Assembly: GCA_965649825.1 (NCBI GenBank)
Contig: OZ287697.1
Coordinates: forward strand, 1,598,351-1,662,350
Direction: 5' to 3'
DNA length: 64,000 nt
Source: Penicillus capitatus
Taxonomy: Eukaryota; Plantae; Chlorophyta
Below the pieces are notes generated by a model that did not search any database, had not been told where the DNA came from, and saw only the letters and a program-made list of their open reading frames with translations. Position 1 is the stretch's first letter. Each line of letters opens with the position of its first letter. The position numbers were made by a program, and so were the translations under genes. Shown here in pieces: positions 1 through 64,000 of this stretch.

Positions 1-2877
1 GGGCAGTGTTGTTGCTGATGTGCATGTCCGTGATGTCGACAGTGCCTGGCCTTGTGGAGAACAGTCCACCTCCGTTGTTGATGGCATTGTTCCCTGCGAG
101 AAGCAGTTGGCTGGCAGTAAGATTGCTCCGAGACAAGTAGATGCCGCCTCCCTCGTTATCAGAATGACTGGCTGTGATACTGACATTTGCCAACACAGCA
201 GATGCATGCTCTGTCAAGCGCAGTCCACCACCATCCTTAGATGCCCAACAGTCCTGGATGGTCGTATTCCGCAGCGTGAGATTTCCACTTCTAATATTGA
301 TGCAGCCACCCACTCGAGCAGTCCCATTCTCTAATGATGAATCACTGATGAGCAGAAGACGGGGTTCTATGGCTTGTATGAATCCGCCAGTCTCACATCG
401 ACTGTTCTTGAAAGTGCATCGACTCAGGTTGAATGTGGAATGCTCAGTATATAGTGCGCCGCCGTTCTGCGTGCTCTGATTATCGATGAAAGTAACATTT
501 ACTAAAGCATCGTCGTCGCTGTGAGTTTCCAGCATGGCGCCACCAGCTCTGGCAGAATTGTTCTTGAAGACAGAGTTGATTACGGTCATGTTCCTCGAAC
601 CGACGGCGTAGAGGCCTCCTGCTGATTGAATGACAGCATTCCCTTCAAAAATCAACTCATCTCCAAAAATCGTTGATCCAAATCCATAGACGCCCCCTCC
701 ATATCCTGCTCGATTTGCTACAAAGCGTGTACGAGTGATGATAGCTGTTCCAAATTGGGCCACTAAGATGCCGCCTCCACTTTGTGCAGCTTGGCACTCT
801 TGAAGGGTCACATTGTGAACAGTGACTGTAGCCATCCCGCAGTTCACGCAAGCGCCTGACCTTGCAGTGCCATTTCTGAAGAGAGAATGTCTGACGTCGA
901 CGTAAGATCCTTCTCTGATCTTTATACATCCGCCACTTTCTGCCCTTCCGTTGGCGAGGATGCACCGTCTGATAGTGGCATTCGACTCGGAGACAAGGAC
1001 GGATCCTCCCTCTAAGGATGCAGAATTCTCGGTGAAGGTGACGTCGACGAAGTCGCCAACGGAATTTGATAAAAGCCAGACTGCTCCTCCTCTCTCGGCC
1101 GAGTTGTTGCGGAAAAGCGAATCTCTGATGGACAGTTCCGACTCCACTGCGTGCACGGCGCTTCCATTGTTGTCTGCCAGATTCAGTCCATCGCCGACGA
1201 TCTGCGTCTCCGTGATGTAGAGTCCCGCTCCTTGTTCTGCCGATCCATTGTCGATGCGGCATCTTCGGATGTCGAGTCTGGATTCTTTGGCATGAACTGC
1301 ACCGCCAGACGTCGATGCGTTGTTCTGGTCGAACTCGCAGTCGGAGAGGTTGGCCGAGAGGGCCAGATCCAGATAGAGAACGCCGCCGACGTCGGCTGCG
1401 TTCTTGCTGAAAGTGGTATCTGCGATGGCGACGTTAGATTCGGAGGCGGCCATCACTCCGCCAGAACTGTTGGCCCTGTTTGAGACGAATCGGCATGACC
1501 GGATGAGGGCAGAGCTAGCCGCTCGAAGACTCAAGGCGCCGCCCTGTCTTGCTTCGTTCCGTCTGAATGTGTCGTTCGCCAAGGTCACATTCGAGCTTGT
1601 TGCTAAGATGGTGGATCCGTTCATGCCAGCATTCTCTTCGAAACGAGTGTCCCGGACGGATGCAGATGCACTCGACAGTCGAATGCATGGAGTGGCAGCG
1701 TCCGCCTCGGACATGTTGACTGTATTCCGGACGAAGGAAGCGTTAGACAGATCCAACGATCCACTCTCGACATGGATGATGGGACACGCGTTCCCCGTTG
1801 CGTCCATGCGCTCGATGAATGTCTCTGACCCGTCTGAACCGTGGAACACTACTGTGCTGGCGTTGGCGGAGTCCGACAGACGGTTCTGCCGAACGCGGAT
1901 GTTCTGCAGCCGGTTCCGACGAGACAGCGTCACACCACAGTGACCGCCGCACTCGTTGTCGGAGAATTCGAAGTCCATCAGTTCCAGTCTGGAGCAGGAA
2001 GGACTCTCCATGGCGAGAGCAGCAGCATCGATCACGGTGTTCCGCTCAAAGCTGACGTGCTGGAGCTGGATGACGCCTTGCGTTCTGCTGGACTGGCACT
2101 CCTCCACCTCGACGATACCTCGAGACCCAGAAGAACCTCTCAGAGAGCAGTTCTCGAATCTGAGATTGGCAAACAGAACACTTCTGGATCTACACAGAAA
2201 CAGAGTGTTAAAATCACCTTCTCGCCAAGGCTGTTAGGCTCACTTGACAAGGAAGGCTCCTTCTCTGTCGCCGGGGCATGTGATAGACGCCTTCCGCGGG
2301 GCTCTCGGGTAGAGACCCTCCACACTCCGAGTTCTGCCCGTCGCCGCGCTGATCGTCACGTTCCACGGGATGGTGACTCTGGTCGCTGGGCGGACGACTT
2401 CACTGACGTCGAAGACGAGCGTATCTCCTTCTGCCGTACAGTTGACGATGACCTGCAGGTCGTTATCAATCGCCTCAAGGATATCGCCGTCGATGCGCCA
2501 AGTACGCGCCGCTGCGTCGAGATACCGACGCATCTCACTTCTGCTCAAGGCGCACGGATACTCTGAGCAAATTCACATACCAAGTCCTCAGTCCATCGTG
2601 GCGCAACTGCTGTCTCGTAGTGCTCACCCGAATCTGAACTATCGGCCTCGTTCTGCAGCAGGCGTTTCCCGAGACTCTGTTTTCCGATAGCGAGTTCGTC
2701 GTCCGGCAGTCGAGACGCCATACGCGAAGAATCCTCGAACCCGTCAATGCCGTTTCCGACCCTCTCCGACACGGGCCGGCTACGGTCCAAACGTATGGTC
2801 ATTTCAGCTGTGGCGCATCGCGAAGGCAGAAATGCCAAGAGGCAGAAAACGGAGAGGAGTCGAAAGAGAGTGTCCAT
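1..2877 (-). CDS. Pmp-like beta-helix repeat surface protein, paralog 1 (3' part runs off the window)
   Basis: ATG at 2877 gives the signal peptide MDTLFRLLSVFCLLAFLPSRCATA. GT-AG introns at 2627-2563 and 2243-2190. Exon 2 (YLDAAARTWRIDGDILEAIDNDLQVIVNCTAEGDTLVFDV) matches the other paralogs. I translated the minus frame from 2189 to base 1 by hand; it is open and full of GGA(I/L/V) and FxxN motifs. It is absent from the ORF track because no stop falls inside the window. Confidence 0.88.
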
Positions 2878-4288
2878 GGCGAGGGTTACAATGTCCGTTT
2901 CACCGACAATGAGCTCCTCCAAATATAAAAAGCCTCGACGGTTGTCTGGACATTCTGCCCATCACGAATCACTGCCTCAGCTTGGAAGCTGGCCGAAACT
3001 GATCGATGGAGTGCATCATTGACCGGTCCCCTTTCGCTAAGCCTCTCGTTCGATGGCTTCTTCTGCAACCGCAGGAAGAGTTGCGTCCGTAGTATTCTGG
3101 CGATTGCTTCTCAGCGACGATAGCGCGACGGACAGAGTCAGAACAGGAGAAGAGAATCTTGGGCTTGACATGCGGACACGCAGGCCGACCGTGACGCGAC
3201 GGACGTGATCGATTCCATCGCGCGGCAGCTGCCGGTCGACCGAGCTTCCGCGTCCCTGCCTCCTTTGCTTCTAGGAGGCTACCTTTCACGTTACGGAGAT
3301 TCCACTCACGAGCTCTCTTTTCGGCGCGGTCCACAGAGCAACTGCTCGTGACACGAATGGTCCAATGACTGAACCCCACGGAAAGAGATCAGATATCGTT
3401 GAAAACGATCTCTGCCTTCTTGATGCGGCAGATGACGATGGGTGGGGTTTTTGCGTTGCATTGCCACTGTATGTATCTATATCTGGAAAATGAAGTTTGG
3501 AATGGAGAGATGACAGAAGCTCAATGACACACAGCGAGCGGGAGGAGATAGACTCCTGTCACGTCATTTTATCAGAAGCAATCTGAGCGAGAAGGAGAAG
3601 AACAGAACCAAGAGCTTTGTAGCTGCGGTATTCTGTAGGAGAAAGTGATTGAAAGGAGGGCATGTCACTCGGAAGCGTGGGTGTGATCTATCTGCATGAC
3701 TGGTATCGCACCACGTCAATGACATCCTGGATGTTGTAAATGCACAAAGGATCCCCAAATGGATTTAGAACCTGTTGGCTCGCGGTGTCATACACTTTGT
3801 GTTACCTGATGACTGACAGAAAGATGCATCTACCTGCGAAAAAATACCCGACCGTAGATAGTACCGTATATGACTGTAGATACGCCGCTTTCGCTGTGTG
3901 TTCGTTCTCGTGCATCTCGAGCATGCGCAACAGGAATGTGTTTGTCGCTATTGTGTGACAAACCAACAGGACGAGCGGATCTGCCTCGGCCGTCATGCTT
4001 AAGCCATCCATCAGCAAGGAACAAAGACATAGTGATGTGACCGACTTCCTGGCCTGGCGGTCACGAGGTGTGTGCACACCACGTGCCCAAACAGGACGAC
4101 GGCGGTATTCTGATAAGGACGGGAACGAGACGTCGACGCTCGCAGTTACTACAATATCTGGTTCGAGATTGTGTCTACAATTGAAGCGACAGGCGTACAT
4201 CGCTGGATTTACTAACCCTCCTTCACGTGTATGCGTACGAAGTAAACTCCACGTCTGTCAGCCACTTAAAAGAAACTTTGGGAAAACG

Positions 4289-7200
4289 ATGGCCCCTAAA
4301 TCCCGCCTGCTTCATTTTGCTCTCTTCATAAACGTCCTTCATCTTCTCCCATCTACGTCTCCGACGACGCCAGGAGAGACGCTGCCCGTAGCGCACAGTC
4401 GAGGATTGCTGACATCCGACGCCGACACCAGCACACGCTCAAAAGAAAGAGGCCGCCAACGCACGACCCTTAAAAGGCAGAGGACTCACAGTCGGCGCGC
4501 ACTGCAGGACGAGATGGACGGTGATGTTGACGGCGGAAGGTCCGAAAAAGGTCAGACCACGCGCAGCACTCGAGACACCAGCCAAACGACTGGCGTTTGT
4601 GTCTCTGTAGAGGCATACACGTGTCACTTGCGAGCAAGGCAGATACAGGCCTTCCTTGACCCTGCAGAGCGTATCTGGCGTGTTGACGAGGCGGTTCTCG
4701 ATGCCATCGACAGCGACCTGCAGTCCCTTGTCAACTGCACACGTGAAGGCGACACACTGCTCTTCGATGTTCGTGGCACCATCAAACCGACGACGCGTGT
4801 CACGATTCCGTGGAGTCTGACGATGAGCGCCGTGACCGACAGCACTCGCCTGGTGGACGGCATCTACCCTCGAGCACCGAAGAAGACATCTTTCACTTGT
4901 CCCGATATCCAGCAAGGCGTTTTTCTTGTCAAGTAGGCAAATCTTATTTGCAGCGACGGGGAATCGAGGCGGGTTGTCTCGTCATTCAGGTCTGGGCGTG
5001 TACTCTTGGCCAATCTTCGTTTCAAAGGATGTCGTTTTGATCGACCTGTCGAGTCCAGGGCTATCGTGAAGGTCGAGGATTGTTCACTGGAGGACGCCAG
5101 AACCATCGTCCAGCTGCATCACGTTAGCTTCGACGGCAATACGCTCATCGGTGCTTCGGGTCTCGATGGCGGCGCGTCGTTTTGCTCGAGGTTGAAATGG
5201 ATCGACGTTACATTCAGACGAAACGTGTGCGACGGCGCCTGCGGTGTGCTGCTGTCCACAGATAACGTTCTGCGCGATGTCCGTGTCCGGGGAGTACTGA
5301 GATCTGACAGGATCGATGCTAGACCTGTGGTCTTCTATGGAGGCAATGTCTCGTACACCGAAGCGAGCGGCAGCAAGGCAATCGCCAACGAAGCGGAGAT
5401 GTTTCGAATCGAAGGTGGAATCCTGGACCTCAGGAAGTCAGAATTCTTAGGCGTCTCTCCGAACGCCGAAACGAAGAATCACTCACACAGTGCTTGCATT
5501 CATCTCACGCGTTCCGAAGCTGTGATCGACGGTTGCCTATTCCAAGGCCATCGAGTAAAAGATGAGGCCACGATCTATGCCGAAGACGGCTCAAACGTGA
5601 CCCTGCGCCGTTCGTCATTGAATGGCATTAAGGCAAAGAAAGGCGGCGCCATCGCTTTGCGGGACACGAGGGCCTTCATCAAGAACGTGTCAGTAATCTC
5701 GTGTTCATCTCAAGAAGACGGCGGAGGCATCTACGCAGTGAACTCCAACATCACAGCGGACGGAATCACACTGCAGGCAAACAGTGCCGACAATGCTGGA
5801 GGTGCCATTTACGTTGAGGGTCAGACCACGCTCGATGTGCGCGATGCCACGTTCGAGAGGAACAAAGCGCGAATCGGAGGGGCGATCTGTGCAAAGGAGA
5901 AGGCGACAGGACGTTTCATCCGTGTGCTCTTTACAGGAAACTCGGCAGAAGAGGTCGGCGGATCGCTGCGCCTATTTGGAGCGAACATGACCTTCACCGA
6001 ATGCACTTTCACAAACGGCAGCGCAGAGGATGGCGGATTCGTTGCCATCCGAGACAACGCCACCGTCACCATCGAACACTCGACACTGACAGACGGTCAG
6101 GCCAGAGCAGACGGTGGATGCCTCCAGGCAAACCAAGGCCACTTCAAGCTCAAGGACGTCACTCTGCAGGAATGCGTTGCCAGGGTCGATGGCGGCGCTA
6201 TGCGACTCGCAAGTGCCTCTGCCGACATCGCCGATTGCACCATGCTGTCTAACTGGGCCAGAGACGATGGTGGATGTCTGTATGCGGAACTCTCAGTGAT
6301 CGCCGGGATTCGATGGACTGCTAACAACAACAGCGCTGGCGATCATGCAGGAGCGCTCTTCGTTCGATTTCAGACGGAGATTTCGGTAAGGGACTCCGTA
6401 TTCCGCAATACGATGGCGGACAACGGCGGAGTGGTTTTTCAAGAACCGGACTCCCTTGCGCATTTCGTGAATGTCTCCTTCGTGAACAGCACCGTTATCA
6501 CCGAGGGCGGAGTGTTCTTTATCCACGGATCGATGACAGTCCTTGACAACTGCGTTTTCGATCACAACAGTGCAGCGACTGGCGGCGTCGTGTATGCACA
6601 TAGGGGTTTCAATCTCACCATCCGCCATTCGGAAATGAGGAACGGCAGAGGAGAACGCAGCGGCTGTCTGCACGCGCTCAATGGACACCTGGACATCCAC
6701 AATTCGACTGTGCGAAGCTGCGGATCTGCTGGAAACGCCGGAGCTATGTATCTGCTTGAAATGGAGGTCCGCATCTCGAACGGCAGTTTCTCGGAGAATT
6801 ATGCGAAGTACGGTGGCGGAGCGATCTTTGCAGAGAAGACAAACTTCACTGGCGAGGCAATGACCGTCGAGAACAACACAGCAGTTATCCTTGGTGGCGG
6901 GTTGTTCTTTATGCAATCCAGATTCCGCCTGACGCATGTGACGTTCAAGGACAACTTTGCTGGCGGCGGCGGAGCCATGCATCAGAGTGAAAGCACTGGA
7001 GCAGTTGTCGATGTGACATCTGTGAACAACGTCTGCTCCGAAAGCGGTGGCACCTTCCACGTCACAAACTCCAGTTTGAACATCCGGCGTTCGGAGTTTC
7101 GCGAAGGGAGAGCGCTTTCGCACGGCGGCTACATTTTGGCGTCTGGAGGAAGCGTGGTTTCCATCGCAGATGTCCAGATGAGTCACGGACAGGCAGCCAG

Positions 7201-10147
7201 AGGAGGAGCCATCTTTGTGACGGCGTCCTCTGTCGAAGCAAGGCATCTCTTTGTCTCTAACTGCACGGCAGCTTCCGACGGCGGCGCCATCAGAGGAACG
7301 GGCGACCTTTCTCTTTTATGCACCGACTGTATCCTCGAAGGCAACGAAGCAAAAGCCAGCGGCGGCGCCTTTTCTTTTGAACCTGACGTCGGCACATGTG
7401 CGGCCATCGAACTCAAGAACAGTACGATCCAACATAACAGCGCTCGATTTGGAGGTAAGATTCGATGCTTCAGTTATGAAGGCTGCAGGTGCTGTGTAGG
7501 AGGACTGCACGTGTCGAGCAGTGATCAAGCGTCACAGCAGGCGCACGACCTCTCCATCTGCGAGATCATCAAGCTGTCGGATTCGATCCTAGCGCACAAC
7601 AGTGCTCAAGTGGCAGGAGGAGCGATATTCACAAGCCGTGCCCAGAACATACGCGTCGATTGCCCGTCGAACAGCGAGGGGATGGCTGCTATGTCTGCGG
7701 AGAATCGAGGGAGATCGAAGGGCAGACTCGACGCGATCGACGATCTCTGTGAGACGTGGCGTAGCAACAGTGCCGGACTGTACGGCCACGACGTTGCGAC
7801 GTTCGTTTCTCGCGTGGTGACAAGTGTGAAGGTCAACGAGATCAACGTCACGGTATCGAACGTGACAGATCCAGGCCGCATCGGACCCTACAGAAGTGGC
7901 AGTCCTCTCTGCATCGCCCTGAAGGCCGTGGATGATTTTGGCCAAGCTCCGGCTGTGGGCACAGACAACCATCCCGTCGTGTCCAAGATCTCATCTCCAG
8001 ATCATCTGTTTGCTGGAAGCAACAGTATCCTTATGGAACCGTACATCCTAGAATTCACTGCGACGGGTCATGCCCGGCCTGGCACATATCATATTGCCTT
8101 CGAATTCAGTGAAGATTCACTGGAGCGTTTCGAAGTCGAGGTGGAGGTACAGCAATGCATGATTGGAGAGGAGCCTTCTGAAGACAGGACGTCCTGCGAG
8201 CCCTGCAGCGCCGCCACTTACAGTTTTGTTCTGGAGGAAGATTCAGAGTGCCTTCCTTGTCCCGAGAACGGAAACTGCACGACTCAAGTTATTCTGCCAC
8301 GAAAGGGATACTGGCACAAGACGCCGTGCTCTACACATCTCCAAGAATGCCTCTCGTCTGAGGCGTGCAGTTTTAAAGAACGAGAGATCCAACTGGCTGC
8401 GGCAACGGAGAACGTCAGCAGCTGCGAATTTAGTGACGCCGATATCCGGAGCTACACAGAAGTTCAGTGCAGAGAGGTAAACAACGAACGCACATCTGGA
8501 TCGCTCCGGCAGTGGATGGTGTTTGCAGGGACACGAGGGACCTCTGTGCGGATCCTGTAAGCCGTCCCACGGGAGATCGCACTCTCAGCTGTGCGAGAAG
8601 TGCTTTGCTGGATCCAGTAACTATGTCTTAGTATTCGTATCGTTTTTTATTCTTCTCATACTTTCGGCGGTGACAGTGAAAAGCAACTCCATCTCTACAC
8701 CGGGAAAGAGCAGAAAATTTTTGGCGTCGGTTTCTGACCAGGAGTCGGCATCGACTGCGTCATCTTTCGTTGTCGTCAATGAACAGATGGTGGAGATGAT
8801 GGTCACGGGTCGTGTGCCGCAAGCGATACTGCATCCAGAACTGCAGTCTGCGCCGCCGGCGGCGACGCCGGAAGATACAGAACTCACAAAATGGAAAGCT
8901 GTGGAGATGTTCAAGGTTCGGATCAACTCCTTTGACCAACACAAAGCGTCTGTTGCAGATACTCGTGAATTTTCTTCAGGTGACGGCGATCGCCGTTGCC
9001 ATCAACGTGAACTGGACACTGATGATGATCGCCCTCTTCGAAGCCGCAGGTATGAGGCATACAGTTCATCAACGTCACTCTTTGGGTCACTCTTCTGTTC
9101 TGCGCAGAGATTATTAGTGGCTTTACCTCGGAGGCGGTGAACCGATCGGTGGACTGCATCGTTCCGGAAGATGCCTCGATGGAACGATCGATTGTCAGCA
9201 TCCTAGTCGACGTCTGCCTTCCGTTCGGCGTCATCTGCGTGTTCAGCCTCTTCTGGTGGGTCGTTAAGATGAAGCGAGGCGAGACATGGTCCTATCTGCT
9301 GAAGAAAAGCATCCTGACCACCATCGCCGTTCTGCACATCAGCTACATCTCGCTCAGCAAGACGCTCGTCAGTGTTCTGCACTGTGTGGAAGTTCACGAT
9401 TCTGTCGATGTGGAGATCGACGTCACATCAAGCTACTGGGTCATGGACACCAAGATCCGCTGCTATGAAGGATCCCATACCTTCTTGGCTTTACTATTGG
9501 GATGGCCTTTTCTGATCATCTTCACTTTTGGATTCCCTGCAGCGACCGCCTTCCTCACCATCCGAAACGTCGAGGAGGAGTACAAGGATGGCTGGATCTA
9601 CGAGACATGCGGTTTCCTCTATCGATCCTACCGGAAGGAGTACGTCTTCTGGGAATCGGTCATTATGTTCCGGAAGGCGATTCTGGTAGCGATCGTCATT
9701 TTTTCGAGCCCACTGGGCTCCGACCTGCAGCAAGTGCTCGCCGTGCTTCTTTTCACTTTCGCTCTCTACCTCCAAATGATGTGCTGTCCCTACCGTTCCG
9801 AGTTTGACAGCCTGAATCGAATGGAGAGCGCATCCATTCTTGTTTCTGCAATGACTTTCGGCTCGAGTATGTTCTTCAACAACGAACACGTATCCTCTGC
9901 TGTTCGCATTATCCTCACTGTCAGTCTTGTATTGTGTAATATCACTCTTTTTGTGTTTTTTCTTATTGTTTTTGCGATTCTTGCTGCTAATTATTTGAGA
10001 ACGATTCTCGATCGGGAGGGAGTATTGTACGACCGAGAAGGTCGTGCCCATCACATTCTGATGGTCTATTGCTTACATTACCTCTGTGGACGTGGAACGG
10101 ACACCATTCTCAGTCTGTTTTGCACGGCTCCAGCGAGCATTACTTGA
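4289..10147 (+). CDS. Pmp-like beta-helix, Cys-rich (TNFR/ephrin-receptor-like) and multi-pass membrane protein, paralog 2 (intact)
   Basis: ATG 4289 with signal peptide. Introns 4551-4610, 4933-4989, 7455-7499, 8477-8528, 8916-8958, 9050-9107 join ORFs 3995-4936, 5006-8560, 8523-9140, 8812-9117 and 9137-10147 in frame. GGAI/FxxN repeats; CEPC...CLPCPENGNC...GYWH...GPLCGSC Cys-rich block; about 8-9 hydrophobic helices including FLYRSYRKEYVFWESVIMFRK. Confidence 0.92.
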
Positions 10148-11856
10148 GGTGTGTCTGACGAAGACCTGTCTGTCACTTTCAGCTTCAATCTGTCGTCTGT
10201 CTGTTCTGCTGTGACCTGAGCGTTCGTTCGCTCGCGTATGACTTTATCTATTAACCACTCGAAAAGACGATCGGTGTAACGAAAAGCAGAGTTTAAATGA
10301 TTTATCTGTCTGTCCCTCATCGCCTGCATTTCAGGTTTCCTCCGACCTGCGTCGGTGAATCTTTCTTCTTCAGGTGAAATCAGCGTTCTCGATCTGCAGG
10401 ATAGATATCAGACGCCGACCGGGAATATGCCCCTGATTTGACGCTTGGTTGCTGAAGAATCGTGAACACGGTGGATCACACTATCGGCGATCAAAGCGCG
10501 TGAGATAGATACATTTCTTCTTATGTTCAGTCGTCAGGCAATTCTCTAACGGTAGACTTCGGCGTCGTTTCGAACGAAAGGCAGAGAACGTCAGTCTTGC
10601 AGAAACCTCTCTGTATCGAGGGTTCGAGACGTGGTGCCTCAACGAGCGTCGACTGGCCGCGTCGCATCACCTGCCGTATCTGACCGTACAAATACGACGT
10701 TAGAGCACAGACCAACGGACTTGACAACTCTGTCATGTTCTTGTATCACACACAGTGCAGCAGAAAGCCGAACGGAATGCTGAAAACGCAGCGGTGACAA
10801 TCGGTGTTGGCAAACTGCCTTTCTGATGACGGTTGTTGCTTAGAGACGACACCTGGTGTGTAACTCGGAGGCGTTCGAGGAGCGCATCACTCGGGTTCCG
10901 TCGTCCCATATCAACACCATCCGGCAACCGAAACGTACGTTGACGAGTGCGTTCTTTCGCTACCCTTCGCAGCTTCAGACGGCTTTTCAGATGAATGTAT
11001 GGTTAGGAAATGCATCGTAGTGCAACCAAGCGAAGCGTCGTTGTTTGCTCAGACTCCGTGCGCAATTCATGGACCGCCTAAGCTTCTTTCATTATCGTCG
11101 TATCAGGTGGCAGAGATGAATGGACGAATAAAAAAGGGACCTGTCAGACCTCGCGGCGCAGAAACAGTCCTGACAAAGCGAGAGACGCTCCAAGATTCTA
11201 GCATTTACGCATTAGCAATCTATCGGGGTTACAGGAAAAGCCTCGGTGCAGCGAAACGCGACGCGGAAGTGCGTGAGGTTGGAGGCCATTCTCGGGAGAG
11301 CCGATGCGCAGAACATGGAAAGGGGTGCAAGAGCTTCAGACGCAGTGCGTCACGTTACGGCAGTCATTTCAGCTCATGCGATTTCCTCTGCGTTTAGTCA
11401 TGAAGAGCTGCCGACGGACAAATTCCAATTCGCAGTCGACTGCGATGCGCGAGTCTCACGATTCGAATAAACTGTGCCGAGAATGGCGTGCTGGATGCAG
11501 GAAGGCAAAGAAGCTTCCCTTCAAGGCAGAACACCTCTAAAAAGAGCGTTGCGAGGCGCATAGGTACGAAATTGAGACGGAAGACCGCGAATAGGAAGAG
11601 AGGTTTGTATGAAAAGACGTTTGGAAGATGCAAGCGGAGAGAACGAAGAGATCAAGACACGGTACAGGGCGAACTGCTGGATACGGAGCGTATCAAAAAA
11701 GAGGAATGAGTGAGCAGTTATCATCTGTGATGTGTGATGTTTTGTGACCTGTAGGTATATCGAACTGGGGAGGAATATCTAACCAGCGTCGAAGATGATC
11801 AAACAGCGTCTTATTGCTGTCGCATCATTCATTGTGCGAACATTGGTCTCAGTTAG

Positions 11857-13400
11857 CCGTTTATACCCGAAATCCAAAGGGGACGCGCGAAATGCTTTTG
11901 GAAACAGAAGGGAAAATCTGAAGAGCCAAGCAAAAGAGTGCGCGAGCTCTGTAAGGGCGTCGGAATTCGGACGACTGGATCGGTTCAGGATATCAAAATG
12001 CGTCCGGAACTGGAATCGAACCGTCAGCTCTGTTAATATTCCAGCGGATTGCGTTCGTCGTCTCTCGAACACCTAAAAAATCCACGGGCAGTATCTCCTG
12101 ATCGTAGGACAACGCAGAAAAGGCAACACGATGATGCACCGCAGAAATGGCTAGATGAAAATGCGCAATACAGACCATTCAAGGTGAGGAAATGAAGAAC
12201 ATGAATGCAAAGATGCAACGTGCAGTGCAGAGGCGGTCCGATGTGCCGTGCGTTCGTGGAAGCGGCGTTGGAAAGAACCGAGAATACCATCGGTATATAG
12301 CTTCCAGAACAACTTCCACCATTTACGAGGCTCGGGAAGAATCCACGAGCGATACTCCCACTGAGAGTGAGATCGCTGGAATGCTGTTGTTCGCGCGCCG
12401 AGACGACATGACATCCAAGTGAAGGACATTCCCTGCACCGAAAGGAAGTTGTCGATCTTGTCAGAAGCTTTGACGTGCTCGCATGCTCGAAGAGATTTTG
12501 TTGTTTGTTCAAATAGGAAGACACGACGCAAACGTCGAAATCACCTTCGCGTGAAGAAAGCATGAACAGCATATGAGCCAGCACCCCTACAGAATTGCTA
12601 CACAATCCACCTCCTGTTGGTAATGTACTACAGCTGTCGTGTTGTTTCTACGAAACAGTACATTAGCTGATGTCCGTTACACATCAGGTAAGGGAACTCA
12701 GATAATTGGAGCGACGAGCTGCATCAAGGTTTGCTCCAGTGTTGCTTTCGTTGGTTGCGTGTCTGGTCCAGTGGATCAGCTACGCAGCGAAGAATCTACG
12801 GCGGTGTGTATAGTTTAAGGCGTTTGTTACACAGAGCAATAGATTACCTGCTCGTGGCACGTCGCATCACGCCACATTACTCTCCGTTGATGCAATTAAT
12901 GGACCATCGTCAGCGACCACGCTCCGCACTTGCGTCTCGCGTTTGGATCCTGCAGAACCGGAGTTATCTGCAGTCGATTTCCTATTTCTTCCTTGGCAGC
13001 TTGAGCAGAGGACAGCAGTGATGAAGAGTAATGATTCGTTAACAGCTCTCCCCATTCATTCCTTCTTATGTCAGCTCCGCGAGTCGTCTATCGCAAAGTG
13101 CTGTTGTTTCTGTGTGACCTAGATTGATTAAACAGTAACTGTGCATATGTAGCTTCATCCAAAGTTCGCACAAAGTCCACATACGATGCACAAGATTCGA
13201 AAGCACACACCAAGAGGCATGTTCGACGTGCGACGGGTAAGCTTAGAGTCACTGATCTAATGCAATCTCAGGTTTTCTCTGTAAAGACGACGAAGCGAAT
13301 GAATAACATTCGTGGCCAGAAAGAAACGAGAACCGATCGAAACCGACTGGGAAGCATAACAAAACGGCTTCTCCATGAGCCGTTTGTTCATGGAAAGCAG
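11857..13400 (+). mobile_element. Possible highly degenerate transposon remnant with a SAP-like motif (KDZ/CxC-type?)
   Basis: An unlisted + frame at 11929-12003 reads SKRVRELCKGVGIRTTGSVQDIKMR, which fits the SAP domain pattern. The surrounding frames look like coding sequence broken by many stops. Family assignment is speculative. Confidence 0.25.
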
Positions 13401-13732
13401 AGAGCTTCCAGTCGATCTCCATCTCCTTTAGTTGCGGACTAGCTTGTAGTATCTGCTGATGTCGCACATCGATTGGACTGTGCAGGTGACTCCTACTGTC
13501 TGGATTCTTCTGCTACCCTTTCTGTTTGCGACGAAGGCTGCTGCTGTTCTTATTAAGCTGATATTGGGGGGCAGAGTTAGAGGTGGTTGGATGAAGCTGA
13601 CAGCTGCATATCTAGCCTATAAGGACAGAAAAGGGGCATGTACACGACGTATCACGACACCAAATACGCTAATCATAAAGTGTGACTGATTCTGTGGAAG
13701 GTTCCGCATTGTACTGTGTGTTTGTGCAGTTC

Positions 13733-13768
13733 AGTATCTTAACATGGCGAACCGCCTGTTAAGATACT
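13733..13768. other. Strong DNA hairpin
   Basis: agtatcttaaca(t)ggcg-aac-cgcctgttaagatact: 16-bp stem with one bulge and a 3-nt loop. Confidence 0.7.
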
Positions 13769-14694
13769 CCATGGGGTACAATCTGGCGAGGAAGAACCAG
13801 ATTTCGGATACCAAGGCACTATCGGTACCGTTTGCTTCGGTGGCTCCGTGGTGCTGAGAGGATGGATGGCTTGCGGCCATTATTTGTAGATGGGTAATTC
13901 TGCATCATTAGCTAATCACAGAAATCATTGCGCAGCGTGCAGAGGTCAAAAAAAGAGTGTCCAATTCGATGATGTCGTGAGACAACGTTAAGCAGCTGAA
14001 GATTCTGAAGCTCATCCAGAAGCAATGACAGCAGAAATCGTCGACGGCGAAAACCGTTTGACCAAGTCCATGTCACAGTGAATGTGCAGAAGAAGGCCAA
14101 TCGCTTCTGGGCATGGCTTATACATCTCGGAGGAGAACACTGTGATAGTCGCAATCAGATACAGTCTACCAGATTCCACAAGTCTCTTCTGGCGTCGGAA
14201 GCCACCGCTGGTCCTTAACCCCATAAGATTTACACTTTGAGACGGCAATGGCTATTGCTGCAGTAGTGTTCAAGGCCTGTCAGGACGTGAATTCTGTCGC
14301 TGAATACCGCTTATACTCATCTGGCTTCATCAACATCTCCGGCGTGCCAGTGTCATGATCACGACAGGAATCTGTTCTCCCGTCAGATGTTGGCAGGCTT
14401 TTGTTCTGAACACAATGTCTATGACCAGAGGAGAAACATTTCACATCCCACACACCCACACTGTCGCAGCATCATCCAGATAACTCACTAACTACTCAGC
14501 AGTATTGAAGTTGTCGTACAAAAAGAAGATACATCGAATCAGTCGCGATCAACTGATTTACGTCACCGATGGGAACCTCCGCTTCATTTTCTCCATCACG
14601 AACTTTGGTGCGAACTTGTGCGACGGTAGGCAAGTTCGCGCGTTACGCTGCGCTGCAAGTGACGAGATTTTGCTGTGCAGATTACAGCTACGAC

Positions 14695-17600
14695 ATGCAA
14701 GTTCGGGCTCCAGATGAAGGACCCAGCCGCGGCAGTCCATCCGCATCGAGAATCAGCCGTCGAACCGTTATCGAGCAGCAAGCTATTGAAGAACGTTACG
14801 ACCCTAAGCTTCTGCGTTTTGTCGCACGCAAGCACAACATTAGTAGCACTAAGTCACTGGTGGCGGCTTACAACGTGACGACAGACGAAAACGAACGTGC
14901 TGTTCTGCTTGGATGGCTGTGCAAGTATCATAAACGAAAGGCAGATTGTCTTGAGCCGAATGCTGTCCTTGAGTATGCGGAATTGGCCAACATCGCCCCC
15001 CGTTCCATAAGCGAGAAAGATATTTTGAAGGATCTGATCCGCGACCTTACCTCTTGCATCTGTGAAGGAAACTTCCTAACACCGAACAATGCCGTTGCCC
15101 TTTACAGAGCACTTGTGAATATCGTTCCTTCGGCTTACGGTGGCACTGCACAACTAATGGCGACAGCGAGGAAACTCATGGGCAGCCTCACTGAAGAACT
15201 GAAGCTTACGAGGGAAATCTTTGCGGATCACGAAACGGCTTTTCTTGCATTGCATCAGACCTTTTTCTTGCTTCGTTGTGCCAATCAAGCCCCGATAGAC
15301 GAAGAAGAGAAACAAGAGTTGCGCAGAACCATCGCAGCGAAAGAGAGAACCATGAAACTCTCGTGCAAGCACTACCCTGTGAACTTCCATTTCAAAGCGC
15401 TTCGTCAGGCGGTAGAACGCCTCAAAGACGAAGACGCTACTTCGCAAATTGCACAAACAAAGCGATATCTCTTGTGCGGATTGTGTGGATTTATGGACGT
15501 ATTACATTTTCTCAGAAATTTGACAAGGTGTGATATCGATCCGGCGGACGTTTTAGATGCATACGAAAGAAATCAAGCTGCCATCGACAATATGGGAGTG
15601 ACGGAAAGACCGTGGTTTGACTCGTTTCGAAGATTAATGGCAAAAAGATTAGAAACGTCGAAAGATAAAACGAAGCTTAGGTTTTTCATGTCCGAGTTCG
15701 ATACTGCAATACATTCGCAGTACGAAATGACAAAAGGAGAAGACTTACAGTCGTTGAGATTTGGCATCATCCAAGAGACGAGGCTGCTGGCGAGTCAGAC
15801 GACTTGCGAAACTGTACGTAAAGAGGTCACGAAGAAGCTACTGATGCTTTCGACAAGGCGTACAATCTTCGAAGAGTGGTTTGAAGATGCAGATATCTTT
15901 ACAGCGTTTCTCGATGCTTTGCACGAAATCCACACAATGAGTGATCACAATCAAGAAACAGCCGAAGCGTTCAGGAACATGCAACAGTTTTGTGACCGTC
16001 ATGCCAAAAGGACGTTGAGAGCATGGCTAGGTGGAAAAGCCATGGAAGAAAAACTTCAAATTGGAAAAAAAACAAGAAGCATATGAAATGCGCAAGCGGG
16101 TTTTTGTAGCGATTGGTAGGGATGTTGGATACGTCCCATTGACAACAATTCATTCTAACATCACTGATCTCAAGGAAAGATACAAGGACGACAAATTCGC
16201 CAAAGTAAGCACTTGTTATAATAGTGATTCGACAAAACTGAGACCATTTCTTTTCAAAGGTACCTTCTTTGTTCGAAGAAAGAGTCGGAACTCACGTAAG
16301 AGAAATGGAGCATCATATCGTCTTATACGATGAAATTGTCGAATGGAAAGCTACCGAAGCAAGAGAAAAACGAGTAAAAAGTACACAAGGAGAAGGCAGC
16401 AAAGTAGAAGATTCCGCAACCCAAGAGAGGGATCATCTAAAAGAGTATTACGAACAGAAGAAAAAGGTTACAAAACCCGTTTCTCTAGAAGAATTCTTTA
16501 AACCGAGATCTTTGAAACCGGGTGATCCAAAGAACGAAATCAGAAGAGTCCTTCTCTGTGGAAATGCCGGCTCCGGAAAAACGTGCATCAGCAAAGTCAT
16601 TGCGCATAAGTGGGCATTGGGAGAAATCATGCGAGAGTTCGAAGTAGTTTATGTTATTCCCATCAGATATGCCAACATCGCAAAATCCAAAGATCTCCAA
16701 GGAGTAACATTGAAGGACGTGGTTGCACAAGTGTGCTTCGAGAAGGAAAGCGCTGGGGAGTACGAAGATCTATTAACTCAAGTGGAAGGCGACCTTGATT
16801 CGCCTTTTACGTTGTTGGTGTTTGACGGATTGGATGAAGCTAGTGAACACACAAGAGAGCTCGTTCACAAAGCTGCGAAGCATTCATGCCGATTGATCAT
16901 ATTGACACGATCGTATAATCTGCAACTGATACGAATGAGTGTGGATCTTGAGCTCGAGTGCCTTGGATTCAATGATCAACAGCTGAAAAACTACATAAGG
17001 AAAGAACTGCTCGAGGATGAAGCCTCGAGACTAATCAATTCTTTACAAGAAAATCGAGGTTTGTGGGAAACCGCACACACTCCGGTGATAGCGCACATTC
17101 TCTGTTCTTTGTCGAAAGAACGTAGTACCGGCATAGAAGCTCAAATAAAGAGGACGAGCACGTTCCAAATTTACAGAGATATGACGTCTTTTCTATGGAA
17201 GAGATTCAAGGATAAGCCCAGAGCGACAGAAGCGAACAAGGATGTTGTTTTCGGCGATCTGGAAAAGATTGCTTTCGTCGCACTTCAGAATGAAAAAACA
17301 CTAATCGAAGAAAGTATCGTTGAAAACCAAACAACGTCCACAAACACGACAGCAATTTTCAAGGAAAGTGGATTCCTTCTATTTGTTTTAAAGGAACAGC
17401 GGTATCAGTTTCCGCATTTCACTTTTCAAGAATATTTTGCCGGTAGATTTATTGCTAAAGGCTTTGAAAGTAAAGGATCTAATGAAGAAAAGAAAGCACT
17501 GGAGTTCATTCAAGAAGAAAAGTATAATCAGAAGCATGACTTAACAATGTACTTCGCCATGCACACATTTGCAGAAGGCCGAAAGAAAGATGCCTTGCAA

Positions 17601-20600
17601 GATATGCTCTCGGTTATTAACGACCAGCCTGTTGAAGTTCTTGGAGTACAACACTTTTTTTTGAAGATGCGAGTTCTCGAGGCAATCCTACAAGAGACAG
17701 ATGAAAAAGATATGGATGACCTATTACACGATAAACAAGCAATCAAACTCGCGGAAGGTGCTCAGCAACTGCTCGAGCGCACTATCGACGATGTTCTAAT
17801 TCGGGAAATCGTGAGTGAAAAGTTCCAATATTTGTCTTGCGTTATGGAAAGATTTCCTCAAGTTCTCGAACAGACGATTGACAACGCAAAGAAAAGGCTC
17901 GCACGCGAACAAAACCTGAGATGGGCGGACATCGCAAGAATCGCAGATGTTCTAAAGCTTGAAAAACACGCTCAGAAACAGAGTTATGGAACAAGTCAAT
18001 TTATCTCGCAGATAGTAAGAGAAGCCGGTAACTGGTGCAATCCAATGGAGAGCATAACGAGGTTTGACTTTATTGCCGAACAAATGCCACAGCACGCGGG
18101 TGAACTTTTGCCAGCGATGGTGAGCAGATGCACTGACGAAATCTGGGAGGTTCGTCAAGCGGCGATGGAGGCCATTGGTCGCGTCGTTGCGGCGGGGACG
18201 CTGCACGACGGTGACCATATGACGGCGCTGGTTAAAGGTTGCACTGACGAACCCTGGGAGGTGCGTCAGGCGGCAATGAAGGCCATTAGCCTCGTAGTCG
18301 CAGCAAGGTCGGAGAATGCACACGAACTTTTGGGGACGCTAATAGAAAAATGCACCGATGAAGACCCGAGAGTACGTCAGGCGATGATGGAGGCTATCGA
18401 CCATGTGGTAGTCGAAGGGCTTCAACAAGCTAGCAACCTTTTAAACACATTGAAGAGCATATGCAACGATAAAGACTGGAAAGTGCGTCGGGTGACGATG
18501 GAGGCTATTGGCCGTGTCGTCGCTGCAAAGCCCGAGCATGTTCATGACTTCCTGTCGACGCTTGAAGAAGGATGCAATGACAAAGACTTCATTGTGCGTC
18601 AGGAAGCGATAGAAATAATCGGTCGCGTTATACCGGGAATACCGCAGGTTGGCTGCGGCGTTCTGCTGACGCTTGCAAACAAGTGCACTGACGACATCTG
18701 GGAGGTTCGTCAAGCGGCGATGGAGGCCATTGGTCGCGTCGTTGCGGCGGGGACGCTGCACGACGGTGACCATATGACGGCGCTGGTTAAAGGTTGCACT
18801 GACAAAACCTGGGAGGTGCGTCAGGCGGCAATGAAGGCCATTAGCCTCGTAGTCGCAGCAAGGTCGGAGCACGCACACGGACTTTTGGAGACGCTAGCGA
18901 TGGGTTGCATTGACAAAGATTGGAGAGTGCGTCGGACGTCAATTGAAACCGTCGACCGTGTCATCACGGCGAAGCCACGACACGCGGGTGATCTTTTGCT
19001 GATGCTGACGAGAGGATGCTCCGACAAAGATTGGAGAGTGCGTGAGGCGGCGATGAAAGCAGTCGAAAATGTCGTTGCGGTGGGGCCTCAGCACATTGAA
19101 GATTTTTGGCCAAGATTGATCGGAGAGTGCGACGACAACTGGAGAGTGCGTCGGGGGATGATGGATGTTATAGCCCGTATCGTTGAGGCGGTGCCACATC
19201 ACATTAGCGACATCCTGTTTACGCTAACGAATGGCTGCAGTGACGAAATCTGGGAGGTGCGTCAAGCGGCGGTAAAAGCTATCGGCTGTGTCATCGCGAA
19301 TGACGCACATCCCACAAACGACATTGTACAGGCGCTTGAAAGATTGTGCACTGACAAATTTTGGAGAGTGCGTCAGGAGATGATACATACTATTGTCCTC
19401 TGCGTCACGGCGGCCCCGCAGTATGCTGCCAACCTTCTACCAATTTTAGAAAAGATGTGCAGCGATGAAGACGTGGACGTGCGCCGCGTTGCCATAGGGG
19501 CTATCGACCAGTACGTCATGGCAGCACCGCAGCATGCCGTCGAGCTTTTGCGCATTCTCGCGACAGGGTGCAGTGACCAAGTACCTGATATGCGTAAGGC
19601 GGCCATAGAGGCTATCGGCCGATGCGCTGCAGCGGCACTGGAGCACGTCGCCGACCTTATGCTGATCCTGACGACCAATTGTGACGACAAAGAATCGGAC
19701 GTGCGTCTAGCGACGTTTAAGACCCTCGTCCGTGTCGTCGAGGCTGAGCCGCAGCACACAGGCGACCTTGTTTCAACGCTGGCAAAGGGATGCGTCGATG
19801 AGGATTTGAGAGTGCGCCAGACGTCAAGGGAAGCTGTCGACCACGTCATCACGATTAGGCCGCAGCACACAGGCGACCTAGTTTCAACGCTGGTGATGAA
19901 GGTGTGGTACAGCGATACAGATTGGAGAATGCGTCGGGAGGCGATGACTACTATCGGCCGCGTCGTCATGGCCAGACCTCTGGATACGCTTGGCATTTTT
20001 CTGACGTTGGCGAGTTGGAGCAAAGACGAAGATCCGATCGTGCGTCGAGTGGCGTTGGGTGCCATCCGGTCCGTCGTCGTAGTGGAACCGCAGCACGATG
20101 CCGATTTTCTTCTTTCGCTACTGACGGAAAGGTGTTACGACAATAACCCAGACGTTCGTCAAGCGGCGTTGGAGGTCATTGACCAGGTCGTCCCGGAATC
20201 GCCACAGTTCGCCAAAAATCTTTTGTCGACCCTGGCGATCGTGTCCGACGACAATGATTCAAACATCCGTCGAGCGGCGTTTGAGGTCATTGACCGGGTC
20301 GTCACAACAACGCAACAGTTTGCCGGCGACTTGACGACGCTGGCAAGAGGATGCATCGACGAAGACTTTGATGTACGTAATCATGCAAGAAATGCATTGA
20401 ACAGCATAAAACCCGGAAAGATTGTCGTTTTGGCGATGTCCATTTTCCCAGAGTATAAGCTTGACCTTTTGTTCCTTTTTGTGCAGCACCCATATACGTT
20501 TGACCCGCGTAAAAAAAATGAAACAGATCCAGTTCCATTTGTCTTGCATACGACTTCTTCCCAAAAAGTTGGAAGGTGGAGAAAGGCCGATACTGACCAA

Positions 20601-20675
20601 TATGTCGGGTTTCTAAGACAAGAGTTTGACGAGAAGTTTCCCGGATTACTAGATCATCTTGAAACAAAAGAGTAG
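14695..20675 (+). CDS. NLR-like protein: N-terminal helical domain, NACHT NTPase and 21 HEAT repeats; +1 frameshift in an A8 run as given
   Basis: Walker A GNAGSGKT (16560-16583), Walker B LLVFDGLDEA, NACHT motif FPHFTFQEYFAG. 37-aa HEAT repeats of type GCxD..W.VR.AA..AIG. Phase-0 intron 16205-16259. ORFs 14569-16086, 16031-16333 and 16269-20675 become colinear with the paralog at 24276-29364 if one A is removed from 16065-16072. Confidence 0.9.
18120..20400 (+). repeat. Array of 21 HEAT repeats (111-bp period) in NACHT-HEAT gene 1
   Basis: Counted 21 C.D....VR motifs at ~37-aa spacing. The segment starting 18129 is nearly identical to the one starting 18684 (offset 555 = 5 x 111). Confidence 0.88.
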
Positions 20676-22865
20676 ATTGGAAGCACAAGTTTGTTTTTTT
20701 TTCGTTCGTTAAAGCAAACTGGTGAATACGATAAAGTATTCTATGGTTTGATTGGAAGGTGTTTTAAAAAAATCTCCATCAAGTCAACATCAAACTACTT
20801 GTTCTCTCTATGCCAGTTTCTAAAAGAGTCATGAAGGTATAATGGGTTTGTTGTCGCTTGTTGTATGAATTCGAGCCGAGATGGAAAATTTACTTGGTGT
20901 GTCGTACATGTGCCTGTTGTACTCGAACAAACTATACAATATGAGGAAACATTAACTTGTGGTCGCGACGAAGGTGTGTCCAAATTACACAAGGATTCGA
21001 TATCAATAATATGCAACTGAGTAACGTTAGAGTGAGGCCATCTTCGCCTCATATGTTAGAAGTGTCCGTCATTCATCCACATTCAGAATACTATTGAAAC
21101 TGGAAACTCGACGAAAAAATTTCTACCAAATCGTTGTTGCTTTATTATTCATTGTTCACTCATCGCGTGGAAGCATGGTGTGTTGTTTACTTAGTGTATA
21201 TGCATCAGATATCATACGCATTCCTACCATTTATTAACCGCAAACCCCAATGTGACAAGTGCGATTTTCACAGAATATGCGTCAGCGTTCGATCTAAAAA
21301 AGTAGTCCGGGTCTTCTGCGTGCCAGTCTAACAAATTTGTAAGGAATCTTAATGGTATATATGTCCATGAATCCGTTTCATCTATATTCCACACTAGACG
21401 TCTAAAATGCGTTTAACTTCGACTCATCCAAAACGCCGACAATACCGACTATTGCGCAAGAACGGACGAGGTGTGTTTCGATTGTCTTCTTATACTCTCC
21501 AAATCCGTCTGTCGCTTATTTCGAATATGCATGCATCCTCAAAACTGCAAAGAACACTGTGCAAACAAAAGAGCATTCGCCCTTATGCGACACCGTCAAC
21601 ATTAACACACCAGATCCAGAGAAAAAAATGAAGATGTTAAAATGCATGCCTTTGAACATACAACGTATACATCAATCATTCTGTAGTCAGCCCACGTTCA
21701 AGCAGTGCTGACGGTTGAAAATGATGGGGGTAACAACCACACTTAAAGGATTAATGTCAGTGGTCTCCGATTTCTATTTAACTACAGAAGCATTAGTTTT
21801 AGAAGGTGCGGCCAGAAACGACTCGTTAGTCTGCAGCTACAAGAGCAACAGCCGAGAAGCGTCATCACAAATCGTCACAGAATGGGCTACGGTTGCACTG
21901 GCGGGGAGATCTATAGTAAAGACCTTCTCAATCAAGAAGAAACAGAAGTCAAGAGGAGTAGGAAAAAATGTCGTACACGACTGTTTGATTGACATTCCCA
22001 AAATAGTGATCGTCCTGTCGTAGGGGACAGCTGTTAGCTTCGCTGTTGTACCATCTGGACAGCTGTCCCCTTCTGGGTCACATCAACACCTAGATACTTA
22101 TACGCCCCTTGTATGGAACTCTGCCTCGTTTGTAACCCATTCAGTGTTTATGGCAACCTACCTCGACGCCTCCATTATTTCATAATTCCACGTCTCTCTC
22201 TACAGTAGTATGACGATAATGAAACACTTTAAGCACACGCCGCCACTAAACATAAGTGCTATCAATGCCAAAGGTGCGGTTAATGAAGACAACGCATTGA
22301 TTGGTATAAAGACTTTGACGCGTGTTTCTGCCTTTTGCATGTATTTTCAACTCAGAGGGCTACAACGCGGAAACTAGGACAATATGTCTCGTGCTCGCAA
22401 ACGACAAAATTCCCAACCTTTCGGCGCCTGCTTGGGCGAGGTTGGAGATGAAGACACGTAAAAACACTTTACGAATACAACAATTCCTCGATCTGCGGAG
22501 CCAGAACCTTTCAGCATCGTTATTTCGACTTCGGATCTGAACAATCTGAAGTGTGTCGTAGCCATTCAGGTTCTACGAAATGTTAAAGGAGATTGAAGCC
22601 AAACCACTACCGCGTTCTCATTATTCATAACCAAAGCTTGAAAAAAATAGAGCAGTATCCGCAGAGACAGTGTTTCTAATTAGGTAGGGCTTGTATTGCA
22701 CTGGTGCGATTCGGCAAAGCACCTGTCGACGCCCAGCACGTAGACTCCGGCTTCGAGGTTGGCTTCACCTCGGACGGTCTTCAATCAATCCATCCCAAGA
22801 AGAATGTTGACGATAGCAGAAGACTCGTCCGACAGAGTTCATGACATGCGGTACTCGTATACAAC

Positions 22866-23256
22866 CTTCTAATCATCGGGGAGGGAGGGACTTCTAATCA
22901 TCGGGGAGGGAGGGACTTCTAATCATCGGGGAGGGAGGGACTTCTAATCATCGGGGAGGGAGGGACTTCTAATCATCGGGGAGGGAGGGACTTCTAATCA
23001 TCGGGGAGGGAGGGACTTCTAATCATCGGGGAGGGAGGGACTTCTAATCATCGGGGAGGGAGGGACTTCTAATCATCGGGGAGGGAGGGACTTCTAATCA
23101 TCGGGGAGGGAGGGACTTCTAATCATCGGGGAGGGAGGGACTTCTAATCATCGGGGAGGGAGGGACTTCTAATCATCGGGGAGGGAGGGACTTCTAATCA
23201 TCGGGGAGGGAGGGACTTCTAATCATCGGGGAGGGAGGGACTTCTAATCATCGGGG
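22866..23256 (+). repeat. Perfect 25-bp minisatellite (CTTCTAATCATCGGGGAGGGAGGGA) x15.6
   Basis: 15 exact copies 22866-23240 plus a 16-nt partial copy. No spacers, so not a CRISPR array. Confidence 0.97.
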
Positions 23257-24275
23257 GGCTTCTATTTCGGGACAGTTGGGAATTAAGCGTAAAAAACCCG
23301 TCCCTGTCTTCTAATCGGATTAAGCTACAAATAAAGAGAACATGGTAGTGCCACAATCGATTGAAAAGCAGTTTAGATGACCTTTGAAAACTAATATACA
23401 GACACGAATGTATTCTGATAGTAGAAGACGGAATATTGGGGTTTCAGACTCGAAAGAAGTCGGTTCCTTCCATTTTCTTCTTATTCAGGAAAGATATTAG
23501 TTGCATGGTGTAAGGACGAGACTCATGATAACGTTGTCTCATGAACAGGATGTTATGTAATGATGATTGCAGTTTACTTATTGGATTTGCTGGTTCCCTT
23601 CTTGGTAACCATTGCCTACAAATGGGAATTAATTCTAAAAGGTTCTGTTGGGACCGATAGGGTCGGCGATTGGTCCGAGCGCGTCGAGGCCGCGATGCGA
23701 GGAGAGTCGGACGGGTATTCTTTACAGGTGCTCAGTACGTTGTTTTATAGGTAAACGTCCTGTCATTCGACAGTGACGTTTCCTGATCCAACAGTTCAAT
23801 TGTGATGAAATTAGGTTGGTCGTTGAGGTCCATTTTTAGCTGTTCGCACCTTCTTAGAGTCGATGATGCCTAGGCGTTTTTACGCTGCATCAGTTCCTTC
23901 CGACGTGCCCAAAAGTGACGGCTTGGTTTATGTGTCCTAGATAGGGACGGACTACGGTTTTGCTGGTCCGCATTAAATCCGCGGTATGAATGACACATCA
24001 AACAAGGCACCCATCTCTGTTTAAATTCAGTTCGACTAGATTCAATCCCGTAGTGACACATGCCAAACGAGGCATTCATTCACCTTGATTTAATTCGCAG
24101 GACACGGGATGGCAAGGTAAGTGTTGTTAAACCTTTTCAACAAGCCAACACAAAAACGAACAACAGCAAGCGACGATGAGACTAGTGTAAGACAGAGTTA
24201 GGTTAATGAAGGTAAAGTGTGGATCGAATCCACACACATCTTGAATTGTGCAAATGCCAAATGAATGTGTTTCAT

Positions 24276-27200
24276 CTATTCAACTTCAGTGTTGAAATGC
24301 TCAAGCAACCCGGGAAAGTTATCTTCAAACTCCCTTTTAAGAGATTTAATGTACTCGTCGATGACAGCCTTGTCCGATGTCCAGATTTTCTGAGATGATG
24401 TTGTGTGCAAGACAAAGAACGCTTCGTTCCCCGTAGTCGGGCGATCCAGAGTAATTGGATATCTCACAAAGATCAATGCATGACCCTTTTCATGTTCACG
24501 GAGGAACTGCATTGTGACAAAAATGACCTTTTTGGGTTCTAAGCCGTCCAGTATTTTCCTTGCGATGTCGCACACCTTGAAGTCCGCGTCGCTGCACCTT
24601 CTTGCAACCATTGCCAATAGTTTATCCGCAAGTTGAGGCATCTTTTCGATAACCTCTCCGATAGCCTCTATCACATTCGTGCGAACGCGAACGTCGATGT
24701 CGGCGCTCAAAGTCTCTAGCATCCGTGACATATTTTCTGCGTGGGGCTTTGATACGCCAATGATTATCCCAACGGCCCCGATCACATTCTTACGGACCTG
24801 GACGTCCGTGTCAGCGCTATGTGTCTCTAGCAATGGCACCAATTCGTCCACAAGGTCTGGTGCTGCATATGCGATCATCCCGACGGCCTCCAACGCGCTC
24901 CTACGCACTTCGGGTTCGTCTCTTTCACATCCCGTCATGACCATTGGCAACAATGCACGCGCGCGGAATGGGAATGCTTTCACGACTTTGCCGATAGCCT
25001 CCATCGCATTCGCACGAACCCAAGTGTTATCTTCTATCCACCCATCATTCAACATCGACAACAGGAGGTCGACGAGATGCGGCAAGGCCCAAACAACTTT
25101 CCCGATAGTGTTCATCGCATTTGCACGAACCAAGTATTGTTCGTGGGCGCACGCTCGTTTCAACGTGTCGAGTAACACAGTCACGAGGTCTGACGACTTC
25201 TCGATGACCGCTCCAATAGTATCCACAGCACTCTTGGACACTTCAGGGTCATTATCCAGGCACCCTTCTTTAAGCATCTTGAGGAGGTCGTCTTTGCCGA
25301 GGCGTGGCGATCCACCGATAATCGTCCCGATTGCCTCCATCGCATTTTTGCGCACGTCGGTGTCTTTGTCTTTGTATCCTTTCTCAACCATCGGCACAAA
25401 CTTCTCGGCGATGTGCGGCGACCCACTGAAGTCGAGCGCCTTAATGGATTCCATGACATTCGTTCGGACCCAGTAGTGTTCATCACTGCATCCTTTCTCC
25501 AACAGCGATAGCAGTTCGTCTTCGGGGTTGGTCGATGTCCCGGTCACTTTCGCGATAGTCTTCATTGCACTCACGCGCACCTGATGATTCCCATCGTTGC
25601 AACCTTTCTTCAGTAGCAGCAGCACTTTATCAACTAACTGCGGCAGCGCCTCTGTGATTCCTGCAATTGCATCCATTATGTTCCTGCGTACTCGTTGGCT
25701 TTCGTCGTCATACAACGTTTCCAACATCGGAATCAAGTCAGCCACAAGGTGTGGTGCCTCCTTGACGAATCGTCCGATGGCCTCCGGCAGAGCTTTACGA
25801 ACTTGAAGACTCTTGTCGTTGCTACCCTTCATCAACATAGGCAACAAGCTGTTTGCAAGGTGAGGCGCCACTCTGGCAAGCTTCCCGATGCACACCATTG
25901 CACTCTCGCGCACATTAGCGTGTACGTCATCGCATCCTTTTTTGAGCACCGGCACCAACTTCCCCGCGACGTATGGCGCCTCTTCCGCGACAAGCCCCAA
26001 CCTCCAGATAATGTCTTTTGCAGAGTCCCTATCTTCGACTTTGTTCATCTCGCGCGACAAATCTTGAACGATGTCGTTAATGTGTGTATCCGAGTGCTTT
26101 GCGAGCTTCAACACGTACTGGATTCTGCTGGTGTCATTTTCTTGCAAGCTTTTATCGCTCACTAATTCTTCCTTCGTTTCCTCTACTGTGTCCTTGAGGA
26201 TTTTAGGAAAGTATTCCAAAACGCGAAAGCACCGTTCAAGGTTCTCGACCACAATTTCGCGAATTGCGGCATTGTCGACGGTGCTCTTTACGAGATGGCG
26301 AGCACCTTCGGCGATCTTATTTGCTTTCTCGTCTCTAAGTAAAAGATCTAAAACGTCTCTTCCTCTCGCCTCTTCCAGAGTTGCCTCGAGCGCTCGCATT
26401 CTTAGGAAGAAGTGTTGCATCCCGAGAACCTCGACGGATTGACCATCGAAAATTGAGAGTATGTCGTGCAATGCATCGACGTCTTGGCCATCAGCTGCGA
26501 TTGCGTGCATTGTAAAAGACATCGTCAAAGCGTTCTTCTCGTCATACTTTCCGCGGTCAATGAAGTCGCGGACTTTCTTTTCCTCATTTGGTACTTTTTC
26601 TCTTAAGCATCTTGCAACGTATCGTGCGGCAAAATACTCTTGGAAAGTCAAATGAGGAAATTGATACTCTTGACCTTCGAGCTTGAGCAAGAGGAATCCG
26701 CTGTTTTCGAAAAACGTCGGCGCATTTGTCGTTGTCGCATGATGTTGGACAATTCTCTCTTCGATGAGTATCTGTCCGGCACGAAGGGCCTCGTAAGCGA
26801 TCTTCTCAAGGTCATCGAAAAAGTCTTTCTTCTTTGCCTTGCCCGCTTCGGGTTTTTCTTCGAACCTCTTCCAAACGAAATCTGTCATGCCGTTGTACAT
26901 CTGATACATGCTTATTAGATTTCTTTGGCCTTGAGCGGCTGTTTTCTGGTGTTTTGCGAAGGAGCAGAGGATACAGGCCGTCACCGGAATACACGCCATT
27001 TCCCACAGGGCGCGATTTTGTTGCAACGACTCTATGAGCTTCGCAGCTTCATCCTTGAGCAATTCTCCGTTTATAAATTCCTCTAGCTGTCGGTCATTGA
27101 ATCCAATGCACTCCACTTTAAAGTCCATCCTCGTTTGAATCTCTCGCAAATTGTATGGCCGCGTCAGTACGAGAAGCTTGCACTGACGCTTCTCCGCCTC

Positions 27201-29364
27201 GAGAAGGAGGTCTCTCGCCTCGTCACCGGCTTCGTCCAAACCGTCAAAGATCAACAATGTAGTAGACTCGGCCAAGTCGTCCTTGACTTGGGTCCTCGAA
27301 TCCTTGAGTCCGTCATTGCTCGCTTTCTTGAAGCACATGTTCGCAACTACGTCTTCTAGTGTTCCACCTTGTGAGCCTCTTAACTTTGCATTAAGTTCTC
27401 TGAACGGGACCAAGTAAACAGTTTTGAACTCTTGCATTATTTCTCCCAGTGCCCATCTGTGTGCGATGAGCTTGCTGACGCACGTCTTTCCCGAGCCGGG
27501 GTTGCCATAGAGAAGCACCTTTCGGATTTCTTTCTTAGGGGTACCCTTTTCAAAAGATCTTGGTTTGAAGAAGTCTGCTATGGGAACGGGCCTTCTGACT
27601 TTCCTCTTCTGTTCGTAGTGTTCTTTCGAATGATCATTTCCATCGTTAGCGAAGCTTCCCTCTCCCCCGCCTCCTCTTTGCGTGTGTCCCGATGCTTCAT
27701 CGTCGTCGGTCTTTCCCTGTTCGACGATTTCTTCATACATGACAATGTAATGCGTCATGTCTTTCACGTGTCTACGGCTGCTTTGCTCAAACAATGAAGA
27801 CACCTTGAAAACGAACACCATTCTCGTCTAAACAAACCGATACCGAACAGACGCTCACTTTTGCAAATTCCTCGTCTTTGTACGCATCTTTGAGATCTTT
27901 GACGTTAGAACGGATTGTGCTCAAGGGCACGTATCCAACTTCTCTACCACTCTTGGTGAACAAGTCCCCGCCTTCCTTCGTCGTCACTCGACGCCGTCCC
28001 GGTCGTAGCTTGTTTTCGATGGTAGCACCACCGAGCCAAGTACGCAGAGCTTCTTTTCCCGGACTCTTGCAAGATTCCTCTAGTTCTCGGATTGCTTCTA
28101 CGATCTCTTGGTTGCTTTGTCCCGTTGCATAGAGCTCGTATGCAGTATCTAGGAACGCATGGAGGACATCTGCGTCATCGAACCACCCTTCCAAAGTGTC
28201 TTGGCCTTTCGTTAGCTCTATAAGCTTCTTGGTGGCCGCTTCACGCACATCTTCGTTCGAACTCCAAGTTGCCAATAGCTTTATTTCTTGGATGACTCCG
28301 TATCGCAGAGCCTTTTGATCAGTCTTTGGTGCCAATTCGTGTTGCTTTTGCACCGCCATTTTGCATGCGTTCTCAAAGGGTTTAAATTTTGCTTCTCCTC
28401 CGAGTGCCCAATCTCTTGCTACCATCACTTCCCGGAGCAGATCGTACCACTCTCTTCGCTTCACGCCCATAGTATCAAAGGCCTCTCGGGCATTCTTGTA
28501 TGCGGCCATTAAGGAATCAGGATTGACGTCGCATCGTACGAGGTTTCTGAAAATGTGGCAGGCATACAGAAACATCCACAGTCCACATCCGATGTACTTC
28601 GCTAGTACGATGTGTGCCGCATCATCTTCGATCTCGAGGCGTTCCACTGCTTGACGAAGCACTTTGAAGTGAAACCTGACTGGGTAATAATCGCACGACA
28701 GTTCAAGAAGTCTCTCCTTTTCCGCAATGGCCATGCGGAGTTCTTGCTTCTCCTTTTCGTGAGTCCTGTTTTGATAATTTTCGTGGAGCTGAAAGAAGGT
28801 TTGTCTAAGTGCGAGAAAAGTGGGTTCATACTCAGCAAAATTGTCCCTCGTAAGCTTCGGCCTTCCACAGAGACTGTCCAGAAGCTTCGTTGCCACAACC
28901 GCCAATTGTGCACCTCCACCGTAAACTGCAGGACGGACATAGATGAGTGATCTGCACAGGGCAGTGGCGTAGTTCTTTGGGAGGAATTCTCCTTGAGAAA
29001 GAGTGGAGCAGGTATCTGTGACGAGTTTCTTCAGAACATCTTTTTCTTCCTCGAAGCGAACGATGATTTTAGTCATCTCTGAGTAGTCGAGGACATTCTC
29101 GGCCGTCAGATTTTCAGCGGCGTGCTCGCAGAAGCTGCGGATCCATTCAAACAGGACGGCGCGTTCTCCTGCAACCGTCGTCGCATTATACGTTGTGAGC
29201 AGTGCTTTCAGGTTGTCAATGTTGTTCCTCTTTACAGCAGCTCGCAAGAGTCTCGGTTTGTCGGTTTCTCCGACAGTCGAAGGGAAGCGAGCGAGCTGCC
29301 GACGGACTGTCGGTGTGGATGGCTGTCCGTCGCTGGGACCGACGTCTGAGGCCGGTGACTGCAT
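24276..29364 (-). CDS. NLR-like protein: N-terminal helical domain, NACHT NTPase and 13 HEAT repeats (intact paralog 2)
   Basis: ATG 29364 (MQSPASDVGP). Phase-0 55-nt intron 27858-27804, at the same position as in paralog 1. Walker A GNPGSGKT (~27507-27484), LLIFDGLDEA, FPHLTFQEYFAARY. 13 HEAT repeats. The C-terminal cap FVLHTTSSQK...FPGLLEH is shared with paralog 1. Confidence 0.92.
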
Positions 29365-32300
29365 GGTCTCGTTTCCTGGTCTGCGCAGAAAAACGTCGTC
29401 GTTTGTGCGCAGAGTTATCGACAGACGCACCTGCCTTTACCAAAACTTCGCAGCGATGTTCGCAGATGAAAATGGTTCAATAGATGTTTTCGCCATCATC
29501 TGGAAACGCCGATCGCGACGGATTTGACGTGTCTACTCCGATACGACGTCATGACTTCTGTAAAGCAGACGTCTGTAAGAGACGTTCTTCTATGCGTCTT
29601 CCTCTCAGACCAGTGGTAGATGGATGTCGAACACGACAGTGCCTAGATTACATAGAGACACAAATCAGATTTAGTCACGAGTCCTATACACAGAAATCGC
29701 TCAGCAAAATTGAATGGCTAACTGTCGATGGTATTCAGCCAGAATCATCATGCGAATCAGGATTAGCAGGACCGCCATCATAGGATAACAATACGCTGTA
29801 CTTGAACACCGAACCAACCAACTCCCAGAACAGATTCGCCGTTGCACTTGAGTCTACTCATCGCTGTCTTTCTGCAGGTTAGTCTGAAGCATTCTCATGT
29901 CGCCATTGAAGAAACACAGGAAGGTGAGGCAAAGTGTCCAGTTAGGTAGCTTCGCAGATCTCGATCTGATTTACATAAAGACAGCAGCAGACTCACTGAA
30001 TTCATCCTGTGGGAGATGCTCGATTACGAGCATTAGACGGTCACATCATCCATACAGATATCCACTGTATTCTGTTCCAGAGCTATCCCATCTACTGAGT
30101 TTAGCGTTGAATACGATCCCAATTGTTACGGATTCTCGCAGAATAGAGCATCTTTTCTGCTATGCTGGATATAAGGACAGCAGAACGTCTCTTTCGGGAG
30201 CTCCAGAGGTATGTCGTACACATCGCATGGTGTGCCTGAGCTCTCAAACAATCGCTCACTCCATTCGAACACCGCAGACAGATTCTGACCGCTGTTTGAA
30301 CAAAGCATCGACGGTGCAGGCGTGATGTGAGCCGCTCAGTACGCATCCGCGTCAACAGCTCCTTCGGTGAAGACTGTCCATTTGACGCGCTTAGATCTGG
30401 ACCATTAATGAAATGTGGCGTTCGTACGTTTACCGCCCTTCTCTTCTGCCAGTGACAGTTCCACGGCGTCCAGCGTCGTTTCGTGCGATGTCTGGCGATG
30501 CAGCCACGCTCGGAGTGTCCGATGATCCCGTCGTGCAGTTGAATGTCGAGCATCGCGATTTGTGGACCGAACAGAACTGGCCTCTCGGCAGCGTCATCGC
30601 GATTTTGTCTGCACGCGTGCTAGATGCCAAAGCTTTAGGTCACCTTATGCAGACAAGATGCAACCGGACTTGAGATCCTCGTGGCGTCATGATTCTGCAT
30701 TTGGCTGACGAGGATCTCCAACCATTTGCATTTTCATACAGCACCGATCTCGTCTGATGACACGAGTGAGATGCTTGATGTGCGTGTTCCGCATTCCGAT
30801 CTCCATCGATGATTCTCCTCCAGACAGTATACACTTGAATTATCATCTCCCTTCTGTTCTCTGGGATCACGTGCTCGCTGTTGGCAGCTTGCCTTAGGTC
30901 TAAGTCGTGATATGGAGTGCGTTCGAAGACGGTCTCTAAAGCAGTCTTTTAAATCCGTCACATCAACATGAAGCAATCTGTACGACATGATACGTTTGGC
31001 ACAGTACACGCGAGTTGTGAGTGCACTTCTTTTCCACACGACGTATAGTATTCTTTGCCCTTGTCTTTAGACGCAGCGCACAGTACGTGATGCAAGCGTA
31101 TAGATTTGATAGGACAGCTGTATGCGCGGCTGAAACGGTGACATCACCGAAGTTTACCGAGTATGCTTCGCCGGAGTGTCATCGAAGACGGACTCGTTCT
31201 GCGACGCTCATGCCACGAAGGGACGTCGGACCGAGAATAGAGCCTGTAGCCATGTGGGTAGGTCATTTATCCGCCACGCGTTGTTAGATCGGTCGGCACA
31301 TGTGGCGCCAAATGGCAGATGCCACTCTTAGCGGAAAGAGAGGATGAAGAATGCAAGAGAGATGAAGCGAATCGCATAGACGATGTCGTCCTAGCTGTCC
31401 AACGTATCCCTCAAGCTTGATGAGCCAAATGCAGCCATTCAGACATCAAAACAGGTAGGTGCATTGGTGACACTAATGTCAGAGAATGGTGCACATCTCA
31501 CATCCGTAACCCCAAGCCCATTGAACATGAATGCTTTAGACGAGCCGTGAACTCCAGCTTAACGGTAAGTGGTCTTTTCGGAAACAATGCGTTGTTCAGC
31601 TGCAACTCGCTGTCAACATGACAAGATGTAAAAAGACTAAGAATGGACTGGATGTGTGTAAGAGAAATTTGATGCACTAGAAGAAACACTATGTGCAGAG
31701 ACTCGCTAGTATTCCTGTTGTGCACATAGTTAAAAATAGCTTTAATGCTAAGGTGAACCAGATAGTTAGTTGACCACGTCGACCAGGAAGGTGTGCCATG
31801 CGCCTCGATCGGCATCGTAAGCATGTTCTCCAAATCAAGCAGTGAGAAGCGGTGTTGCACTCGCGTGGTCTGTCGCATGACTCAAATCGCCACTGGCGAT
31901 CTGACCGCGGTTCCGATGAAAGGAAGGAAAGCTGTGGTCGATATCTAAGAGAAGCCTCGTTCTCTACCTGCATTTATGGCATCCGTTAGCAGTGCGTTCC
32001 GTACGCACTGAGGTGAGGCGTCTTCTACTGTAAAAAGATAAAGTGGATCATCATGGGTTCACGGATCCGGCGAGACGGCGACTGGAGCAGCTGGTCGAAA
32101 GCAGCAGTGGGTGTCTTAGAGCGACACACCGCCGTCGTCGGTGCAGTTTATGATGATTTGTCGACCGTTCTCGAAACACTCTAAGATAGCGCTAAATAGC
32201 GAAACCGCAAAACTGGACACCATTCATCGGCTTAAAACAACGGCGCATATTTCGGATCGGTCTTTGCTGTCATCCGACATGTCGCAGATTAGGCACCGGC

Positions 32301-32678
32301 TCGGCGAAATGGCGAAGGTGGGATTCGTGTGCACAGAAACCGAATATGCGCGATATTAAACCTCCCAGTTGAGTGCGAGATCTTCTTGTTTGGGCTTCAG
32401 ACGATAAAACTAAGGTCATAACACGCAAGCCACCTCGTGACACTGACAATGTTCACAGGAATATTACGCTGCAGACATCTAAAGCAATCATCTCCACTCG
32501 GGCAGCTTACTAAGAGTCTCTTCTAGGCAAACGGCAAGCTTCTGCTTATGCAAGACCGCAAGGTGGCGGTATAAAAGAGGGAATGAAAAGATTTGAGGCA
32601 TTGCGGCCAAAAAAAGCACGGCACTTCACTGTATTGTTTGTTTTGAAACCAAAGAGGTATGCTTTTGGTGCGGAACAG

Positions 32679-35600
32679 TCACACGCCAGAAGAGAGACTC
32701 GAAAGATCGTCGTACTTGCCGAATCCCACAGAATGGACCAACCACTGGACATTGGTGTGCATCCAGATCATCAGGACGCGCAATGATCCGGCATTAGCTT
32801 CAACGTGCCTTCCGCATTCATTCATAAGGAGCCTTGCGTAGTCCATCGAGTAGCGCAAAAGAAAAGAGAGAAGACCGAGAAAGGTGGAGATGTTCAGCAC
32901 GACACAGATGCTTGAGAGTGTCAAGCCACGCCAGTCGTCGGACAGATGGTCACTCTTCAGCATACTGGCAATCATGATCGTCAGGTGCGAGACGAAGAGG
33001 GCGGATAGGTCAATTCTGTTCAGGACACTGAAGTCCTCTCTGTAGGGCATCACCACAATCTGCAATCCCATCGCCATCGTGATGAAAACAGCAGCACAGG
33101 TGATGGGAAACAGACTGTCGAAGCGGTGGGCACAGAATACCAGAAAGGCAAGGATCGCCTTTCTCAGCACGATGACAACCTCCCAGTAGCGCCGCCATCC
33201 GGTTCCATAGCCGCGATACAGAAATCCTGTGGTTCGGTAGACCCAGCTGTCGGTCTGATCTTCTGGCTCTGCGGCCAAGGCAAGGACGGAGATGAAGAAA
33301 ATGAGAAGTCCGCCATAGACGACACTCACGAACGAAACAATCCAGATCACCAGCTTCAGGTGATCGCCTTCAAAGCATCTCAGACTGGTGTCCACTGCCC
33401 AGTAGCTGATCTCTTCGACTTCCTCTGTGGCGCCCATGAAGTTGTATGCGTTGACGCAGAGGAGAACGCTGAGGGTTGTCTTGATCACAGGGACGGAAGT
33501 GATATACCACAGTGCCACGAGTGAAAGCAACGATCTCTGCGCGATGTAACGGAGTGGCCGTTGGACTTGATGTATGAGGGCTATTGACATCCAGAACGCA
33601 ACGAGCAGCAGGAATACCGTAACGGGAACGAGAGAGACGCTCACGATCGCAGCCCACACGGTCGGGTGAAGGAACTGATTAGCTTTGCTCAGACAAACAA
33701 CAGAGCGACGAATGCTCTCTACGGCGAGCCCGCCGAAGAACTCTGCACAGCACACAACGATGAGGTGATGCGGTTGGTTGCCATCGACAGCCGAGAACCT
33801 GCTATCTGTCCCACGATGAGAACAGGAAATGCCCACCCGACGTTTAGAGATGCAATCAGTACCGTCACTTGAATGTAGTTCAGTGTTATCTGTCATTCTA
33901 GTCATCGCTAAAGAAATGAAGGTGCAAGATTGTCATACCTTGAACATCTCGATCGCCTTCCATTGTGCCATGGTCGTTTCGCTAACGTGCCGCCTTTCGG
34001 CGAGTTCGTTAGTTCCGTGGATCTCGTGCGATCCTGACGCTTGCATCTCCGGCAATTCTGTTCTACTTGACTGGGAAAGAACTTTAAGTCTGACACTGTG
34101 AGAGATCTTTCTGCGACCAGACAGCATCATTCGTCTGCCGCTTGGAGTGCTCAGAGTCCCTCTCATCGTAATGCCGGACAATCCAAGCAAGATCACGGTT
34201 GAAGCGCAGATCACCATGACATTGCTGATTGCTGCAGGGCACTCCTGGCATTTGGAAGACAGGGAGCTTCCATGCGACTTCTTGCAAGATCCACAGAGCG
34301 GTCCTGCATAACCCTGAAAGCATAATGGCCATAGAAGTCGCCGTCCACAGGCAAACACGGTACTAACCTCGCTGCACTGAGCTTCTGTGTAGTTCTTGAT
34401 GAAGGTCGCACTAAAGTCGCAGGATTCCACATTGTTTGTGAGTTCTTCCAATGCATGCTGGCGGTTGTCCGTATCACAGGCGTCCGTCGAAAGGCATTTC
34501 TGGATGTGTGTTGAGCAAGGGGTCGGATGCCAGTAGCCGCGGTCGGGTAGGATGACTCTGGTGGTGCAGATCCCGTTGACGGGGCACTCCTTGCACGACT
34601 GATCTTCGTCTGGATTGAAACTGTAGGTAGTCGTACTGCAGGGCTCGCAAAACACTCCATTTGCGGAGAGCACTTCGCCCACGATACATCCGCGTACATA
34701 CACCGCAATCTCAAAGACCTCGATATCTCCCCCCCTAAATTCGACGAGAACCGTATACTCGCCAGGCAGTGCAAACGGAGTGACGGTAAGAGTTGCAGGA
34801 TCTGACTCCAGAAGAACGCTTATTCTTCCATCGAACAAGCCATCCGGGGAAAACATCGTGGCTGTGATCTCTTTGCCGTCCAGTCCAACCGCAGGACATT
34901 GACCGAGGTCGTCCACAGCCATCAGGGAGAAAACGGATAGTGGCGCGCCACTCTTGTGATCAAGCATCTCATAGTAGTTTTCTTTTATCGACACCTCCGT
35001 TGCCCACTGCTCACTACTGATCTTTTTCTGAACATCCGTAGCACAGGAGGCGATGTCCTCACCGTATCGACTGGCAGAGTTGTTTCTCCACGTGAGACAG
35101 ATGTCTTCAGTAGATATGACAGTGATCATGGATTTCCACTGCTTCTTGGAATAGAAGTTCATCTCTCGGTTTGTCTGCTTGGTGGAACAGATAATTCGAA
35201 TGATGGCCACTCTGTCAACGAAAACGGCTCCTCCTGCAGCACTCGCAACGTTGTCGGAGAACGAGGTGTTCTCCAAAGCCAAGACTCCACAACTCTCTTT
35301 TCCCACTGCACAGTCTGGTGGAGGAGATCCATCTTCTTTGATGACTTGCACACCGCCTACATATGCCATCATGTGGTTGACGTCTCCATTGATCAGAGAT
35401 ACTTCCGAAGGTGGCTGAATTGTTCTGTACAGTGCTTCCTACCAATTGAACAGCGACCGAATGTGCATCAACATACTCAAAGTAGACAGATCCTCCACGC
35501 CGTGCACTGTTGTCTTTTAGCACACAATCTATGCACAGAAATCTGGAGGAATTGACACCCCAAATGGCACCTCCGTCGCCGTCCGCTTCGCACTGTGATA

Positions 35601-38600
35601 TCCTCAGATGTCTCGCTTTGAAGTCAGACTTGATCAGAGCAACAGCACCAGCCTCAGCAGATGTACCAGAGGTCATGGAAGAGTTCTCGATGACAACAGA
35701 ACTCCCCTCCTCGGAAAAGATAAAGCCTCCTTGCAGAGATGCCTTCATGGTACCAAATTCTGAATCGGTGATGTTCAGTGACGACTCTGAGACGAAGAAT
35801 CCTCCGCCCTTCTCAGCACCGCCTCCAGAGAAGTGGCTTCTTGCAATTCTCAGTCTTGATCTTCGCACGTGACCGTCTCCGCCTATGGCGGCAGAGTTGT
35901 CAACGAAGGTGACGTTGATCAGAGATCTCCAGTGGTGTTCAATCTAACATCCATCGCTCCACCGGACTGGGCAGAGTTGTTCTTCACAGTTGAATCTTCA
36001 AGGTGCACCACACTACCTAACATGCAGGAAAGGCCTCCTCCATTGTCAGCAGCGCGATTTCCTTCAATGCTCGAATTGATGAGCTGCAAACTTGATCCTT
36101 CTTTTATGTACAGTCCACCGCTATCCTTTGAAGCGCTACAGTTCTGAAAGGATGTCCTCCAGAACGTGAGATTCGCTTCTGTGGCACTCGCACATCCACC
36201 CTCTTGTGCAGAGCCATACATCAGATCAGACTCCGTGATGTTGAGGACGTCCCTCCAAGAAAACAACAGGCCACCATTCTCTGCACTGCTGTTTCGCAGC
36301 AGGCAGTGATTCAGGTTGAGAACAGACTCTTCAGAAAAAAGAGATCCACCGCTGCTGATGGCCCAATTGTTGACGAATGTGACATTGGAGAAGACGCTCG
36401 CCACATTCCTTTGCTGACATATTGCTCCAGCATATCTGGCTGAGTTTTCTTTGAACAGAGAGTTGGATAAATGTAATGTATTGTTCATGCCGTAGATCGC
36501 GCCGCCCCTTTCGCTTGCCTCATTCTTCTTCACGATCAGCATATCTCCTGTGACTGTTGCGGTATCCAAGGCTAGAAAAGCACCATGGGACGCGTTATTC
36601 GATACGAAGCTGGAGTGAGCGATGATCGCCGTGGCTGAATTAATCATACTCACAGCACCTCCAGATGCAGAGGCTTGACATCCGTGCATTGTCGCGTTGT
36701 GAATGGTGATATTTCCTCCTCTGTTATAGAGACATCCACCCCACTTTGCATTGCTGTCCTTGAGCATCGAATGGCTGATGTTCACGTATGGAGCATCAGA
36801 CAAGAATAGCAGTCCTCCTGAATCTGCCGTGCCATTCTCGAAAACGCATTCCTGAATACTGGCCCACGATTGCTCGATATGCAACGAGCCTCCACTCTGA
36901 AAGGCGGAGTTGTTTGTGAACGTGGTGTTGAGAAAGTCGCCTCTCGTTCTTTGCAAGTTCGTTGCCCCACCATAGGTGGCCAGATTGTTCTTTACGATGG
37001 AATCTTGGACGACCAGGCTTGAATTGATCAAGTATCCTCCACCTCCGTGAGGAGCAACGTTGCTCTCCAGAATCGACTCATTTGCTCTGATCGTGGAAGA
37101 CTTCATGTAAAGACTGCCTCCATACTCGTCTGCATGATTTTCCTTCAGGTTGCAACTCTGTCCAATGATTCTAGTATGAACTGCGTACAATCCTCCTCCA
37201 AGGACGATGGCTGTGTTTCTGAGAATGTCAACAGTATTGAGGAGAACCTCTGATGAGCCAAGATTCATAGCTCCGCCATTTCTTCGAGCATTGCAATCTT
37301 AAAAGATCGATCGCTGGAAAGAGAACGAACTGTTATCTGCATCGAGACAACCACCATATGACGCCGAGCCATTTCTGAAGTCTGTGTCGGTTACAGTCAT
37401 TTTGCTGAATGCTGGTGCATGAATGAATCCTCCCCATGAGGCACTGCAACTTGAAAAGAGGCAGTGTTTGAGCTTGACATTTGATTCCTCAGCATAAATT
37501 GCACCTCCAGATTTAGAAGCCGCACTGTTGTTGAACTGGCAGTCAGTGAATGCCCCAAAAGAGTTCCACTTAAGGGAAATCGCAGCTCCATGCTTCGCGA
37601 CGCCCTGGGAATAGACCGAGGACTTGTCCACGATGCTGCTGTTATTCCAGCCCGCAATTCCTCCACCTTCATCACTGGCGCTGTTGTTGATGATGTTGTT
37701 GCGCCACAAGCGAACTTTCGATCTTTCAGCGCTGATAAAACCGCCACTATTGCTGGCATCAAGGTAAGTGACAGAGGTTTTTTTCGAAAGAACTCGCGAA
37801 AACAATGCGGAGATTCCTGCACCGTATTCTGCGTTGCCTTTTTTGAAGCGGCATCCGTGACTAGACAATCTGGAACTGTTAATTAGAAAGGACCCTCCTC
37901 TCGATGACGCGGAGTTCTTGATGAACGATGTGTCTAGGGCTTTCCCGATTGATTGACTGTCAAGGAAAGCGACGCCGCCATTCCGAGCTTCGTTGTTAGA
38001 CAAGGTCGATCGAATCAACTCAATCGTGCTCGATGATTGGAGATGGAAGCAGCCGCCATCATGTCCTGCGGTATTCGCCTCGAAGGAGGAATCCACAATG
38101 CCGATTTGAGATTCAAGTGCCATCAGTACCCCAGCCGATCTGTGGGCTTGATTGGAGGAAAAGTTACATGACTGGATGGACACAGAGCTGGAAATAAGAT
38201 GAATGACTGCAGCCTGCTTCGCCTTGTTCTCTTCGAAAGCGCAGTTACTGATGGTCAAGTTCGATCTCTGTGCAGTAATGGCACATCCTCTTTGAGCTCT
38301 ATTCTTGAGAAACTGGGAGTTCTTGACGAGGACAGTGGCATTCATCAGATGAATGCAAGATGTGTCATCACTTCCACTCGGACCAACGATTTCATTCTCT
38401 GCGAATGTGGAGTCTGACACATTCAGCGTGCCTCTGTCAACATAAAGAATGGGACAGTCATTCTCAGCGGCACTCATGCGCTTAATCCAGCACGTTGACT
38501 GAGGACCTGCATAGAACACCGTGGAGTCGACAGTTCTTGCAGAAGCCTCTCGGACATGCTGAACACGGACATGGCGCAGTCGGTTCTGACTGGACAGAAT

Positions 38601-39553
38601 GACACCGCATCGACCACTGCATGTGTTGTTCTTAAAACGGAAATCATTCAGCTCAAGCATGGAACAAGATGGGGCGTTCATTCTGAGTCCTGCTCCTCCG
38701 ACCAGAACGTTTCTTTCGAAGCTGACATGGTGAAGACGGACGGTCTCTTCGATGGAAGTCGACAGCGGACATCCTTCGACCTCTACAATGGCTCCATTTT
38801 CGGTTGTGCTGTCGAAGATGCAGTCTTCGAAGACGAGATTGGCCAGCAAAAAACCCTTAGACCTGAACAGAGAACAGAGCACATAACGCAAGAACGTAAG
38901 CGACGTTTGACAGTCACCTCACGAGGAAGACGCCTTCTCCTTCTCTTGGGCACGTGAACGGTGTCTTGGTTCGAGACTGTGGGTAGAGACCGTCGGCGCG
39001 TTGCGTTTCTTCTGTCGCCGCGCTGATCGTCAGGTTCCATGGGATGATGACTCTGGCCGCGGGGCGTACGACTCCACTGACGTCGAAAATCAAAGTGTCT
39101 CCTTCTGCCGTACAGTTGACGATGACTTGCAAGTCACTGTCAATCGCATCGAGAACGCCGTCGCCAATGCGCCAAGTACGTGTCTCGGCGTCGAGGTAGT
39201 CCTGGACTTGGCTTCTCCCCAAAGAGCATTCGTCAACTAAGCAGACACAGCAAGACACAGGTCAGCGTCTTTGGCAGAAGCGGCGCTCAGAGTGACATAC
39301 CTCCGCCACGGTTTGTCTCTTCTGCGCTATCGTCTGTCTGGGACAGCTGTCGTGTCTGTCCGACCCGTGCCTCATACATCGTGGCGAATTGCACTCGGAC
39401 TTGGTGTTGGCGGCCGCTTAAAAGCGATTCCCTTTCAGCTTCCGTTGCGGATTTCTTCCCTCGCAAAATCGTGGCCGACTGTTCGGCGCCGATACATGGA
39501 GGGAGAAAATAGGCAACGCTAATACAAAGCGAGAACCAGACCAAGACAGACAT
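32679..39553 (-). pseudogene. Pmp-like beta-helix / Cys-rich / multi-pass membrane protein, paralog 3, with a premature stop and a frameshift
   Basis: Same six intron positions as paralog 2 (39300-39237, 38917-38863, 35402-35357, 34367-34314, 33938-33890, 33798-33743). In-frame TAA at 37301-37299 (RSIF*DCNARRNGGAMNLG). Frameshift near 35925-35915 between TTGDL and INVTFVDNSAAIGG. Confidence 0.82.
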
Positions 39554-40473
39554 GTAGGTGTGATAACAAGCTAGTCCGTCGCGTCGTCGCTGAACTTCCA
39601 CCTTTTATATCTTAAACGGTCGAGGCCACATTCCGCGAAGCGCGCCTGTCACGTCACCACTTTGCAGGTTGCTTCCTTCTAGAAGACGAGAAATCTGAAA
39701 GCCGCGCCCTCTCGGCTGCTCGACAGTCTCGGCGATTCGACATCTTGTGACTCGGTGTTGTCCGAGAGGTCGAGTGGAAAACTTTTTGACTTCTACGTCG
39801 AGTGAGCTGTCGATTCCCGTCACGTCTACCCACACCAGTCGTATAGAATTTGGCGTCGCTGGGAACCTGTCTGAATGTCTCGTTATTCTCCATTCCGGAC
39901 AGACAGTGACACGCGGTCCCTTCGTCGACAGTAGGTCGGAGTGAAACCCAGCTGCGAAGACTGTTCGTCTCGCCGGCCACTCGAGACCATTACGTAAACC
40001 CCGCTCTACCTTACTAAAGAGAAATGCTGTCTGACAGTATCCCAGCGATGGCGCCAGCAGAGAGCGCAATGCCCATCGTGTTTGCGAAGACGCTCTCCCT
40101 TGTTTGCCTACACGACGCAAGCTGCTCATAAGTAACAATCTCCGTACGTTAGGGGCGTCGATGATAAGAGCGATTCATCACTTTAGATATAACGTCGCCT
40201 GATTTGATGAGCAAACAGAGGAGAACGAACGCACAACCGTCGGCTCTGACTTGAAGAGGCCTCTCCTTTCTGACAGATGAGCGATGTCGAAGCGTCGACA
40301 CGTCAATCAATGCCCCAATTATCGCTGGACGACACAATTCAAATGACGTCGAATTAAACCTGCGGCAGATCTGTACAGATAACTCACAAGGTACTGTTTC
40401 AAGTAGGAAAGGGACCTATTCCAAGACTCAACTGCAAGGAATGCTAACAGATAAAGAACAGTGTAATACAATT

Positions 40474-43400
40474 TCAGACTTCAGAATGGCGATAGCGACG
40501 AGATTTGCCATGATTCACCCATCTCATAATGGCATTCTTAAGATCCCTTAACAGGTAGTTGATGAAGTAGTCACCGAGAATACGAAAAGTGCCGTCTTCC
40601 GGAGAGTGATGAAACCCCGCTTTAGCTAGCAACGTTCTTAGGTACTCGGCTGCAAAGACTGCGCAAAGAGTGAGCAAATAGAGAAAGAACAGAACAGTTG
40701 CAGAGCATAGGAAAACACTCATCATAACTCGAACCCCATGCGATACGCGATCATCAGCAAAGAGGGTGCTACAGACAAAGATAAGCGAAGAGAACAGAAT
40801 GGACAGACTTTCTGTGTCGTTAAGAGAATCGAACTCTTTACGGTAGGGACGGCACGTTGTCTGAATGTAGAGTGCCATGATTAGGACGAATGCTGACAGC
40901 ATAGCCTGGATGTTGGCACCCAGTTCGTAAGAGAACACAACCACAATGGACAGCAAGGCCTTCCTGAGCATGATCACAGATTCCCAAAAGATGTACTTCT
41001 TGCTGTAAGATCGATAGACGAAACCAGCAATGTCATAGATCCAGCCATCCTTGTAGTCTTCTGCGACCTTCACTATGATGAGGTAAGCGATCGCCAGAGG
41101 GAAGCCCAAAGTGAAGATGAAGAGGAATGGCCAAGCCAGGACGCCAGCCAGAATCGCGTGAGATCCCTCATAGCAGGTGACAGCGGTGTTCATGGCCCAG
41201 TAGCTCGTCGTCTGATCGAATCCAGCGATCGTCGAATCGTGGACCTCGACGCAGTTAAGGATGTTGATGAGCGTCTTGGTGGTTGAGATGTAGCTGATGT
41301 AGAAGACGACAAGGGCACTGAGGATACATCTCTTCAGCAAGTATATCCATGGCTTGCTCCATCCGATCTTGACCGCCAGCCAGAAAACGGCGAAGAGGAA
41401 GATGCATGCAAGCGGCTGCAATGCATCTACGAGTGAACTGGCGACGGAGCGTTGCAGGAAGGCTTCTGATGGAATGAGACAGTCGACAGATCGGTTAACT
41501 GCCTCGGATGTGACAGCACTGATGAACTCTGCAGACAGGAGACGCATTCTCAGGGAGCATGACAGAATCACCTCTCTCACCTGCAGTCTGGAAAAGTGCC
41601 ACCATTGCGAATGTCCATTTCGCATCGACAGCGACAGCTATGGCTGTGACCTGCGCAAAGTTCACTGCAATCTGCAGAACACTCAGAATAGTGAGGACGC
41701 AAGAAGGATGTAGCGATCTGCACTTTAAACAGCTCGGCCGCCTTCCACTTTGCAAGTTCAGCATCTTCGTGACTTTGAGCAGGATCTGTGTTTTGATCCT
41801 GTTCAGATCCAATTGCTGCATTTGAAACATGTTGCGCTATTCTCATCTCTATCTCAGCCCTACTACTGGAAGGAGCTGAATGACTGCTGGTGGAAGCTGC
41901 TGATGTCATCGGAGTCTGAGGCTGCTCTGGTAATGAGACGGCCGAAATCAGATTGCTGCGGATGGTGATGACTGACAAACCCAGCAGGACGAGGAAAGAC
42001 AGACAGACCAGGATGACATTGCCGACATCGGTAAAGCACTTCTCGCAGAGAAAAGAATGCGACTTCCCATAAGATTCCTTGCAAGATCCGCAGAGAGGTC
42101 CCTCGTGTCCCTGAAAAGACATCTCAAAGGAATAGATTCAAATCAAGCAGTCTGCTGTCTTACCTCTCGACACTGTGCCTCTGTGTAGTTCTTGACGTAC
42201 TGATCATCGAAGTCACAGGTTTCCACCTCTTCCGTTTTCTCCCTCAGTTTCTGTTCTCGATCTTTGTACTCGCATGCTTCCGGTGCCAGGCATCGCTGGA
42301 TGTGCTCCGAGCACGGGATCTGGTGCCAGTATCCTTGTTTCGGTAATACCGCCTTCGATTCACAGTTTCCATTGTCTGGACATGGACGGCATTCGGAGTC
42401 GTCTTCTGGAAGGAAACTGAAGGTCGCTGCGCTGCAGGGCTCACAGAACGCTCCATTTGCGGAAAGCACTTCACCCATGGCGCATCCACGCACATAGACG
42501 GTTGTCTCGAAGGGCTCGAAATCTCCTCCATCGAACTCGATGCGAATTGTATATTTGCTCGGACGTGCAAACGGAGTGGCGGTAAGAGTTGCAGGATCTG
42601 ATTCCAGAAGAACGCTTATTCTTCCATCAAACAACCCATCTGGTGAATACATCGTGGCCGTGACCTCTTTGTTGTCCAGTCCAACTGCGGGACATTGACC
42701 GAGGTCGTCCACAAGTGCCAGGGAGAAAACGGGCAGTGATGCACCGCTCCTTTGACCGCGTATCTCATAGTAGTTTCGTTTCACTGATATCACTCTTGTC
42801 GATTGCTGTCTGATGATCTTCTTCTGAACATCTGTCGCGTAGGAGGCGATGTCTGGCCCATATCTCTCGGCGGTGTTGTCTCTCCATGTAGGACAGATGT
42901 CTTCAGTGGAGTTGAGAACCTTCATCTGCTTCATCTGCTTCGCCGACAGGAAGGACAGTTCTTTTTTGGTCGAGTTGGCAGAGCAATGCATCCGAATGAC
43001 GGCGACTCTGTCGACGAAGACAGCTCCCCCTCCAATTCTTGCTGTGTTTTCCTCGAAGACGTTGTCAATCAGAGCTGCTGCATAGCAATCGTCCTTCCCA
43101 ACAGAACGGTTCGATGAGACAGCTGTGTCTGCGGCCATGACTTCTATGGCCCCTAAAAAGAGAAGTCCTGAGTCCAATGAGTGTGGTGTTTAAGGAATAC
43201 CTCCAAAGACAGCTGAGTTGTTTCGTATCGTGCTTTTCTCTAACTGCAAGGCGAGCGATTGAGGATTACTGTACTCGGAGAAGATTGCACCACCGTGTTT
43301 TCCACTGTTGTTTTCTAGGACGCAGTCGATGCACAGAAAGCGTGATGTCCTTCCAAAGAAGGCGCCGCCATTCCTCTCAGCTCTGCACGACGATACGCGG

Positions 43401-46400
43401 ATGTCTCTGGCCTTGAACTTGGATCGCGAGGATATGGAAACAGCACCACCATCGTATGCCGTAGCAGAGATTACTGAGCTTCTTGCCATAACGACATTAC
43501 TGAGAAATCCTATGTCAACGAAACCACCGTGCTCAAGAGCAGACATGTTAGATGCTTTTGTCTGGTGAATGGAGATGTCTGCACGAGTATATCCATATAT
43601 CCCTCCACCACGGTTTGCATATCCGCCGGTGAAGCGACACTTCTGCACGTTCAGCACAGAACCTTCGACGTAAGCAGCTCCTCCAGTTGTGCGTGCAGAG
43701 TTCTTGTTGAATCTGCAGTTAACGACTCTCCCTGAGGAGTTCTGGGCCAGATAGATGGCTCCTCCGACGCTTGCTGCGTTGCTGGAGTAGTTCGATTTTT
43801 TGTCAACCAATGTGCAGTTTCCGAAACAATGGATGACACCCCCGTCGACGGTAGCCATATTATCCGCAAATGAGCATTCACGAATAAGCATCTCTGCGTT
43901 TTGGCCAAAGATAAATCCGCCGTCCTCATTCGCAGACAAGCTGGATGTGATGGTCTCATTGACAGATATCTTCGAAAATACTGCATAGATTCCACCACCA
44001 TAATCGGCGGATCCATTGTCAAGCTGACACTTCCGCATGGAGAATGTGGAGTTTTCGAGACGAACAAAACCGCCAGAAGTGGACGCATTGTTTCTTGCTG
44101 CAGTGGTCTTCGTGATAAAGACGTTCGAAAGATACGCATAGATTCCACCACCACCATCAGCGGATCCTTCAGTAAAACGGCACTTCCGTATGGAGAAATC
44201 GGAGTTCTTGAGAAAAACAGCGCCGCCAGATGTGGACGCATTGTTTCTGGATGCGGTAGTCTCGATGACAGAGACGTTTGAGAAAATCGCGTAGATTCCT
44301 CCACCGTATTCTGCGGATCCATCGACAAGGCGACTCTGCTGCATGGAGAAGTTGGAGTCTTTGAGACGAACAAAACCGCCAGATGTGGATGCAATATTCC
44401 TTGATGCGGTGCTCTCCATGACAGACACGTTTGAGGAAATCGCGTAGATTGCTCCACCCTCTTCCGCGGTTCCATTGACAAGCCGACACTTCCGCACCGA
44501 GAAATCGGAGTCCTTGAGAAAAACAGCGCCGCCAGATTGAGATGCATTGTTTTTCGATACGGTGGTCTTCATAACAGACACATTTGATGAAATCGCGTAG
44601 ATCGCTCCGCCGTCTTTCGCGGATCCATTGACAAGACGACACTTCTGCATGAAGAAATCGGAATCCTTGAGTCGAACAAAGCCGCCAGATTTGGACGCAT
44701 GGTTTTTCGACACGGTTGTCTCGGTGACAGATATCTTCGAAGAAACTGCATAGATTCCGCCGCCATGCCGTGCGGATCCGTTGACAAGTCGACTCTTCCT
44801 AACAGACAGCGCAGAGTCTTCGAGATACACAAAACCGCCAGATGTGGACGCATTGCTCTTGTCAAACACGCAGTCAATGATTCTCCCTGTGGAGTTCGCC
44901 TCGAGATTAAGAACTGCACCAAAGTCTGCTGCGTTTCCAGTGCAGTTCGATCTTTTGAGGTCCAAACTGCAATTGGAATCGCACGAAAGCACGCCGCCTG
45001 AGCCGCCAGCCACGTTGTTTAAGAAGGAACAATCATCGATGAGAATCTCTGAAGTCCCGCCAGCAATGAATCCACCTGTCTCATTGACAGACAGTCCAGA
45101 TGCAGTGGTCTTCGTGACAGATACGTTTGAAGATAACACACTGATTCCTCCACCGACAGATGCAGATCCGTTGGCAAAACGGCACTTCCGAACAGAGAGC
45201 ACGGAGTCTTCGATGTGAGTCACCCCGCCAGAAACGGACGCATTGTTTCTGTCAAAGGTGCATTCAGCGATACTCCCCGAAGAGTTTTGCCGTAGATAGA
45301 CTGATCCACCCATAGATGCTGTGTTACGCGAGTAATTTGAGCGCATGTCCGAATAAGTGCAATTGGGATGGCAATGAACGACACCCCCTTCGCTGCCAGC
45401 CACGTTGTCGATGTACAAGCCGTCACTGAGGCTTAATTCCGTCGTTTCGCCGAAAATGTATCCACCGTGATCCCTCGCATTGTTTCGTGCTGCAGTGCTC
45501 TTCATAACAGAGACGCTCGAATGGTGTGCACAGATTCCTCCACCGTTGTCTGCGGATCCTCCAGTAAAGCGGCACTTCTGGACGGAGAGCGTGGAATTTC
45601 GAACAAAAACACAGCCGCCAGATATGGATGCCTTGTTCCTTGCTGCAGTGGTCTCGATAACGGAGACATTCGAATGATACGCACAGATCCCTCCGCCGTA
45701 TTCTGTGGATCCATTCATGAAGCGACACTTCTGAACGGAGAGTAGGGAGTGCTCGACATAAACACCGCCGCCAGATGCGGATGCATTGTTCCTTGCAACA
45801 GTGCTCTCCACGACCGAGACGTTTGAGTAAGATGCATAGATTCCTCCACCAAATTGTGCGAATCCATTCATGAAGCGGCACTTCTGTATGGAGAGCGTGG
45901 AATTCCGAACAAACACACAGCCGCCAGATGCGGATGCCCCGTTCCTTGCAGCAATGGTCTTCTTGACAGACACTGTCGAAGAAACCGCGTAGACAGCGCC
46001 ACCGTCGTCTGCGGATCCACTGACAAGCCGACACTTCTGCATGGAGAAGTGCGAGTCTTCGAGACGAACGAAACCGCCGCCGAAGCGGTTGGCTCTGTTT
46101 TCCTTCATCGTGGAATCTTCGACGATCACTCGAGAGTGAGAAGCGAGCAGCACTCCACCCGATTCATCCGCGATGTTGTACGAGAAGTTGCAGGACTGGA
46201 TAAGAGCCAAACTCGAAGCCCGCAGAACCATAGCGCCTCCTTGTGTTGCTGCGTTCCCCTCGAATGAAGTGTTCGTCAACGTCACATTCGACGTTGATGT
46301 GACAATGGCACTTCCGACCCTTGCCATGTTTCCTTCGAAGCGGCTTCCCCGGATCAAAGCAGATGCATTCGAAAGTCGAATGCACGGATTGACAGTCTTT

Positions 46401-47571
46401 ATCGCCGAACTGTTCAACAGATTTTGAGTGAAGCTAGCATTCGATAAACTCAGTGAACCTCCTTTGATGTGCAGGAGTGAGCATTCGTTCTCTTCGGCGT
46501 CCATGTATTCAACAGAGGTCTGAGATCCAGACGAGGCATAGAACACCGCTGTACTCCTGTTAGCGGAGCCTGAGAACCGGACCCGTCGAACACGGACGTC
46601 CTGCAGTCTGCTCTGCTTTGGGAGTAGCACGCCACAATAGCCGCTGCAATCGTTGCTCTCGAAGTCAAACTCCACCAGCTCGAGCACCGAACAGGAGGAT
46701 CTCGGCATGGAGATCCCGGCCGCTTCGATAAGGACGTTTCGCTTGAAGCTTATGCGGTGCAGCTGAACGACGCCTTCTGTTCTCCTGGACCGGCAGTTCT
46801 CGACATGAATGATGGCCTTGGATCCAGCAGAACTTCGCAGAGAGCACCTCTCGAAGTTGAGGTTGTCGAAAAGGACACTTTCAGATCTGCACAGAAGAAC
46901 ATTCAGAAATCCATTCCACTGCGAACCGTTGTGCTCACCTCACGAGAAAAACGCCTTCGTCTTTTCCAGGACATGCGATAGACGCCTTCCGAGTTCTCTG
47001 ATTGGGAGCGTCCAAGTGTCGAGTTCTGCCCGTCGCTGAGGTGATTGTCAGATTCCACGGAACAGTGACACGAGCACGAGGCCGAACGACGTCGCTAACG
47101 TCGAAAAGCAGAGTGTCTCCCTCCGCCGTACAATTGACAATGACTTGCAAGTCACTGTCAATCGCTTCGAGGACATCATCGTCGATGCGCCAAGTACGTG
47201 TCTCGGCGTCGATGTAGTCCTGCACTTGGCTTCTCCCCAAAGAGCATTCGTCAACTAAACAGACACAGCAAGACACAGGTCAGCGTCTTTGGCAGAAGCG
47301 GCGCTCAGAGTGACATACCTCCGCCACGGTTTGTCTCTTCTGCGCTATCGTCTGTCTGGGACAGCTGTCGTGTCTGTCCGACCCGTGCCTCATACATCGT
47401 GGCGAATTGCACTCGGACTTGGTGTTGGCGGCCGCTTAGAATTGCTTCGCTTTCAGCTTCCGGCGCGGACTTCGTCGCCTCCACTGGCATCGCCGACTGC
47501 TCGGCGTTGACACATGGGAGGAGAAGATAGTTAACGCTGACGAACAATAACAAGAAGAACGCAGATGTCAT
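40474..47571 (-). CDS. Pmp-like beta-helix / Cys-rich / multi-pass membrane protein, paralog 4 (intact, expanded repeat region)
   Basis: Signal peptide MTSAFFLLLFVSVNYLLLPCVNA (an upstream ATG at 47607 is also possible). Introns 47318-47255, 46938-46887, 43200-43153, 42164-42111, 41723-41672, 41580-41529 join all ORFs in frame. Same domain order as paralog 2. Confidence 0.9.
43651..46045 (-). repeat. Higher-order coding tandem repeat: (153 bp)x4 - 237 bp - (153)x1 - 237 - (153)x6 - 237
   Basis: The 51-aa unit (S..KCR...GSA..GGGIYA..S.VSV..T.A.RNNAS.SGG.V....S..) recurs at exact 153-nt steps (block starts 46045, 45196, 44806). Each block is followed by a homologous 79-aa spacer of exactly 237 nt. 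Confidence 0.88.
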
Positions 47572-48222
47572 GAGATATGAAACAATTCGAGTCTTTCGCA
47601 TCATCATCGTCTGGCCGTTTCCTATTATACCGTGAACGGTTACTAGCGGTAAACGCATCGCCCGTCGTTGCTATGCTCACCGCTTTACATCCGATGACAC
47701 TTTTCCACGCCTATTGTTTTCGCCTGTTAGAAATCCCTAGTGGTTTGACAGCTAGATACTTTGGCCTTGACGCTGAGGCAGTGGATGCTTTTGGTCCTGT
47801 CTGCCGCTTTTGTCGTCGTTTTCTGTCGACGATTGGTGACGGTCGTCTCACAGTGTGAAGTTTTCGTGAATGACTTTGAATAGGACGGACACTTCGACGA
47901 CAAATCGTCTCGTTTAACTCCCACATACTCACCTGTCGGGTTCACTTTTCGTCCGAACGGCTGCCGCCTCCAACCAAGTGTGTTCGGAACAGGGCTGGAT
48001 CTGCGGTTGTTTTGTATGCACCGTTTCGCCTGCGGTGCTTGACGGATATGTTGCACTCTACACATGACAAGATGCAGTCGTCACTCACCCACTCGTCTTG
48101 TCAGCCAGGCCGCGTCGCGATACGCAGTTTCCTCGTTGACATGGCTGTCCAAACTAGGCACGCTGCCAAGTCCTTTCACGAATGCTACTTCGGTAAGAGG
48201 ACAAAAGTGTGAGAATGCCTAC

Positions 48223-49640
48223 TCAGGCGGATCTTCCACGACGGAAAGCAGAAGTGTTATTCTTGCTTCGCCGTAAGAGCACAGCATCGTTCAGCAGTCT
48301 GTCTGTGACGGCAACAAAACAGACCACGCAACGCGGGTCGTTATCGAGAGATCTGCTTGCGTTTGCATTATTTGCCTCTGTGTCGTGCAATGTTGTCGGA
48401 TGTGACAGGTCTCCAGATGACCTCGAAATCGAAAATGATAGCAGCAATTTCATCGATTTGGATTCAACGACGTCGATTTGACCGATTAGCAGAAATGGAC
48501 GGACTGCACGGAATGGACTGATCGTTTGTATCAGCGGCAGACTAGCTGCTGAATGGCCATTTCTGACTCTTAGTTGTCAAAGAACATACCCATCGAGATC
48601 AAGCACGAGGGGCGCTCTAGTCTCCGAGGACTCGAATCGAGTACGGCTGTCTCTGTCTCTGAGCACCTCCCACCAGACTCTCACGACGCAGTCGCCTTCG
48701 TCTCCACCGCATCCCCTGGATCTTGGATGGATGTCGACTCCTCCCGGACAAGATAGAGCGATAGTCTTCGCACCTGGGCCTTTAGATTCGAAGCGCACCT
48801 TCGAGCGAATAATGAAGTTAATCTGGCCCATCTTCGAAGAACGGAGATTTCTTGGAGAAGGGAGTCAGCCAGTCCCTTCCTCCCTGCTCCCGTCATTGTT
48901 TCTACTGTCAAGTCATCACCGTCGATGCCGATGATGTGTTGGTATCCACGACAGAAGAGTGATGATCCATACAAGCCGAATGCCGAATCCCTGGACGGCG
49001 TTTATACCTGAACCGTTTGTCTGCCGCAGTCCTCTGTTCTGAACAGGAGGAATTCTCGCCAAGAATGGACGATGTCTTGACAGGATCAATGTACTTCAAA
49101 GTGCACGCAGCGTTACATTTCGTAAAAGACATCCCATCTATCTCGATCGCATTGAGTCAAAAGTTACTGGAAGCGTCAGATGAATCGTTTGGTGTAGATA
49201 GGGTGCGTCTATCCGTCGCATACTGCGGCGTCTGTGCCGTTGGCAGGTCCATCCCCGTGTTCTCACTCCACAACAGAGTGATGTCATCTATGCTGTTTTA
49301 GGTTTCAAGGATGGTAGCTGTGGGCCTCCCGCGGCCTGAGAAAGATGTCCTCGGTCTGTCCGTTCTTCGCTTTCATCTTTGATGGTGCTTTGGAACATCA
49401 CTGTATCGCGTCTCAGCGGTCGCAGCAATAGACATCTCCTCGTATCTTTGGCCGTCTTGGATCTCGCATCTTCATTCACCCGTGTTTCTAGAGCATCACT
49501 GCGGTCTGTTGTGCGATCTCGAGCAAGTCGAGAATGGGCCCTGTTGGATCTCGGCTGGAGAAAACGTCTGGAAAACAGTGGCTGTCCATCACTCATGTGA
49601 TCATCAGCAATGCAGGCAATCGCGTTCACGACTGAGCAGC
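48223..49640 (-). other. Putative unidentified multi-exon gene or gene remnant
   Basis: Protein-like minus-strand frames (48577-48831 and 48223-48518) can be joined through a GT-AG intron at 48589-48519. The upstream fragments contain a stop or frame break. No family recognised. Confidence 0.3.
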
Positions 49641-51173
49641 GTTTTCTTTTGTGCCTGATGCCGTATCATTGGCTCGGCAATTCGACTCTGGATCCAAGAG
49701 ATTGGTTATCTGGGAATGGTCGACAGCCAGGTTCGTCGTCGATTCCCAAATTGCAGGTGTCTTCTGATTTGTCAAGTTCGCAGATCAATCGGTCGACATT
49801 CCAACAGTGTAACTATGCCCATTCACTGTTCATGCAACGTTCGGAATAGGAAGGACTCCTGTATGAGGCATTGTCCAACAGGTAAAAATAACGGTAAACG
49901 ATGTCGCCCTGTGGTGTATCTCGAGTCTTTCAGGAGATGACCGACCATTTGTCGTGACGCACCGACTAGGATGGAGAGAACTGCCTGAAACACCAACGGT
50001 GCTGCGGAGGTAGTACATTCCACGGGGCCCGCCTCTTCTGCGAGGTTCGAGTACTGCAACCGATCTCGAGGGCTTGTGACGACTTCCCGTCGGACACCTT
50101 CAAATTCCTCCATTAAACAGATTATTCCGAAGCTATATCTGACTCATCGGCAGAACTCCGTACTTCATTTCTGAAGTTTACTCGTCGACGTATTCCGCGC
50201 ACACAAAGTCTGCCAACGAATTCGACAAGGTAAAGTCGGATTCCTTTCTCCGAACAGCCGAACCGATTTCCGTTTGCAGAACGACACCACGAGCAACGAC
50301 GCATCACAGTACGCTGAAAACATGGACGACGGTTCTCACTCTGCTGCCAAACCTCTAAAACAACCAGTCGGAAAGGCAAACCACAATGTCCTGATAAAGA
50401 TGGTAAGCATGCATATTGGACTCGTCCACATGTGTTGTTACGGCGACCGTTTCTCCAGCCTGAGCATCTGACGGTTGCCGAAGAATCCGCGTGCTTCGAA
50501 GACTGTCTGAAGACGCCAGTCGGAAGCCAAGCGTGGGTACCATGCCAAACGGGAACGCCGCATACGACCGCCGTGGCCGACGCCGCGCGATACACTGACC
50601 AGCCTCAACGGGCAGAGGTGCGTGATAACCGTAAGCGATTACGAGCTCTGAATTGTGCATTTTCGCTCAGGTGGTTCAACGTGCAGGCGGCAATTCGGGT
50701 CTCAGATTCAACGTCTATCGAGCCCCAAAGGTGACTGATTCACCCTGTGCTGCGCACTTTTATCGCAACAGCGTGTTAACAGATGTGGGATGCTGTGAGC
50801 GTTGTCAATAAGTTTCCGTCGCACACCTCTCGTCTTCGCTGCCATGGAAAGGGTTCTTCTGTTCTCTTCTCCAAAGAACTCGTTCCCAAATCAGCTCCAC
50901 GTATCAGAACACGTGCGCCAAGAAGCACGACTACTAATAATCCTTTCTCAGTCAACTTGATTCGACCACCTATACATCAAGCAGAACGGATTCGCCCTCA
51001 GACTTCAGTTCTCACGAACGCTGAGGTACTCTGCCCTTTCTTCTGTTCGTAGTTATAAAGAACTCTTTGCTCAGGGAAATTCCGAGAAAATCTGCGAGCT
51101 CGAAGTCAAAGGACATGGCCTCGTGCAGATCTTTCGCGTGGGACAAGATTACGGAGGGAAGATTGTAGAACAC

Positions 51174-54100
51174 ATGGGGCCGTTCTCAAGGAGTAAGACG
51201 GTTCCATTGTGTTGCAAGGGTTTCACCGATCCAGAACAAGCAACGCGAGGCCTGGCCCACTTGCCGCAGAGTGCTCTTCGTCATCACGTTCACGTCCTTT
51301 CTGGTCATAACAGAGGCGTCGAAAAGTTCATCTACGTGGGAAATCTCGGCCTTCTGGGCGGCGGCGACAGAGCACCTCCGTCCAGCAGTGATGCGCTCGG
51401 ACACCAGACTGCCGAAAGCAATGCTTTTCACTCGGCGGCGCAAAGGGATTTGATTGAATCGGAGAGATCACTCATCCGAAAGTTTTTTGGCAAAAAATCG
51501 AATCAAAGTATCGAAAAAGTCGTGAAGGCGTTCAACGAAACGGACGACGATGCGCAGAAAACCGGTCTGGCGAAAGTGCTTCGGAAGATTATCTGCGTCT
51601 TTAACGAAATGCCCGTCAGAGACATAATCGACAACCGAGGAGCCATAATCCATGAGTATCTGGCCGTATGCACACTCCACAGCGTCGGCGAAGAACACTT
51701 GTCTCTCCACAAGGACCTCTTCGACGGGATTTGCAACAAGCTGTACTCCAGCGCTCTCAACGACAGACACGTGATGGAGGCTGTAGAGCACACCCTTCAG
51801 ATCGTCGACACGGAGGTCTTCGAGGAGGATCCGAGCTGTCTCGTTAATCTCGCCGAGTTCCTATTCGACGCGTTTGATCCGGACGGCGTGAGCTTTTCGA
51901 AAGAAATGTTTGCCTTACAGTGCAGCGCTATGTACGCTCTTCTCGAGTGTTTAAGAATCCTCCACGACGTCCACTTGGGCAATTGGAATCCAGAGAAGCT
52001 TGAGTGGCTCTACGCCAAGTTCGAGGACTGGAGTCAGAGGGCGATCGACCTTAGAAGACACTACTACTATCCATTAAAATTCCAAGCGACGCTGGCGGTG
52101 CAGGGTTTGAACCTTTTGCGGTCCTGTAGGCGAGCCGTCCGCAAGGCGAACAACGCAAGGCTCGTCGCCAATCTTGCGCACTGCGCGGAGGGAAAAAATC
52201 AAGCGGTGCGAGGGGCAGTCCATCTCGACTTCGACCTCGGAAAAGCAGGGTCCGTGACGAGAGCGCTGCTACAAGCGTTCCTACAGGCGAGGCACAGCAA
52301 AATCGTCTGCGAAGATCAATGGTGCACGTGCCTTCATGCCATGAGTAGTGCGTGTTTTGCGGCCATGGACGATCTATTAGCCTTTGAAGTATTCAGCGAG
52401 CTTCTCTCCTTTCTTGCGCTCAACGCAGAGAGTACCGACGACGAAAGCCGCAAGGCTCTGAGGTTCGGTGTTGCGAAGATGTTGAGCAATCTCGCTGTCT
52501 ATGGAAAGGATGGAGTCGTTCGCGGAGCGAGCATCGAGACCCTCGCAAGCCTCGTCGAACGAATAGACAAGTGGGACTGGTTGAGCGATCCCGATCTCTT
52601 CATAGAGTTGCTCGACAACCTTTCGGAGCTTAGCGTTCGAGGCTACGAGGACGAGAAGCGTGAAGCACGCAAAGCTTTACGAAAATTGGCATTGAACGTG
52701 CACACCGAGGCATGCGAAGAAGCGCTGTCCAAGTGGCGGGGAGGAAAAACGGTCGAGGAACGAATCGAGTCGCTCTCCTCCGATCGATCGCACACGTCGA
52801 GCAACGTGCTGTTTTCGCAAGTTTGGAAAAGTGTCAAAAAAGAACTGACGCCGGCGAAGACTGGAGATCCTTCTCATACGAAGAAGAACCGTTTTTTGAC
52901 CTCTCCTTACATCACTCGTCACTTTGCCGGGAGGAAGGAAGAATTTAGCGAGCTCATGGATGCTTTCACGTCGACTGGCGAATCGGTCTTTTTCAAGGCA
53001 ATTGTAGGCCCGGGCGGAATAGGAAAGACTCAGCTCGCGATAAAGGTATTCGACCAGCTAAAAAGCAAGGGCAAATACGACCACACCTTCTGGATCCCTT
53101 CGGATTCGAGGGAAAGTCTATCCACCGCCTTCTTCCAGATGGCAGAATACCTGAATATGTTCGCGGTCGACGACATCCCGGAGCTTGTCAAAAGCGTTTA
53201 CGAAGAACTCGGAAGATCACGCATTCTCTACGTCTTCGATGACGCCATTGATCTCAACATGATTTGCGAGTACCTCCCGCCGGCAGTTGGACACGTCATT
53301 GTCACGACGAGAGACGTCGAAGCGAAGGGCTGGGAGAGCGACACGATGCAGCTCGGGCCATTCGACGATTGCGAAGCGTGGTTTCTGGCACAGAAATTTG
53401 GATATACCCTGTCGCCGCATTCGGAGGGTTTGAACGAATTGCTCGATTTTCTGCCTCTTTATCCGCTCACCCTGTCTCAGTTTTTCTCGATGATGAATTA
53501 CGAGAACGTGCCAAGCCCCGCAGAATGGATAGAAAAGGCGGGACGATATTCACCTTCAAGAAGCGAAGCTAGGGCAATAGAAATGCTCTCCAGAGAGCAC
53601 GACCTAAGAGGAGCCAGTGCGATGGTCTTCTTGTTTCGATCTAGCGTGCTGAGCATTTCGAGAGAACCCGGCGACATTGGAACGCACTCTCTCGATATAC
53701 TCACCAAGCTGGCGTTGCTCGACCCAAATGGAGTCCCCATCGCATGGGTGTACAAATGGTACGAACACGAGGATCAACAATCCGAAACCAAAACGCAAAA
53801 ATCAATAAGACTGCTTGAGCGTTTCTCCTATGTCTCGTGGAACATAGAGAATAAGCAGATCTACATTCACGCCGAGACGCAGCTTCTAGCAAGACACCTC
53901 CTCTTACACGTCGACGAAAGAAGCCCCGGCCAAAAGGAAGAGCGTGGAGAGCATGCGGAAGAGAAATCCAGAGCTCACATCAACACCATTGTGCATTCAA
54001 TCGATCAATACGTCGGAGATTGGAGAACGGATGTCTCGAACCGAGAACTGTGGACCTCGCTTGCTCGAAATGGGGTTTCACTCCTCAGAAATTGCGGAAG

Positions 54101-56171
54101 AGACCAAGATATCGGCGTAGAGTTGAAGCTATTAGAACACATGGCAAAAGCTTACTCCGAGATGTGCATGTTTCGTGAGGCGCTTACGTACTATCAAAAA
54201 GCACTCGAGATGTGCGAGCGCCTGCACGCCGGAGCGGACCATCCGGACCTCGTCGATTGCATCAGAGAATACGCCGTCGGACTCTCGAAGAACGGAAGGG
54301 ACAACGAAGCTATGCCGTTCCGCTTGAGGGCCCTCGAGATGTGCGAGCGCCTGCACGCCGGAGCGGACCATCCGGACCTCGTCGATTGCATCATAGAATA
54401 CGCCGTCGGACTCTCGAAGAACGGAAGGGACAACGAAGCTATGCCGTTTCTCTTGAGAGCACTCGAGATGTGCGAGCGCCTGCACGCCGGAGCGGACCAT
54501 CCGGACCTGGTCGATTGCATCAGAGAATACGCCGTCGGACTCTCGAAGAACGGAAGGGACAACGAAGCTATGCCGTTCCGCTTGAGGGCCCTCGAGATGT
54601 GCGAGCGCCTGCACGCCGGAGCGGACAATCCGGACCTCGTCCAGTGCATCAGAGAATACGCCGTCGGACTCTCGAAGAACGGAAGGGACAACGAAGCTAT
54701 GCCGTTTCTCTTGAGGGCACTCGAGATGTGCGAGCGCCTGCACGCCGGAGCGGACCATCCGGACCTCGTCGATTGCATCATGAACTACGCCGTCGGACTC
54801 TCGAAGAACGGAAGGGACAACGAAGCTATGCCGTTCCGCTTGAGGGCCCTCGAGATGTGCGAGCGCCTGCACGCCGGAGCGGACCATCCGGACCTCGTCG
54901 ATTGCATCAGAGAATACGCCGTCGGACTCTCGAAGAACGGAAGGGACAACGAAGCTATGCCGTTCGACTTGAGGGCCCTCGAGATGTGCGAGCGCCTGCA
55001 CGCCGGAGCGGACCATCCGGACCTCGTCGATTGCATCAGGAACTACGCCGTCGGACTCTCGAAGAACGGAAGGGACAGCGAAGCTATGCCGTTTCTCTTG
55101 AGGGCACTCGAGATGTGCGAGCGCCTGCACGCCGGAGCGGACCATCCGGACCTCGTCGATTGCATCATGAACTACGCCGTCGGACTCTCGAAGAACGGAA
55201 GGGACAGCGAAGCTATGCCGTTCCGCTTGAGGGCCCTCGAGATGTGCGAGCGCCTGCACGCCGGAGCGGACCATCCGGACCTCGTCCAGTGCATCAGAGA
55301 ATACGCCGTCGGACTCTCGAAGAACGGAAGGGACAACGAAGCTATGCCGTTCCGCTTGAGGGCCCTCGAGATGTGCGAGCGCCTGCACGCCGGAGCGGAC
55401 CATCCGGACCTCGTCCAGTGCATCAGAGAATACGCCGTCGGACTCTCGAAGAACGGAAGGGACAGCGAAGCTATGCCGTTCCGCTTGAGGGCCCTCGAGA
55501 TGTGCGAGCGCCTGCACGCCGGAGCGGACCATCCGGACCTCGTCCAGTGCATCAGAGAATACGCCGTCGGACTCTCGAAGAACGGAAGGGACAACGAAGC
55601 TATGCCGTTCGACTTGAGGGCCCTCGAGATGTGCGAGCGCCTACACGCCGGAGCGGACCATCCGGACCTCGTCGATTGCATCAGGAACTACGCCGTCGGA
55701 CTCTCGAAGAACGGAAGGGACAGCGAAGCTATGCCGTTCCGCTTGAGGGCCCTCGAGATGTGCGAGCGCCTGCACGCCGGAGCGGACCATCCGGACCTCG
55801 TCCAGTGCATCAGGAACTACGCCGTCGGACTCTCGAAGAACGGAAGGGACAGCGAAGCTATGCCGTTCGACTTGAGGGCACTCGAGATGTGCGAGCGCCT
55901 GCACGCCGGAGCGGACCATCCGGACCTCGTGGATTGCATCAGAGAATACGCTGTCGGACTCTTAAAGACGGGAAGGGACAACGAAGCTATGCCGTTCCTC
56001 TTGAGGGCCCTCGAGATGTGCGAGCGCCTGCACGCCGGAGCGGACCATCCGGACCTCGTGGATTGCATCAGAGAATACGCTGTCGGACTCTTAAGGACGG
56101 GAAGGGACAACGAGGCGGTTGCTTTTTTTCAAAAAGCGGAAGAATTACGTGAGCGGCTTGAGTACCGTTAA
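51174..56171 (+). CDS. NLR-like protein: N-terminal helical domain, NB-ARC NTPase and 15 highly conserved TPR repeats
   Basis: 1682-codon ORF; first in-frame ATG at 51174, true start uncertain. FAGRKEEF, Walker A GPGGIGKT (53007-53030), ILYVFDDA, GHVIVTTR. 43-aa kinesin-light-chain-type TPR repeats. Confidence 0.92.
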   Translation: MGPFSRSKTVPLCCKGFTDPEQATRGLAHLPQSALRHHVHVLSGHNRGVEKFIYVGNLGLLGGGDRAPPSSSDALGHQTAESNAFHSAAQRDLIESERSLIRKFFGKKSNQSIEKVVKAFNETDDDAQKTGLAKVLRKIICVFNEMPVRDIIDNRGAIIHEYLAVCTLHSVGEEHLSLHKDLFDGICNKLYSSALNDRHVMEAVEHTLQIVDTEVFEEDPSCLVNLAEFLFDAFDPDGVSFSKEMFALQCSAMYALLECLRILHDVHLGNWNPEKLEWLYAKFEDWSQRAIDLRRHYYYPLKFQATLAVQGLNLLRSCRRAVRKANNARLVANLAHCAEGKNQAVRGAVHLDFDLGKAGSVTRALLQAFLQARHSKIVCEDQWCTCLHAMSSACFAAMDDLLAFEVFSELLSFLALNAESTDDESRKALRFGVAKMLSNLAVYGKDGVVRGASIETLASLVERIDKWDWLSDPDLFIELLDNLSELSVRGYEDEKREARKALRKLALNVHTEACEEALSKWRGGKTVEERIESLSSDRSHTSSNVLFSQVWKSVKKELTPAKTGDPSHTKKNRFLTSPYITRHFAGRKEEFSELMDAFTSTGESVFFKAIVGPGGIGKTQLAIKVFDQLKSKGKYDHTFWIPSDSRESLSTAFFQMAEYLNMFAVDDIPELVKSVYEELGRSRILYVFDDAIDLNMICEYLPPAVGHVIVTTRDVEAKGWESDTMQLGPFDDCEAWFLAQKFGYTLSPHSEGLNELLDFLPLYPLTLSQFFSMMNYENVPSPAEWIEKAGRYSPSRSEARAIEMLSREHDLRGASAMVFLFRSSVLSISREPGDIGTHSLDILTKLALLDPNGVPIAWVYKWYEHEDQQSETKTQKSIRLLERFSYVSWNIENKQIYIHAETQLLARHLLLHVDERSPGQKEERGEHAEEKSRAHINTIVHSIDQYVGDWRTDVSNRELWTSLARNGVSLLRNCGRDQDIGVELKLLEHMAKAYSEMCMFREALTYYQKALEMCERLHAGADHPDLVDCIREYAVGLSKNGRDNEAMPFRLRALEMCERLHAGADHPDLVDCIIEYAVGLSKNGRDNEAMPFLLRALEMCERLHAGADHPDLVDCIREYAVGLSKNGRDNEAMPFRLRALEMCERLHAGADNPDLVQCIREYAVGLSKNGRDNEAMPFLLRALEMCERLHAGADHPDLVDCIMNYAVGLSKNGRDNEAMPFRLRALEMCERLHAGADHPDLVDCIREYAVGLSKNGRDNEAMPFDLRALEMCERLHAGADHPDLVDCIRNYAVGLSKNGRDSEAMPFLLRALEMCERLHAGADHPDLVDCIMNYAVGLSKNGRDSEAMPFRLRALEMCERLHAGADHPDLVQCIREYAVGLSKNGRDNEAMPFRLRALEMCERLHAGADHPDLVQCIREYAVGLSKNGRDSEAMPFRLRALEMCERLHAGADHPDLVQCIREYAVGLSKNGRDNEAMPFDLRALEMCERLHAGADHPDLVDCIRNYAVGLSKNGRDSEAMPFRLRALEMCERLHAGADHPDLVQCIRNYAVGLSKNGRDSEAMPFDLRALEMCERLHAGADHPDLVDCIREYAVGLLKTGRDNEAMPFLLRALEMCERLHAGADHPDLVDCIREYAVGLLRTGRDNEAVAFFQKAEELRERLEYR
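54201..56113 (+). repeat. 15 near-identical 129-bp TPR-coding repeats
   Basis: The anchor ctcgagatgtgcgagcg occurs at 54204, 54333 and so on to 56010; 1806/129 = 14 steps, giving 15 copies. Confidence 0.96.
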
Positions 56172-57538
56172 AACCTGTCTTCTCGTCGAGCTTGCTTGTT
56201 TATAACTTGTAAGTTGTTGTTTATGCCCTCCCTTTCTACAGAATTGGATTTCAAGGTGTTTTGCTAGCAATTCCCCTGATTTCCACATTCTAATGTCACG
56301 AAAGCTACACTAATGTTTTGTGTTGCGAGCTGTTTAATGTGAGAATTTCTCTTCGGCCAACTCCAGTTTTTGTAATGTCATTCGCTTATCCGATACGGTC
56401 AGCGTTGTTCCATTTGGATCCTCAACTCTGCCAGCTTAGAGTGGGAACCGCCGTACTCTGTCGTTCTCTTCCTTGGTGCGAATGGTTTATATCTCCTGTC
56501 TAGAACACTTTTGGAATTACACCTCTGGAAGCCGATCCGCTACTACGACAATCTCTTCTCCTGTTTTTTGTCTAGAGATAGGTTTATCTCCAGCGCTTGC
56601 TACGTCGCAGATATCACGTCAACCATCTCTGTCGACCCGCCCGAAATCTTACATAGGATGCACTCCATGGCAATTGAGCATAGCACCAGTGCTCCACCCC
56701 TTCCCACCCATGAACAACATCGTCGGCTGCGGAAACCAAATTAAAAGATTCTGCAATTTTTCACAAACCCATGGCATATTAGAACTGCGGATGCAGGAAA
56801 ATCGTCTGGAGAACTATTCCATCTCGCTGTTTTCCAATCACCGACCTTGCACTTTGCATGAATGTGCCGCTATCAAGACTTACATGTCTGCAGGAGATGT
56901 ACTGCTAGGAATTCGTGTCCTTTGTAGAAGAGAGGCTTCCACTCCATCAGGAATGCAAACCGTAACGGCTTGTTCTGTATCTATATGTGTCCTTGATGTG
57001 ACGCCTGCGTCGTTTCGATGTCTGGCTCCTTGCTTCCGCGTCGCCCTGCTCGATGGACAACTCAAACAATTGCCGGCGTCGTTCTCTGGTCAAGCGCACA
57101 TTCCTCTCACTCTTTTCTCTCTCACTCTGGTTACAGTCTCCTGCAGCTTTTGTTGTTTTGGCATATCGTCCACACCATCCGTGACGCCATTCACGTACAT
57201 CCCATCTTCATTCTACTCTTCCCAACGACGGGAGTCAGATAGTCACTCTCAATCGCAATACCTCACCCATTGTCTGCGTTCCTAGATCCTATTCCTCGCC
57301 ACTTTTCTACCGACTCTCGTTTTCCTCTCGTTAGAAAACGACTTCTATGGACTGAATCCTTTAAATCCCGTCCATTACCTCAAAATCTGTTGGAAGACAT
57401 ACAAAGCACTTGCCACCAACGACTGGAAAGTAAGCACGGGCGAACAGCTTCCCCATTCAACGAGCATCCGAATTCACATCCGCGTTTCTTCCCATAGATT
57501 GGAAGCAAAGATATGTAACGAAGGCCAGATGGAGACGT

Positions 57539-59267
57539 TTAGTACGGAACCGATGTATCCTGCTGTTCTCGCGCTGCCATCAGTTTTCTGTAAGTGAGAT
57601 GGACGAGAAAGATCATCTGCCAAAAGGCCAGTACAGCTGGCGAAGTTCTCTCCATCTCTTCATCCTCCACTGTCACCCACGACGTCCCATACTCCTCCAC
57701 CTAAACAGCCGATCCCCATCTACCCCCAGATGCTGGACAAAGTGCATCGACATCTTGCCTTCTGCTTTTCTGCCTCTTCTCGGTACTTAGGCAGGTACGC
57801 CAGCACATCTGGCACATTCTTCAGGCGATGTGACAGGTCAAGGCTGGCTTCGGCCTCGTTTTCAGACACCGCCACTCTTCGTAGAGAGTTTGTCACGAAG
57901 GTCGAGAGGTTTGTCATCTCGAACATCTGCGAGTCGTCTGTCACATCAAAGGCCCATCCCCATCCAGATGACACCGTCGATAGGCGATGTGACAGTCCAC
58001 TCTGAGCTAGTGTCATATAGACGATGCTCACCCACCTGGTTCCTTTGCGTCTTCAGCGTCCAAACAGTCAATAGGATGGGGGTGGACCTGCCGAAGAGTT
58101 GTCGACTGATGCCGCCGGCGACGCCTTGCGTTTCGGCGTCCTGAATCGGCAGTGATCTGCACGCCTGTTCGTATTGGAATTCTGTAATGCTGTCGACCAG
58201 GTCCTTCGCAGCCAGTCCTGTCTCATACCCTTCGGTCACACTCGTGACGAAGTGATCGATGCAGTAGACGGATCCTTGCGCCGCTCCGATAAACGCAATC
58301 AACGATTTCAGCGCAATGCCGTGCCGATCGCGGCCGCCGTCAAAGGCCAGTACGAATCGCTGGGCATCGGACGGATCCTCTGTCTCTTCGTTTAACAGCC
58401 GAGCCAGCGATACCGTCAAGGCAACGAGCAACGAATTGAGATGCATGAGTTTTAACGACGGTGTCACGCCTTCGGCCTAAACATAGACACACGATCTGTG
58501 CAGGGATCATTTGGATCGAGGACGGAGACATTCTGTGCCTCTTCCTGAATCTGGATCATGTCCTCGACGGTGGTGCCCGAACGGCAGAGCGTCAGGATCT
58601 GCTCAACGAACGGCTTCATGGTTAGGGCATTGCTGCCGATGATCTTTTCGATCGACGCAGAGGGGAGATGTGGGACGGCCATGGACTGAAGGGTCAACAT
58701 CACGATGACAGACCATGAGAGCAGGATGTCCTGTTCGGCATCGGAAAGCACTGGCCCTCCCGATTCCAACGGCTTCACGGCCAACAGAATCTGCAGACTT
58801 GAGCAGCGACCTCTCGAAGGTCAGATTCCAGCGGACGGTTACAGACCTGTAGCTCAGAGATGGTGCATTTCTCAAGGTAGAGAGCCGTCACGGTATGGAC
58901 CAGGCAGTCCAGAGCGAAAGGGGATTGCGCATGGCTGGCCAAGAAACACAGGATCAGAGCATCGGACCAACGTCTCAGCAGAAGATCCTGGTGACAGAGA
59001 CGGCGGCTCGTCTGGGAAGAGGATCCGTTTTGCAGGTACCCTTCGTTCGGCAGTCACTGCGTCTGTTTTCGGTTCCTGACTGCGCAGTCGATGACGTCTG
59101 CTGCCGATCGCGATACCGAAGCGAAGCGTCGGGCGATGACGGCAAGGGCCATGCGATGAGATAGCGACGTGTTCCGTCCGCGTCGTTATCGGACGCTTCG
59201 ATCGTAGCGGACGACAGAACGGCGAAATTCGAGCCGTCACGCCAAGGCAACGACCGACTGTGAGCAT
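57539..59267 (-). CDS. Hypothetical multi-exon protein, possibly organelle-targeted
   Basis: Arg/Ser-rich N-terminus (MLTVGRCLGVTARISPFCRPLRSKRP). Clean GT-AG introns at 58846-58791 and 58529-58477 join protein-like frames. Probable GC-AG intron 57758-57701, then stop at 57541-57539. Two junctions (~58971 and ~58031) are uncertain. No family recognised. Confidence 0.55.
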
Positions 59268-59623
59268 GTCTCTCCTTGTGCCCGTCGGGAAACGTCACAT
59301 CAAATCGCAGCAGAGGTGATTCCTCACCTCTGTCATCATATGGCTAACCTGACAGTCCAAGTTACAGGGAGTCTTCAAAATGCCTTAGTCCTTGTCAGCG
59401 TCCATTTGATTGCACAAAACCAGAATATCCATCCAACGTCTTTTATTGGGATAAGACATTGTTTGCTGCAAATTTCGTCTAGACAGAGATAGACGGGGGA
59501 ACACATGGTGTTGGAGCATTTCATCAGAGAGTTGTCTTTGAATGTGGGTCAGTTGAGCTGCCAGAACTCCAGAAGCAGAATTCCTGAATACGTATCAGCA
59601 ATGGCGGCGCATTCTGTTGGCTA

Positions 59624-61147
59624 TCAGTTATCGGTCGATTCAGGCGTTTGTGGTGCAGCATCCTCCAGCGCAGGCGGCTGTCGTGCATCGTAGTCTCCGC
59701 AGGCAGAGATGTGGTGCATGACCTCTTCGTCATCTTGTTTCTTGTTAGGGATACCGTGTAGCGATGCATTGAGTCCACTGATTTCTTCCTCCCGAGCAAC
59801 GCGGAGCTTACCGGTGGTTTTGAGGTAAGAGAAGAGAGCGAAATTAAAAGAACATGACCAAAAAGCTATAACGAGGGCACCGAGCAACTGGATGCTCAAT
59901 TGACGACCATCGCCGCCGTAGAACAGACCGTAATCGGTTTCACCTAAAGTCACACTTTGTGACGAAAAGAGTGAGAATGTGGCATCCTGCCATCAATGAA
60001 ATTTTCGTAGGCTCTTTTGACGTTGGTTTCGGTGGCGAAGAGTCCAACGCAGACGGTGCCGATGAATCCGGGAGAGAAGTGAACGGCCGACGCTTCGAGT
60101 GGGTCATCCACTTTCAAAACGAGCAGCAACTTGGCGGTGAGATAGTAGGCGATACCACTGAGAGATCCGATGATGATCGCGGCAAAGGGCTCGACGACGG
60201 CACATCCAGCCGTGATGCCAACCAGACCCGAGAGCAGTCCATTCAATCCCGGCGCAATCTGAATGCGATGGCCAGACATGACGTGGAAAAACAAGACCGT
60301 CAACGAACTCGATGCGGCACTCAGCGTCGTATTGACGGCGGCCAGCGATGCCGTGACCATGCATCCGTGGACACATGTCTCGGATGCCGAGTTGAAGGCG
60401 TACCAGCCGAACCAGAGGAGAAATGTTCCCAACATGATCAGCGACTGATTGTTACAGCGAAGATCGATGACGTTGCCCTGGGTGTCAAAGCGACCGGCAC
60501 GGGGTCCCAAGAACCACGCGGCGAAAAAGGCGGCGCCGCCACCGGTGACATGCACGACACTGGAGCCTGAGAAATCGAGGAGACCTAAGGACCCTTCAAA
60601 CGCTCTGGACTCGCGAAAGGCCGAGAGCCATCCCCAATCCGACCACACCCAATGCGCGACTACCGGATAGACGAACCCAGTGATGACGATGGTGTAGATG
60701 ACGTAGGCTTGGTAGCGGCAACGTTCGGCAGCGGCACCGGAGACAATGGTGGCCGATGTGGCCGCAAAGGCCCACTGAAAGATCCAATGCGAGTAGTACT
60801 CCGGCCGCTCACTGACTTCGACGCTTGCCATAAAGAAATTGGATCCACCGACGAAGTTACGCAGACCCTGTGTTCCTTCTCCATAGGCCAGAGGATAACC
60901 GATGGCCCACCAGACGATGGCTGCCACGCAGGAATCCAGCAAGTTCTGTCGACAGACGTCGAGGGAGAAGAGAGATGCGTGACGGGTGGACCTTAAGGAG
61001 GATGTTCACGGTGTTGCGTTTTCGGACCGTTCCAGCTTCGAGCATTGAGAAACCGCATTGCATCAAGAAAATGAGGTAGGCCGCAAAGAGTGTCCACAAA
61101 ATCGTTAAGTCCATTTCCATCTCGGTCTCCGGTATTCTCTCGTTCAT
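59624..61147 (-). CDS. AMT1: Ammonium transporter (Amt/Mep/Rh family, AMT1-like)
   Basis: LIFLMQCGFSMLEAGTVRKRNTVNILLKN, FQWAFAATSATIVSGAAAER, DFSGSSVVHVTGG, LLWFGWYAFN, DDPLEASAVH. Introns 60991-60946 (GT-AG) and 59990-59944 (GC-AG inferred). Confidence 0.95.
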
Positions 61148-61583
61148 CGCGTCCTTATATAAAGCGCCGACGCCTGTGTCGTTTTTTTCGAAAGTCAAGA
61201 CGCGATGGTTTGTGCCCGAAGAGAACGGCGCCAAAAACGAAAGTGTCTCAGGGTCACGCCGTCAGTGGAAAAGCGCAAGCGAGTTCAGACGAATGCCACG
61301 TCGGAGAGAGAACCGTGTCTGCATCTGTGGAGACGGTTGGCGAAAAGAAGAACCGCTAAGAGCCATGATCGACGCTTTTGACCTCTTATCTGGCCAAGAG
61401 ACCACCGATAGACATCTCACCTCTCTGGATGTCCCCGAGCTGCCCCACAACACCGAGCCCTTCGCGATCACCCACTGAACACCGGACGTCAGTCACTGTG
61501 AAATGCCGCCTCGTTTCCGACACGTTATAGCCATGAATGCGTGGGGACCGTTTTGAGAAGATGACATCGATTTATGCGGTCTA

Positions 61584-62813
61584 ATGCACGCGGGTTCCAT
61601 GTGTGGCACGGGTGGGTCGGATCGACTCTTGTCGCTTGAGTTCTGGAACGTCCACGTCGACGCGCCGAGGCGTCTCGGACAGAACGTGCGTCTGGTCGAA
61701 CCTACGCCCACCCGCATTAAGCAACGCAACTGCGAAATCCGGTCGCTGAGGCTCGTCCTCGATGATGGCACGGAAGAACACGTCGTTGCGAAAGACACAC
61801 GACTGCACCGAGCGAAGTTCCTCGACGACGTGCACTACGAACGCACCAAACGCGCATACGAAGTGGAGATACAGTTCTACGAGCATCTGGTCAAGCACCT
61901 CGACGCGACCGACGCCAAAACGGCCAAGTATTACTACGCGTCTGCCAGTCCGGACGCCGCCTTCTTGCTCATCCTCGAAGACCTGAGCCGACAGTGTGAG
62001 ATATCTGATGAAAAGTGTGAGAGACATTGCCAACGCGAGCAACTGAATCTGGCAGAGACGAAGCAGGCACTTGCATGGCTCGCCGATTTTCACGTCGCCT
62101 TCCTGGGCGTCACCGATCCGCACGTCTGGGATCGCGGCGCCTATTGGTCACTCGAGAAGCGCCAGAAAGAGTGGGAACAGATGCAGGAGGAGTGGTCACG
62201 CACCTGTCGCAGTTTCGAGTGCGACTATCCATCGACCTTCAGCCAAGAGAGCGTCCGAGCATTGGCCGGGAACCTGGAAGCGGCAGCCGAGAGACTCCAC
62301 GCAGATCTGGAGCCATCGACGACAAAGCTGCAGACAATGGTCCATGGCGATTTCAAAACGGCCAATCTCTTTTTTCTCTCCCAGGGCGTCGCCGTGTGCG
62401 ACTTTCAGTGGACGGGACCCGGTCTTGGCGTCCTGGACGTGATCTACCTCCTCTACTCCTCTGTCCAACCGAGTGTCGTTTTTAACAGAGAACAGGATCT
62501 GTTGTCCTTTAACTATGAGAGATTTGCAGAGAGAGCGCGTGAGAAGGGACTGGATGTTAAGCGTGTCTATCCCTGGAGTGATTTCAAGCGACACGCAGAG
62601 ACAGCTTTTTTGGACTTTGTTCGATTTTCGATCGGATCGATGTGGGGATCCGTTACGCCCAAGAGCCACGAACGTATGAGCTCGACGATCAACCTCGGAA
62701 TGCATCGACGCAATCCGGAATTTTTGGTGGGAATGGTGAAGAAGGCCGTGGCGCTGCTGTCGGTGTACACTCAGAAGCAGAGCCCTCGGCGTTTCCTCTC
62801 GCCGCATTTCTGA
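61584..62813 (+). CDS. Choline/ecdysteroid-kinase-like (EcKL, APH superfamily) small-molecule kinase
   Basis: Intronless 409-aa ORF with YEVEIQFYE, FLLILEDL, Brenner motif TMVHGDFKTANLFF and CDFQWTGPGLGVLDVIYLL. Confidence 0.85.
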   Translation: MHAGSMCGTGGSDRLLSLEFWNVHVDAPRRLGQNVRLVEPTPTRIKQRNCEIRSLRLVLDDGTEEHVVAKDTRLHRAKFLDDVHYERTKRAYEVEIQFYEHLVKHLDATDAKTAKYYYASASPDAAFLLILEDLSRQCEISDEKCERHCQREQLNLAETKQALAWLADFHVAFLGVTDPHVWDRGAYWSLEKRQKEWEQMQEEWSRTCRSFECDYPSTFSQESVRALAGNLEAAAERLHADLEPSTTKLQTMVHGDFKTANLFFLSQGVAVCDFQWTGPGLGVLDVIYLLYSSVQPSVVFNREQDLLSFNYERFAERAREKGLDVKRVYPWSDFKRHAETAFLDFVRFSIGSMWGSVTPKSHERMSSTINLGMHRRNPEFLVGMVKKAVALLSVYTQKQSPRRFLSPHF

Positions 62814-62862
62814 TTTTTTTCGCCTCGGGAGTCGCACCCGAGAAGCCGATCGTATGTGGATG

Positions 62863-64000
62863 TCACATGTCTTTAAAGATATTGTTGTAAAATCGAAGGC
62901 CGCCTGGTCCGTCGTCTCGACACAGAATCCCTCGCCTCTCTGCCAACAGCAGGTGCTCCTGGGCAATGGTGAGCGGCACACGGAGTGAGGTGGCGATGTC
63001 GATGGGGGATAAGGGACGACTCAAGGCACCGGCCGCCGTTTGCACCATGGCGGCGATTCGATCGCAGACGGCCGTTTCGTCATGAGCCGCCGACTGAATG
63101 ACGCGAACGCCACTCGTAAAGGTCCGCACGGAGAGCGGGATCTTGAGCTTGGGAAAGAGACGGGCCGCTTGAAGCAGGTCGTCCGGCGAAACGAGCTCGG
63201 CGGCGCCTCTGGCTCGGTTGTAGAGGGAGTAGATGTCGAGTAGGGTCATCACGCCGCCCTGCTCTTCCAGACGCGACTCGAGAAAATCGGCGAGCTGGCG
63301 GCAGAGCTGATCGTGATACAGATTCCCGGCAGCTTCTTTCGTCACCGGACTGGTAATGCCCATGCTGATGAGTTCACGGATGGTGTCCTGTTCGGCATCG
63401 GCCTCTTCATCGGAGGCGGTATCCCCGTCGCCGCCGAAACTGGCATAAAACCGATCGGCCAGTTTTACCATCTCCTCCGCTTTGGACATCAACGAATTGA
63501 GATCCTGAAAGGCGTCGTCGAGCGCTCTGCAGAAGCTGGCGTTATATGAGGACGTGTAGAAAGGATGGGGGACTTTGTTGTTTGTTTCTGTTTTTCTTCT
63601 TCGCGTTTGAAGATGTCGCCCAGACCGGATTTGATAATCTTGCGCCGGCCTTCGGTGGTTTCGGTCTCGTTCAGTGGGGCGTCGGCCGAAGTGTCGTGCT
63701 GAAAAGCAATCGCCCAGTCCATCGCTTTTGGCACCGATCGATTCGCCGTTGCCATCAGCGCCCGTATCGCGCGATTCCGTCCGAATCCCATTTCGATCAA
63801 TTGCTGGACGTTGTTGGGATCGACGCCTTTTGGCAGATCTTCTGCGACGGCGGCTGGAGTGGCGGCGCTCTTCCATTTCTCCTCTGCCATTGCCTTTGTC
63901 AAATTCTCGGCGAAGATCGGAGGGATGCCGCTGCGAAACGACAGCCCAATGAACGTCATGCGCGCCGCATCAATGCCGCCTGTCACATCATCACCTCTCG
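62863..64000 (-). CDS. VPS36: ESCRT-II subunit Vps36/EAP45 (5' end beyond window) with an internal UBA domain
   Basis: End of GLUE domain (LSFRSG...FAENLTKAMAEEKW), then AFQDLNSLMSKAEEMVKLA, MGITSPVTK, LYHDQLCRQLADFL, YSLYNRARG, VSPDDLLQA. Intron 63573-63527. The frame is open to the window edge. Confidence 0.9.

Follow-up and report, generated by a model that had tools for sequence, protein, structure and literature searches.

Gene order and limits of the cluster

The window (the whole stretch of 64,000 nucleotides that was analyzed) carries genes for Pmp-type membrane proteins interleaved with NLR-like genes that encode NACHT-HEAT or NB-ARC-TPR proteins. Pfam and tblastn searches confirmed the order, orientation, and domains proposed in the first-pass annotation, namely, PmpA(-)/PmpB(+), NACHT-HEAT A(+)/B(-), PmpC(-)/PmpD(-), and NB-ARC-TPR(+). 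According to tblastn and paralogy, the first pair is divergent, the second is convergent, and the third is in tandem. The cluster had been placed at positions 1-56171. Its right limit was correct: housekeeping genes follow from approximately 57 kb, and Pfam identified an ammonium transporter (-), an EcKL-type kinase (61584-62813, +), and Vps36/EAP30 (-) at 59950-63876, outside the cluster. However, the left limit was only the edge of the window. On the window's own contig, the cluster extends past this edge; PmpA is completed approximately 3.3 kb beyond it, and farther left there is a fifth Pmp gene. Five Pmp and three NLR-like genes are thus interleaved in approximately 62 kb. The locus had also been described as consisting of almost only two expanded families. 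Their expansion was borne out, but their number was not; there are three families, two of which are STAND families with a common N-terminal domain.

The spacers are ordinary non-coding DNA with neither relics of either family nor Pfam-recognizable open reading frames (ORFs), and we therefore abandoned the earlier description of degenerate intergenic DNA. The reported pseudogene is present and is PmpC itself. Repeat turnover is also real, and is seen in the TPR array, a duplicated HEAT block, and a 25-bp minisatellite (22866-23256; 15.6 copies with 100% matches by Tandem Repeats Finder) in the spacer that separates NACHT-HEAT A from B. Rfam and tRNA scans returned no match. Introns are 46-64 nt in length. 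Automatic GT-AG intron models were approximate and do not alone prove a gene intact; junctions were read by hand.

Spliced genes and eukaryotic neighbors ruled out a bacterial origin. The alga-like lineage suggested for this DNA was supported by a flanking ABC1/EYE3 kinase, the nearest named relatives of which are from green algae, by a RETICULATA-like gene of a plastid family near the cluster, and by the nearest named homologues of the Pmp proteins, which are those of Caulerpa and Bryopsis. Judged from these named homologues, the contig, which comes from an ENA metagenome assembly, belongs to a chlorophyte that is probably an ulvophyte or Bryopsidales-like.

The Pmp membrane proteins

Pmp proteins consist of a signal peptide, a PMP beta-helix, a Cys-rich region (stalk), and a C-terminal multi-pass membrane domain. 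Each protein contains 25-44 GGx-hydrophobic motifs and 26-51 N-glycosylation sequons, and hydropathy plots gave 7-8 hydrophobic segments. The first-pass annotation regarded them as surface receptors; consistent with this view, the signal peptide and hydropathy predict that they are membrane-anchored with a large exposed N-terminal region.

The 5' two-fifths of PmpA (1-2877, -) lie in the window. This gene was recognized by tblastn of PmpB onto 2173-98 and by a conserved N-terminal exon, which encodes the signal peptide, near 2877. PmpB (4289-10147, +) appears to be intact. It has a signal peptide (MAPKSRLLHFALF...), PMP-repeat beta-helix, Cys-rich region, and multi-pass membrane domain, and its intron positions are common to its paralogues. 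Pfam detected Chlam_PMP (PF02415; cut-off 20.6 bits) in the 5006-8560 ORF at 58.9 bits and in the 43190-46708 ORF, which belongs to PmpD, at 29.5 bits. PmpC (32679-39553, -), which was identified by homology to PmpB and PmpD, is interrupted within the PMP-repeat region by an in-frame TAA (37299-37301) and by a frameshift near 35911-35933, both of which were located by reading junctions in three frames. PmpD (40474-47607, -) is the largest copy (approximately 2,300 aa) and appears to be intact. It has an uninterrupted repeat exon of 1,172 aa with a repeat periodicity of 153 bp and introns of 48-64 nt at conserved positions, and its ORF is also present on a second near-identical contig.

The C-terminal 900 aa of the Pmp proteins did not match any Pfam family, even at E<=5. 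In a comparison with GPCR-type seven-helix receptors, hydropathy gave a helix count of 7-9, the membrane domain again had no Pfam match, and an AlphaFold model based on three sequences (pLDDT 47) was too poor for a fold search. A profile of this domain retrieved 1,281 cluster representatives at E<=1e-10. A scan of JGI metagenomes with the domain yielded one 2.1-kb contig only. The same profile matched proteins of Caulerpa and Bryopsis (E=1e-105 to 1e-43) that carry Chlam_PMP and Beta_helix domains, with alignments of up to 1,984 columns. The Pmp-type proteins of Caulerpa lentillifera and Bryopsis sp. KO-2023 (e.g., EukProt g3968.t1 and GMH38983.1) combine the PMP beta-helix with the C-terminal membrane domain, as in the window, and are colinear with the window Pmps over their full length at 23-32% identity; they are not known to have NLR-like genes as neighbors. 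Several Caulerpa copies have consecutive or nearby gene numbers, and the genes appear to be clustered in this alga. The Bryopsidales-type Pmp membrane proteins are an old, large, and uncharacterized family across the Bryopsidales.

Similar to the algal proteins, the Pmp autotransporters of chlamydiae form large variable paralogue families with PMP repeats of the GGA(I/L/V)/FxxN type. In two reports, these chlamydial repeats are described as forming a beta-helix (PMC10715098, PMC11166332). However, chlamydial Pmps have a Pmp middle domain and an autotransporter barrel, both of which are absent from the algal Pmps; the latter instead have a eukaryotic signal peptide, Cys-rich stalk, and C-terminal multi-pass membrane domain of hydrophobic helices. 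Pmp-like surface proteins are also reported from trichomonads. The chlamydial-Pmp Pfam accession occurs in a transcriptome study on Tritrichomonas (PMC9203502).

NACHT-HEAT and NB-ARC-TPR proteins

NACHT-HEAT A (14569-20675, +) encodes an N-terminal alpha-solenoid (14569-16086), NACHT, a HEAT array, and a conserved C-terminal tail. It has a conserved 55-nt intron, a frame break in an A8 run (16065-16072), and a 236-nt HEAT block that has been duplicated at 92% identity. NACHT-HEAT B (24276-29364, -), recognized by Pfam, has the same build with one 55-nt intron and appears to be intact; the two proteins are 40-43% identical by tblastn. Pfam scores in the ORFs 16269-20675(+) and 24276-27821(-) were 53.9 and 46.8 bits for NACHT and 212 and 141 bits for HEAT, respectively. 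The NB-ARC-TPR gene (51174-56171, +) encodes an N-terminal alpha-solenoid, NB-ARC, and then TPR repeats; NB-ARC (42.8 bits), TPR_10 (202 bits), and TPR_12 (178 bits) were all above the Pfam cut-offs in the ORF 51123-56171(+). The Walker A motifs, which were read from the translations, are GNAGSGKT (16560-16583), GNPGSGKT (27483-27506), and GPGGIGKT (53007-53030) in NACHT-HEAT A, NACHT-HEAT B, and NB-ARC-TPR, respectively, and Walker A and B are intact in all three. The TPR array (54201-56116, +) comprises 15 near-identical 43-aa units in one uninterrupted exon (129 bp x 14.8 copies, 94%, by Tandem Repeats Finder), and per-position variation among the units was concentrated at five positions, namely, 19, 22, 23, 35, and 41.

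In line with the NLR-like label given to these genes, they show a tripartite NLR-like build. Neither a signal peptide nor membrane segments are present in their proteins. The N-terminal alpha-solenoid domain of approximately 480 aa, which is common to NACHT-HEAT and NB-ARC-TPR proteins, had no Pfam match and no PDB sequence match, and a search with its predicted structure returned only ARM/HEAT-like matches of a generic kind, at TM-scores of 0.2-0.3. It matches no family in the libraries searched and is a candidate new signaling module. No known immune effector domain was found in the cluster proteins by Pfam, PDB sequence, or structure searches. Both NLR-like families are expanded, as previously claimed; related assemblies contain no fewer than 55 close relatives of the NACHT-HEAT genes and no fewer than 21 of the NB-ARC-TPR gene. 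Searches for relatives of these families found none of either family in Caulerpa and no close named algal homologue; the named matches were distant (approximately 24% identity). A relationship to prokaryotic anti-phage STAND proteins was ruled out, with PADLOC giving no meaningful match.

Plant immunity resembles the present locus in concept, in that a membrane-exposed repeat receptor and a cytosolic STAND receptor form two tiers. However, the features of plant receptors are absent here. The Pmp proteins have no LRR, LysM, or lectin ectodomain and no kinase (surface RLK/RLP type), and the NLR-like proteins have no LRR, TIR, or RPW8 (TNL/CNL/RNL type) according to Pfam; CC was likewise not among their domains.

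Fungal NLRs are closer in build, combining NACHT or NB-ARC with TPR, ANK, WD, or HEAT repeats (Dyrka et al. 2014, PMC4986451). As in the present cluster, they are tripartite without LRRs, pair NB-ARC with TPR, and combine one N-terminal domain with either NOD type (domain assortment, PMC4986451); they also have near-identical repeat units with few variable positions and undergo birth-and-death evolution. However, fungal effector domains (HET, HeLo, PNP_UDP, patatin, and others) are unrelated to the algal alpha-solenoid of approximately 480 aa, the algal NACHT-HEAT proteins share only approximately 24% identity with the nearest NACHT proteins named from fungi, and the host here is a green alga.

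Among algae, the brown alga Ectocarpus has NB-ARC-TPR candidate receptors, which Zambounis et al. (2012, PMC3341825) propose to be fast-evolving pathogen receptors. In these proteins, as in the window, NB-ARC precedes a series of TPR units that resemble one another. The Ectocarpus units are reported to be separate shuffled exons (PMC3341825), whereas the 15-unit array in the window is one exon. NLR-like genes have also been noted in some chlorophytes, namely, Chromochloris and Scenedesmaceae (PMC13315243, citing Feng et al. 2024), and these resemble the present genes in joining NB-ARC or NACHT with repeat domains. However, the chlorophyte surveys targeted TIR/CC/RPW8 N-termini and LRR/TPR/WD40/ANK repeats, and the families in the window carry a different N-terminal domain.

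Evolution and linkage of the two gene kinds

The cluster evolves by birth and death, as had been assumed, with truncated orthologues in a close relative, relaxed constraint, and polymorphic repeat arrays. Flank genes are 92-95% identical at the amino acid level to those of this related alga. In contrast, approximately 1,000 aa of repeats are missing from its PmpD orthologue, which is also interrupted by four in-frame stops, and its NB-ARC orthologue lacks the N-terminal domain. A comparison of selection pressures also revealed relaxed constraint in the cluster, with dN/dS of 0.28-0.36, a figure that partly reflects pseudogene decay in the relative, versus 0.06-0.10 in the flank. Units of the TPR array are gained, lost, and inverted, and the structure of the array differs between two near-identical contigs, including an inverted TPR block on the second contig. 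Paralogues are 27-50% identical at the amino acid level by tblastn. They are therefore old rather than recent copies, and recent tandem duplication was ruled out.

Some of these features might be expected of an assembly or binning artifact, since the window lies on a metagenome contig of low coverage (13x), the frameshift in the A8 run of NACHT-HEAT A is at a typical site of long-read errors, and the inverted TPR block may be a mis-assembly. However, an independent 12x contig matches window positions 41218-64000 at 99.0-99.7% identity, a 180x contig of the related alga preserves synteny from PmpD through to the housekeeping genes, including the adjacency of PmpD and NB-ARC-TPR, and the window's own contig continues leftward in the same manner. 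An artifact is therefore highly improbable.

STAND NTPases have many non-immune roles. The NLR-like genes may accordingly encode lineage-specific regulatory or scaffold NTPases that are not receptors, with the NLR-like build being just a common architecture. The N-terminal domain fits this explanation, being an alpha-solenoid of a generic type that has neither a known effector fold nor a Pfam or PDB sequence match, as does the lack of a meaningful match to anti-phage defense models. However, expansion and near-identical repeats with few variable sites are characteristic of recognition families and would be unusual in core regulators, and the same applies to arrays that are polymorphic between near-identical contigs, decay in the relative, and relaxed constraint. 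We consider a non-receptor role to be unlikely, but worth keeping in mind.

Co-clustering of Pmp and NLR-like genes, which the first-pass annotation envisaged, does not appear to be a general rule among the loci sampled. Four of the five other independent NLR-like loci (L002, L008, L009, and L011) each stand alone between housekeeping genes, and none of them has a Pmp gene within 10 kb. This sample was retrieved through relatives of the NLR-like genes; a chimeric query, in which the N-terminal part of the NB-ARC protein was joined to the Pmp membrane domain, returned NB-ARC relatives only, and the sample therefore consists of NLR-centered rather than Pmp-centered loci.

The domain content and gene order of the locus, the expansion of all three families, and their fast birth-and-death evolution next to a slow housekeeping flank are direct observations. 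We propose that the cluster as a whole consists of at least five old Pmp paralogues with three embedded STAND genes, and that these belong to fast-evolving, co-resident families rather than to one functional unit (probability of approximately 0.55). Their co-residence would most likely reflect the plasticity of this chromosomal stretch and the tendency of both families to duplicate. At the protein level, the NLR-like products may be ligand-gated switches. Ligand binding by the HEAT array or by the near-identical TPR units would be followed by nucleotide exchange and oligomerization of the NACHT or NB-ARC module, and oligomerization would bring the common N-terminal alpha-solenoid domains together to generate a signal. 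Pmp proteins may present their glycosylated beta-helix on the outside of the cell, where it would serve in adhesion or recognition.

The alternative is a functional two-tier unit, in which surface Pmp receptors and cytosolic NLR-like switches are co-inherited and co-regulated for defense or self/non-self recognition in a possibly coenocytic alga. The dense interleaving of the two gene kinds, the conserved PmpD/NB-ARC-TPR adjacency, the fast evolution of both kinds, and the repeat arrays with few variable sites, a pattern of fungal allorecognition NLRs (PMC4986451), are in its favor, as is a second NACHT-HEAT locus with a Pmp neighbor in two related algae. However, most of the other NLR-like loci have no Pmp neighbor, and Pmp genes occur across the Bryopsidales and are apparently clustered in Caulerpa, where NLR-like relatives were not found. 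In addition, Pfam and structure searches found no kinase, TIR, death fold, or other known signaling link, and the joint decay of the PmpD and NB-ARC orthologues in the relative does not suggest a maintained unit. We regard such a unit as distinctly unlikely. It is also unlikely, but conceivable, that an ulvophyte, possibly a siphonous single-celled giant, built its own NLR-like repertoire on an undescribed N-terminal alpha-solenoid and partly linked it to polymorphic surface beta-helix Pmps; this would constitute a surface-plus-cytosol recognition supergene for defense or self/non-self recognition, analogous to fungal heterokaryon incompatibility.

To our knowledge, innate immunity and self-recognition have hardly been described in green seaweeds and related algae. 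The present study adds one green-algal lineage with expanded NLR-like families and with signatures that are known from fungal NLRs and have been proposed for the candidate receptors of brown algae, namely, near-identical repeat units with few variable sites, re-assortment of domains, and rapid gain and loss. It also adds a large family of candidate cell-surface proteins, the Pmp-type membrane proteins. If the linkage between Pmp and NLR-like genes is non-random, this would be the first physically linked surface and cytosolic recognition system outside land plants; if it is random, the locus nevertheless usefully marks a genome compartment that evolves rapidly. The remaining locus in the sample (L003/L010) is of the NACHT-HEAT type. 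In two related algae, a Pmp gene lies no more than 10 kb away from it, on one side in the first alga and on the other side in the second, and there may therefore be a weak but real association between the two gene kinds.

Layout of the cluster and its flanks

Four Pmp genes, which encode PMP beta-helix membrane proteins, were identified when proteins encoded in the window were searched back against it: PmpA (1-2877, minus strand), PmpB (4289-10147, plus strand), PmpC (32679-39553, minus strand), and PmpD (40474-47607, minus strand). Pfam assigned Chlam_PMP repeats to two large ORFs (5006-8560 and 43190-46708), NACHT and HEAT domains to 16269-20675 (plus strand) and 24276-27821 (minus strand), and NB-ARC with TPR_10/TPR_12 to 51123-56171 (plus strand). 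All domain calls of the first-pass annotation were upheld by Pfam, and its gene orientations exactly matched those from the window's own proteins. The convergent NACHT-HEAT A and NACHT-HEAT B are 40-43% identical, and each has an upstream exon of ~500 aa. Gene structure is eukaryotic, with short GT-AG introns (46-64 nt) breaking the long reading frames. Genes occupy ~39 of the 56 kb; ORFs in the cluster spacers did not exceed 204 aa, and the spacers yielded neither a Pfam match nor relics of either family. The spacer separating the two NACHT-HEAT genes contains a perfect 25-bp minisatellite at 22866-23256 (CTTCTAATCATCGGGGAGGGAGGGA, 15.6 copies, 100% identity).

Position 1 is not a real boundary of the cluster because, on walking leftward along the same contig, PmpA was found to be complete and a fifth Pmp gene, convergent with PmpA, lies beyond it. 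At the other end, the described return to housekeeping genes was confirmed, with conserved genes starting after ~57 kb. Nearby genes include those for Vps36/EAP30, an ammonium transporter, ABC1 kinases, a RETICULATA-like plastid-family protein, and an EcKL kinase (409 aa, 61584-62813). Among named proteins, the flanking ABC1/EYE3-type kinase is closest to those of the green algae Trebouxia (48%), Volvox (45%), and Chlamydomonas (57%, over part of the protein). Together with the Caulerpa and Bryopsis affinities of the Pmp genes, this marks the organism as a chlorophyte, probably ulvophyte or Bryopsidales-like. Two ORFs at the cluster edge (56473-57285 and 57946-58467) had no Pfam match and are retained in a closely related alga at 74% and 83% amino acid identity, respectively, across the aligned segments, and are likely genuine genes of unassigned product.

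The Pmp family

At its 5' end, every Pmp gene encodes a hydrophobic signal peptide and a conserved N-terminal segment. The middle part (1,000-1,500 aa) carries 25-44 GGx-hydrophobic motifs and 26-51 N-glycosylation sequons per protein and leads into a Cys-rich region. Beyond that region, a single hydrophobic helix is separated by a ~170-aa loop from six to eight more helices. PmpB (8960-9060), PmpD (41570-41660), and PmpC (33830-33900) also have a small extra exon that follows the cytoplasmic loop and precedes the main membrane-domain exon. It adds a conserved hydrophobic helix (..QVTAIAVA..W....ALF..AG); therefore, the membrane part contains more helices than the largest exon implies.

With the membrane domain as a profile, 4,795 cluster representatives matched at E<=1e-3, of which 173 reached E<=1e-30. 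The long, properly modelled matches were Caulerpa and Bryopsis proteins in which Chlam_PMP or Beta_helix domains were also present. The nearest named relatives, from Caulerpa lentillifera and Bryopsis sp. KO-2023, aligned almost end to end with PmpB, PmpC, and PmpD (23-32% identity). Judged from sequence, the Pmp genes represent an old, unnamed, and uncharacterised eukaryotic family. Since neither a middle domain nor a barrel was found by Pfam, this family is not a chlamydial-type autotransporter. We consider that these genes belong to a large, Bryopsidales-wide membrane protein family, a reading that extends beyond the first-pass annotation. The family also appears to cluster in Caulerpa because three members have close gene numbers (g3776, g3781, and g3785). 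Searches with the NACHT part and the NB-ARC-TPR N-terminal part found no relatives of these NLR-like families in Caulerpa.

The 5' exons of PmpC (38914-39520), PmpD (46935-47538), and PmpA (2240-2524), which encode the signal peptide and conserved N-terminal segment, share 76-83% DNA identity; outside them, the three genes share ~30% amino acid identity. This likeness suggests either gene conversion or strong constraint on the module. PmpC is a pseudogene. It has an in-frame TAA at 37299-37301, within the repeat F*DCNARRNGGAM, and a frameshift near 35911-35933, where repeat periodicity allows no intron.

NLR-like genes and their N-terminal domain

Walker A motifs are intact in NACHT-HEAT A, NACHT-HEAT B, and NB-ARC-TPR, and no signal peptide or convincing membrane segment was found in these proteins. 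A search with the NACHT part returned 55 or more relatives (44-66% identity, E<1e-100), which without exception lie on ENA contigs; a 1.6-Mb contig, a 334-kb contig, and the 4.08-Mb contig carry six, three, and two of them, respectively. The nearest named proteins are fungal NACHT proteins (~24% identity). The N-terminal part of NB-ARC-TPR has at least 21 close relatives, again only on ENA contigs.

The N-terminal ~480 aa of NB-ARC-TPR (51174-52890) are homologous and colinear to the N-terminus of NACHT-HEAT A (14569-16086) and NACHT-HEAT B (27859-29364), with 22% identity (E=9e-10). Many members of the two families cross-matched in this region at 1e-8 to 1e-14, and it is retained at all five other NACHT-HEAT loci examined. 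No Pfam or PDB sequence match was obtained. AlphaFold, given 15 sequences, modelled the region as an all-alpha solenoid (pLDDT 77, pTM 0.76), and a structure search with this model returned only generic ARM, HEAT, and importin repeats (TM-scores of 0.2-0.3) and no known effector fold. This unclassified N-terminal domain, common to the two NLR-like families, was not described in the first-pass annotation. Fungal NLRs similarly carry one N-terminal domain on two NOD types and pair NB-ARC with TPR (PMC4986451), and the algal genes here have both features. Reports of NLR-like genes as such already exist for some chlorophytes (PMC13315243) and for brown algae (PMC3341825).

In NACHT-HEAT A, the frame is broken by a single base within an A8 run (16065-16072), and A7 would restore homology to its relatives. 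This may be either a real mutation or a long-read homopolymer error at 13x coverage. Members of the NB-ARC-TPR family begin with the conserved sequence MGxF(S/T)(R/K)xxTVPLxC (51174-51230; relatives P0244-P0254); we speculate that Gly-2 and the nearby Cys are candidate lipidation sites tethering the protein to a membrane. After the HEAT array, the NACHT-HEAT proteins end in a tail of ~90 aa (...FVLHTTSSQK...FPGLLxH...; 20400-20675 and 24276-24560), which had no Pfam match and is conserved, also at other loci.

Evolution of the cluster and a survey for Pmp neighbours of NLR-like genes

A 12x contig (L006) is 99.0-99.7% identical to 41218-64000 and represents a second haplotype or strain. The close relative is represented by a 180x, 4.08-Mb contig (sample ERZ26696514), on which the ABC1 kinase is 93% identical. 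A 344x, 6.9-Mb contig (ERZ25074695) is linked to this relative, as an aminotransferase from each falls into one 90%-identity cluster. The coverages of family-bearing contigs are distinct (344x, 39x, and 13x/12x in ERZ25074695; 180x, 147x, and 66x in ERZ26696514), which points to a mixture of populations of related algae or to variation in ploidy or copy number.

Fast, birth-and-death evolution was supported by polymorphic TPR repeats, a HEAT duplication, decay in the related alga, and a higher dN/dS than in the flank. The TPR array comprises 15 units of 43 aa with ~94% identity, varying mostly at positions 19, 22, 23, 35, and 41. On the 12x contig (13385-14678 versus 54201-56116 in the window), ~10 units are inverted and the NB-ARC-TPR frame is 1,145 aa versus 1,682 aa; the difference reflects either a genuine structural allele or an assembly error. 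In the HEAT array of NACHT-HEAT A, a two-unit block is duplicated (92% identity). The flanking proteins are 92-95% identical to those of the related alga. In its syntenic Pmp gene, the 5' exons are fused directly to the last ~175 aa of the repeats and the membrane domain has four in-frame stops, and its syntenic NB-ARC gene has lost residues ~109-578 and ends early. Between the two algae, dN/dS (Nei-Gojobori) was 0.06-0.10 in the flank (EcKL kinase, ammonium transporter, and EAP30) versus 0.28 (NB-ARC module) and 0.33-0.36 (PmpD parts) in the cluster, figures that partly reflect pseudogene decay. The raised cluster values represent relaxed constraint rather than demonstrated positive selection.

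Co-clustering was surveyed in 20-26 kb around six further NLR-like genes. No Pmp homologue was found in this range at three NACHT-HEAT loci (L002, L008, and L009) or at an NB-ARC-TPR locus (L011), each of which is single, amid housekeeping genes or beside a retrotransposon. A Pmp gene lies 5 kb downstream at L010, and a Pmp membrane-domain fragment at the upstream edge of L003; L010 and L003 represent one locus from two related algae (85-89% DNA identity). A Pmp neighbour was thus present at one of five independent NLR-like loci, a raw count unscaled by genome-wide Pmp density. The first-pass annotation held as a description, and its reading of the genes as algal NLR-like genes is reasonable; its linked two-tier locus, with surface Pmp proteins and cytosolic NLR-like proteins in non-self recognition, is a weakly supported hypothesis. 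Most likely, several duplication-prone, fast-evolving families are co-resident on a plastic chromosome segment.

At L008, the NACHT-HEAT gene of the related alga is followed immediately downstream by an LTR retrotransposon (13530-18777 of L008) with RVT_1, integrase, and gag-aspartyl protease domains. On the 6.9-Mb contig, an ankyrin-repeat ORF of 965 aa is directly downstream of the NACHT-HEAT gene (13841-16738 of L002).
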